DNA from: Octopus bimaculoides
Taxonomy: Eukaryota
Reading direction: 5' to 3'
Length of the DNA stretch: 64,000 bases
Assembly (NCBI RefSeq): GCF_001194135.2
Contig: NC_068985.1
Location: 35,897,153-35,961,152, forward strand
The position numbers and the translations under genes were made by a program. Below are positions 1 through 64,000 of this stretch, in pieces; positions within the stretch are counted from its first letter, which is position 1, and every line of letters begins with the position of its first letter. The notes beneath the pieces were generated by a model, which ran no database searches, was not told the origin of the DNA, and was given only the letters and a program-made list of their open reading frames with translations.

Positions 1-459
1 ACCACCAGGGACACACCAATCAACTTGTGTAACTTTTATACGAACTGGATTTTTTGTCTCTACAGACACTTTTACTATGTTCTGTGTTTTTTTTTTCTCA
101 CACACACACTTGTGCACTCATACATTTTCTTTCCTTTCAGTAAAAACAAACACTCAGACTTTCACATTCCGTGATGCCAGTTCCTGGACAGTAGTCATCA
201 CGATTTGTTTTCTCATTGTCTCATTTGTTTTTTACTAGGTGGCATTTACTGCCCATATTGCATGTTTTTCTTTCATTCCTTCACTTTGTACATTGCATGC
301 ATGTATCACACGAGTGTACATTTCATTTTTAAAATTTTTCTTTGTGTGTGTTTTGTGCTACATCCTGTGGGTGGTTTTCAGTGGCCATCCTGCCTCAGGC
401 GTTCTAACAGATTACATATTATCGTGCGTTTTCGCACTGGCAAGGGAGCCCTGTAGTAA

Positions 460-495
460 CGCCGTGCGCATGCGTAGTCTCACGCATGCGTGGAA
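460..495. promoter_or_regulatory. Tandem NRF1-like sites in a CpG-rich promoter-like patch
   Basis: TGCGCATGCG at 465-474 and the perfect palindrome CACGCATGCGTG at 481-492, in locally CpG-rich sequence. Confidence 0.5.
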
Positions 496-1889
496 TTAAA
501 CAAGCAAGCTTTCCCGCTTAATTCTATCTCTTTCTCGGTCGGCCGACCATGAGCATGGACGTGTCAAGCAGTGTCTCCAACATTCCAACTCTGGAGACAG
601 TCTCTTTACGTGTTTAGCTGTCTCTCTCCATCTTTCGGACTTACACTCGACAGCTCGCTTACATCTACATACCAACGTCCTAACAACTATGCTCACACAC
701 ACAGAAGATGTATATATTTACCACCTGAATAAATGTTGTTTAAGTTGATAGTCCGGAGTTCAGCGTTCCTTTATATATCTATAATTTTATATAGGAAAGT
801 CAGGTATACATCTAATGATGTATAACCAACTTTCCTATAGATTTACTGAACAACTACCCAGATGCATGCATATAGCTAAACACCTGTTTACACAGTACAA
901 CGCAACTGCATCTAACCGATACAACCCATAAACCCGACAACTCGGTTTAACCGCCTCACTCAATTGGAAACGCCATGAACTGCAACCATGGAACATATAC
1001 TAAGGAAGGACCAGATGAGAACGCTACATGTATTTCGGTACATTTGCAAAGGACACTTGCAGAACGCAACAGTAAGTAACTAGGGTATAGCCTTTTCAAA
1101 AAACGTAATAGACTGATTAACTAAAGAGACAAATATTTGCTTTATTATGTTCATTATGCTCGGACACAGTTATATTTATATATGTTCATGCATGATACCT
1201 TGGAACGCAACCGTGAGTCACTAAAGTATGCAGAGTAAAAGGTATTGGAGCATAGCCTTTATACTAACGTGAGTGGCAAAAATATGCCTTTCTACATCTT
1301 TACACCTGTGTGCAGATATGTAACCTTACAATGTAGCTGTATATCAATAATCCTTTCTACTAGAAGCACAAGTCCTCAAATTTGGGGGAAGGGATTAAGT
1401 CGATTACATCGACCCCAGTGTGTAACTGGTGCTTATTTAATCCACCCCGAAAGGATGAAAGTCAAAGTCAAAGTCGACCTCGGCAGAATTTGAACTCAGA
1501 ACGTATTTGTAAACGATCGAGTGACCGCATAAAAGTTCACTCGTATAGCACGAGGTCAACTCTGATTGTACATACCTTTGATTAACGATCATCTCGCATT
1601 TGGCGGAGTTGTGAAATAACTAGCTCTCGAACTCTCAAAACTTATGGGAAAGGTAGTGGGGAAACTTTTTGAAAAAGGTTTTTTTCTCAGTCGTTATTCC
1701 CGTAGTATTCCCAAACACCTTGGCTGCTATTTCTAGCAAGTCGAGCGAACTGTAAGAAATAGTAGCCGCTTTGTCTCACAACTTTATTGGATTCAAGTCC
1801 CAGTTGAAATTATGTATAAGCACTAGCGTTAAATTAAATATTGTATCTTTATCTTTTTCGGTCGCTACACTTTTATTCTTTTCTAAACT

Positions 1890-2090
1890 AGGCACAAGGC
1901 CCGAAATTCTTGGGGAATGAGACAGTCGATTAGATCGATCTCAGTACGCAACTGGTACTTAATTTGTCAACTCCGAAAGGAAGAAAGGAAAAGTCGACAT
2001 CAGCAGAATTTGAACTCAGAACATAAAGACAGACGAAATGCCGCTAAGCATTTTGCCCGGCGTGCTATCGTTTCTGCCAGCTTGCTGCCT
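1890..2090 (-). mobile_element. tRNA-derived SINE, family A (head GGCGGCGAGCTGGCAG..., B-box GAGTTCAAATTCC)
   Basis: One of ~14 copies (approximate limits): 1365-1505(-), 12105-12285(+), 17645-17860(-), 24338-24905(x3), 43885-44080(-), 46320-46400(-), 49575-49735(+), 53660-53790(-), 61765-61985(-), 62270-62485(-), 62615-62830(+). Confidence 0.85.
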
Positions 2091-2418
2091 TTCGTTACAT
2101 TTTTATTAGCTAATAAATGATAACTTCTAAAATGTGTTCATTTGATCTTTTTTTCATTTACGTACTTTTAATAAATTGTACGAAACTTGAGCTATTATGA
2201 GAGCCTCTACATATTTAACCGATCTACGAGAAATAGCTGACAATTTTCATTTATCTTGTATACTTCCGAGTCAAAAAAATGACGCATTGGATGATGTAGT
2301 CTCACATACCCCTAAAATACGGAATAATCATGGGCAATTAAATATAGCTGAGCTGTGGCTCTGTAACAATAAAAAAGTACGAAACTACAAATATTGGTTG
2401 TCAGTCCATTACTGCACG

Positions 2419-2431
2419 GTTTCCTAGCAAT
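2419..2431 (+). promoter_or_regulatory. Candidate RFX X-box upstream of CEP44
   Basis: GTTTCCTAGCAAT is one mismatch from the RFX motif GTTTCCTAGCAAC and lies ~155 bp before the ATG. A possible short 5'UTR intron follows (GTAAAT at 2459 to ttttaacag at 2573). Confidence 0.35.
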
Positions 2432-2584
2432 TGCAACACAGCTCGTTCAATGGTTTTCGTAAATACTGTTGTGTACCTACCAGTTTAATTTAGTGTTCTA
2501 AAAATTGCGCGTGTATTCACGTTAAAATCCTTTTTATCACAATCATTTTTTAAAAATTGATATATTTTAACAGTAAAAGCACAG

Positions 2585-3931
2585 ATGTCGGCTGGAGATC
2601 TTGTAAATAGTCTCGGTAAGCTTGAAAGTAAGCTGAAACAAGTAAAATTTCCAAATTATCGAAGAGCAGACTTCCTTTCAGGAACTTTGGATATCTACCT
2701 TGCTGTATACGGTTATGTGTTTTCATCGTTTAATTGTGAATTTAGTAAAGCTATTGCTGAAAGAGGTTTGGAACTTTATGGTAAAACTAACAAACACTTC
2801 GTCGACAATCTCTATCGCATAGTGCGAGATGTTTTGTGTTATAAACCTCCCATTACAAAAAATATGTTCTTGATTGATAGAGCCTTTATTGAGATGAAAA
2901 TGATAATGTGTACACATATTTTGGATTTAGTTCTACAAAAATGTAAAGAGTTCTCGACTGTGACTCGTAGAAGTAGTCGCTGCAAAACACGAATTTTAGC
3001 CAACAAATCTAATACAAACGAAGGACCTCGCCTGAGAAATAGTATAAACACCGCTAATGAAGAACCTACTAACCCTGTTAAAGTGTCAAATTCTTCTGCG
3101 TCTACTCTATATCGTCTTGATAACAATACACACTTTTATAATCAACAAAATGCCACCAGATCTCACTTACATAAACCTGAACACAATCCAGAAGACACCC
3201 AAACTGAAAAAACGGATAAGACCGATTATTCCATTAAACCGCATCTTGGGAAAAAATTGTTCCATGCTTGTTCTGCTTTAGGGATTCCAAAGAACTATCA
3301 AATTACTCAGTTTGCATTGCCTCCAAATTCAAAAAGTCGTGTAATTCTTGAAAAACAGAAATCAAACATTGAGAAAATCCCAGTCAGAGTTGAAATAGGA
3401 CCCTTTCCAAAGAAAGAAAAAACCCAAGAACTTTTTATAACCCAGAATGAAAACTCAAATCATCCATCAAACTGTGTTGAGAAACAGGATGATCACATTT
3501 CAAACACTATTCCTAAAGTAGTAAGATGTCCACTAACTAGCACCCTCCAAAATGCTGAAAAGATTTCAAATTCTTCAAAAGAGATTAATCATGATCCCAT
3601 GATGGAAAACATCTCAGAAACTTTAGTCAAATCTGCAAAGATTCTCCTGGATTTACAACAGAAAAATCTAGAAGGAATGATATCAAATTCTTCTAAAATG
3701 TTTGTAGGCAAAGAAAATTCTCCAGTATTATCATCATTAGACACGGAAATCACTCCTGTTGAGCCTCAACAGAATGCAAAAGAAAATTTCACGAAGAACC
3801 AAACTTGTTTTCATCCCTCTTCTGTTGAGCTGGGTATTACCTGTAAAAAAGAATTGGATTATTGCCTTGCCAAAATGAATTTGATGGAATGTGCTATTAA
3901 GTCCTTAGAATCTAAATTAGAAAATCTGTGA
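2585..3931 (+). CDS. CEP44: Centrosomal protein of 44 kDa-like; single coding exon, 448 aa
   Basis: N-terminus MSAGDLVNSLGKLESKL...LELYGKTNKHFVDNLYRIVRDVLCYKPPITKNMF...MKMIMCTHIL aligns by eye to the CEP44 N-terminal domain (human MATGDL...[34 protein letters not shown]). A long low-complexity S/N/K/E linker follows, then a short C-terminal coiled coil (LAKMNLMECAIKSLESKLENL). Uninterrupted 1347-nt ORF. Confidence 0.85.
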   Translation: MSAGDLVNSLGKLESKLKQVKFPNYRRADFLSGTLDIYLAVYGYVFSSFNCEFSKAIAERGLELYGKTNKHFVDNLYRIVRDVLCYKPPITKNMFLIDRAFIEMKMIMCTHILDLVLQKCKEFSTVTRRSSRCKTRILANKSNTNEGPRLRNSINTANEEPTNPVKVSNSSASTLYRLDNNTHFYNQQNATRSHLHKPEHNPEDTQTEKTDKTDYSIKPHLGKKLFHACSALGIPKNYQITQFALPPNSKSRVILEKQKSNIEKIPVRVEIGPFPKKEKTQELFITQNENSNHPSNCVEKQDDHISNTIPKVVRCPLTSTLQNAEKISNSSKEINHDPMMENISETLVKSAKILLDLQQKNLEGMISNSSKMFVGKENSPVLSSLDTEITPVEPQQNAKENFTKNQTCFHPSSVELGITCKKELDYCLAKMNLMECAIKSLESKLENL

Positions 3932-4369
3932 TAAACTCCAATTTGATATATTTTTAATTAACAACTATATTGTAATGAAAATATAAGCATTAATACTATG
4001 AATTGCAATTATAAATATGTAAATCATTTGTGTATATATAAAGGTATATGTGTGTGTGTGCAGCAGCTTTTAATATGTATGATTTTATATGCTATTCAAT
4101 ATTAATGCATTTATAATAATCAGTTTTATTAAGTTATTATTATTCCTTTTTCAAATTTCATGTATATTAAATTACAATCTTATTACATTCATTAAAAAAA
4201 AATAATTACTACATGAAGGATACCTAGCATTGTCCAGGAAATAAAATGCATAGCTGGTGGCTATGTATTTCTTGAATGAAAATAACGGTAATTCTGCCTA
4301 GATTTATTACTTCAAATACAATGCTTATTTTATTTGTAAGGTATATATGTGTGTTGTGCAGCAGGTTTT

Positions 4370-4860
4370 TCGTGTCTTTGCATATCCTCAGTAGTCGCAG
4401 CTCATGTCTCACTACATGGCAGTGAGACATGGGCTGTAACTTCTGAGGATATGTGAAAACTTGAAAGAAATGAAACCAGTATGCTAGGCTGGATGGGTAA
4501 TGTCAGCATGCATATATGACAGGGTGTAAGTGATTTGAGAGAAAAACTGGGTATATGTAGCATCAGATGTAGTGTGCAAGAGACAAGACTGTGCTGGTAT
4601 GGCTATGTAATATTTATGAATGAAGACAGTTGCATCAAGAGGTGCCAATCTCTAATTGTAGAGGGAATGTAGAAGGGGTAGATCCAGGAAGACTTGCAAC
4701 AAAATGGTGAGAAAGGATCTACAAATGTTGGGATACACAGAGAGGATGTCGGGACTGCGATTCTTGTCAGTTTGCTATGCTTGAAAAGATATGTCAAGAT
4801 AAATAAAAGTATGGTTGCCCTTGCATACCTAACCTTGTGGGCTTGTAAGTGCTGGTGCCA
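4370..4860 (+). mobile_element. RTE-clade LINE 3' fragment
   Basis: ...LHGSETWAVT...RNETSMLGWM...VQETRLCWYG, homologous to the copies at 44.5, 50.3 and 52.7 kb. Confidence 0.8.
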
Positions 4861-5089
4861 CATAAAAAGCTATTTTATTATATTCAATGCATTCACTGTG
4901 TATTTATTAATAATGAGATATTTGTGGTTTTGGAGTGTTAGCTCCTATTTCTAGCAATTGGTATTCTGATACCCTACTTTATTTATTTGTATATTTTACC
5001 TATATATGTTAAACTTGCTGGCAATTCTATTATTATTATTATTAATGGTAATAATACTTTATTTAATTTTATATATATATATATGTATA

Positions 5090-5480
5090 CTAGCAGAGAT
5101 ACTGTTTTTTGAATGAGGATGCGCGTGTGTTGAGATGTTCCTTAATGCGAGTACGCAAAGTTCGAGTTGTGCTGCCTATATAAAACACCTTACATTTGTT
5201 GCATTCTATTCAGTATACTACATGTGTCTGCTGGCGCATACCTGTATCACGGATAGGACAGTTAGTTAATGAGCATTGATTGTTGTCTCTAGATAGCTTT
5301 TTATTCAGGTATCCGTGCAGAGAGGGGCCGGAGTGTGCTAATTGTATGTCCAGTCCTTCGTTGTGTATGGCTCTACAAATTGCTGTGGTTATGCTTTCAT
5401 TGAAATGTGGTAATTTCATGAAGCAGGTGTTAGAGAAGGTGCTTTTTGTTTCAGTAAGTTTCTAAAATAATGAAGAATTT
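5090..5480 (-). mobile_element. Penelope-like element fragment (GIY-YIG endonuclease region), degenerate
   Basis: Reading through one stop gives ...CSLTNCPIRDTG...VVY*IECNKCKVFYIGSTTRTLRTRIKEHLN: the GIY-YIG (VVY/YIG/R/KEH) pattern with the CxxC typical of Penelope-like elements. Confidence 0.75.
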
Positions 5481-6588
5481 AATAAAATAAGTTTTTAATT
5501 ATTAAGCTGGAGTTCAGAACATTAATTAACATGCAATTTTAATGGAAGGTTTTAATTGAGATACATAAAAAAAGAAGCCTGTATCATAGAACTGGGGTTG
5601 TTGCAGGCAGGGTGGTATCAAAAGGGTTAACTTGAAAGAATGCTCTGATACCTCATCACACCATCACTTTTTTTCCAGCTGGGGTAGCTATGTATCTCCT
5701 CTACAAGACACCTATACCTGTTCCTTTATCATACTTTAACCTCTCATAAAGCCACTTCCTTCAATACACCCCCACTCAGTTGAGAATCTTGTTTTGCAAG
5801 CTACTTGGTGTCCTCACTAGATTCCACACAAAAAAAGCACCTAATGCATTCTAAAGTGATTGACATTAGAAAGGGCATTCAGCAGCAGGAACCACATCAA
5901 AATAGACACTGGAGCTTGGCACAGACTTCTACTGGTCCTTGTTGAATTATCCAACCCATACCAGCATGGTAAATGGATGTTAAACAATTATGATAGTGAT
6001 ATATACGATGGGTTTCTTTCAGTTTCTATCTATGGAATCTAGTCACAAGGCTTTTCTTGGCCTAGTAGAAGATACTTACCCAAGGTGCCAAATAGCAGGA
6101 CTGGACCTAAACTTCTTAGCTACACAGCTATGCCTGCAATTCAGATAATTATTACTTACATGGTTGTCTTTATTTAGTATTGACCTTAAATTGACAAATA
6201 ATTATTCACTTTACAGTTATTACCACTATCAAACAACCACTAATCATTATTTTGTATTGCATTGTTTTCAAGCTAGTAAATTTGCTTCTTTTAATGTGGT
6301 TACTTTTGTTGATTATTATAATAGTCTTACTTTGTGTTTAACCTAGGTTAGTCCTGATTGAGCAGGTCTATGATCAAAGGCATGCCAACTGTGACCATAC
6401 CATCTTGGTTCTATGTACACAGAATGCAGACCACATTATTTAAAGTGTTTTTTATAAAGGAAATTTGGCAACTATTTCTTGAAGGTTGAATAGCCAAAAA
6501 AACCAAAGGTGTTCTTTGTCTACAGCTATGGCGAAAACATTTTCTGCCAAAGAAACTGCAAATTTCATTAGATGTTACTTTTAATAAG

Positions 6589-6633
<45 letters not shown>

Positions 6634-6863
6634 TAGAGAAATTTAATAAAAGACAAAATAAACTAAAAGAACACATTGCTTTCTTAAAATTATCTTTTAT
6701 TTGATGTACAATTTCAAATATTAGAATGAGACAAGGAAACAAATTTAAAAATAGAAAAAATAAAATTTTTGCCAAGAGAATTTCAGAGACATGGGTTAAA
6801 AATTGTCATTATAAAAAGGAGCATTTTATCAGCCTAGTTTATTTGAGCAGTTATTGATTGTCA

Positions 6864-7165
6864 TCAGCTGCTTACTTTGGTAGAATAACTTTGATTGCTT
6901 AGAGTGGCATTCCAAATCTTCACTTCCTCTCCTATTGGCCCTTCACGCCTTTTGTCTTGTGGTCGGTCAGTATGTGGGATTCCAAACATAGCTTCACCTA
7001 AGTTCTCACTCAGTTCAGCAAGAACAGAAGGTTCATTGTAATGGGTCACAGCTTGAGCCATTGCTCTGGCACGTTTCTCAGGTAAACTACTTTTAAAGAT
7101 ACCAGAGCCAACAAATACACCATCAACTCCAAGTTGCATCAACAAAGAAACATCAGCTGGAGTAG
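6864..7165 (-). CDS. PDX1: PDX1 exon 7 coding part ([26 protein letters not shown]...STKVSS*)
   Basis: tttgtttatttcag acceptor; tandem TGA TGA stops at 6866-6861; possible AATAAA near 6696-6701 on the - strand. Confidence 0.96.
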
Positions 7166-10100
7166 CTGAAATAAACAAAATGTATTTTTCACTGGATTAG
7201 TAAATATCACTAACAGTTGATATTACATGGAAGATAACATAAAAAGTTACAAAAAAATAAATATTAGCTGGAGTGATCTTATTCTTGAGTCACTTTGGTT
7301 AATTTTACTTCAACAGACCTCAAGTATAGATGTAGCCAAGTAAATACTTGACACCACCATAATTCAAACACTTTAGATATGCAAGATATACAATTCTAAT
7401 CTGAAGGTGCATGGCTCAATGGTTAGCTCACTGGGCTCACAATCATGAGGTAGCAAGCCTGATTCTCAGACTGGGCTGGGTGTTGTGTTCTTGAGCATGA
7501 CACTTTATTTCATGTTGCTCCAGTTCACTCAGCTGTAGAAATGAGTTGCAACATCACAGGTGCCAAGCTGTACTGGCCTTTGCTTTGCTTTGGATAACAT
7601 CGGTGGCATGGAAAGGGGAGGCTGGTATGCATGGACGACTGCTGGTCTTCCATAAAACAACCTTGTCTGGACTTGTGCCTTGGAGGGGAACTTTCTAGGT
7701 GTGATCCCATGGTCTTCATGACTAAAGGGGGTCTTTACTTTTACCTTTATCTTACAATCCTAATACAAATGTCCAAGCACTTATCATAATACCTTATATT
7801 GTAGGCATACTATAACTTGGTAATTGGGAAATATGTAGAATATGTGAAAAAGAGTAAGATGTTTTGTTTAGTGAGAATTGGCAGCTACATTTAACAAAAA
7901 AGGTGACTATATATAACAATACAGACATGTTCAATGTGAGTGTCCATGCCAAATATTTGAGAGGTAGATCCTATAATTAGAACTTATCATAAATCATAAC
8001 AATGAATAACATATAGAATTGTATGAAAACACTAGACTTACCAATGCCACCAGCAGCAAAATTTACCACTGGAAGTCGACCCATTTCAGCAGTTCTCCGC
8101 AACAGTTCTATTGGAACTTGTAGCTTTTTAGCATATTCATAAAGTTCTGTTGAGTCCATAGCTTGAGCAGTTCTAATTTCACGATTGATAGTACGAGCAT
8201 GTCTTACAGCTTCAGAGACATCACCTGCAAAGCACAAAGAAAAAAGAAAAGTTTTGGAAATAATATCTTAATAATATATACAACGTATTTTGGGTAGTGA
8301 GTTGCTAGAAATAGTTGACTGATGAACTTTGTAATATTTAGATGAGAGACAAAATATTGACACTAAGCAAAATCAGAACTTAGAGTAAAGTGTTCTGAAT
8401 TCAAATCTTGCTGGAGTTAAATAGTATTTGTCCATTTGACTTCTACATCCACTTTGTGTTTAGTGAAAATAAATCAGCACTTATAACTTACCTAAAACAT
8501 TTTTTCTGCCAACAGAAATATATTGATTTCTTCATCTTCCTGTTTATTTTAAAGAGCTTAATTGAAATCAACTTTTATATCTTAGTCAAGGGAGAAAAAG
8601 TATTGCTTATGACCTTATGCAGGACCTCTGAGAATAGTAAAGAAAGGGTGGATGTCTGGTCCAAATGCTTGCAAGAAAGATGGCGTTGCTAAATGAACCC
8701 AAGGGCCAGGTTGTGGTGTTAAATAGGACAAAATATTAGGACTACCACCCAACTAAATCTATATCCTTGTGGAATAATTTTTAGCTGTGATTTCAATAGT
8801 ATACAACAAATGAAAATTAATTCTTCTCCTACATAACATGCTAAAAGTATTGTAAGTCAGCTTCTCAAATTAACTGAGAAAAAAGAGTTCAGTACTTTGT
8901 TTGCAATATTTCTATCTGTTAATGTTATATACTAAAAGAAATTGTATTTTATGTATATGAAATATATATAATTATTAAAATAAGATATATATTTGCAAAT
9001 TGTAAGCCAGTTGATATTGTATTGGTTAACTAAAAAAAATATATTTAGTAATTATTTAAATTAGTTACATAGGAACAAATATATTCTGTAATTAGAATAA
9101 ATATATTTTTAAAATTAAAAATCAATCAAATACTTTTAGTCAGAGACAACCTGCAGCCTGTGTGACTTTCTGAATGACATGCCTGATGAAATTTTTATAG
9201 TAGTGTAGCTCGCTTCTTGAAAAAAAGTTGCCTGTGCCTAGTTTAAAAAGTAGTTCTATAATCTAAGTAGATGTAAAAAACACAAAATATAAGTGTATCA
9301 TCATCATCTTGTTCACCATTTTTGCAGTACAGCATTATATTCCAAGTATTGCTTAAATTAGAATTTTACATCCTGACACCCTTGCCATCATCAATTACAG
9401 AGTGGAGTGGGTGCAGGGTACCAATAAGGTTCTCTTACAAGAAATGGTCCTGTGTTTTGCACAAAACAATTACTATTCTGAAAAATGAACATATCTCGTA
9501 TATAGGAAAAACAATATAGTAGAAGTTATATAAAGAAGAAAATAGAGTATAATATCTGATGAGTTGTAGTGCACTTGAACATTGTATACAATAAACTTCC
9601 TCTTACTATCTTTGCTTCCCAGCCACATGGTTTCAAGTTTAGTTCTACTGCATGACACCTTGGGCAAGTGTCTTCTACAATAGCCAAGGGTTAACAAAAG
9701 CCTTGTGAGTAGATTTGGTAAATGGCAATCAGAAGAAGCCCGTTGTATCATCATCATCATCATCGTTTAATGTCCGCTTTCCATGCTAGCATGGGTTAGA
9801 CGATTTGACTGAGGACATTCAACCATAGAAAATCTGCCCCAATAAATTCCACCTGACCCATACAAGCATGGAAAAGTGGACATTAAATGATGATGATGAC
9901 AATATCCATCACTTGTTGGCAACAACATTACCAATTGCACAACAAAGCACTTGCCAAATTTTTATTTTCAAATAAGACACAATGAATTATTTTTGTGGTT
10001 ATATTTCCACAAGATAATTCACGAGCCACTTAATGCCAGCAAAAGAAGCAAGTGATAGATATGTAGCTTGGGTTTCATCAGTAGGCCTGTTGTTGCTTAT

Positions 10101-13100
10101 AATGTCAAATATTAACTTTAGTTTGTATTCAGTAAAAAAGAATTAATATATCAAAAACAAAGTCAAAAATGAAAATAATTAACCCACCTTTCCTTCTACT
10201 TCTTGAAATAAAAATAGATTAACTATTATTTGTTCTAGTGTTTTTGAGAAAATTATATGTCTTTTAATAAAAAGAATAAAAATAAAACAAAACAAATTGA
10301 TATATTAAAACTACTGTACCTGTTCCAGCTTCTCCTTTGGTTCTTATCATAGCAGCACCTTCAGAAATTCTACGCAAAGCTTCACCAAGGTCACGTGCTC
10401 CACAAACAACAGGAACTTTGAGTTTGTGTTTGTCAATATGGTTGTCAACATCAGCAGCTGTGAGGACTAGAACAGAAGGAAAGAGAATGAACAAAAATTA
10501 CTTATCTCAATGTTAAACATTCTATTTTGTATTTCAATCCACATCACACAAATCTGTTTCAAATAATATCTTGAAGAATAGCACTGTTACATATGCTTAG
10601 AAATAACAAAAATAAATAGATATATGCGTAGTGAATCTTGCAGGCATGAAATGGATTTGATCCACTATAGCCAAATTTAAATTAAGGTCATTGCCAGTGC
10701 CACTGAACTGGCTCCTGTGCAGGTGACACGTAAAAAATACCATTTGAGCATGGCTGTTGCCAGTACCGCCTGACTGGCCCTTGTGCTGGTGGCACGTAAA
10801 AGCACCCATTACACTCTCAGAGTGGTTGGCGTTGGGAAGGGCATCCAGCTGTAGAAACTCTGCCAGATCAGATTGGAGCCTGGTGCAGCCATCTGGTTCG
10901 CCAGTCCTCAGTCAAATCGTCCAACCCATGCTAGTATGGAAAGTGGACGTTAAATGATGATGATGACTTCAACAGAACTTTTCTCATGGTGGAACAATGG
11001 TTTTTTTCTGTGATAGCAGTTTTACATTTTTCAGATTGCCCTAGATAGGCCAAAATAATGTCTTCACCACTTGAGCTTTCTAACTTCTTTGATTTCACCA
11101 AAAGCTAGAATTAAGATAACAAGACCACCAACTATATCTTGTTCTCAATGATATGCCTATCCTTCTGAATAGTTATAAAAACAAGAACTCCCAAGCAAAA
11201 ATCAGTTAGTGACTCGAGGACAACTCAACTAGTTAGTCACTTGGTGACGACTCAACCAGTTAGTCACTTTGGTAACAGCTCTTGAGTTGAGTGAGAGCTA
11301 ACATCAGTTAGTGAACTGACCACTAGAATCATGGAAGCAGGCAGACAAACAGCCAGATCTAATTCTTTTCTCTTACAACATCATTCTATCTCTCTTGGTA
11401 ATTACTACTAAACAATGATGAGAACACAAACACAAACTATGCAAGGAAAATCTATATCTATCTTTATTTCGTTTGCTTTGCGATTTTATCACCTGTATAA
11501 TATAACAGTAAAAATAAATCTTTCATTGCTTACAAACAGATTACATCCATCCTGCTGTGTATCAACTATTGTTTTTCATATTATTGTGATACAAACTAAT
11601 CTTCAAGCGTTACATATGAATAAATGAATAAAACCTTCTGTATAACTCTATCACAATTGATAAACTTTGTCAACCGTCTTCTGGACCAAGTCAACATATT
11701 ATTAGTTCAAAGCTAAACTTTCTATGAGATTCAGTTATAATGCACACTAAAAAATTGTTTCACTATCCAAAATTGGGTCAGAAAAAGAGTTGGTATGTTA
11801 AGGGAAAACAGATAAATAAAAACTACCATTATCTATGAGAGTGTGCTACACTAGAAAACATTTTCAACTGTCAGTGAAGTTGATCTTAAGTATTCACAGT
11901 TAGAAAGTAGTAAGCAAGTGACTGAAGTTCATCATCAACATTTTCATGTCTCATTGCCAACTATTTGTCTGACCACCTCATCATTTTTCCCATTAAGTTA
12001 CTGCCTGCTGAAACAAATCGGTCTTATCAGGGGAGTTAATCAACAAGCATGCTGAGTACATGGTCCAAAGAGCAGAAATAGTGCAATATTTAATGAGGGT
12101 AAGGCGACAAGCTGGCAGAAATGTTAGCACACCGGGCGAAATGCTTAGCGGTATTTCATCTGCCTTTACGTTCTGAGTACAAATTCCGCCAAGGTCAACT
12201 TTGCCTTTCATCCTTTCGGGTCAATAAATTAAGTACCAGTTGCGTACTGGAGTCGATCTAATTGACTGCACCCCACTCCTCAAAAATGAGGTTGCAGCTG
12301 AGTTTTCTCATGTGCACTAAGTTCTACATGTAGTAGGGATTAATTACAGCTGCTCTCTTCTGCAGCATGCCAAAATTATTTCAGAACCATACAACAGTAA
12401 TGATTATAAACTACTCTCTGTTTGACTGACAGATTAACTTCAGATTGGCAAAAGTAGTATGATACATTCCAAAAGCAGTATAATATATTCCAAAATTTGC
12501 AGTTATTCCTTGTCTATGTTATTGCCTGAATTACTGAAATATATAGGTAGGACCATCAAAGTGTTCAAAATTAAAAACAGTTCTGTAGCAGTATTTTGTA
12601 CTTGGAGGATGTCACAAATTGAGCAACATATCTTACTTTACAAAGACATTAGTAACAGAAAAATACACTTATGTGGTATTGCTAAATAAACAATCGTAGC
12701 AGAGAGCTAAATAAACAATCTAAGAAGATTTGAAATTGTGATTGTTTAGTTGCTACTCATTCATGTTAACTGAAAACAATCTTCACAAAAAAGCTAATAC
12801 ATACAGAGTAGTTATGTCATTTGATGTGCAATACAAAAATAAATGATGATTGATAATGATGATAAAAAAATATTGATTTCTCTGACCTCTCTTTATAAGG
12901 GCAGAAAATGTGATTTGTACGATATTTGTTTTGCTCAAGAACAGAAACTGACGTAAAATCCAGTGAAGTGGTTACAACAACAAAGAAAGTTACAGATTTA
13001 AGATCACTGAAATGTTATCCCTAATAATGCTGTGTTGATTAAATTGTTAAAATACAATAAGAAATTAACTCTGCCAAAATATAACAAAACAAGAACCCCA

Positions 13101-15319
13101 AAACAGAGCATGTAAGAAAGACTTGATATTATTTGAAAATATTAGGGTTGCTTTAATCAGAGAAACAAAAAAATAAGTCATCAAATATAAAGACCAAAAC
13201 TCATAATTGTAATTAAAAACTTGTGTATTTACCTTCAGATTCATCGACCATGTCCACACCTAAAGCCTCTAAAATCTGGGCTTCAGCAAAATGACCGATA
13301 CGGGCTTTAGCCATGACTGGTATTGTAACAGCATTCATGATTTCTTTAATTTTCTTCAAAGGAAAATTTTCTTTATTTTAGTGCAAACCTCAATGATATT
13401 AATTGTGAATAAATCCCTAATATTTCTGTAATAACAATTAAATATGCTAACTTCTATGGGAAAAAAGGATAAATTTACATTTGCAAGAAACTTTGTAATG
13501 GCTACTTTATTTAGCATGAAAACATTGTCAGTTGATTACATATCAATACACCATTCATTACTAAAAGTTGGAATTATGCCAAATTATTCCTTCCAAGAAA
13601 TTAAGAAGGCCAAAATAAGCAAGAGAGAGACATTAAATTACTTACCAAGGGATCAGTCATTCTGGCAACACCTCCTTGGCGGCGAATATCAGCTGGAACT
13701 CTTTCAAGCGCCATAACAGCACAAGCCTATGAAATAAAATGGAAAAGTTATGTCATAAGAAATAGATAACGACTTTCCTGTGAAAGTCTCGCTTAGAACC
13801 ACATACATTTATGGATGATAATGCAAAAGTGAATTAGTTTGGTTTGAAGAAAATTACCCTTGAAGTTATAATCTGTTAGGTTATTTTTGAGCAGCAAGCT
13901 AAAGAGTAAGCTATTCCATATGCTTTACTAAAAAGCTCAAAATATATATTTCTGAATGACATTTCTTTATATTTCTGACAAATGCTTTCATACACGAATT
14001 AATAATTTTATCTGCAATTATTTTACTTACATTGCTAATACCTTTAGGAAAAGCAAAACTTCCATTTCATTCACTCACAAATTATTAAAAAAAATCTTGC
14101 ATTTGAAAAGGAGGATGCTAATTCTAGTTGCATTAGGATATAGCTGATTGAATTAACTTCCAAAATTGAAAGACAAGTTGATCCCAGTAGGTTTGATCTT
14201 GAGACAGTAAGGTGAGCTAATCTGTCCATTTCAACTAATTATGAATACATTATTAGTATTACTGTAAGAAAAGAGAAAGGATTACAGATAATTCAATTTT
14301 AACCCAAGAACATGAGACTTGGTGCTAATGAATAATTAGTCTGATGTCATACTTTTGTGCATTCAAATGCAGTTAAAATCAATGATACTTTTCATCTCTT
14401 GTAGGTTACTGTTTAATCTTTACTCTTTTACTTGTTTCAGTCATTTGACTGCGGCCATGCTGGAGCATCGCCTTTTAGTCAAGTAAATCGACCCTAGGAC
14501 TTATTCTTTGGAAGCCTAGTACTTATTCTATCGATCTCTTTTGCTGAACCGCTAAGTTACGGGGACGTAAACACNNNNNNNNNNNNNNNNNNNNNNNNNN
14601 NNNNNNNNNNNNNNNNNNNNNNNNNNNNNNNNNNNNNNNNNNNNNNNNNNNNNNNNNNNNNNNNNNNNNNNNNNNNNNNNNNNNNNNNNNNNNNNNNNNN
14701 NNNNNNNNNNNNNNNNNNNNNNNNNNNNNNNNNNNNNNNNNNNNNNNNNNNNNNNNNNNNNNNATATATATATATATATATATACGACGGGCTTCTTTCA
14801 GTTTCTGTCTACCAAATCCACTCACAAGGCTTTGGTCGACCCGAGGCTATAGTAGAAGACACTTGCCCAAGGTGCCACGCAGTGGGAATCAACCCGGAAC
14901 CATGTGGTTGGTAAGCAAGCTACTTACCGCACAGCCACTTCAAATTATTGTCTTGCTCTTACATTATAACAGATCTTAGGCAATATAAAGAATTCATTAT
15001 TGTCAACAATAAAACAATTAAAAAAAGACAGACTTACTCCAGCTTCTTCTGCAATACATGCTTCATCTGCATTGGTAACATCCATAATGATTCCTCCTTT
15101 AGCCATTTGTGCCATACCAGCTTTGACCTTGAAGGTTCCTAGTAAAAAATAATAAAAAACATATATTTTACTAATGTTATAAGGAGAATGACTTGAATCT
15201 AGTAAAAATAATATGTAAGCCTATAAATTAAATGAAATAGGTAACATAAGAAAGCATTATGTTAAAGATTAAATGTATCATATTCAATTCTAACATCAAC
15301 AAAAGAATACAAATTTATG

Positions 15320-15394
<75 letters not shown>

Positions 15395-18300
15395 AAAAAC
15401 AGAAAAGTTAAAGTCAACCACAGTAACATTTCAACATAAAACAGAGGAAAAACTAAATACTGCAAAGCATTTAGACCATCATCTTAACATTTCTGCCAGT
15501 CTACTGACTCTACATTAATATTTAATATTATCAGGCTTTTAAATGAAACTTTCTGACTTTTATTTCAGTGAAAATATTTTCCCAAGGAAAACTTTCACAA
15601 ACTATGGCATCAGGTAAAAAAATACATTTGGGTTAACTATAACAGCACTTGAGCATCATAGCAGGCACTTTGTGTATTCATTCACTAATATAGCAATAAT
15701 TCTTGCTGGTTCAGTTCAGGTACCCTAAGTATATAGAGATTATCGTTATAAACAGTGAGCGCATTGTACAGTTATTTTCATACCCTTGAGATCTGAATGA
15801 GGTTTCTGTACTTATATATAATTTTTATTCTGTATTGTGAAGATTGGTCAATACAGCAGTTTGGATTTACTGTTTACACAATCTGCTCTCATATTGTATT
15901 TTAAGATGGCTAGTAGAAGAAAAAAATTATAAATTACTGTTTTAATATAACCAACATTTTTTCCTTTAGCATTATTACATTATATTACAGAGAATAATTT
16001 ATAATTTAATTTCTTTTTTGATTGATACAAGCTAAAATATGTTAGTGTGTTATGTTGAAAATGTTAGCAAATTGCAACTAGCTATAATATGAATTGGTAA
16101 CTGTAACCCTAAATTCAGAAGCTAAGCAATTTTAATTTTTCAACAACTTAGCCTTGTAAAAAGAATTAGAATATCACAACTGTTGTAGCTGTGAACAGGC
16201 TGTGTCAAAAAGTCAACAGTTTTGTGAAGTCATACTTTATAAGATAATTAAAGTGTAAAACACACCAGTTTTCCTTCCTGCAGTTTCATCCTTCACAGCT
16301 GTTAAATTGGTAACAACAACATCAGGATCTATAAGCAAAAAATGAATATTAATAATAATCTTAGTAATAATGGTGACAATGATTTATAACACAGGATAAG
16401 GTTACAAATTGGTGGAGAAAGTTCACAGACTAAACTGACCCCAGAAGACTGATATTTATGGCATTTCTTAAAAAAAGAATTCTTTATGAAGTGAATGTTT
16501 GAAATTTAAAATGATTTCTTTCTTTTTTTAAATTTTCAGACAATCATAATGAAAGGCAATGTTAACTAGATGGAGGAATTAGTTTAGAATAATGAGGTTT
16601 TACAAAGCCACAGATGACAAAGTAATATTGCAGTGGGGATATAAGTTGATATATTTGACCCTAAGTACTTACTAGTTGTCATTTTCTTGATGCCAGAAAT
16701 TTAGAAAGCAATGTTGGTGGAATTTGTGAGAAGGAAAGCTAAACACCTAAGATACATAGGGAAGAAGAAAATAGAAGTTGGGGTACTGTTGCTTTGATGA
16801 TTGTGATTGATTTACAAATCAGAACTGAGTAATAGAATCATTTCGCTTGAAATCAAACCTTCGTTCTTAATATTGTCCCTATCAACTCACACTAATCACC
16901 CTTCAGTGTTACCAAATCATCTTTCCTTCTCCACCACCATACATCTCTCACTCACCCCAAGCACTACATCTACCTCCCTTCTCACACTCTTGCAACCTAC
17001 CCACCAACAGATCATCTCTCTTTCTCTCATCCTTCCCTTGACCACTGTATCACTGACCACTGCCTTCCCGCAACTATACATCATTGATCACCCCTCCACC
17101 CTTATACGCCATCTACTACATCCACCCTTCAATCCTACCCAAATTTTATAGTCATCACCTTCCCTATCTTCTTGCCAATGTATATTTCCCATCCCTCAAC
17201 ACTTATTCATCATTCATTATATTTTCCTCCTCACCTATTCCCCACACTCTCCATACGAGTTTGCAACCTTTCCAGTTCCACTCTCTCTTCTATAATGTGA
17301 ATAGTATTCCTCTACTGGGATGTCTGTTTTGTTCTAGTCTCTTCTTTCATACTTTAACCTCTCATTGCCTAACATGAAATCACCTCCCTCTTGTCTGTAG
17401 TCCCACTCAGTCAAAGGGATCTCAGCTTTGCAAGCTGCATAGCAACCTCACTAGTGCTAGTGCCATGAAAAAATCAATCGATAGACACAGTAAAGTGGTT
17501 GGTATTAGGAAGGGCATCTAAACACAGAAACCATACCAAAGCAGACATTGGATACAATACAATTCTTAGACCCACTGGATCTTGTCAAACTGTTCAACCC
17601 ATGCCAGAATAGAAAATGGACATTGAAGGGTGATGATGATTTCTAATACTGAAGCCTCAAATTTTGGGAAAAGTTATAGATAATTAAATTCACACAAGGT
17701 AATTGATTGGTACTTATTTAATATGAATATCCACCTGCCCCCTCAGAAGAATGAAAGGCAAAGTCAACCATGGTAAGATTTGAACTCAAACCATAAAGTA
17801 CTGTAAGCTGATGTCATAAAGCTTTTTTTGTCTGATATGCAAATAATTCTACAAACCACTACCCTAGAGGAGCAGTTAATAACAATAGTTAATATTCACA
17901 ACCTAACATGACCATCAAACTAAACAATGCCTTTATTGTTGATTTAATTGATAAAAATACATAAAATCATATATGAACTTGTTTTTTTTTTAAGTCTGTG
18001 ATAAACCAAAGAATTACATCAATGACTTATAAAAATAGAAATGGAGAGCTAATTGAAAACCCATCTGATCTCAATTTAAACAGTGGAGGAGGAGTCGGAG
18101 GTGGGGAGGAGGAGTCGGAGGTGGGGAGGAGGAGTCGGAGGTGGGAAGGAGGAGGAACAATATAGATTTAGTACAGGAGTGGGTGTTGGTATTTTGATAT
18201 TAGTTTATGACTAAAAAACTATCTCCCCATTCAACAACAGATGATAGAACCGCTTATGTCAGTCAGCCCCAGCTGTCAAATACTAAAACAAAAAAATGTT

Positions 18301-21300
18301 ACCAGAAAATATTTTGTTCTCATCAGTTGGGGGTGCCAGAAATGTCAGAGAGAGAGAGGGGGGGGAGAGAGAATGGAGCGAGGGTGACAGTAGAATAATG
18401 ATTGTTAAGAACCATATAGAATGACAGTTCATTCCAAGCGAGGTAAAAAACAATGGTTTTGCTATTTTTGGGGATCACATGCATCCTGCACATCCTGTGT
18501 ATACCTATATCCTTAGTTAATGTGGGAATAAAATTTGTAAATCAATACAGTTTAATCTTCCAAACAGCTTAAAGTAGTCTAGAAATACATGAAAATAGTT
18601 TACTATAGCCACAGTGCTGGTTTTGTAGTCTCCTAGATCTAAGGATGATATTTTACAATGTGAATTCTAACAATTTCAACAAAGTTTCATGAACACAAAG
18701 TAGGAGTTTATGTGTATCATTTAATAAACCAATATGAAGAGCCTTAATTCTTATTTCTTTTTATTAAAAAGAAGACAACAACATGCATTAAAAGCATGTT
18801 TGTTTAGTTCCAGGTTAATTCTGATGGAGCAGACCTATGATCAAAAACTTCCCAACCATGGCCATATTGTCTTTTTAGGGGATGTAAGACTATGTTATCT
18901 CAAATGTTCTGTCCATAAAAAAGATATGATTTGGAAGAGATTTGGCTGATATTTATCCATTTTGAGGTTTGCCTCTTTTTTTCTTTCTGAAGTACAGTAT
19001 TGAAAGTTAATGAAGAATATGGTAGGTCTTTTGTTATTGTGTATAGCTCTAGTTTGCTTTGTTTGAGCAGGCTTATAGCATAGAGGCAGACCTATAGCAT
19101 AGAGGCAGACCTTAGCATAGAAACACCAGATTAAAAAATAAACGGGTTTAATTAATATTTAGGTTATTGTAATAATATTTTGAACTAGTAATGTACTGTC
19201 CTATTTTTAAGATTGTGAGAGTTTATTACAGGGGATTTTGGCTACAGTATTGAAGAAGCTTTGTAGAAGCTGGTAATACTGAAAAATCAGTCAAGAGATT
19301 AACACTTTGTATCCTACTACCACCACTACCATCATTGCATTATGTCAGCAAATAAGACAAGTGAATCTTAGAGTAATGACACTTTAAAGTTGAGGAGTGT
19401 TTTATTGACTTGTAATTCTGAGTTTAGTGCTGTCTGTGGAGAAAGATGTGAGAAAGAACAACAGCATATTCAGAGGACAAGTCGTATTCCATTTGCTTAA
19501 TACTATTAAAACTTTAGATAAGTACTGGCTGAGCAAAACACACAGGTGAATGAACACATTTTTCTTATATGAGAATAACAGACATAGCTGAGACAAAATA
19601 AACTGCTAACTAAAAACTAGATGTATTAGATTGTTATATGAAAATAAGAAAATTGAAATAGCATGGCAATGTGATGAAAACTAGATGTAATGTCTGGCAA
19701 CAAAATAACAGCCAGAGTTTAAAACCTAATTAAGATTGATATAAGATAGCTATAATTAATAAATTTTTTTTAGATTGGCACAAGCTAAAAATTTGTAAGG
19801 CAGGAATGTTTGACTGAATCAACTCTAGTACAAGTTTGGTATTTATTTTATTTTCCTGGAAAAATGAAAGATAAAGTTCATCTTGGTGAAATTTGGAGTT
19901 GGGACAACTGCTTGGTATTTAGTTCGGTTTAATCCAGTGCTCTGCTATTCTTAACACTATTACAATTAATAAAGGATATTATTACCAAAGACAGTAACAG
20001 TGCAAACAAAGTAAATCCTAGAAGTAAAAAATTATCTGTACTTTTGTCTAAATTTCTTTAGGTTGGCCACACTGCTTTCAGTGCGTGTGCACTAAAAGGT
20101 GGTACTCTTGTGGTTACATAACCAAAGTTTGACCTAGATTGTTCAAGTTTTCTTTCTTCTGTTACAGAGTAAACACAGCTGCACCACTGGCAGTGTGCAC
20201 CAAAGAAGAATAGAAATCAGTGATCCGATTTCTCTAGTCTGAAGCTGTGTCAGGGGCTGAAATTCATCATAGGCTTTCAGTTCTCCACCTTATAGAAGTG
20301 TGTAAGAATGGATTAAGAAGTTTAAAAATGGCCAGACAAGAGTGAAGCATGAAGAGAGAGCAGGATGTCCATCAACCTCCATCACTAATGCAAAGACTCA
20401 ACGAGCTTGAAAGATGGTTCTGGTGAACCAATAAGTGACCATCGATGAGGTGGCATATTCTCTGCAAACTAGCCATGGTTCTGCATATGAAATCATCTAC
20501 AGCAAGCTTCACTTCTTTAAAGTCTGTGCAACCCATGTTATCCTCTCCTGTTACCTCTCATCAACAACAACGGACGACTGTGTCTTCCCCTGTTGAAGAA
20601 CATCAACAACAACAAAGATCAACCATCAATACAGAGTTTGCGGAAATACAACAAATGATTTCGGCTTTAAGATGAGAAATAGCAGAAATCAAATCAAGCG
20701 TTCATGTAGAACCCTGCAATGAGAGACCTTATTGGAGTGCCTTGCTAAAAAGTCTCCCCGTAGCTCTTGCCAAATCTAGATGCATCGAAACAGCTGCTGA
20801 ATCTGTTAGCCACGGAGTAATTGCCACTGGTGTATCAAAGGACATAGCTGACCTTCTGGCATTTGCTGCCAACTCATCCAAAGACCTAGGTTGTGCTCCC
20901 CTGAAGGGTATTCTCTGCTTTGGTTAACCAGGACAAAAACCCAAACTAATCAGGCTGTCTTTTTCAAACTCTACTGAGGCACGTTCATACCTTTTAGCCC
21001 CTGGTAAAGCTAGATGTGAAAATAGAATTATCTTTAGAACATGCCCTGGCCTAACACCTGATGCACGTCCAAAACTACATGCTGCAACTTCCTTAAATCG
21101 CAACTCAGCACAACATGAAAGCTTCAGACTACGTGATGATGGGCAGATACGGCAGTTTATTAAGGTTGGTGAAACATGGAAAAGAGATACCAGATGGTCT
21201 GAACACACTGTACCACAATAGCTGGCAATGAAAAAACTGTAGGAAACTAAATCAGAACAACCTGCCATCCCTACACATCATCATAGACTGAAATCAAGGT

Positions 21301-24300
21301 ACAAACTGTTGTCCTTAAATGCTCATAGTTTGTGCAACAAGATACATCTTTTTGATTCTTACATTAAAGGTATCAACCCCAATTTCATTACAGTCACGGA
21401 AATATGGGCACATTCCTTACTCTGTGATGGGGTTTTCAGTATAGCTGACAACAACCTGTATCGCAAAGACCACATTAATTGTTGTAGAGGTGGTGAGATG
21501 GTCTACATTCGTTCAAACTTTTCAACAATTCCTTGCATTGACTTGAACCAATCACAAGAAGTATTTTTCTGCGATATATATATGACCATGTTAACGCTTC
21601 TACATGGAGTTGTTTACCCATCCCCCCAAACTACCATCAGGACATACAACTTTGTGATATCTTCAGAACCGCCACCAGGAAAACAGCCACTTATTGTTTT
21701 TATTGCAGGCAACTTCAATCACGCTGAGATTGATTGGGAAACCTTTTGTTGGCTGCAAAACGCAAATGATTTCCTTGAGCTAGTGCTGGACTCAAACTGG
21801 TTCCAAGTAGTCAGCTCCCCAACAAGAGGTGACAAAACTTTGGATCTACTCTTTACCACTACTCCTGAAACGGTTATTAGTGTTACTACTGAGGAACCTT
21901 TAAGCGACTCTGATCATGCTATGATCATTGCCAATTTGTCCCTTATGGGCAGTAACAAAAACCACAGCCATTTCCAAACTGCTCGCTTAGACTGGAATAA
22001 AGCAGACTGGAACTCTTACTGCACCAAGCTAAAATGCCCAAACTAGCTGGAATTTTACAACTCTAGAGATGTGAATACCATACTTCAGAATATCCTGAAC
22101 TCAAGATGGACAGTATGTGCAACATCAGTACCACGTAAGCACAAAAAACATCCGAAAAGTGCAATTTGGAAGACTGCAGCAGTCAGACTTGTCAGGAAAG
22201 ACTGTCGTATGCTGAACTGGAATACAAACTGCATAAATTAGATATAAATAGGAAAAGTGCAATAAATCATCCAACCATCTCAAGCAGGTGACAGAAAGGG
22301 GAGTGCTTGAATTTGAACAGTGCATAGCAACCAACACTGATAGTAAAGTGTTCTAGAAATATGTACATTCAATGTAGAGACCTCACTCTCCAGTTGGTCT
22401 TCTTCGCAATCCCCACACAGGCCAGATTACTGACGGTCTCAGGGAATGCACAGAACCTGGGGGGTGGGGAGGCGGTGTGCCCTGGGCAGAACTTTTAAAG
22501 AGGCAGCACTTTTCATCTTGTTGTAGGCTATTGCTGTCAGCAATATGTATTTTTTGTGGAGTCTGGGGGTGGTACACACCCTAGCTATGCTAGTGCACAG
22601 AACTCATTGCTGAATGCTATGCAGGCATTTTCACTGTTGAAAATCAAAATGTACCACCTCCACCACCTCTGACATCAAATTCTATAACAACTATGGAATT
22701 TACACCTGCAATGCTGCAACATCACTTTAAGAATAAGTGCAACTATGCCTCTCCTGGTCTTGATGGTACCTGCTTCTCAAAAGTGGTGGGTACTTTCTTC
22801 TGCACCAACTTTCACTCTTCTTTCAATTCTGTCTTAACAACAGTGCTACTCCGGAACAGTGGAAAACTGCCAGTGTCATTCCTCTGTTCAAAAAGGGTGA
22901 CCACAAGTTGTCTGTCAACTATTGTCCAGTCAGTCTTACTAGCTGCATTGCCAAACTGATGTGTCAGAGAAACTGTGTCAGAGAAACACTCTGGATCTTC
23001 TGGAATTCTCACAGCCTTATCCAGCCCTCACAATTTGGATTTATCCCTTACTCCAGCTGCTGTGATCAACTTACTGTTTCTTGAAGATATCACCTGGATC
23101 ACTGATGGTGGCTCATGGGTGGATGCTGATTACCTTGACTTTGCTAAAGCTTTTAATTCTGTGTCACACAAAAGACTTATGGCAAAACTCTCTGCAATGG
23201 GTGTGAAAGATGATCTTCACAACTGGTTGTAGTCTTCCATTCTCAGCTGAAAAAATGTAGTCACTGTTCTAGGATAGCATTCTTCACCCTATGAGATATC
23301 ATCTGGTGTGCCGCAAGGATCTGTTCTTGGTCCCCTTTCATTTATTGCATACATTAATGATATAGATGCCAATTTAATGAATGCCACAGTGCTGAAATAT
23401 GACATCATGCTGTGCCTTGAGATAAAAAGGACAGATCTTGAATACTATAGATCTTTCCTGTAATTGGACCTGGACACACTGCAGCAATGGATCATGGACT
23501 GGCAACTCAAGCTGGCTGTGGACAATTGTACCACCATGCATTTTGGGAGGAAAACCCCAGCGTCCACATACTCTCTCCACAACACTAATATCAAGAAGTC
23601 TTCTTGTGAATGTGACCTGGGCATTACTGTCAGCAGTGATTTGTGCATCTCTAAAATTGTCAAGAAGGTCAAGGGTGTCTTGACATCACTCAGCAAGACT
23701 TTTGTCAGCCACTCTCCATTTAAGGCTACATATGGCTATGGTGTGGCCACAGTTGGAATTTGCATCACCAGTCTGGAACCCCTATCTTGCTCAGAACACT
23801 GACCTCCTGGAAACTGTTCAGAGATGTGCAACCAAGCAAATCCTCTCCATCAGGCATCTACCATACTCTGAACGCCTTGCTTCTCTGGGCATGGATACGT
23901 TGACGCTCCGATGTCTGGCAACTGACTTGGTAAACACCCATAAAATTTATTAACCATCATGTTAATAGCAACTTTGAGCACCTTTTTGAATTCCATGCAT
24001 CTGACACGCATGGGCATGCCTACAAAATCAGAAAACAGCAAAGCTCTCATGACTTTCAGAAACATTATTTTACACTTAGAGTTGCTGAAGCATGGAACAA
24101 ACTACCTGCATCAATTGTTAGCTGCCGAGACATTGCATCCTTTAAAACTGCCATGCTTCCTGAAATTCACCAACACTACACCTGATATCCCCCACTCTAT
24201 ATGCGTGCACACATATATATAATGACTCATATACTGTTCACTTTCCTGACATTTGTACATAATTCCATGTACTACACATGCACCTTTGGTAAGCTGTAGT

Positions 24301-27300
24301 GCACATGAGCACTATACACAATAATTTCATTATCATAATGCTTAAAGGTATTTCATCTGTCTTTACATTCTGAGTTCAAATTCCGCTAAAGTCAATTTTG
24401 CCTTTCAACCTTTTGGGGTTGATAAATTAAGTACCAGTGGGACACTGGAGTTGATGTAATCGACTAGTTCCCTCCCCACAAATTTCAGGCCTTGTGTCTT
24501 TAGTAGAAAGGATTATTATTATTATTCTTTTCTACTCTAGGCACAAGGCCTGAAAATTTTGGGGAGGGGGCCAATTGATTAGATCGACCCCAGTATGCAA
24601 CTGGTACTTAATTTATTGACCCGAAAGGATGAAAGGCAAAGTCAACTCCGGTGGAATTTGATCTCAGAACGTAAAGACAGATGAATTACCACTAAGGATT
24701 ATCATTATTATTGAGGCAGCAAGCTGGCAGAATCATTAGCATGCTGAGCAAAATGTTTAGCAGTATTTCGTCCATCTTTACGTTCTGAGTTCAAATGCCA
24801 CCGAGGTCAACTTTGCCTTTCATTCTTTCAAGGTTGATAAATTAAGTACTAGTGAAACATTGTGGTCAATGTAATTTCAGACTTTGTTCCTTTAGTAGAA
24901 AGGATTATTATTATTATTATTACAGCTTTATAATTCATCTCTGCATACCAATATGGTATTAAAAGAGCTAGAGTTAGTTCTATTTAAACATTCTTTTCTT
25001 TTTGTAAATTCCAAATTGACAGTTACGTGAGATAACACTTCATTGTTAAACTAAAGAGAAAGGTAATGCAAGGCATATTTAGTGAATTTAAACTGTTGTT
25101 AAATGACAAGGTTTTAAAATATTGCTAGATATTTCATTTTTCTCACATTTAGCAAACAACTTCCTCACTAAATGTGAGAAAATGACACGAATTGGGACAT
25201 TTTGTGATAGAAATATGTAATACAAGAGGTTAAGAAATAAGATAGACATTAACTAAACGGGAAAAAATATGGTGGAAATATTTTGAAAAATGATGGCTGT
25301 CTAATTATTTTCCCCAGCAAATTTATATTTATCTTTTTATAGTATCAAAGATGATGTTTCTAAACATTCAAATATTTATGTGAATAGTCAGAACAAGAGC
25401 TTCATAGCCCTATTTATGAAATGTAAAGCTGCTAGGTTTTGTTTGGACATATAAATGTACGAGGTGATATCAAAAGGTTGCCAGACTAATTATGCTTAAT
25501 AAAAAATAACTTATTTACCTAAGTTTTAACATCATCTCCTTTGAAATAGTCACCTTGCACAGCAATTCACTGGTTCCAGTGTTCCTGCTACTTTTGGAAT
25601 CTGGCCTGGAAGTTATTTGCCGTGAGTCGAGGACTTCTATAATTCACTCAGGATCTCAACAATGGTGTTAAAACGGTGACCTTTGAGCTACATTTTCATC
25701 TTGGGGAAGAGATGGAAGTCTGCAGGTGCTAAATCTGGTGAATAGGGTGGGTGCGGAAGCGATACCATGTTGTTTTTGGTGAGAAACTCAAGAGTGAGAA
25801 GAACTCAGTGACAGGGTGCATTGATGTAGTGAAGAATCACATTCTTGAAGCTCCACAGATCCGGTCACTTTCGCTGAATGTCCTCCCTCAAACGCTTCAA
25901 AACATCACAGTAGAACTCTTGATTTATGGTCTGGCCCTGGGGCATGAATTCTCGATGCACAATACCACATTTCCAGGAGTGACACTCCTGGCAGGTCTTC
26001 CAGATCACTCACTATCTCCCAGGGACATTCTTCTGCTTTTGAAGTGCCTGTGCCACTTGAAATATTGCATACAACCCATTGCCTCATTGTCATAAGCTTG
26101 CTGAAGCATGCTCAATGTCTCCACAGCAGACTTCCTAAGTTTAAGGCAAAATTTCATGTTGGCTCTTTGTTCCTGTCCATGACAAAATCATACACTATAG
26201 CATACCTGTGATCACAAAAACACAAATTTCACAACTTGCGAAATAAACACAGTGATGTCACTTGGCACACTGCCTCATGTAGGTCACTGTTAGCTCTCAC
26301 TGCATATGCAACTATGTGCTGCCATCTGTTGGCATGCTACAGAACTAGTCTGAAAACTTTTTGGTAGAGAGAAGCTAATACAAAACTTTTTCTAACATTA
26401 GAAAAAAAAAAAAATATTAAGCCAAAAATTCAAACTGTTAAAACTTTAACCATAGAGATAAGTACAATGAATTTATGATTTTATTTTTAAGAAAACTTGA
26501 TATAAAGAAATGTAATATTTAGAGCTTAATAAATGTAATGATGATAGTATTAAAAAGGCTGTTGCTCATAAGGCACTAAATAAATATAGCCAATGGTTTC
26601 TTGACTGGACTGTTCCAAGTATTTAATACATATTCCATTTGAGGGAACATGATTAGTATGTTTACAGAAACTATTAAGCTATTTCTATTTGTTGTTGGTC
26701 TTCTCACTCCAGATTCAAAGGTAATGTTAATGCTTTTCTGTAAGCTGTTATCAGTATAAACAAAGTAGAATGGCTTTGACTGAAGATCAACTTTGATCTC
26801 AGCTTTCTAGAAGCATACTCCTACTTTACAACACTCACTATTCAGTTTGTTTCTAAGAAACTTAATACAGTAAAATAGTTTACTTTATCTCATTTCATTA
26901 AGCAGTTTAATAGTAAAAAAAAAAAAAAGGATGGCAAGCAAAAACAAAATATTGTCATCAGTTAGTATGTCTGTAGAAAAAATTTCACTTCACACATTTC
27001 TCCAAGGATTTGCTTTTTTTATAGATCAACTATAACTATCTTGATCTATGTTTCCTTTAAAATACTTGATATTTTATCAACACATTAACAATATGAACAT
27101 GTAGGAGAGAAGCTAAAAATTAAATATAAAATACACTGAAATGCAAAAGAAACACGAGATATGTGTGACTGTGAAATATATTTTAATTTCATTATGTCAG
27201 AGATAAATTTTGATATATCTGATTAAGTCAATTTCTTGGATACAGTTTGACTACAGTCTATGGGTCGTTGTCATATGTTCTGGTAGCGGGCGGATATAGC

Positions 27301-30300
27301 ACATTGACATTGTAGGGTGTGACATGTTCAATACTGTGTATGCTCTCCCTGGGTGTTCAAAATGGCCATACACCGTTCGTACACGGAGTGCATGAGGTGG
27401 TTCACAAAAGCCAGTGGCACCTGTGCCCACACCCTGAGGAAAGCTGCCTCCAGTTCCACATGAGTTGTTGGCCTTGGGACCACCTGGTTCAGTCAGCACT
27501 GGATTTCATCCCACTGGAGTTCAATTGGGTTCAAATCTTGGTTGAGAGCTGGCCACGGCATGGTTCTGATGTTGTGCTGATGCAGGAAGTCCATAGTGAC
27601 CCTGGCCATGTGGGAGGGAGCATTGTCCTGCTGGAACACATGGCTATGGTAACGTGTGAAGAAGGGCACGATGTGAGGTCTTAGGATCTGGTCAACATAG
27701 TGCTGTGCTGTGATACCACTCCCTCTGCCTGCACCAACATTTTGGAACACATGGGGCCCAATTCTCTGATTCAGGTATATAGCACCCCAAACCATGGTGC
27801 TTTGGACACCCCATGCATCTCTCTCTGTGACACATGCATCTTTGTAGCATTCACCCCTCCTAGGTCACACCCTCACTCTGCCATCTGAGGTAGAAATGCA
27901 CTACTGGCTCTTGTCAGAGAAGACTATTGACCTCCATTGTTGGTACTGTGTAGCCCACTGTAGTCATGCGTGATGGTGGTGGGCAGTAAGGACAGGCCCT
28001 TGAGCATGATGATAGCAATGCAGGTTGTTGGCGGACAGTTGACGTTATACCATGTTGTGACTGATGGGTCACTGTTCAGTGCCAATGATCTCATGAGCTG
28101 TCACACTGGCCAGTTCAAAGTGATCACAGAGGTGTTGCAGGTGGATGAAACAGTCCTGCCTGGGCATGGTCACCCAGGGGCGCCCTCTGCGGGCATGGTC
28201 TGCAGTACTGTTGGTCTTGTTGTATCACTGCTGCAGGCAATAGATGGTGCTGACATGGACATTATAAGCTTTTGCAACAACCAGAGTATGCTGTCCTGCT
28301 TGCAATTGGCCAATAGCATGTTCTCTCTATGCTGCTGACAATCAGGTTGTGCATGATGCATCCAAATTACAAATGCCAGGAACATGGTTCAAGTTGATTT
28401 ATACCCATAACCTCCATGAGATGCATGTGCGTTTTGGTTTTTATGACAATTGTTTGCAACTGCCACCCACTGCATTCAATGCAGCTGTGTTTTGGCGTCT
28501 CATTTCAGGGAAAGTTGAAAGGTTACCTACAATTTGGGTCTCAGCCATAAACAGCAAGTCTTGGAATATTTACACTTATATCCTTGAAATAAATTTTCAG
28601 AATTTACCATATAAAAATGACATGAAAAAATTGTGTTTCTTTTGTGGTTCAGTGTATATTTAGAAAATACATAAACTCTAAGCACAATTTAGAAGTCATA
28701 CAACAAAATCAAAACCTTAAGGCGACTCTTGAAATGATTATTATGTAGTTAAATAAAAATAATCTTAACTGTTCCAGGGTCATGGGAACTCTGCCAGTCT
28801 ACCTTCTCACCACTTGTCACATCCTCTTCAAGTAACTCATAACCTCATATTACCTCTTACCTCAATCACCTACCTCTCTAAAAGAATGAAACAGAAAGTA
28901 GAAGAACTGTTTTCTGCTATATTATAGCCTAACAAGTAATGTTAGGCAGTGATACAGTATTGGTGTTCAGCAAAGAAACTTCTACATATTGTATGACCTG
29001 CTGGAAACAGCAGTCATATCTTCTTCAAAATACAAATACACCTCCATCTTAAGTAAGGGATGTATTGGACAATGTAATTCCTGATATATAAAATATTAAA
29101 AAAAGCGATGTTTACAACTGGAATGCCTTTCATTATAGATTTGGTTCATCAGAACTGATATGGGACTAAGCAATTAACCAAGTCAATGAAGAAAGATTTC
29201 TGTGTGGTCACTTGAGCAACTAAAATAGCAGCCAAATTTCCTTATTCAGGCTCACAACATATGAATACAGTGCAATATAATTTCTTTTTCTCAACAGGCC
29301 CTGCACTAATTAACCCTGTGCTAATTAGCATTATTCCAAAAGAAATCAAAAAAGAAAAAAAAATCCCATCACCTTCAAATAATACCTGGACCTTGAACAC
29401 ATCTCAGCCAACAACAACTCCCTACTTGAATAGAACATGATACTACAAAATTTGATTTAAAAATAACTTAACTGATCCTATCAGGTGGTGCTATTAAGTT
29501 AGATATGGCTTGGGCCAATGTTTGGCTGAAACATGTCTAAGTTTATCAAGTTTAAGTCACCACATTCAAAATTTTTAAACGACACATTAAAAAACGTACT
29601 CCATTATATTACAAAAATACAAGACACATAATACATGATAGAAAACAGACACATGATGGAAAATTGTTCCAGCATACTCTTGCCTGACTCATGCAAGTAT
29701 GGAAAAGTACATGTTAAAATAATGATGCATGCATGCATACATACATACATTACATTACATAAACTCTGTGCAGTGGTACTCTCAGTGCTTATAACAGAAA
29801 ATAACATTAAACTTTAGCACCTGAGTATTCCACTTTAGAATGAAAAAATGTTTTCTTTAGCAATCAAGTCTCAGTTACTACTCATTTGTTCAAGAATATA
29901 ACATCAAAAAGAAGATGGATGTTAGCACGAGGTTGAAAGTTAAGTTTATTTAAGGAAAAGTACTGGAGGTTAAAAACACAATTCTAATGTTATTAAGACA
30001 GTGGCATTACATTTGACTGCAAAGTGGAATAGTTGCTCTCAAAATACCAGCTTCAACAATTCATACAGATAATCAAAGATATAAAAGTAGTCTATCCAAT
30101 TTAGTATGTAAAATCAAATGTAAATAAAGTAAAAGAAAATTTCTACAGAAAGACCATAAGATTGGATTATGAAGAAAAGTTAGCAAATTTATTCATCAAT
30201 TTAATTTTTGATATCATCAAAAGAACAGGAGAAACAAAGTTTTAAATATGAACTACAGGCTGGCTAGCTATTTTGCAGAAATGAGAATTCAACAGAGCAA

Positions 30301-33290
30301 TTTATACAGAGAAACTTCAAAGAATGGAAACTACAATTTCCTGTAATTCAGAGCACCTCATAGTCCAAGTAGACAAAATAGAAAGAATGTTGCTCCAGAG
30401 GATGGTAAGGCAGATGTGCTGGAACAGCTACTCTGACTCATGGGGCTCACACTTGCAGATAGCCATCTCTGCCCTGATAGCAGTAAGCAAGGATATGGTC
30501 TGGGCACAAAGAATGCTGGAGGCCTCCACTGCTACAGGCTTGACCATAAATCCAACAGAGAGTAATTGATACCTTGACAGTTTGCTTTTCTCAGCCTGAT
30601 GAGCAGTGGAGCCAGGGGTGGTAGTTGAACACACCAAGTTACTACTGGAGAAGGTGTCACAGCATGAGACATCCCAGAGGAGATGCTACAAAATGGGAAA
30701 ATTGTCATACCATCAGGCCTTTTATTGCCCCTTCAGTCTAGCCCCACTGGTTCAAGCTGTAAAGGGAAGCCTATGGTATCTAGGCCATACTTTATGATCT
30801 TGTTAAAGGCAGTATGACACAGGAGATGACCAGTGCTATGACAGCATGACTGTGGCATTCATAAGGCGCACAGATTTGGAAGTCAAGCCTCAGGGAAATG
30901 CTAATGTGCAGACAGTCACTAGGAAGCTGAGTGCCAATCATGAGTGATGGTACCACATTGAGACAGGCTCCATTGTGAGGCTTGGATGCAGAGCAGAAAC
31001 ATGCCAGACAGTGCCGGTCAAGTCGGTACACTAACTTGTCTGAGTCTCACAATCTGTTAGAGATAGTGCTGCCTTTCTGCATACTTTTCCCTACAGGTGC
31101 TGATTTTCAACTCTTAAGGCCAAATATTAGCTGCATTGTTCTGACTGATCTCATTGAACCTACAAAAGCTATGGGTACAGCCATTTGCTCCAGATCACTG
31201 GTTCTCAACTTTTGAACTTAGTAACTCCATTTTACAGACACTCCTCCCCATGTTTCTCAGAAAAAAAAAAAATCCAAATTATTTTAAATAAACAAAAGCT
31301 CATTTTGTGCAGTGGTCTACTATCCTTATGCTCTTATACTACCCTATTCAGCATGTGCCTTATTTTAGATATTTGCATTGACTGGTGTCACCGATTCTTT
31401 AAAAAATCCAGTTATACTGGACTTTAGCACATCATCAATCGTATTCTTAGTCACTGATAACACAATGTCCTAATTCATATTCTAATCACAACAAAGAATA
31501 TTTTAAAAATATGTTTACAATATAAGGATTGTACTTGGTTTAAATATCTTACTTCTATAAAAATCTCAGTCTTTCTAAACATCAAGTATCTACCCTACAC
31601 ACTGTTTTCTTGCGAGCTCACAATGCCCTGAAGGGGGTGCTGCTTCTAAGGTTAAGAACCACTACTTCAGACCATTCCAAAAAGAAAAAAGCATAATCTC
31701 ATTTGGAGTAGTATTTCATCCTAGAAAGAATTCTACTGAGAAGTATTAGATATTACAAAATATATATATCTAAATCTAAAATTCTTTGTGTTTTTTCTCT
31801 CATTAGACATATCAACCTCTGGATATCATATCAACATTATATCAATATAGTCATTCTTATCCTCATGAACATTTTATCTATGATTGTTAACTTTATTTCC
31901 TCAAAGTCCAGTCTTGCTTTAGTTATTATCTCTGACCAGCACCTTATCAAGCCTAATTTTGTTATACTTTGCTCAGTCAGTTTCTGTTTTTCTTCTTTTT
32001 ATTTATTTATTGTTAACATAATTTAGTCAGGAGGAAAGTAGCCCCAATAATCTTTCTCAGGATTTCATTTACTGGCAGGAGAAAGTTATTCTCAGATGGT
32101 GCCAAAAGGCTCAAATACTTACACCAGAGGGGAGTTCCACTAAACATCCAAGACATAGGTGGAGGTATTGAAACCAGGTGATGGTTCGGTCTACCACCCA
32201 ATAACATGGATAGTCCCACCAGCTGACTTTCACAGTTTCCATTTACTAAATTTAACTTACAAGGCTTTGGGCAATCCAAAGATATGGTAAACAAGACGTG
32301 ACAAGAAAAATTTTCTCTCATATATAAAAAGAATATCTGTCATTGAAACTACTAATTTTACTCCTTAGGCTATCTGCTTAGCAAGGATTAATTGGGTCAT
32401 CTAGATAAATGAACTTAATCTAAGGAACCATTCACATATCATACTGAGTTGGTAGATTTAATGTCTCATTCCCTGTCAGTCTGTAATTGCACTATATCTC
32501 TAATGCTTCAATTAGTTGATTAATCTAAATTATACTGAGGTCCTGCTCACTTTTCTTAGAATTGACCAAAGGCATTTCTCTAACACTAATAAACTAAATG
32601 ACTCTTTTGTACTCAACGTTTCTACTTTCATTTCTTTGAATAAAGCTCTTTATTCTCTATTTTCAGTCGTTTTCTTAATACACAATGTCTTAATGCATAC
32701 TAGTATGTATCTTGCAGGTTCCTTGAACCTGCCCTTTAATAGTTGATTATATAATAGAATATACAAGGTTTTGAGAGAGGAGAACTTTTCATTTGTGATG
32801 TGAGATAATTAATAGACCTCTTCCTTCTACTATATATTGCAAATTGGTTGGTACTAGTATGGTCCACACCATAAAGTAAGTCTGTTTTTGTTCTTATATA
32901 AATACTCCAAGATCCGCAAAACCTTAAATTATTGGTATTACCAGATAAACAAAAGGCTTGATGCTCATTTTTCACAGTAAGAATAACTTTCAAGGGTGCA
33001 CCTTCCACTGCTTATTGAATAAGAATTTATTGATATGAATTTTATTACATATAACACATATAAACTAAGTGCAAAGTATTTGTGGCTTGTCGGTAAGTAA
33101 CGTTTAAAAAGTGAACGTTAAGAAATATGTAATTATGAAGTATTAGGAGATGACAAACAGAAATACCAGCCAAAGGTTAGATCTTTAAAATGTTATAAAA
33201 AACACTCCAAAAGTAGAAAAATGATAGCGTGAACTAAATGAAGTTAAGAAGCTTCTGATGGCTTAATTTAAATGCGGATTATATTAAACA

Positions 33291-33370
<80 letters not shown>

Positions 33371-33419
33371 NNNNNNNNNNNNNNNNNNNNNNNNNNNNNN
33401 NNNNNNNNNNNNNNNNNNN

Positions 33420-33483
<64 letters not shown>

Positions 33484-34028
33484 GTGTGTATGGGAACTTT
33501 GCAAAAAAAGAAAAAAAATTAGATGCTGAAAGAATATCGCAGAGAGCAAATAGCTTGCATGTACATTAGCTCTACGCTATATGATACGGGTGGCTAGTAA
33601 ATAAGCTGACGTGAACGAAAGGGTTAAAAATATTACCACAGTAAGATGAAAAAAATATAAATCCTTTAAGCAAAGGAAGAGAAATCTAGTGATTGAAGGA
33701 AACACGATCCAACGAAATCTTCACGCTGTCGTTCAACCTGCTAGAAATAACAGTCTGAACTCCCTCAAATCACACGCAACAGTCTTTAAAGGGACTTGTT
33801 GGATAACATGGAACTTAAGAAAAAGACGTGACTCAAGAAAAAAAATTAGATAGTCACGGTTGGAATGTTTTTGATTATAGGCCTGCTCGATTAGAAGTGA
33901 CATGAGGATAAACAATCCTGGACCAACAAAGCAGCATATTTGCTCACTCTGCTAGAAATACCAGCCAATTAACCCTCAAACCACACTCTAGTCTCATTAA
34001 AATAGGATAAAGTGGTCTTGAACGCTCT

Positions 34029-34063
<35 letters not shown>

Positions 34064-36174
34064 GAGAAAGAAAGAGGGAAAGAGAGAAAGAAAGAAAGAA
34101 AGGTTATCTTGGTTGGAATGCTATTGCTCAGAACTGATCTAAGGCAGAACAACTAACTAATGAAGGAGGCTCGACCTACAAGAAACTGCGATCNNNNNNN
34201 NNNNNNNNNNNNNNNNNNNNNNNNNNNNNNNNNNNNNNNNNNNNNNNNNNNNNNNNNNNNNNNNNNNNNNNNNNNNNNNNNNNNNNNNNNNNNNNNNNNN
34301 NNNNNNNNNNNNNNNNNNNNNNNNNNNNNNNNNNNNNNNNNNNNNNNNNNNNNNNNNNNNNNNNNNNNNNNNNNNNNNNNNNNNNNNNNNNNNNNNNNNN
34401 NNNNNNNNNNNNNNNNNNNNNNNNNNNNNNNNNNNNNNNNNNNNNNNNNNNNNNNNNNNNNNNNNNNNNNNNNNNNNNNNNNNNNNNNNNNNNNNNNNNN
34501 NNNNNNNNNNNNNNNNNNNNNNNNNNNNNNNNNNNNNNNNNNNNNNNNNNNNNNNNNNNNNNNNNNNNNNNNNNNNNNNNNNNNNNNNNNNNNNNNNNNN
34601 NNNNNNNNNNNNNNNNNNNNNNNNNNNNNNNNNNNNNNNNNNNNNNNNNNNNNNNNNNNNNNNNNNNNNNNNNNNNNNNNNNNNNNNNNNNNNNNNNNNN
34701 NNNNNNNNNNNNNNNNNNNNNNNNNNTATATATATATATATATTACAATAAAATATAACTGGTGACGAATATCTTTCTTATAATTGCGTGTAAAATTAGC
34801 TCCAGTTGAAGTAAACGTTCAGCTCGGAGATTAACTGATTTAGATTATTGATGATTTCAGAGGAATTCGAAGGCGGGGAGAATCCAAATTTAATGATTAC
34901 CAAAGCTACATCCCCTGAAGGAGAAACCACCCATTAGCAATGCAAATCGATACGTGATTGATATAATAGTTTGGGCAAGTATTAGTCATCACATTCATTA
35001 AAAAAAAAAAAGAAGAGCTGAATTGGATGCTATTATCTAATTCATTCACAAGCAAAAACATTGTTCATGACCATTGAAGTTAGGGTTACATAAGCGTTAA
35101 TGTACAATTCTTATTCCAGCTCGAGGCACCGGCTCTTAATACCAATCACTTGAAAGATAACGAGGAAATTCCACGTAGTTAGTCAACCAACTAGAAATAG
35201 CAGCCAAATTTCCCTTAAATCCCATCCCATCGCCTTAAGAAATATCTCAAATTGATATTGTAGTATTGGAATACATAGTCTCTATAAAACAAAAAAAGTG
35301 AGGCGATTATGGATGGATAGATGCATTGATCACAGTTCTATTTAATCGATGCTGAAATAGACAAAACAAGTTACGAAGATACACATGATAGATGGGCTGT
35401 TCACCTCTGTATATCTTTTAGAAAACATCACGCTTTAGCATGTTAAACATATACATATTTATTTATACACACTCATATAGTAAGTGAACATTGTTTATAA
35501 CAAACGGGAAGAGTACTCAATGCGAGACAGAGTATAATTATATTTGTCAGCTGTCTAATGTCTCTACATGAAATTTCAACATACCTCGATCGGTTCAGTT
35601 ATCGCTGATCTATGTTATGTTATTGTTTTGCTCTATGCTAACCCTGGTGGAGCAGATCAATGATCAAAGCGTTCCAGCCATGAACATCTCATCTAATTTT
35701 CAGACAATGCATCAAGAATATAATCAAAATTGTCTCCCTACTACTTTTAAGATGGTAGGGTATGATTTAAGGAATTTGGATGCGTTTTGCAACAAAATAG
35801 ATGTTTTTTGTTGGATCGACGTTGATATGTGTGTGTGTGCGCGCGTGTGTACTCGCATAGTGGAATATCAGGCATAAAGATGTGCACTTATGTGGGAATC
35901 AAGTTCAATGTCGGACCTTATTGGTTACTATGTCCCTTTATTCTTACATTACATCTATCATGAATATAGTGTGAATAAACGGCGATATGACATCGAAAAT
36001 ATTTACAGTTGTTAATACTAAAAGCAAGAAGATAAATCGCCTTCTCTAAGCCTCTTATATAGTAAACTAGAAGGGCACGGCATTTTCAGCACAAATAAGA
36101 GGCACAGAAAAATTGGTAGCTATTTTACATCACTTACCGGTGATGATACCAGTAGCAATCGTTTGTCCACTCAT
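6864..36174 (-). CDS. PDX1: Pyridoxal 5'-phosphate synthase, synthase subunit (PDX1/SNZ/PdxS family; not the homeobox PDX1). 7 coding exons, 972 nt, 323 aa
   Basis: Hand-spliced join on - strand: 36174-36138, 15138-15038, 13726-13646, 13353-13233, 10466-10320, 8224-8042, 7165-6864. All six introns are GT-AG with consistent phases (1,0,0,1,1,1) and no internal stop. Signature motifs: [96 protein letters not shown]. Confidence 0.97.
7410..7735 (+). mobile_element. tRNA-derived SINE (another family) in PDX1 intron 6
   Basis: GCATGGCTCAATGGTTAG... tRNA-like head followed by ...GTGTTCTTGAGCATGACACTTTATT... Confidence 0.6.
8042..8224 (-). CDS. PDX1: PDX1 exon 6 (GDVSEAVRH...[11 protein letters not shown])
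   Basis: tctttgtgctttgcag acceptor, ATTG|gtaagt donor, 183 nt. Confidence 0.96.
10320..10466 (-). CDS. PDX1: PDX1 exon 5 ([13 protein letters not shown]...[20 protein letters not shown])
   Basis: tccttctgttctag acceptor, ACAG|gtacag donor; contains the second catalytic Lys in IRTKGE. Confidence 0.96.
10690..10965 (-). mobile_element. RTE-3'UTR-derived short repeat with (CAT/GAT)n end, family D
   Basis: GTGGTTGGCGTTGGGAAGGGCATCCAGCTGTAGAAACTCTGCC...GTTAAATGATGATG. Other copies at ~37065-37215, 45900-46320, 56940-57120, 61075-61430, 62005-62190 and 63170-63320. Confidence 0.8.
12105..12285 (+). mobile_element. SINE family A copy in PDX1 intron 4
   Basis: GCTGGCAGAAATGTTAGCACACCGGGCGAAATGCTTAGCGG...GAGTACAAATTCC...CTTTCATCCTTTCGGG. 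Confidence 0.85.
13233..13353 (-). CDS. PDX1: PDX1 exon 4 ([40 protein letters not shown])
   Basis: ttttcctttgaag acceptor, GAAG|gtaaat donor; contains the catalytic Lys in MAKARIG. Confidence 0.95.
13646..13726 (-). CDS. PDX1: PDX1 exon 3 ([27 protein letters not shown])
   Basis: tttatttcatag acceptor, TTG|gtaagt donor, 81 nt in frame. Confidence 0.96.
14420..14940 (-). mobile_element. tRNA-derived SINE, family B (CORE-like ACCTTGGGCAAGTG block, internal TA/TG microsatellite), interrupted by an N gap
   Basis: Homologous copies at ~9600-9745(+), 48630-49030(-) and 59810-60120(+). Confidence 0.85.
15038..15138 (-). CDS. PDX1: PDX1 exon 2 ([34 protein letters not shown])
   Basis: tttttactag acceptor, GGA|gtaagt donor; contains the catalytic Asp motif MDV. 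Confidence 0.96.
18085..18155 (+). repeat. G-rich 21-bp tandem repeat, ~3 copies
   Basis: GGAGGAGGAGTCGGAGGTGGG x3. Confidence 0.9.
20150..20530 (+). mobile_element. mariner transposase 5' fragment, truncated by a LINE
   Basis: [24 protein letters not shown]...[21 protein letters not shown]...KVCA matches the mariner HTH region; contains stops. Confidence 0.7.
20540..24335 (+). mobile_element. Near full-length, degenerate CR1/L2-group LINE (ORF1 remnant, APE endonuclease, RT) inside PDX1 intron 1
   Basis: Endonuclease motifs [40 protein letters not shown] (ORF 21309-22046). RT motifs [16 protein letters not shown] and [11 protein letters not shown] (~23130-23340). C-terminal [11 protein letters not shown]...LLETVQR. 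Ends in an ATT-like tail. Many frameshifts. Confidence 0.9.
24338..24905. mobile_element. Three adjacent SINE family A copies in alternating orientation (+,-,+)
   Basis: Copies at ~24338-24512, ~24527-24697 and ~24716-24905, joined by (ATT)n spacers directly after the LINE tail. Confidence 0.85.
25460..26366 (-). mobile_element. Internally deleted mariner element
   Basis: TA|CGAGGTGATATCAAAAGGTTGCCAGACTA at 25458, with a related inverted end near 26345-26366. The - strand reads [28 protein letters not shown] (mariner YSPDLAPxD motif). Confidence 0.85.
27134..28654 (-). mobile_element. Full-length but frameshifted Tc1 (DD34E) transposon
   Basis: TIRs CACTGAA..AAAAGAAACAC at both ends, flanked by TA TSDs (27132-33 and 28655-56). 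Transposase pieces: HAIGQLQAG...RRGRPWVT and FQQDNAPSH...[13 protein letters not shown], with 34 residues between D and E. Confidence 0.92.
30270..31050 (+). mobile_element. Highly degenerate non-LTR retrotransposon RT remnant
   Basis: ...[28 protein letters not shown] resembles the post-YADD RT segment (LQxML...GLxINxxK). It is GC-richer than the flanks, and no clean catalytic motif survives. Confidence 0.35.
31196..31664. mobile_element. Old hAT (Charlie-like) MITE
   Basis: Imperfect TIRs CACTGGTTCTCAAC / GTTAAGAACCACTA; 8-bp flanks CTCCAGAT / CTTCAGAC match at 6 of 8 positions. Confidence 0.5.
33290..33480. repeat. (TG)n(GA)n microsatellite spanning an N gap; other arrays at 15319-15390 (GA), 36790-36927 (TA/TG), 6589-6630 (polyA) and 61706-61770 (ATT)
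   Basis: Read directly; these arrays explain the low-complexity ORFs in the track. Confidence 0.95.
34194..34726. other. Assembly gap (others: 14575-14763, 33371-33419, 36928-37053, 51463-51874, 52555-52653)
   Basis: Runs of N. Confidence 0.99.
36138..36174 (-). CDS. PDX1: PDX1 exon 1 coding part ([13 protein letters not shown])
   Basis: ATG at 36174-36172, 37 nt, then CCG|GTAAGT donor. The phase-1 end joins exon 2 (GA ACC TTC) to give ...[12 protein letters not shown] CpG-richer promoter-like stretch lies just upstream (~36180-36420). No homologue alignment fixes this short exon, so it is the least certain of the seven. Confidence 0.8.
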
Positions 36175-36785
36175 ACCAGGAATTTAAGGTAGTTGCGATA
36201 AAACGTAGAGGCAGCTGATAAACAGGATCGCTCTTGCTTCGTGAGCTTCGCCGGGATTGAACGAATCTGGTTAAGAGAGACACCTATTAAAGCAAGACCG
36301 ACAGTCAGACAAGCTGCGTGTATACGTAGAGTCACGCACGCACATGATACGTACGTCGGATTACACTTACGCATACACGCACACAGATACAGACACGTGT
36401 GCATGTTCAAGATCGAGAAGGTAGGAGAGAAAGAAATAGAAGCAGTATATATTTGGCAATATTGAACGTGATGACAAATGAGAGAGAACGGGAACAATAG
36501 TAATAGGGAGTGAGAGAGAGAGAGGAAAAGAGAAATAGAGAGACGGTTACGAAGTAGAGGAAATAGTAAGAGAAAGAAATGATGCGAGGAGAAAAGATCA
36601 ATAGATTAAAATCTGACAAAACAGGGAGAAAGCTACAGCGATAGAAAAGAGAATAAAAACTAAGTATGAAAATAGGGGTATTATATAATAAATACGACAG
36701 AAATGCGAAACTGCTGTTATGAATAAACTCCTTCCTACGCTACCACACTTTGTCTCTATCTATCTATCTATGTGTATATATGTGC

Positions 36786-36858
<73 letters not shown>

Positions 36859-37521
36859 CATATGTATATATATATATATACATACATATGTATATATATA
36901 TATATATATATACATATATATACATACNNNNNNNNNNNNNNNNNNNNNNNNNNNNNNNNNNNNNNNNNNNNNNNNNNNNNNNNNNNNNNNNNNNNNNNNN
37001 NNNNNNNNNNNNNNNNNNNNNNNNNNNNNNNNNNNNNNNNNNNNNNNNNNNNNNATATAATCATCATCATTTAACGTCCATTGTCCAAGCTGGCATGGGT
37101 TGGACGGTTTGACTGGGCTGGCACGCTTGAAGGCTGCACCAGACTCCAGTCCGATTTGGCATGGTTTTCTATGGCTGGACACCCTTCCTAACGCAAACCA
37201 CTCCGAGAGTATAATGGGTGCTATGAATGTACATATATGTATGAGCATTCATATATACAGACATATATGTATATGTGGATGTATGTATGCATTTTTTGTA
37301 CGTCGTCATCATCATCATCTAACATCCATTCTACATGCTGACAGGAGCTAGGCAGTTGGAGAGCTGCTCTGGCATCATTTGTCTATTTTGGCATAGTTTC
37401 TGCAGCTGGATACCCTTCCTAACGTCAACCACTTTACAGAATGTACCAGGTAGTAATGTGGCACTGGCTCAGGCACATGTGACACTGCACAGGCAACTTT
37501 ACAGTACAGGTGCTTTTAGTG

Positions 37522-37905
37522 GAAGCGTAATGGCCCAGTGGTTAGGGTAGCGGACTCGCGGTCATAAGATCGTGGTTTCGATTCCCAGACCGGGCGTTGT
37601 GAGTGTTTATTGAGCGAAAACACCTAAAAGCTCCACGAGGCTCTGGCAGGGGATGGTGGCGAACCCTACTGTACTCTTTCACCAAACTTTCTCTCACTCT
37701 TACTTCCTGTTTCTGGTGTGCCTGTAATTCAAAGGGTCAGCCTTGTCACACTGTGTCACGCTGAATATCCCTGAGAACTATGTTAAGGGTACACGTGTCT
37801 GTGGAGTGCTCGGCCACTTGCACGTTAATTTCACGAGCAGGCTATTCCGTTGATTGGACCAACTGGAACCCTCGACGTCGTAAGCGACGGAGTGCCAACA
37901 ACATG
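37522..37905 (+). mobile_element. tRNA-derived SINE, family C; a second headless copy lies at 58587-58835 (-)
   Basis: tRNA-like head GGAAGCGTAATGGCCCAGTGGTTAGG...GGTTTCGATTCC with A/B boxes; body ...GTGCAAGTGGC..AGCACTCCAC... shared with the 58.6-kb copy. Confidence 0.8.
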
Positions 37906-37999
37906 GGTGTTTTTTTATGACCCCAGCACCTGCGATCTCGCAAGAGTAGCATCTCTCAGCTGAGAGAGGAACGTAGAGGACATGCCTGTTTTATTTGGT

Positions 38000-39350
38000 T
38001 TGATGTGTCTTAAGCATAGCAAACTGCTAGAAGTTTCAGTCCTTTGTCATCTCTTCTGTGAGGCCCGTCTGAAGGTCCTTTCTCATCACTTTTTCTTCCT
38101 AGATCTACCCCTTCCACAGGTTTCCTCCTTAATTAGAGACTGGCACTTCTTTATGCAGCTGTCTCCATCCTATACACATCACATGACCATACCAGTACAC
38201 TACATCTGATACCTTGTATCAATTTTTCTCTCAAATCATTTCCACTCTGTTGTGCATGCACAGAGACATTATCCATTCAGCAGCGCAAGCTGGTTTCATT
38301 TCTTTCAAGCCTTTGATTGTCCTCAGTGGTCACAGCCCAGGTCTCACTGCCATGTAGCATGGCTGTTCATACACAGGCATCATACAATCTACCTTCCACT
38401 CTGAGGAAGAGGCCCTTTGTTACCAACAAAAGTAGTATCTCTCTGAACTTTGTCCAACCTGTTCTTATTCTAGCTACCACATTTTCAAAACTACTCTCTC
38501 CACCACTAACTTGGTCACCTAAGTAATGGAAACTATCTACTCCTTCTAAGCATCCCCTGGGACATTTGAGGTTGTCTTATTTCCTATACATTCCGAGTGT
38601 TTAATGTACCTGCATATATGCCACACACAAAGACTATATTCTCTCTTAACCTTCCTGTGATACAACTGCACCCCTTATGTGTCCATAGCTTACACTGAGT
38701 ACACTGCATCACTGTATGGAGTTTCTAACATCTTTTCTACACACTGAGCAGGGCTATGTTCATGAAGGGATCAGTAATTTGTCTGTTTTCCTACTTACTA
38801 GGACTTTGGTCTTTGCTAAATTAACTCTAAGGCCCTTTGCTTCCACACTTGAAATTTCTTCCCTAGTTCTGGTAGTGATTCTGTAATAAGAACAAGGTTG
38901 TCAGCCTTAAACTCTTCTATTATGGCTTGGAGGACTATGATAAGAAGAGACTGAGAACCAATCCATGGTGAAGTCGTACCTATACACTAGATTCCTTGCT
39001 ATACTCATAGCTGACAACATTCTTGTACATGGTTTGTACAGCTCTCACCAACCACTCATCTATCCCCAACTTCTGCATTGCCCACCAGATAAGGGAGTAG
39101 GGGACCCTGTCAAAAGCTTTCTCCATGTCAACAAATGCCTAATACAGAGGTTTATTTTTGGCTAAATACTTCTGCAGTTGTCTCACCAGGAAGATAATAT
39201 CAGTTGTGCTTCTTCCTGGTACAAAACCAAACTGCATCTCATGTAGGCTAACTCTCTTCCTAACTAATTGAGCTATGATTCTTTCACTAACTTTCATCAC
39301 CTGGTCCAGCAGTTTGATACTACTGTAAGTATTTCTGTTTAAAGCATCAT
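38000..39350 (-). mobile_element. RTE-clade LINE ORF2 fragment (RT to C-terminus)
   Basis: MQFGFVPGRSTTDIIFLVRQLQKYL (RT); ...LKGLRVNLAKTKVLV; PHD-like CTQCKLWTHKGC; C-terminal RTE motifs. Confidence 0.85.
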
Positions 39351-40160
39351 CATTGTCATTTAACATTCATTTTCCATTCTGGCATGAATATGCTATTCAT
39401 GCCAGCATGAATAGCATATTTGACAAGGAACCAGAAAACTGTAGTGCTGCATTGAGTTCCAATGTCATCTTCAGCATGATTTCAATGGCTATATGCCCCT
39501 CTTAACACTAAACATTTTACAGTGTGTACTGGATGTTTTTTCTCATGTCACAGGCACTAGTGAGGTTGCCAAGTAACTTGCTGGACAGGAAAAAACAATG
39601 GATAAAAGAAAAAATTCCTCTTGAATAAGTGTGTGTATGTGTAGGAATATTTGAGAGAGCGGGGAGGTGGTTTTATGCCAGGGACAAGAATATGTGTCTC
39701 GCTATAGAGAAGACACATGACTACTCTGCATTATACAATGTTGGATGGGAGTATCTGAGAATAAAGATAAGATGATAGTGATGGGATACCAGAGCAAAAC
39801 CCTCAAGGAATAAGAAATGGTATGGGCAGTGGATCGGGAAGGAAATAAAGCAGTTATAAGAGTGTGAGGTGGGAGTGACAGATAGTTAGAGATTGAATGT
39901 AGGGAGTGATGAACAGGAGTGGAGGTGCTGCATGATTGGAAATATCAATATTGGGGACTATAATGTGTGGGCATGGTGGCAGACATAAGAGGGGCCTGGG
40001 AATGATAGCAGATATGTGAGGTGTTATGATGAAGTATGGCAGAGGTAGGGTTGGAAATAACTGGAAGAATGATAATGAGAATGAGAGAGGGAAATAGGAG
40101 AGGGGTGGCTGTAACTGGTAACACAGAATTAAGAGATGTAATATGTGCCTAGGATGGATA

Positions 40161-40430
40161 TGTAAAAACTATCATTTCATTTTCCAAGTTGAGATCCTAA
40201 ACCGAATCTAAGGATTCTTGCTTGCCTGATCCACCGCTGGCAAAACAGGCATGAAAGAAATTTCTTTTGCACCTGTTCAGCCAGTGGTGGATCAGGTGAG
40301 TGAGAATCCTTAGATTCGGTTAGTGTAAAAACTAACATTTCATTTTCTGAGCTGAGATTTGAAACTGAATCTAAAGATTCTCACTCGCCTGATCCACCAC
40401 TGGCTGAACAGGTGCGAAAGAAATTTCTTT
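40161..40430. repeat. 163-bp palindromic unit plus a truncated tandem second copy
   Basis: Unit starts TGTAAAAACT at 40161 and again at 40324; internal hairpin 40199-40321 centred on AAAGAAATTTCTTT. Confidence 0.85.
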
Positions 40431-43400
40431 GTTCTGTCAAAAAGTGATGGATGGATTTCCACTCGACCTCCGTCCTGAGCTGTGTCACTGAAAGGTTCAA
40501 CTGGCCAGCAGGTGACCTAGATAGGTAGAAATTACTCCAATGGTATATCTGTTCTTCTAGCTAGGATGACCATTATAAATACAGTCAGACACATGGCAGA
40601 TGGACAGACAGCTAACAACAGGCAAGCCGTCAAATGATGGCAGGCCATGAGCAAACGTTAATAGCCAACGACACTACACAGTAGCAGGACACAAACAGAC
40701 AGGACGGAAAGACAACATGACCCGACCCAGTGACCAATGCACACACAGACGCAAAACATGCCTTGTACTACCTCATCACATCGGCACACTATTTCTCCTG
40801 TTGTTTCTTTTTACATTGCCAACTCGAAGCAGTTGGTAACTTCATGTAGTGGCCTTCATTGATTTTGTGAATCAAGCTTTGTGTATCCAACATGTAAATG
40901 CAAGTGCCGATCAATTAAATTATTTAAACTACATTCCGATGCATTTGAATTTTGTTGTACATGTACACTAATGCTGCATATCCAATGGTGCATACTACCT
41001 TCGTTCCTCTCTAGTCTATGTATGTCTTCTGTATTCAGGATCTTTGTCTTGCAAGTTACTTAGTAACCCTGCCAGTGCTGGTGCCATGTAAAAAGCACTC
41101 AGCCCACTATGTAGGGTGATTAGTGCTAGGAAAGGCATCAAGCCATAAAAAATCATACCAAATCAGACTCTGAAGCCTGGTGCAGTCTTTTGCCTAGCCA
41201 ACTCCTGTCAAAATGTTCAACTCATGAGAGCATAGAAATAATGATGATGATGATGATATGTATATGTATATATGAGTGTAATGTGTGTGTGTATAATATA
41301 TATGCATTCATATATATTGCACTCAGTTGTGTGTGCATCATGATCATCATCATCATTACTTTGTGTGTGCATATATGTGTGTCTTCTCTTCCCCTCCACT
41401 TTTATTTGTATACAACTATCATCTGCTGTCAAGCCAATGTGAAAGAATAGGCTCATCAAATCAGTGTGATCTCAAGCTCAAATTCATGGCTTCCATATCA
41501 GACCATGGTTTTTGGAGAGGGCATGCTGAGGCCTTCATCCTGCAGTGGATTGAAAATAGGCAATCCAATTCAGTCAAATCCAAATGTTTGCTCTGCATCA
41601 TGGTTTAGAACCCAGCATGATGGTGTGTTGCTACTTGCACCAGGTATCCCTATTCATCTGCTGTTACCATCACGGAGATGAAGATCAGTTATTTTGTTTT
41701 TGCTTCATTTGAATAAAACAAAAATGTGCCACAAAGCATACATATTCAATGTGCATATATACATACTGCTGCCACACAATAAGTTACTGGGCATATTATG
41801 TGAAAATGATAGTGAGTATGATGTGTACACAGCTATTCTTCACTTGAACGAAACTCTTGTTCTACTCTAGCATCTATGTCTAGTGAGTAAGACTATGTGG
41901 CATTTAATTAGCCTAAATATGTATCAAAAAGTTTTGTTGGCGTGGCTGGGGTATTCCATACTTCTGCAACAATGAAATTCCACCACTTCTGTAGTGTCAG
42001 GCACATGGATGGTGTAGTATAGGTGGGAGTAATTGTGATTCTCTAGTCCCTTACATGGATGCATTCCCTGTTAAGGCACCACATAGATGAAGCCATCATC
42101 TTCATTGATTATCAATGAGTGAACGTAAAAACTTTAGGCATCTTCTTTTCTTTCCTTCTTTTATTTATTATTTTTATTATTACTGAGTGAGAGAGTAGCA
42201 CATGCCATCAAAGTGACACTGAGGTACAAATATACAAAACCAAATATACCTTCATGACTACTCATCTAATAAGGCATCCTGTCATAGAAAATCTACCTTA
42301 ATGAAAATGTTAAAAAAATATGAATTTGTCAAGGGCAGCGTAAATGTCCTCATAAATTTTAGTTTTTTAAGGCTTCTCTTTCCTATGGCCATAGCTATAG
42401 ATATTGTATGAATCAATCTTAACATAATCCACTGATTTTGCATGGCATTCCTTAACTTATTGTTGTTGATGAATCTAATGGTTTCTGCTGGAAGTTTTAC
42501 ATTCCTAGGAATAAATACATTTCCCAATATCTAGTTCAGACAAGAGATCATATCCATTAGTATCACAATTTAATTTTTTACTTTTTGGAACCTAGCTTTC
42601 AAAATAAGACATGATAATCTCAATTTATTTTCATCTAGTAAATCATTTGTTATTTAAAAATACCCATTTTTAAAATAGAAACTTTGTTCATATTTCTCTG
42701 ATAAAGAATTAGAACTGTGTCAAGTACTATGCATAATTTTATAAAACTTATTTCTGGGTTATCTGTATGTCAAACCTCATCAATGATCAAGGCACTTTTT
42801 CAAACTACTTATTTTGGCAATATCTTTTTCTTTTAAAAATGGGCTGTACATCTAATTCTGTAGCTAATTCTTTTGCTGATGCTAGTGCACTTACATATGC
42901 ATTGGCATAATAATCAGTTAAGTAATTACTGACAATAATTAACAAAACAATGGTAGACAGTTCCAAAATGATGTTCTGCCCAATTTTGCTGACATTTATG
43001 TTGCCTTAGACAGAGTCATTATTACTAGAGGACTGAAATCTCCTATTTGAGATTCAGAAGTTTAAGCTTCATGTTGCATAACAGGACCAGAAGCAGACAT
43101 ATTTGAAACGTTATAAGGAGCTTCTCAAATTTCTTAAATTTCATATATAATGACTTTGACGCATTCTAATCTGTACCCCTATCATGTTTCTTGAAGAGAT
43201 TTTTCAAAGAGACATTTAACATGACTTTTACGAATCCTGGAAAAAAGTCACTGAATAAATAATGACAGACTTAAGACTGATTTAACATTCTTTTTCTGTT
43301 TCATTGTTTTGTTTAAGATATTGAATAAAACCTTTGTTTTTTTTTTCCTCTCATATATGTGTAATGTTATTGTAGATGCTAGTAGAAACACTGCCTTTCA

Positions 43401-44499
43401 GGTGATTGTTTTTGCTACTTTAAATTCAGCAAAAGAAATGTAAAATTCAGACAGAAAAAAAGTCCAACCTGGATGAGTTAAGGGCTCTCTCTCTCTCTCT
43501 CTCATACACACACACACATTAGATGTGTGTACTGGTGTTATTCCAGTTATACCCATTGTATGAATGTGCGAGAGAGAAATAGAATGATTGTAAATGTACA
43601 TGTAAGCAAGTTGAGAGAGAAATGTGAGTATTAATGTGAACTGTGAGAAAGTTGTCTTTATGTGTGGAGCAGATGGAACATAGTATCTGGCTATATTCCA
43701 AGACAACCTCTAAACAAAGGTTAGAATCAAAAGAAAACAAATTCCGAAGAACTAGAACTAGAACTAGAACATTCTATCAGCAGTTTGGTACTTAAATACA
43801 ACAGACAGCAGCAGATCTTTGATGTTTGCTGATGATCTATCACAGATACCACAAAATATTATTGGTTGGAATAAATAGTATTTTCAAATTTTGGCACAAG
43901 GCCAGTAATATCGGGGAAGGGAGAAGTTGACTGTATCAGCCTCAGTGCTTAACTGGTAATTATTTCATCGAGCCCAAGAGGATGAAAGGCAAAGTTAACC
44001 TCAGCAGAATTTGAACTCAGATTTTAAAGATGGACAAAATGCCACTAAGCATTTTGCCAGCATGATTCTACCAGCTTGCTGTCCTGGCTGGAATAAATAT
44101 TGAAAGATGTGTCTACTTGTCTGTGTAAACAGTTAGCTCTTGCAATTATTTTATTACTAAAATATATAGAGATATGGTATTATTGACTAAATGTTATCCT
44201 TTTTACAAAGGGATATTATAGGCTTGATTCTAAGAGAGAGGGTCTGTTACCAACACACATATACAGCTGAAGCTATAGGTTGATGATTGGAATTTATAGA
44301 CATTTTAGAAATTTCTTTTCATCCTCCTCAACAAGCATTCTCTATAGTTTGCAAAAACTGTGTGTGTATGTGAGTGTATGTGTGTGTGTGCGTGTGTATG
44401 TGCATGCATGCATGTACAGGGCTGACTCTAGGGTTGCAGCTGTCCCGGATAAGATGAAGTTTGGCACCCTTATAATTACAATTTTTAAAACTTGCACAG

Positions 44500-45640
44500 G
44501 CATAATAGATGCTGAACATGTGTGGAAAATAGACTCCATTGCCAGGGGGGGGGGCAAGCCACAGGTAAGAGATAGCTTCCGGTATCTAGGCACCTAGGTT
44601 AGTAGTGGAGGTGGATATCCCAAGAACGTAGCTGTGAGAATAAGATTAGCTTGGGCCAAGTTCAGAGAGCTCCTACTCCTGCTGGCAACAAAGGGCCTCT
44701 CTCTCAGAGTGAAAGGCAGATTGTTTGATGCCTGTGTGTGAACAGCACTGCTGCATGGCAGTGATACATGGGCTATCACAGCTGAGGACATGCATAGGCT
44801 TGAAAGAAATGAAGCCAGTATACTTCGCTGGATGTGCAATGTCATTGTGTATGCTCAGCAGAGTGTAAGCATCTTGAGAGAAAAGTTAGGCACAAGAGGA
44901 ACCAGATGTAGTGTGCAAGAGAGGTGACTGTGTTGATATGGTCATGTAACGCATATAGGCAAGGACAGCTGTGTAAAGAAGTGCCGATCTTTAACTGTGG
45001 AGGGAACCTGTGGTAGAGGTAGACCTAGGAAGACATGAGATGAAGTGAAGCATGATCTTCGAACCTTGAACCTCACAGAGGCAATGACTAGTAACCAAGA
45101 CCTTTGGCGATGTGCTCTGTTTAAGAGGACTCAAGCCAAGTGCACCTGTGCTGGTGGCACATAAGAAAATCAACCTTGAACTTTGGGCCTCATGGGTAGC
45201 TAAGTTCCTTTTGAGCATTGGGCGTCATGGAGGCAAGTGGCTGAGTTCCTTTCAAGCGTTGGATCTCATAGAGGCAAGGTGGCTGATTTCCTTTGAGTGT
45301 TGAGCCTCATGGAGGCAAAGTGGCCAAGTTCCTTTTAGTGTTGGGCTTTACGGAGGCAATGACCAAGACTTTTGGTATTACGTTGTGCTTGAGAAGAAGA
45401 CCCATCAAGCCAAGCAAAATCAGTCATGGCAGATACTGGTGTCACAAAAATAGCACCCATGCCAGTGGCACGTAAAAACAACCATTACACTCTCAGAGTG
45501 GTTGGTATTGGGAAGGGTGTCCAGCCGTAGAAAACCATGCCAAATCAGACTGGAGCCTGGCATAGCCTTCCAGCATGCCAGTCCAGTCAAACCATTCAAC
45601 CCATGCCATCACAGACAACAGATGTTAAATGATGATGATG
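44500..45640 (+). mobile_element. RTE-clade LINE 3' portion with 3'UTR and (GAT)n tail
   Basis: DSFRYLG...RIRLAWAKFRELLLLLATKGLSLRVKGRLFDAC...; ends gttaaatgatgatgatgatg at ~45640. Confidence 0.85.
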
Positions 45641-47339
45641 ATGCTTTAAAACAAAAACAAAAATGAGAGAAAAACCTCAATCAATATCCTAACTAAAACA
45701 TTTTTTGATTATGTGCAAATGATTTTTGTAGCAGCCGAGACCTTTGGAGATATGTTATGATGGTGAAGACCCAGCAAGTAATGTGAGATCGCAGCCATGG
45801 CCGATGCCAGTGTTGCATAACTGGCCCACTTAAAAGTATCCTTGAAGTGTCGAGTGATGTGATGTGCTTGAGAAGACCTGTTGAGTCAAGTGAAATCGTA
45901 GTTGTGGTCAGTGCTGCCTGACTAGAACCTGTGCTGGTGGCACGTAAGAAGCACCATTCGAGTGTGGGTCAATGCCAGAGCCACCCGACAGGCTCCGATA
46001 CCAGTGGCATGTAAAAAGCTCCATCTGAATGTGGTTGAAACTAGTGCCTCCCTGACTGGCTCCCATGCCAGTGGCATGTAAAAAGCACTATCTGGATATA
46101 GTCAAAGCCAGTGCCCCCTGACTGGCTCCCATGCCAGTGGCATGTAAAAAGCACCCACTACACCCTCAGAGTGGTTGGCGTTAGGAAGGGCATCCAACTG
46201 TAGAAACCTTGTTGGATCAGATTATAGCTTGGTGCAGCCTACTGGCTTGCCATTCCTCAATCAAACTGTCCAACCCATACCAGCATGGAAAGCTGACGTT
46301 GAATGATGATGATGACGACGTCTTGGACATAAAGACAGACGAAATACAGCTAAGCATTTCACCTGGCGTGCTAACATTTCTGCAAGCTCGCCGCCTTTCA
46401 AAGCTACAAAATAATGCCTGATTAATTCCAAACAGTGTGAATGAAAAGCATTACATCTGACAGAGTAATTTGAATGCCAAAGGGTTAAACAAGGAAGACA
46501 GTTCTCAAGAAAATTCTAGCTGTTTTGATTGAAATGCACCTGCAATAATACTGCAGTTTATATTGTGATTCTAATTTATAGATCTTTCTCTCTGCTTTGG
46601 AAATGTAATAATTAAATATAATTCATGAGACTAAATTATAGTTATCAGAAGGATAATTTATTTGTAGACCATTTGTTCCCAGAAAATTTGTGTGATTTGA
46701 ATTTTAATCTGAAATACATGGCTAAAATCAGATGCAATGTTTAAAATTGCATGTATCTGAGAACTTTGCTGATAGGTGTCATCACTCTTACTTTTGGTAC
46801 TCATTATTGACATATATCACTTCCTCACTGTCATCATTTTTTCTTTCTTTTCTTCTCTCTCTCTTTCTTTCTCTTTCATTATTCCCTCTTCTATCTCTCA
46901 TCGTTGACATACATCATTCACTCTCTCTCTTTCTTTTTTCTATCTCTCTGTACCATCAGTACATCTCACTTCCACTATTCCCTCTTCAATCACTTTACCT
47001 CTCTCTCACCACTCTTTCTTGTTCATAGTGTTACTCATGGTTTTCCTATTCAATCTCCTTCACAACAATTGGCATGTAGCTGCCTATAACTTTCTCTCAC
47101 TTCTTCATTAATATGTCCTCTTACCAAATAAGTTCTATTGTATTGCCTTGCATCCTTTTTACTTGCATTGATTTGCATGATAATGCTTTTCTGTATTTTA
47201 CTTGGGTGTCTTTGTGTTTTAGTAAATCAACATTGTATTTTCGTTGAACCCTACATTCCTCTTTTAAAGCCCTTAGCTTCAGTTGTAGTTTGCCAAATAG
47301 TAGATGGTGGTTGGAGGCTATGTCAGCCCCTCTTTTTTA

Positions 47340-47700
47340 CCCTAACATCTAACAGTATATACTTAAAACCAGATGGCCCGAACACATAAGCAATATGGAG
47401 CTATGGCAAAGAATGAATCAAGCTTTGATTAGAGAGCAAATGTTTAAGAAAAAGTGGAAGTGGATTGATAGTATAATTAGAAAGGACACACCAAATGCAG
47501 CGAAAAGTGCTTTACAGTGGAATCTGGATGGATATAGAAAGAGAAGTAGGCCTAAGAACTTGTGGCGTAGATCAACACAAAAGGAACTAGAGAAAGGGGG
47601 GACATTCATGGCAGAGTATAAGTACAGAAGCGAAAAATAATGTGACATGGAATTCAATTATAAGTGGCCTATACTCCGCGTTGGAGGGTTAAAGGCAAGA
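47340..47700 (+). mobile_element. RTE-type LINE C-terminal fragment (second family)
   Basis: KWKWIDSIIRK...ALQWNLDGYRKRSRPKNLWRRS matches the RTE C-terminal WxxxGxRxxGRPKxTW pattern. Confidence 0.7.
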
Positions 47701-48436
47701 ACAAACTGTCCTCTTACCCCTGTCACTCAGCTTCTCCCATTATAATCTCTCTTCTATTCAGCCATTCAATCACATTGCCTCTTGCATACAGATAACATAG
47801 AGTGCATAAAATTCTTAAATCTTGCAGAAGACCAGACACCTTCTCTAGTATTGGACCACAATAAAATGCATCCAGTATGCTTTCGTGTAAGAAGAGGTGA
47901 CAGTATAGGGTACAGTGAACCTTTAATCTTGTCAAAGACATGTCAACCTCTTTAGAACCAGTATCATGATAATATGTTCTCAGTATACTAAATAATGCGG
48001 TTGGTGTTAGGAATACATTCAACCATTAAAAGCATATAAAAATGGAGCATGCAAGTGAGATGTGGTCTTATACCAATCTAGGAAGGTAAGTAACTCCAGG
48101 TAAGAAAAGAACTGATTCAAAATTTAACAACCCACATCATACCATGCCAGCTTGGGAAGAAGTCAAATGGTGATGATGATGATAATGATATTACTGAACA
48201 TTCAGTTATAATTTGTTATTTCTTTGTTATATAAATATTCTTTGTAAAAGTATTTGTAAATTCACATCAGTGTGTTTTACTGTTCTTTTTGCCATGTTTG
48301 TTCTAGAGTGGAAGTTTTCTTCAACACTACCAATTTGCCACAGTCCCTTGTCATCTCCTTAATGAGATTCTTCACACACATACACATGCACACACAACAT
48401 GCATGTATATATACATATGTATAGAATCATTCTCTT

Positions 48437-48539
<103 letters not shown>

Positions 48540-48629
48540 TCAGTAAAGCGCTAGATAAAATATCTTTAGATTCCCTTATGACACATTTCTAGCACTAGGA
48601 AATATTGATTAGTCCCCAAGCAACTGTAG

Positions 48630-49030
48630 TAACTCTTTACTCTTTCTCTTTTACTTGTTTCAGTCATTTGACTGTGGCCATGCTGGAGCACCACCTTTAG
48701 TCGAGCAAATCAACCCCAGGACTTATTCTTTGTAAGCCTAGTATTTTTTCTATCGGTCTCATTTGTCGAACTGCTAAGTTATGGGGATGTAAACACACCA
48801 GCATCGGTTGTCAAGCGATGTTGGGGGGACAAACACAGACATACAAACACACACACACATATATATATATATATAAACATATATATATGATGGGCTTCTT
48901 TCAGTTTCCATCTACTAAATCCACTCACAAGGCTTTGGTCGGCCCGAGGCTATAGTAGAATACGCTTGCCCAAGGTGCCACGCAGTGGGACTGAACCCAG
49001 AACCATGTGGTTGGTAGGCAAGCTACTTAC
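48630..49030 (-). mobile_element. SINE family B, full copy
   Basis: Head GAGTGGCTGTGTGGTAAGTAGCTTGC...GGTTCAGTCCCACTGCG, internal (TA/TG)n, tail ...GACTGAAACAAGTAAAAGAG. Confidence 0.85.
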
Positions 49031-49739
49031 CACACAGCCACTCCTGTGCCTTGGTGAGTTTTTAGATTTTTTTATTTTGTTTTTTTTTATCAATGCTAAA
49101 ATATGAAGAACACACTGCATGTAATAAGTGCCAACTGATTCAAAAGACTTTATTCTTAGATTGAAAGGATATTCATAAAAGTATTTGCACATAAGATTAT
49201 TAGGAAAATAAACAAAGAGAAATAAAAGCTAAAATAATTACACAAAAATATTTCATTTTAAAATGTAGACTTTAAAATTAATAAATCAGTCAGCTGGCAC
49301 ATCTATTATAAATATTGATCCATATGGAATAAAATTAAATGGGGCAGTAAAGGTTACTATTGTAAATTAATAGCTAATCATACTTGGTGCTGACCTAAAA
49401 AACTATTGTCATTCTACATTAAGTACAAGCTATAAAACTACTGAAATAAAATGTAGTTGAAAGATTTATTAACCTGAGAATATTTCTGAGAAAATAGCTA
49501 CATTGGAAAAACACCATACAGTCTGACATATGGCAGGTTAAAATTTCTGCTTTTAATATTTCTTGTACTCATAAGGGGACAAGCTAGCAGAATCATCAGC
49601 ATGCAGGGCAAAATGCTTAGTGGTACTTCATCTGTCTTTACATTCTGAGTTCAAATTCCACTGAGGTCGACTTTGCCCTTCATCCTTTTAGGGTTAATGA
49701 AATAAGTACCAGTTGAGCACTGGGGTCGATGTGAACAAC

Positions 49740-50890
49740 TTACCTTCCTAACGCTAACCACTCCGAGAGTGTAGTGGGTGCTTTTACATGCCACCGGCAC
49801 GAGGGCCGGTCAGGCAGAACTGGCAATGGCCATGCTCAAAAAGGTGCTTTTTACATGTCACCTGCACAGGAGCCAGTCCAGCGGCACTGGCAGCGACCGC
49901 GCTCGAATGTTTTTTCACATGCTACCAGCACAAGTGCTAGTAAGGTGGTGATGGTAATGATCACACTCAAATGATGCTATTTCCATGCCACTGGCACGGA
50001 AGCCAGACAGCTGCTCTGGCAATGATCACGCTCAGATGGTGCTGTTAGCGCTCCACTGGCACAGGTGCCAGTCATTGAATTTGGTTCAATTATGATTTCG
50101 ATTTCACTTGCCCCAACAGGTCTTTGCAAGCAGAGTTTAGTGTCCAACGAAGGAGAGGTTGGCATGGGTGCCAGTCGTCGAATTTGGTTCGATTTCTATT
50201 TCACTTGCCTCAACAGGTCTTTGCAAGCAGAGTTTAGGGTTCAATGAAGGAAAGGTATAAGTGGGCTGGCTACACCCCTGGCAGAGGCCACGGATTATGG
50301 TCTCACTTGGCTTGCTGGGTCTTCTCATGCACTGCATATTTCCAAAGGTCTCGGTCACTAGTCATTGCCTTGGTGAGGTCTAATGTTTGAAGGTCATGCT
50401 TCACCACCTCATCCCAGGTCTTCCTGTGTCTACCTCTTCCACAGGTTCCCTCAACCACTAGGGTGTGACACTTTTTCACACAGCTATCCTCATCCATTCT
50501 TGCCACATGACCATACCAGCGCAATCGTCTCTCTTGCACACCACAAGTGATGCTTCTTAGGCCCAACTTTTCTCTCAAGATACTTACAGTCTGTCGAGTA
50601 TGCACACTGACATTACACATCCATCGGAGCACACTGGCTTCATTCTTTGCTAGCTTACACATGTTCTCAGCAGTCATGGCCCATGTTTCACTGAAATGTA
50701 GCATGGCTGTTCGTACACATGCGTCATATAGTCTGCCTTTTACTCTGAGCGAGAGGGCTTTTGTCACCAGCAGAGGTAAGAGCTCTCTGAACTTTGACCA
50801 TGCTATTCTTATTCTAGCAGCTACACTTTCAGCACACCCTCCCCCGTTACTAACTTGGTCACCTAGATAATGGAAGCTATCAACTACTTC
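49740..50890 (-). mobile_element. RTE-clade LINE 3' portion plus 3'UTR
   Basis: ORF 50303-51004: DSFHYLGDQVSNGGG...ERRLRWYGHVARM...GRGRHRKTW. Confidence 0.88.
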
Positions 50891-51121
50891 ATATACATAT
50901 ACACACATATACATATATATACACACAAACACAAATATATACACACACACACACTTACAAATATATATACACACACACACACACACATACAAATATATAC
51001 ACACACATATTCATATATACGTGTTCTTGGTTGTCTCCTGTCCTAGCTTGATTTAAGCATTTGCTACCACAACCTCGTTTAGGCTTAGCAGCCCCTCTTG
51101 TTTTTTTTCACTGTCCTGTTT

Positions 51122-52010
51122 GGGATCTTTATGATTTGACGGGCAACACTTGTATTCTTAACGAAACACTTTCAAACTTGGGACACTGGTAGAATGTGTC
51201 ATATAAAACAACTTCTCTTAACCTTAACAAAAAATTGTACATCGCAAGTTATTTCATGTTAAAGTTGTCGTATTTCTGTAATTTCAACCAATCACTGACG
51301 TCTATTCAGCTGAATACAGTTAGTGCTGTTCGGTGTCAAGTGTGTTATTCCCTGTTTAATTATATCATTATTCCCTAGTAAGGGTTTAGGGTTTTAGGGT
51401 TAGGGTTTTAGGGTTAGGGTTTTAGGGTTAGGGTTGGGGTTAGGGTTATGGTTATGAGTTATNNNNNNNNNNNNNNNNNNNNNNNNNNNNNNNNNNNNNN
51501 NNNNNNNNNNNNNNNNNNNNNNNNNNNNNNNNNNNNNNNNNNNNNNNNNNNNNNNNNNNNNNNNNNNNNNNNNNNNNNNNNNNNNNNNNNNNNNNNNNNN
51601 NNNNNNNNNNNNNNNNNNNNNNNNNNNNNNNNNNNNNNNNNNNNNNNNNNNNNNNNNNNNNNNNNNNNNNNNNNNNNNNNNNNNNNNNNNNNNNNNNNNN
51701 NNNNNNNNNNNNNNNNNNNNNNNNNNNNNNNNNNNNNNNNNNNNNNNNNNNNNNNNNNNNNNNNNNNNNNNNNNNNNNNNNNNNNNNNNNNNNNNNNNNN
51801 NNNNNNNNNNNNNNNNNNNNNNNNNNNNNNNNNNNNNNNNNNNNNNNNNNNNNNNNNNNNNNNNNNNNNNNNNNTACATGAAATAACTTCGAATACAATA
51901 TTTTTTCTATGTTCTATAACACAAAATATACAAGTATTCAAAGTTTGAAAGTGTTTCAGTACCAAAAACACTACATAAAAAAATGTTGCCCGTCAAATCA
52001 TAAAGATCCC
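51122..52010. mobile_element. Foldback/MITE-like element with long imperfect inverted ends and an internal TTAGGG-like array (spans an N gap)
   Basis: GGGATCTTTATGATTTGACGGGCAACA at 51122 is the exact reverse complement of TGTTGCCCGTCAAATCATAAAGATCCC ending at 52010. Further internal inverted matches: GAAACACTTTCAAACTT and AAGTTATTTCATGT. Confidence 0.7.
51380..51462 (+). repeat. Interstitial telomere-like (TTAGGG/TTTTAGGG)n array abutting an N gap
   Basis: agggtttagggttttagggttagggttttagggttaggg... read directly. Confidence 0.9.
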
Positions 52011-52127
52011 CTGTCTGTATTACCTATTTTGACCCTCCGCAAAATTCCAGATTTTATTTAATTTGCTTTGCGGGAGCAATTGTTTTATCAAAAGCATATA
52101 TTGTTGTTAAATACTCAAAATACGAGA

Positions 52128-52341
52128 TTAGAAAAACAGCCAACAACTGATGAAGGGTCGTTCTTTATGTTGTTTGTTTTGTTTTCCATTTGTGTCTTTC
52201 ATTGTTCGAAAGAATAGTTCATGTTCTATGTACTTGTGCTTCATACTTTTTTTGTTGTACACGTCTGTGACGTCTTGTGCCCACATATGCATATATATAT
52301 ACGTATAGATGTAAGTATGTACATATACATATGTATATATG

Positions 52342-52378
<37 letters not shown>

Positions 52379-52554
52379 CAGATTCGCGTTTGGCCGTATG
52401 GCTTTTTTATGTTGTTTTCACTGTCCAATTTTTCCTGTCTTGGTTTACGTTTGCCACCTTGGAATCCTCTGTTTAGTTGGTTGATCACTACTCAGGAAGA
52501 GACGATTCTAGAGTACGTCCTGCCTTATCTTCGAAACGTAAAGTTAGAATAGAG
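52128..52554 (+). mobile_element. Probable Penelope-type terminal repeat remnant; a related copy lies at ~54030-54250
   Basis: Shared blocks TTAGAATAGAG, CTGATGAAG and TATGCAT..TAGATGTAAGTATGTACATAT occur at both loci, with hammerhead-like core fragments. Confidence 0.4.
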
Positions 52555-52653
52555 NNNNNNNNNNNNNNNNNNNNNNNNNNNNNNNNNNNNNNNNNNNNNN
52601 NNNNNNNNNNNNNNNNNNNNNNNNNNNNNNNNNNNNNNNNNNNNNNNNNNNNN

Positions 52654-53290
52654 NTTTCACACAGCTATCCTCATCCATTCTCGCTACATGACCATACCAG
52701 CGCATTCATCTCTCTTGCACACCACAGCTGATGCTTTGTAAGTTCAACTTTTCTCTCAAGGTACTAATACACTGTCTAGTATGCACACTGACATTACACA
52801 TCTATCGGAGCATACTGGCTTCATTCCTTGCGAGCCTACGCATGTCCTCAGCAGTCACAGCCCATGTTTCACTGCCATGAAGCATGGTTGTTCGTACACA
52901 TGCGTCATACAGTCTGCCTTTTACTCTAAGTGAGAGGCCCCTTGTCACCAGCAGAAGTAAGAGCTCTCTGAACTTTGTCCAGGCTATTCTTATTCTAGCA
53001 GTTACACTTTCAGCGCACCCTCCCCCGTTACTAACTTGGTCACCTAGATAGCGGAAGCTCTCCACTACGTCTAGTTTTTCTCCCTGGAATGTGGCAGAAG
53101 TTGTTTTCTGCACAGTTACAGTGTTTATAGCTCCTGAACATCTGCTACATACAAAAACTAACTTCCTAGTAAACCTTCCTCTGATATTGCTGCACCTCTT
53201 ATGTGTCCATAGCTTGCACTGCGTGCATCTTATAGAGTTTCTACCTACGCCTTTTCTACAGATCGAGCAGGGCGATCTACCTGAAGGGGT
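52654..53290 (-). mobile_element. RTE-clade LINE fragment with a PHD finger
   Basis: ORF 52802-53386: CSICRKGVGRNSIRCTQCKLWTHKRC...FVCSRC, then ESFRYLGDQVSNGGG... Confidence 0.88.
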
Positions 53291-55189
53291 TTGTGTGTTA
53301 TATGTATATAGATATATATAAAATTTACAAACACACACACACACACTCATACATAAATGTGTGTGTGTGTGTGTGTGCATGTACATGTTTACAGTTATAT
53401 GTCTGTGTGTTTGTGTGTATGTGTAATGTGTGTATGTGTGTGTTTATTAATTTTTATAATGTCACTTTTTCCAGATTGGGTTTGGGCAGGGAACATATTT
53501 ATAGAAAGACAAAAATATATTTTTTCAAAGGAAAAGTGGTATATTTGAATATCTTTCAAAGTAATGGGCAAAAATTATGTAAAACTTCGAATGCAATGAT
53601 TTAGTGATATTTGAATCCCTATTATAATGTTTTAAAGTCCTCAAATTTAGAAATTATTAATATATAAGCCTGAAATTTTGGAGGATGAGATTAGTGTATT
53701 CCAGTGCTCAGCTGGTTTTTATTTTATCAATTCTGAAAGAACAAAAAGTGAAGTCGACCTCGGTAGCATTTGAACTCAAAATGTAAACAGCCAGAAGATT
53801 ATAATGTAGAAAATTTGAGATTGAGTTACAAAATGCGATAACCATAAACACTAAACATTCATGTCACAGAATCATTAATATACTTCAGAAAGATATGCTG
53901 TACACACAATCACCCATTAATCCATTGCCTAAGTATAAGTCAAGCCCTTGTATTAATTGCTTGTTTTTATAGTATAACTGTGTTAGAAAAACTATTACAA
54001 TTGGTGGCGTGGCAATGAATTCATAGAACAAGTAACTGAAGTCTGAAACAGAGTTATGTCCCTTCGGCTTCTAAAAACGCCTAGTTTAGAATAGAGGCAG
54101 CTGATGAAGAATTAATCCAAGTGGCTATTTGTTTTTCTATGTGTTCGTTCCGTTGTCTGTAGTTCATTTTTCTAACGTCCTGTACCCGAATATGCATCTA
54201 TATACACATGTAGATGTAAGTATGTACATATATGTGTGTATACATGCTTATATATCCGTTGTATTATTATGTCTCACAATAGCCGACTTTTGCCAATTTA
54301 TAATTCACGAGTCAATAAAATAAGTACCAATGAAATTATTAGGTGAATCTATTCATGTACCTAAGTATTGAAATGTTTATTGTGTTGAACACTATACGCA
54401 AAAAACGCGCGCGCGCGCGCACACACACACGTACACACTGCAGCATGTACAAAATTATAATTGAAAATATATTTCATTTCAAAAATTAAAATTATAAGTT
54501 TGTGTAAAAAAATTGGCTGACATTAAGTTTCCATGAATTTTTATTAATAATAATTTTTTTCTATACCACCCAATTCCCACATAACCTGAAAATATATTAG
54601 ATAATATATTTCATTAAAAAAAAAAAATTGTTTTTATATTTGTAAAAATTGACATTAAGTTTCAGTGTTATACTGTTTTCTGCAGGTATGTCTCCTGATG
54701 AATTTGATGTCAACTAACATGTTTTTGATTAATTTGTCTTCCAGCCAATATATTTTAACCAAGGTGCCTTCAGTGAATGTGCTTTATATGAATACGCTGC
54801 CTTGAAACAGTGATGAACTCATAACCAAATAATCTTTCTACTTAATATACACATCCTCTTCCTCTAGGTTCCAAAACTTTAGGGTTGTAACCATAAAGGT
54901 AGGCAAAATGAAAGGTAAGTCTATTGAATACTGGAGTGGAGATAAGTGGATCTGTGCCTCATGCCAGAGTTAAGGTAAAGAGGATCCTTAGCCAAACTCC
55001 TTAAGATAAGAGACATCAATACAAATTCTAGTGTCAGCAGAGGCAGAGTAACCATACTGTTAGTTAAGAAATGGCCACATAAGGTAATCGAATAAGATGA
55101 TTCTAGTTATAGACAGCTCAACAGTGATAGTTTTCTTTGCATACATCTCATAGGCAGGATTGACAGAAGAATGAAAATGACTATTCAAT

Positions 55190-56630
55190 GAAACCCTTCT
55201 GCAGAATACCTCAGTGACGATTGACAGCAACTTCATCATCATGACTGACAACTTCAATGTTGGTCAACATGTTGATGGTTTCCATGTCATACATGAAGGC
55301 TATGGAAATTGTTCAAGAAACGAGGAGGGTGTAAGACTCCTGGAGTTCTGTAATGCAACTGACTTAACAATTTACAACATGCACTTTAGGAAACCAGCCA
55401 ACCACCTTATCACCTATAGGAAATGAGGTGAGCACACAAGTCAAATAGATTATATTCTCAACAGGAAATAGATCAGAAGAACTTTTGTAAACATCAAAAC
55501 TGTTCCTGGTGATGAATACACTACACAACGCAGATTAGTGGCTTGTGACTTCAGAGTCAGTGATAGGCAAATGTGGAAATAAAAGACAATACCAAGAAGG
55601 AAGATATAAAAATTAAAAGAACCAGCAATAAGGAAGAGATTTAGAGAAATTCTAATTGGCATATATGACAGTAGGGAGAAAGATTTAAAACCATGATGTA
55701 GATGAAAATGGAATTCTTATGAAATAATCTGCTTAGTGTTGTTGATTAAACATATGGCTAAGACAAAGTCACAGCCAAGTTATAAGTAATATGGCGGTAG
55801 AATGATCTAGTAGATAGGGCAGTAAAGACTAAGAGATAGGCTTGAAAACCTGGAAGGAAAGTGGTAGTACAGAGATGCTCGTGAAAGAAGTGACCACAAA
55901 GCTATCAAACTGAGAGACCTATTATGAAAGTGAGAAAGAGTCATTAGGGAGAGTGTCTGCTTAGATGATATAGTTCAGATTTCTCCTAGGCTGGAGTATC
56001 ACCAATGATCTCTTCATAGATAACAAGAAAAGAAGTCCCTAGCCAAGTGTAAGCATCTCTTTCTAGTATGTGCTGATTTGGAGAAGGACTTTGACAGAGT
56101 GATCACTAAGAAAACTAGGAGTTGATGAATTCAGTAAAATGAATGTTAACAATGAATTTAGGAATTTAGAATGCAAGTGTTCCACCAAGGCTCAGTTCTT
56201 TGCTTCATCTCATTCATTATGGCCCTACAAGTCCACATCATTGGAGTTTAAAACTGGTTTACTGAGGGGACTCCTGCATGCTGATGACACAGTTCTTCAT
56301 GCAGAGGCTGTGAAAGTTTTATAGAAAAATTCAAGACAAGAAAACAAAAGGATTCAGTATAGACATACTAAAGACTAAAGTCATTAAGAAAGAAGTTAGG
56401 ATTCTGATACTTACATGGAAAAGGCCATGTTCAGTATGCAGACAAGAAACAGGTAAAAATACCATACAGTGTACTCAATGCGATATATGAGTGCATGAGA
56501 AGTGTAATGGAATCAAGAGCAGGCTGACAGTGAATAAAGACTTTACCTGTGAAAGATATATGAAAATAGGGAATCCTCGAGCCATCAGTAAAATGAATGC
56601 CTTACAATGTTCAGAATGCAATTTCGTGGA
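55190..56630 (+). mobile_element. Degenerate RTE LINE (endonuclease C-terminus, deleted RT, PHD finger)
   Basis: GYGNCSRNEEGVRLLEFCNATDLTIYN...SQIDYIL...TVPGDEYTTQRRLV (APE); ELLHADD-like motif near 56275; PCSVCRQETGKNTIQCTQC. Confidence 0.75.
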
Positions 56631-57529
56631 GAAGGTTCATTCAACCCATACAAGCATGGTAAAATTAACATAAACTGATGACAATATATAAAAATTCACT
56701 CTCTGACCAAATCCTTTGGCGATATGCTGTACTTGAGAAGACTCATAAAGCCAAGTGAAATCGTAATTGTGGCTGATGCTGGTGTCATGTAATTGGCACG
56801 TAAAAAGCTCCTTTAGAGTGTTGGGCTTCACAGAGGCAATGACCGAGACCTCTGGTATTATGTCGTGCTTGAGAAGACTTATGAAGCCATGTAAAATTGC
56901 AGTCGTGACAGATACTGGTGTCACGCAAATAACACCCGTGCCGGTGGCACATAAAAACAGCTATTACACTCTCGGAGTGGTTGGCGTTAGGAAGGGCATC
57001 CAGTCGTAGAAACCATGCCAAATGAGACTGGGGTCTGGTGCAGCCTTTCAGTTTGCCAGCCCTGATCAAACCACCCAGCCCATACTAGTATGGACAACGG
57101 ATGTTAAATGATGATGGTGATGATTATATATATATATATATATATATAGACATATATCGTCAGTGTCTCATATATCCAAAAAAGAAACACACTCTAAACC
57201 ATAGAGCAGTAATGTATTTATATGTAGTTAAGTATATGTTTGGTCATAGAGTGACCAATGGTTTTGCATTAATAAAGGGCTTACTTCCATGAGTGGCACG
57301 TCAGACTCTAAAACCAAAGACATAATTGTTCAATTCTGAGAGGTAGGAATCCATCACTATCAGTGAGTAAATAAACAAATAAGCCCTGGTCAGCGGGGAC
57401 GGGTTATCTCCCTTAGACCAAGCCTTGGGTCTTTAGTAGAAAGGATTATTATTGCAATTTAACGTTGTATGATATAATAATGTTCTTTTTTTTCATTGGT
57501 CAATCCATTTGTTAGTTAGTCAGCTGACA

Positions 57530-57605
57530 AAGCTAACTTCCGGTTTCGAAGCATAACAGGAAGCCGTTTATTTTTGTTTGCGAAACCTAATTGCTATTGG
57601 TAAGT
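57530..57605 (+). promoter_or_regulatory. Probable NOSIP promoter / non-coding first exon with an ETS (GABP/ELK) site
   Basis: ACTTCCGG (ETS consensus CCGGAAGT on - strand) at ~57536-57543, then a strong GTAAGT donor at 57600. This implies a 5'UTR intron 57600-60519 ending at the NOSIP acceptor. Confidence 0.55.
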
Positions 57606-57823
57606 TTGTCAATATATCTTCCTCAAATTATTTAAATATTATAAATATTACGCTTTTGGTTGACTGTATATAGGCTGCATTTGCATAATCGAAATTATAG
57701 TCGAATGTTGTTATTGAAAGAAGTAGAAGCTATAAATTTTGCTTCATGGTTGCAGAGTATCCTGAGCAAAACGTTTTCATATTGGTTAGGTGAATCCTAA
57801 TCGAGCAGATCTATTTCCAAGTG

Positions 57824-58447
57824 GGCACTGTCATGGTATTAGCTGTCAGAATTGAAAGTAGAACCGACAAGGAACGTTACTGCTGGTTTGAGTTGATTCT
57901 TTGGCTACTGACTAGCCGGAGCTATCTATCTGTCTGTCTGTCTGTCTATCTCACTATCTCTCCCTCTCTATCTATCTATCACTCGTTCACCTCTGTGTCC
58001 GTAGAATTTATCAAATTAGAAAACGCAAATTTAATATAAAAATATATTTTCTGAAATTGCAAATTATTTAAAATATAAAAATATAATTTTCAACAGAGAG
58101 AATTTATCAAAATAGAAAACAAATGAAGTTTGAAGTTTAAAAATAATAGGATCGACCACTCACGACTAGCTAGCGCGGACGCGCGACTGCGCGTTCGGGA
58201 CCACTCTGCTTTAGTAGTACTCTTATACTCTGTGTTTTCAAACGCATGGATATAGGTGTCAAATTTGTTCCAATAACTTTCGAGTGATAGATAGATAGAT
58301 AGAGAGAGAGACAGAGACAGACAGATAGCTCGCTCCGGCCAGTCATGGTATTAGCTGTCAGTAGCCAAAGAATCAACTCAAACCAGCAGTAACGTTCCTT
58401 CAGATTTTTCTACTTTCACTTCTGACAGCTAATACCATGACAGTGCC
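57824..58447. mobile_element. 624-bp MITE with ~110-125-bp TIRs and an 8-bp TSD, Merlin-like
   Basis: Starts GGCACTGTCATGGTATTAGCTGTCAGAA and ends TTCTGACAGCTAATACCATGACAGTGCC; exact TCCAAGTG TSD at 57816-57823 and 58448-58455. Confidence 0.85.
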
Positions 58448-59105
58448 TCCAAGTGTTCCATCCTGTCTTTAATTCAGACATAGCATATTCAGTAGTATAT
58501 TATATCATGTGTCTACTTCGTTTTAAGATCGATGAGTTTTATTTGCGCAAGATTTCGTTGCTATTTCTGGCAGGAAGAATATCTGTGTTGGCACTCCGTC
58601 GCTTACGACGTCGAGGGTTCCAGTTGATCCGATCAACGGAACAGCCTGCTCGTGAAATTAACGTGCAAGTGGCTGAGCACTCCACATACACGTGTACCCT
58701 TAATGTAGTTCTCGGGGATATTCAGTGTGACAAGGCCGACCCTTTGAATTACAGGCACAACAGAAACAGTTGTGGTGAAAGAGTACAGCAGGGTTCGCCA
58801 CCATCCCCTGCCGGAGCCTCGTGGAACTTTAGGTGTTATCATTTGCAAAACTGATGACGTTTCAGTTTGTGATACCTAGCTCTTTCAAGAATCATTAATT
58901 TGCTGTTACTAAATGTTATAAGTGCAAAGTAACAGAAGAATATATTTCACAACAGAAATTACCACTGAATGTTGTTATAAGAGAGATAGAAACAGTAGAA
59001 AGGACATAGTGTTAAGTGTTGGCATATTGGTCTCTTAGATGCAGTCTAGAAAGTTTGTGATTGTATTGCTTACTCTATCTCAATCATATTGGCAGTACTC
59101 TAGTG

Positions 59106-59374
59106 CAGGGGTTTTCAAACTGTGGTCCGCAAGGACAAGACAGGGGGTCCATGGACAGCAAATACTTTTTATGGGCAATTTGATTTTATATATGTTTCTT
59201 AATCGAAATCTTTTAATTGTCAATAAACATATTTGTTAAATACTGTTAAATAAATAAATGTAAAAATATATGTTATTTTAAGCAAATGTTTATGTATAAA
59301 TTTCATAAGGGGGTCCCTAAGGTAAAGCCTGAAATATAAAGGGGTCCGCAAGTCAAAAAATTTGAAAACCCCTG
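59106..59374. mobile_element. hAT-Charlie-type MITE (269 bp)
   Basis: TIRs CAGGGGTTTTCAAA / TTTGAAAACCCCTG with an exact 8-bp TSD CTCTAGTG (59098-59105, 59375-59382). Confidence 0.9.
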
Positions 59375-60559
59375 CTCTAGTGTGATGCATAAAGTTACTT
59401 GTCTAAATTCTTATCTCTTTCATTGAAAGCTTTTCATTAGACCAGAGTCAACAGGGCTCTGTTCTACCTACATTCTGTTTACTTTCATGTATCTCAAGAT
59501 TAGGTTTTGTGCCACACATACTATTTCTTTACATCTTGTTATTACTCTCAACCATATTTATTCCTATGCTTATAATACCATCACTTATTCTCTAATAATC
59601 TTTTATACAGAGATGTAATCCATAGGCAACCAAGATACTTCATGTCAGACATGTATTACTTCTACGAACAAAGGCTTTCTAAAGCATTCTTGAACAAGGA
59701 TCTGACAACCAGATTTCCTTCAACATTACAAAAGCATAGTTATTACTGAGACACATCTCTCTACATGTAAACAATGCAGAACTTGATAAATATATGTACA
59801 AATATATAGATGCAGGTATAACTATGTGGTAAGAAGCTTGCTTCCCAACCACATGGTCCCAGGTTCAGTCCCACTGTGTGACCTCTTGGGCAAGTGTCTT
59901 CTGTTGTAGTCTCAGGCTGATCAAAGCCTTGTGAGTGAAGTTGGTAGACAGAAACTGCAAGAAGCCTGTCATATATTTATATATATATATATATATACAT
60001 ATATTTGTGTGTGTGTGTGTGTCTGCCTGCCATTGACAAAACCAGTGTTGGTGTGTCTACATCCCTGTAACTTAGTGGTTTGGCAAAATAAATCACTAAA
60101 ATAAGTACCATGCTTAAAATAATTGGAGAAATGAAATAATATTTTGAGGTTATGTCTTGATAAAAGTTCATAATCGTTTGACCCTGTGATTTTACAGTAG
60201 TTTTCTTCTAAATCTTATACTTTATGAATCCTTTTTTTTTCCAGACATACCAGCAATATCTTTCTTCTTTCCTAAGTAATTATTAAAAAATTTCAGCCAT
60301 GATGAACCCATTTTTATGTATATCTAGGACTACATTATTAAACATGATCCTCCTTCTTGAGATGCTAGGTTTTGATTTGAGGGAAATTGGTTGTTATTTT
60401 TAACAGATCAAGTGACTGCACTGAAATTCCCTTGTCAGCACATATTATGTTTTCTTTTGTACGTTTGCTATTTTCGAACAATAACTCAAAAAATATTTTT
60501 GCTTTAATTCTCTTAACAGTTATTGTTGACCTGGTCAGAATTTTTCCACTACTCTCATA

Positions 60560-60682
60560 ATGACAAGGCATGCCAAAAATTGTACAGCAGGTACTGTATA
60601 TACTTACCATGAACGTAAGAAAGATACTGCAACATCAGGCTATGGTAGCAAAAGTATTCGTGTCGGGAAAGATTCAGTCAAG
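60560..60682 (+). CDS. NOSIP: Nitric oxide synthase-interacting protein, first coding exon (41 aa); the gene continues past the window
   Basis: Translates to MTRHAKNCTAGTVYTYHERKKDTATSGYGSKSIRVGKDSVK, near-identical to the NOSIP N-terminus (human MTRHGKNCTAGAVYTYHEKKKDTAASGYGTQNIRLSRDAVK). Acceptor tctcttaacag at 60519, donor AAG|gtaaat at 60683. Too short for the ORF track. Confidence 0.95.
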
Positions 60683-61717
60683 GTAAATATATATCTTTTT
60701 ATTTTGAGGAAATGCTTGTGATTTATTTTTTCTTTCCATAAACAAGTAGAAGTTTTTTGTTGGTGTCAAGAGTCATGCTGCACAGACTGTTTATTTGCAT
60801 TTGATTATGTAAAATGCATAGCTGACAACTTTGTAGGTATAAAATTCTACAAAGAAGCTATCTAAATAGCATTCAGTGAGTAGTTGTTACTGTTTAGCAC
60901 CAGGTCAGCTTGATCTTGCAGATCTTTGATCAAAGACAGTTCAGTTATGACTGTCCCATTTTCCTTAAGATAGCAGGATATTAAGAAAAATTGACTGCTC
61001 TTTCTAGTTGGCCAAGTAACCATACAAAGGCTGCTTTAGCTGTGTGCAGTTGATTATAATGTTGATGAGGCATCATCATCATTTAACATCTGCTTTCCAT
61101 GCTAGCTTGGATTGGACGATTTGACTGAGGACTGGTGAACTAGATGGGCTACACCAGGTTCCAATCTGATTTGGCAGAGTTTCTACAGCTGGATGCCCTT
61201 CCTAACAACGCCAACCACTCCGAGAGTGTAGTGGATGCTTTTACGTGCCACTGGCATGAAGGCCAGTCAGGCGGTACTGGCAATGGCCACGCTCAAAATG
61301 GTGTATTTTACGTGCCACTTGCACAGGAGCCAGTCCAGCGACACTGGCAATGATCTCGCTTGAATGTCTTACACATGCCACCGGCACAAGTGCCAGGAAG
61401 GCGATGCTGGGCACAGGTGCCATCACGATTTTGGAAAACTGAAATAAATCCTGTCATATTACATAACAATATATAATTCTGAATTATCAAAGTATAAAAT
61501 AAACTACTTGTGTCAGTTGTTAGTTGTCAGGACACTGCATCCTTCAAAAATTCCATGCTTCCTGAAATTTGCCAACATTGCTCCTGACATACGTAATGCA
61601 CCCTTTCCTCTTTATGACCCTTTAATGTTAAGTTCTCTATCTTTTTGTGTATTTTATTCTATGTACTGTGCCTGTACTTCTCCCCTCAAAATTGCTGGCT
61701 TTATACCAAAATTAGAC

Positions 61718-61759
<42 letters not shown>

Positions 61760-62220
61760 GTTATTATTATAGTTTCAAATTTTGACACAAGGCCAGCAGT
61801 TTTGGAAGAGAGGTATAAGTCAATTACATCAACTCCACTGCTCAACTGGTACTCAATTTATTTATCCTGAAAGGATGAAAGGCAAAGCCAATCTCAGTGG
61901 AATTTGAACTCAGAATATAAGGACAGACAAAATGCCGCTAAGCATTTTACCTGACACGCTAAATTTTCTGTCAGCTCACTGCCTTTAATAATAATAATAA
62001 TAATCATAATCATCATCGTTTAACGTCCGCTTTCCATGCTAGCATGGGTTGGACGATTTGACTGGGGACTGGCGAACCAGATGGCTACACCAGACTCCAA
62101 TCTGATCTGGCAGAGTTTCTACAGCTGGATGCCCTTCCTACTGCCAACCACTCTAAGAGTGTAGTGGGTGCTTTTTAATTGCTACCAGCATGGGGGCCAG
62201 TACGGCAGTACTGGCAAATA

Positions 62221-62251
<31 letters not shown>

Positions 62252-62614
62252 TCAGGATAATAATAATGGCTTCAAATTTTGGGACAAGGCCAGCAATTTC
62301 AGGAGGGGTGGTGGGGCATGTCGATTGCATCACCCTCAGTGCTCAACTGATACTTATTTTATCAACCCTGAAAGGATGACAGGTAAAGTCAACCTCAGTG
62401 GAATTTGAACTCAGAACACAAAGACAAACAAAATGCTGCTAAGCATTTTGTCCAGTATGCTTATGATACTGGCAGCTCACCGCCTTATTCAGTAATAATG
62501 ATGATAATAACTAGCTGACCCCGTGAAAAATTCACGAAAGATATATAAAATGTAAACATCAGTAAATCGTGTGCTGGTGCCATGAGAAATGTTTCTATAT
62601 TGTGACAGTTAAAG

Positions 62615-62830
62615 GTGGCGAGCTGGCAGGATCGTTAGCACGCCAGGTGAAATGCTTAGTGGTATTTCGTCTGTCTTTACATTCTGAGTTCAAATTCTGT
62701 CGAGGTCGACTTCGCCTTTCATTCCTTTGGGGTCGATAAATTAAGTACCGGTTGCATACTGGGGTTGATCTAATTGACTGGCCCTCTCCCACCAAAATTT
62801 TCAGAACTTGTGCTTATAGTAGAAAAGTAT
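62615..62830 (+). mobile_element. SINE family A copy in a NOSIP intron
   Basis: GGTGGCGAGCTGGCAGGATCGTTAGCACGCCAGG...GAGTTCAAATTCTG... Confidence 0.85.
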
Positions 62831-64000
62831 ATTGCAACAGTTAACAGAATATAGAAAGAAGGGTAAAATCGATAACTATATAATCCAACCAAAATATCCC
62901 AGTTATGCAAACGTAAACAGTATTACTATTTAGCCTTAAAATACATCGTACATATTCAGAGAACCCTCTTGGTTTAGTGGTACGGAACGTTTTTCTGGTA
63001 TTCTTTTACTCTTTTACTTATTTCAGTCATTTGACAGTGCTTTAGAATTTGCAGATGTGGAAGAGGTGAATAAAAAAAAAACAACAGAAGCATTAAAAGC
63101 ATCACTTCACAAAAGTTCCAGCACTGCTTCAAACAGTGGAAAATGCACCTGGACTGATGCAGTGCTTCATCATCACCACCATCAGTTAACATCCATTGTC
63201 CATGCTGGCATGGGTTAGATGGTTTGACCAGTGTTGGTAAGCTGAGGAGTTGCACCAGACTCCAGTCTGATTTAGCATGGTTTCTATACCTGGAAGCCCT
63301 TCCTAATGCCAACTATTCCAAAAACGTAACCACTTTCAGAGTGTAATGGAGAATATTTTGAAGGTAATAAAAGTGTAAACATATAAAACTGAGTGAATAA
63401 AATAATACTGCAAAATTCCAGTTTCTTTTGGGTACTCCTTCATATTTCTTACATATAAAAATAAGTTGTACTTATTTTTATTCTAATGTAACATCTGTTC
63501 TCCTTCAGTTATTTGAACTACTTTAGGCCCTTAACCTTGCAAGTTATGAGGTGATAATTATTAATGTTGGAGCCATGAAAAAAAACAGTGTACTCTGTGA
63601 AGTGGTTGGCATTAGGAAGTACATCTGGCTGAAGAAATCATGCCAAAGTAGTCATTGATGCACGAGCTAGTCTTCCAACTTGTCAGATCCTGTCAAATTG
63701 TCTAGCTCATGGAAGACAAAACATTAAATGATGAGGATGTAGCATATAGAAAAGTAACATGTTTTAGGTAGAAATGGAAGTGCACCAGAATGAAGTGTCA
63801 TCACCAGCATTTTATGTCTACTTTTCCATGCTGGCATAAGTTGGGCAGTTTTTCAGAGTTAGTGTTATGCTGCCAGTTGCCTTTCCTGTTGCAATTCCTT
63901 TTAGTTACCTCCTGTGGCATGTAGGGATGCAATGTATCTATTCTAAAACTGGGATACACATAATAAAAGAGCACCTGACTAAATGACACACAGTATATAG

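What the first reader, a model, noticed from the sequence alone, without database searches (positions are those of the whole stretch)
6864..36174. Intact, fully spliced PLP-synthase (PDX1/SNZ) gene: possible de novo vitamin B6 synthesis in an animal
Seen: seven GT-AG exons join into a 323-aa ORF. Its residues map at a constant +8 offset onto B. subtilis PdxS as recalled: D32 (D24), K89 (K81), K157 (K149), H123 (H115), R145/R146 (R137/R138), plus the GTG, GGI and GSG phosphate loops. The introns hold host-type SINEs/LINEs, and the neighbours CEP44 and NOSIP are animal genes, so bacterial or fungal contamination is very unlikely. Established: the DXP-independent PDX1/PDX2 pathway is found in plants, fungi, archaea, apicomplexans and many bacteria. 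Animals are usually treated as B6 auxotrophs; known exceptions include the sponge Suberites SNZ gene and horizontally acquired SNZ/SNO in cyst nematodes. Inference: this probable cephalopod may make its own B6. The catalytic Asp/Lys pattern argues against a PDX1.2-like pseudoenzyme. Automated 'SNZERR-like' annotations may already exist in some invertebrates, so novelty is more likely functional than the bare presence of the gene.
Basis: partly seen in the sequence, partly recalled or inferred. Interest (0 to 1): 0.92.

Follow-up and report, generated by a model that had tools for sequence, protein, structure and literature searches.

The report
Octopus PLP synthase (PDX1/SNZ) gene
This is the octopus's own, intact and expressed copy of the enzyme subunit that makes vitamin B6 from scratch; it is an old animal gene already in public annotation, so it is ordinary as a gene, although nobody has shown by experiment that an octopus makes its own B6.

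Summary
The finding is real but not new. The window is Octopus bimaculoides chromosome CM046605.1. On its minus strand lies the gene RefSeq already calls "pyridoxal 5'-phosphate synthase subunit SNZERR" (XP_052824270.1, 344 aa).

However, the model lacks a 63-nt coding exon (16266-16328). All 42 RNA-seq junction reads and both transcript contigs include that exon, so the real product has 8 exons and 344 aa, not 323. All three assembly gaps lie in introns.

- **Family:** the protein passes the PdxS equivalog cut-offs and keeps every catalytic and phosphate-loop residue checked. Its model folds like solved PDX1 structures.
- **Selection:** dN/dS is about 0.03-0.08.
- **Origin:** six intron positions and phases match the limpet and sponge orthologues, and the sequence nests within molluscs. 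It is a vertically inherited animal gene, not contamination or a recent transfer.
- **Partner:** intact PDX2 glutaminase exists in an octopod (Argonauta) and a cuttlefish. It is not in this window, and I could not show it for O. bimaculoides.

De novo B6 synthesis is therefore likely but untested. Precedents are sponge SNZ/SNO (2001) and a 2021 genome-based inference for a vent snail.

The parts
36138..36388 (-). Exon 1: 5' UTR (about 36175-36388) plus the first 37 coding nt (ATG at 36174; [12 protein letters not shown] + 1 nt), donor GTAAGT
   Evidence: RNA depth is confined to 36138-~36388. Contigs continue from 36138 into the exon at 16328. Exact spliced mapping.
16266..16328 (-).
   Evidence: tblastn with the orthologue, sequence, joint 15138|16266 in reads and contigs, 42/42 junction reads, exact mapping.
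15038..15138 (-). Exon 3 (101 nt): [21 protein letters not shown]..., carries D53 (= Bs D24)
13646..13726 (-). Exon 4 (81 nt): [27 protein letters not shown]
13233..13353 (-). Exon 5 (121 nt): carries K110 (= Bs K81, the R5P Schiff-base lysine) and E134
10320..10466 (-). Exon 6 (147 nt): carries H144, R166/R167, R176, K178 (= Bs K149) and the GTG loop
8042..8224 (-). Exon 7 (183 nt): carries K216 and the GG(I) phosphate loop
6702..7165 (-). Exon 8: last 302 coding nt (GSG loop, C-terminal tail with KIWNATL, stop TGA at 6866-6864) plus 3' UTR to at least 6702
   Evidence: The transcript contig extends to 6702.
14575..14763 (.). Assembly gap inside intron 3; does not touch coding sequence
   Evidence: Joint 13726|15038 is supported by reads and contigs.
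33371..34726 (.). Two assembly gaps (33371-33419 and 34194-34726) inside the 19.8-kb intron 1
   Evidence: Exon 1 is joined to exon 2 in transcript contigs.

Best explanation
The locus is the nuclear, vertically inherited PDX1 (SNZ/PdxS) gene of Octopus bimaculoides. It has 8 coding exons spread over about 29.7 kb (window 36388 to 6702, minus strand) and encodes a 344-aa synthase subunit of the DXP-independent PLP synthase.

Shown here:
- The gene is intact and is spliced as in RefSeq isoform X1.
- It is transcribed in many RNA data sets.
- It is under strong purifying selection.
- It has the PDX1 (beta/alpha)8 fold and every catalytic and phosphate-binding residue examined.

Inferred from established PDX1 chemistry:
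- Ribose 5-phosphate forms a Schiff base with K110 (Bs K81) in the P1 site.
- Ammonia supplied by a PDX2 glutaminase is incorporated.
- The intermediate is passed to K178 (Bs K149) in the P2 site, where glyceraldehyde 3-phosphate is added and PLP is completed.
- The octopus is therefore probably able to make vitamin B6 de novo, as are most molluscs, cnidarians, annelids and sponges that keep the PDX1/PDX2 pair.

The partner PDX2 is not linked to PDX1 in cephalopods. It was found intact in Argonauta and Acanthosepion and is inferred, not shown, for O. bimaculoides.
For: - **Family:** Pfam SOR_SNZ scores 351 bits (cut-off 27). NCBIfam PdxS equivalogs score 470 and 458 bits (cut-offs 395 and 438).
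- **Solved relatives:** Arabidopsis PDX1.3 scores 418 bits against 309 for the pseudoenzyme PDX1.2.
- **Residues:** Bs D24, K81, E105, H115, R137, R138, R147, K149, G153, G214, G235 and S236 are all conserved and invariant in 39 animal sequences. The roles of K81 and K149 are taken from PMC3024981.
- **Fold:** the AlphaFold model matches solved PDX1 structures with target TM-scores of 0.89-0.93.
- **Transcripts:** every junction is supported by raw reads and contigs. The gene is present in 18 transcript assemblies from six studies.
- **Selection:** dN/dS is 0.025-0.046 against two decapods and 0.084 between the decapods, where dS is 0.70.
- **Vertical descent:** six intron positions and phases, and five exon lengths (101, 81, 121, 147, 183 nt), are identical in octopus, Lottia and the sponge Dysidea. 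In an NJ tree the cephalopods form a clade inside molluscs and inside animals.
- **Genomic context:** a 127-Mb chromosome, with CEP44 and NOSIP as neighbours and transposon fragments in the introns.
- **Partner:** PDX2 with intact GTCAG and FHPEL motifs is found in Argonauta hians (an octopod) and Acanthosepion pharaonis.
Against: - No enzymatic or labelling evidence exists for any cephalopod.
- PDX2 was not found in the window.
- No Octopus-named PDX2 appeared among the 120 listed hits of a search that does contain the Octopus proteomes. That search also missed the Argonauta PDX2, so it is a weak negative.
- dS between octopus and decapods is saturated, so those ratios are only rough.
- The NJ tree has no support values.
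- The structure model is only moderately confident overall (mean pLDDT 73).
Confidence: 0.8

Rival explanations
1. The gene is conserved and expressed but works in Octopus without a glutaminase partner. In this reading PDX2 was lost in Octopus, and PDX1 either uses free ammonia, which is plentiful in ammonotelic cephalopods, or serves a non-biosynthetic 'SNZ' stress role.
For: PDX2 is absent from the window although it sits head-to-head with PDX1 in sponge and limpet. No Octopus-named PDX2 was among the top hits. From general knowledge, PDX1 can use ammonium salts in vitro.
Against: Argonauta, an octopod, has an intact PDX2, and so does a cuttlefish. demonstrably missed the Argonauta protein, so the Octopus negative carries little weight. 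The N-terminal PDX2-docking region ([16 protein letters not shown]) is invariant from cephalopods to cnidarians.
Confidence: 0.1
2. It is a catalytically dead PDX1.2-like pseudoenzyme or a decaying gene.
For: None specific. This rival was raised only because plant PDX1.2 shows that such paralogues exist.
Against: All catalytic and phosphate-loop residues are kept. The protein scores 418 bits to PDX1.3 against 309 to PDX1.2. It passes the PdxS equivalog cut-offs. dN/dS is 0.03-0.08. The reading frame is intact.
Confidence: 0.03
3. The gene is bacterial or fungal contamination, or a recent horizontal acquisition like SNZ/SNO in cyst nematodes.
For: Reviews state that animals cannot make B6, so a foreign origin is the naive expectation.
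Against: Seven spliceosomal introns are present, and six share position and phase with limpet and sponge. The closest relatives are other cephalopods, then molluscs, then other animals. The gene is embedded between CEP44 and NOSIP on a 127-Mb chromosome, with host transposons in its introns. Spliced host transcripts exist.
Confidence: 0.01
4. The reader's 7-exon, 323-aa exon-skipped mRNA is the main or a significant product.
For: Skipping the 63-nt exon keeps the frame.
Against: None of 42 junction reads, and neither of the two transcript contigs, shows the skip. RefSeq isoforms are 344 aa and 303 aa, not 323. The exon and its V-T/S-N-L motif are conserved across molluscs and cnidarians.
Confidence: 0.02

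Closest known systems
RefSeq XP_052824270.1 / UniProt A0A0L8GKJ0, 'pyridoxal 5'-phosphate synthase subunit SNZERR isoform X1 [Octopus bimaculoides]'
   Same: It is the same gene. The 344-aa protein maps exactly, residue for residue, onto eight exons of the window.
   Different: Nothing differs.
Arabidopsis PDX1.3, B. subtilis/Geobacillus PdxS and yeast Snz1 (solved PLP synthase subunits)
   Same: About 68% identity to PDX1.3 and 61% to PdxS over the whole barrel. The fold, the two lysines, D24 and the phosphate loops are the same.
   Different: The animal protein has an N-terminal extension of about 29 aa with a conserved V-T/S-N-L motif. Molluscs also have a C-terminal tail of about 30 aa with a conserved KIW(N/D)ATL motif. 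Both are predicted disordered and their function is unknown. No biochemical data exist.
Suberites domuncula SNZ/SNO (Seack et al. 2001), the accepted animal exception
   Same: It is an orthologous animal gene. A sponge orthologue (Dysidea) shares six intron positions with the octopus gene. Reviews cite 'some sponges' as having the pathway.
   Different: In sponge, and in the limpet Lottia, SNZ and SNO sit head-to-head. In cephalopods the pair is separated.
Horizontally acquired SNZ/SNO of cyst nematodes (Heterodera/Globodera)
   Same: Both are PDX1-family genes in an animal genome.
   Different: The octopus gene is vertically inherited, as shown by its shared metazoan introns and its nesting within molluscs. 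It is not a bacterial-type acquisition.
Genome-based inference that a mollusc host makes B6 (Lan et al. 2021, Gigantopelta aegis hologenome, PMC7895826)
   Same: [quoted passage not shown] The Gigantopelta PDX1 and PDX2 are among the homologues found here.
   Different: It is a pathway-presence call only. It has no gene-level or enzymatic analysis, and the main text does not mention cephalopods.

Membership tests
PdxS/PDX1/SNZ, PLP synthase lyase subunit (Pfam PF01680; NCBIfam NF003215, TIGR00343) | Full-length match above the curated family cut-offs | tested here: met
   PF01680 scores 351 bits (cut-off 27). NF003215 scores 470.5 (cut-off 395). TIGR00343 scores 458.5 (cut-off 438.45).
PdxS/PDX1/SNZ, PLP synthase lyase subunit | (beta/alpha)8 barrel of the PDX1 type | tested here: met
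   The AlphaFold2 model has 8 strands alternating with helices and a mean pLDDT of 73. The blocks from residue 191 to 300 are mostly above 90, while the first half of the barrel is less confident, with blocks as low as 51-69. Foldseek top hits are all PDX1/PdxS/Snz1, with target TM-scores of 0.89-0.93.
PdxS/PDX1/SNZ, PLP synthase lyase subunit | Catalytic lysines of the P1 and P2 sites (Bs K81, K149) and Asp (Bs D24) | tested here: met
   K110, K178 and D53 align to them and are invariant in 39 animal sequences. Their roles are taken from PMC3024981.
PdxS/PDX1/SNZ, PLP synthase lyase subunit | Phosphate-binding loops (GTG, GG, GSG) and P2-site residues H115, R137, R138, R147 | tested here: met
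   G182-T183-G184, G242-G243, G264-S265-G266, H144, R166, R167 and R176 are all present.
PdxS/PDX1/SNZ, PLP synthase lyase subunit | A PDX2/PdxT/SNO glutaminase partner encoded by the same organism | tested here: inconclusive
   It is not in the 64-kb window. Intact PDX2 is found in the octopod Argonauta hians and the cuttlefish A. pharaonis. No tool here could search the rest of the O. bimaculoides genome.
PdxS/PDX1/SNZ, PLP synthase lyase subunit | PLP formation from R5P + G3P + NH3/Gln; dodecameric assembly | not testable with these tools
   This needs recombinant protein, an assay or complementation.
PDX1.2-type non-catalytic pseudoenzyme | Loss of the catalytic Lys/Asp and phosphate-loop residues | tested here: not met
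   All are retained. The score to PDX1.2 is 109 bits lower than to PDX1.3.
Horizontally acquired animal SNZ (cyst-nematode type) | Non-metazoan nearest relatives and no ancestral metazoan gene structure | tested here: not met
   The nearest relatives are cephalopods, then molluscs, then cnidarians, annelids and sponges. Six intron positions and phases are shared with Lottia and Dysidea.

The most novel reading that the evidence does not exclude
Octopuses, and with them most molluscs, cnidarians, annelids, brachiopods and sponges, are true vitamin-B6 prototrophs through an ancestral PDX1/PDX2 PLP synthase. The textbook statement 'animals cannot synthesise B6' would then describe lineage-specific losses (vertebrates, insects, nematodes) rather than an animal trait.

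In addition, the animal enzyme carries lineage-specific conserved tails of unknown regulatory function: an N-terminal V-T/S-N-L mini-exon and a molluscan C-terminal KIW(N/D)ATL motif. The ancient bidirectional SNZ-SNO gene pair was broken apart in cephalopods.
Probability: 0.65. Interest if true: 0.45.

Novelty: already known. Interest (0 to 1): 0.25.

Why it matters
As a sequence feature it adds nothing new. The gene is in RefSeq and UniProt for this species and for dozens of other invertebrates.

Its value is as a reminder that the common statement "animals cannot make vitamin B6" (still made in recent reviews) is an over-generalisation. The evidence that the gene is ancestral, intact, expressed and constrained in a cephalopod is strong, yet no bilaterian PLP synthase has, to my knowledge, been assayed.

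This matters for three reasons:
- It bears on cephalopod nutrition and aquaculture diets.
- It bears on host-symbiont vitamin budgets in marine invertebrates.
- PDX1/PDX2 is promoted as a 'host-free' drug target in parasites, and that assumption does not hold for invertebrate hosts.

Tried and rejected
I used loose-end consensus at 36138 and 15138 instead.

2. I looked for PDX2 in the window with recalled B. subtilis PdxT, recalled Arabidopsis PDX2 and the Lottia SNO protein. Nothing turned up.

3. A search with a patched sponge SNO query found sponges, a tunicate and bacteria, but no molluscs.

4. A search with Lottia SNO found many molluscs and a cuttlefish but no octopod. I first read this as possible loss in octopods. 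I rejected that reading when the exhaustive HMMER search found the Argonauta PDX2. The word index had simply missed it.

5. P0273, an unnamed PDX2 from transcriptome assemblies, was considered as a possible octopus PDX2. It is only about 50% identical to the cuttlefish protein and no closer to it than to bivalves, so its taxon stays unknown.

7. Literature searches for SNZERR returned 0 papers. Searches for PDX1/PDX2 in metazoa, cnidarians and molluscs found no gene-level study of a molluscan or cephalopod PLP synthase.

8. The cuttlefish PDX1 locus (L004) came without DNA, so I could not compare its introns.
Full report
**Observation**

The gene lies on the minus strand. A tblastn probe with a recalled PdxS sequence located six core exons.

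The best database hit was [quoted passage not shown], 344 aa.

Those residues are encoded in the window by a 63-nt exon at 16328-16266 with ag|..|gt borders and phase 1 on both sides. An exact spliced mapping shows that the 344-aa protein is reproduced, residue for residue, by eight window exons.

The window is therefore O. bimaculoides assembly GCA_001194135.2, chromosome CM046605.1, at about 35.89-35.94 Mb.

**Gaps and transcripts**

All three flagged assembly gaps lie in introns. Gap 14575-14763 is in intron 3, and gaps 33371-33419 and 34194-34726 are in intron 1.

Raw RNA-seq reads and assembled transcript contigs support six joints:
- 7165|8042
- 8224|10320
- 10466|13233
- 13353|13646
- 13726|15038
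- 15138|16266

Exon 1 is transcribed from about 36388. At 36138 the contigs continue with the reverse complement of ATCCTGATGTTG..., which is the start of the missed exon.

All 42 reads that leave 15138 in three raw runs go to the missed exon, with agreement 1.0. RefSeq lists isoforms of 344 and 303 aa, the latter starting at M42.

**What it is**

The protein passes Pfam SOR_SNZ (351 bits) and both NCBIfam PdxS equivalog models above their cut-offs.

Its best solved relatives are Arabidopsis PDX1.3 (418 bits) and Thermus, Geobacillus, Bacillus and yeast PLP synthases. The plant pseudoenzyme PDX1.2 scores 109 bits lower.

Mapping to B. subtilis numbering shows D24, K81, E105, H115, R137, R138, R147, K149, G153, G214, G235 and S236 all conserved. 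I anchored that numbering with the published K149 peptide TKGEPGTGNIVEAVR. The same residues are invariant in 39 animal orthologues.

An AlphaFold2 model has a (beta/alpha)8 barrel, most confident in its second half. It matches solved PDX1 structures at target TM-scores of 0.89-0.93. The N-terminal 37 and C-terminal 32 residues are predicted disordered.

**Whose gene it is**

The gene has seven introns. Six of them coincide in position and phase with the introns of the limpet Lottia gigantea and the sponge Dysidea avara orthologues. The five internal exon lengths (101, 81, 121, 147, 183 nt) are identical in all three.

A quick NJ tree, without support values, puts octopods and decapods in one clade inside molluscs and inside an animal group. 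That group is separate from Arabidopsis and B. subtilis.

The neighbours are CEP44 (an intronless 448-aa ORF, 2585-3931, + strand) and a NOSIP-like first exon at 60560-60682. Intron 1 holds a LINE endonuclease fragment and a DDE transposase fragment.

Contamination and recent horizontal transfer are excluded.

**Constraint**

Nei-Gojobori dN/dS is 0.025-0.046 between octopus and two decapod cephalopod transcripts, although dS is saturated in those pairs. It is 0.084 between the two decapods, where dS is 0.70. O. sinensis/vulgaris differs from O. bimaculoides at only a few residues, and Argonauta is about 91% identical.

**The partner**

PDX1 needs ammonia from the PDX2/SNO/PdxT glutaminase. 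In Dysidea and in Lottia an SNO gene lies head-to-head with SNZ. Adjacent locus tags suggest the same arrangement in Patella and Mactra.

No SNO is present in the octopus window, which reaches 28 kb upstream of exon 1.

A word-indexed search with Lottia SNO found PDX2 in many gastropods, bivalves, a chiton, Lingula and the cuttlefish Acanthosepion pharaonis, but no octopod. An exhaustive HMMER search with the cuttlefish protein then found [quoted passage not shown]. It is 68% identical and keeps the catalytic GTCAG and FHPEL motifs. Octopods therefore have PDX2, and the earlier negative was a search artefact.

In both cuttlefish and Argonauta, PDX1 and PDX2 lie on different contigs. The ancient bidirectional pair has been broken in cephalopods.

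I could not search the rest of the O. bimaculoides genome, so its own PDX2 is inferred rather than shown.

**Mechanism**

The mechanism is inferred from the established chemistry of the family (and the structures listed):
1. R5P binds as a Schiff base to K110 in the P1 site.
2. PDX2-derived ammonia is incorporated, giving the chromophoric intermediate.
3. The intermediate is relayed to K178 in the P2 site.
4. G3P is added and PLP is completed there.

Everything the sequence can show is consistent with this. Activity itself is untested.

**Novelty**

The gene is already annotated for this species (XP_052824270.1, UniProt A0A0L8GKJ0). It is also annotated for O. sinensis, O. vulgaris, Argonauta, a cuttlefish and dozens of other invertebrates.

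Reviews still say animals cannot make B6 and allow only "some sponges" as an exception. A 2021 hologenome paper already scores B6 as host-synthesised in a vent snail, compared across 19 molluscs.

I found no gene-level or biochemical study of a molluscan PLP synthase.

**Verdict**

Interest is modest and rests on the untested physiology.

Noticed in passing
The motif is conserved in the N-terminal extension of PDX1 from molluscs and cnidarians (VSNLSL, VKNLSL). It is absent from bacterial and plant enzymes, is predicted disordered, and has no known function.
   Followed up: partly
window 6864-6960 (-), residues about 315-344: There is a mollusc-specific C-terminal tail with a strongly conserved K-I-W-(N/D)-A-T-L-G motif. 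It is present in cephalopods, a chiton, gastropods and bivalves, and absent in cnidarians and sponges. The model shows a short predicted helix (324-329) in an otherwise disordered tail. The PDX1 C-terminus is known to affect catalysis, so this could be regulatory.
   Followed up: partly
L002 8482-9326, L003 6895-7959; window 36400-64000: SNZ and SNO sit head-to-head in the sponge Dysidea and the limpet Lottia, as they do in yeast. In cephalopods the pair is separated. There is no SNO within 28 kb upstream in the octopus, and PDX1 and PDX2 lie on different contigs in the cuttlefish and in Argonauta.
   Followed up: partly
L002 8300-9500 and 19503-24728: The Dysidea avara SNO next to SNZ copy 1 has an in-frame TAA, and Tyr replaces the catalytic Cys (GTYAG). 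It may be a pseudogene. A second SNZ copy of 314 aa lies about 5 kb away on the opposite strand.
   Followed up: no
window 2585-3931 (+): CEP44 is encoded here as a single uninterrupted 448-aa ORF (Pfam CEP44, 89 bits), convergent with PDX1. An intronless CEP44 could be a retrogene or a lineage peculiarity.
   Followed up: no
window 9506-9839, 10508-11175, 12178-12511, 14182-15517: Intronic repeats have RNA-seq depth hundreds of times that of the PDX1 exons. A>G and T>C are the commonest differences from the genome (27 and 21 places, against 16 G>A and 12 C>T in run X20). These could be paralogous repeat copies or ADAR editing, which is extensive in octopus. None of the 40 listed sites is in a PDX1 exon.
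   Followed up: no
window 21309-22043 (+), 27496-27795 (-): A LINE-type endonuclease/reverse-transcriptase fragment (PF14529) and a DDE_3 transposase fragment (PF13358) lie inside the 19.8-kb intron 1.
   Followed up: yes
window 36719-37250: An assembly gap (36928-37054) flanked by TA/CA-rich microsatellite lies only about 540 bp upstream of the PDX1 transcription start. The promoter region is therefore incompletely assembled.
   Followed up: no
P0364: RefSeq isoform X2 (303 aa) starts at M42 (MAQMAKGG...). It would lack the N-terminal segment that in bacterial PdxS docks PdxT. I did not look for its alternative 5' exon in the window or the reads.
   Followed up: no
Method note. The word-indexed protein search returned 8000 candidates but missed the Argonauta PDX2, which the exhaustive HMMER search ranked first. 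Absence from the indexed search is weak evidence for fast-evolving proteins.
   Followed up: yes
L005 742-1437 (P0273): This is an intact PDX2 from four transcriptome assemblies of unknown organism. It is about 50-55% identical to all molluscan classes compared and groups with none. It may come from an unsampled molluscan lineage.
   Followed up: partly
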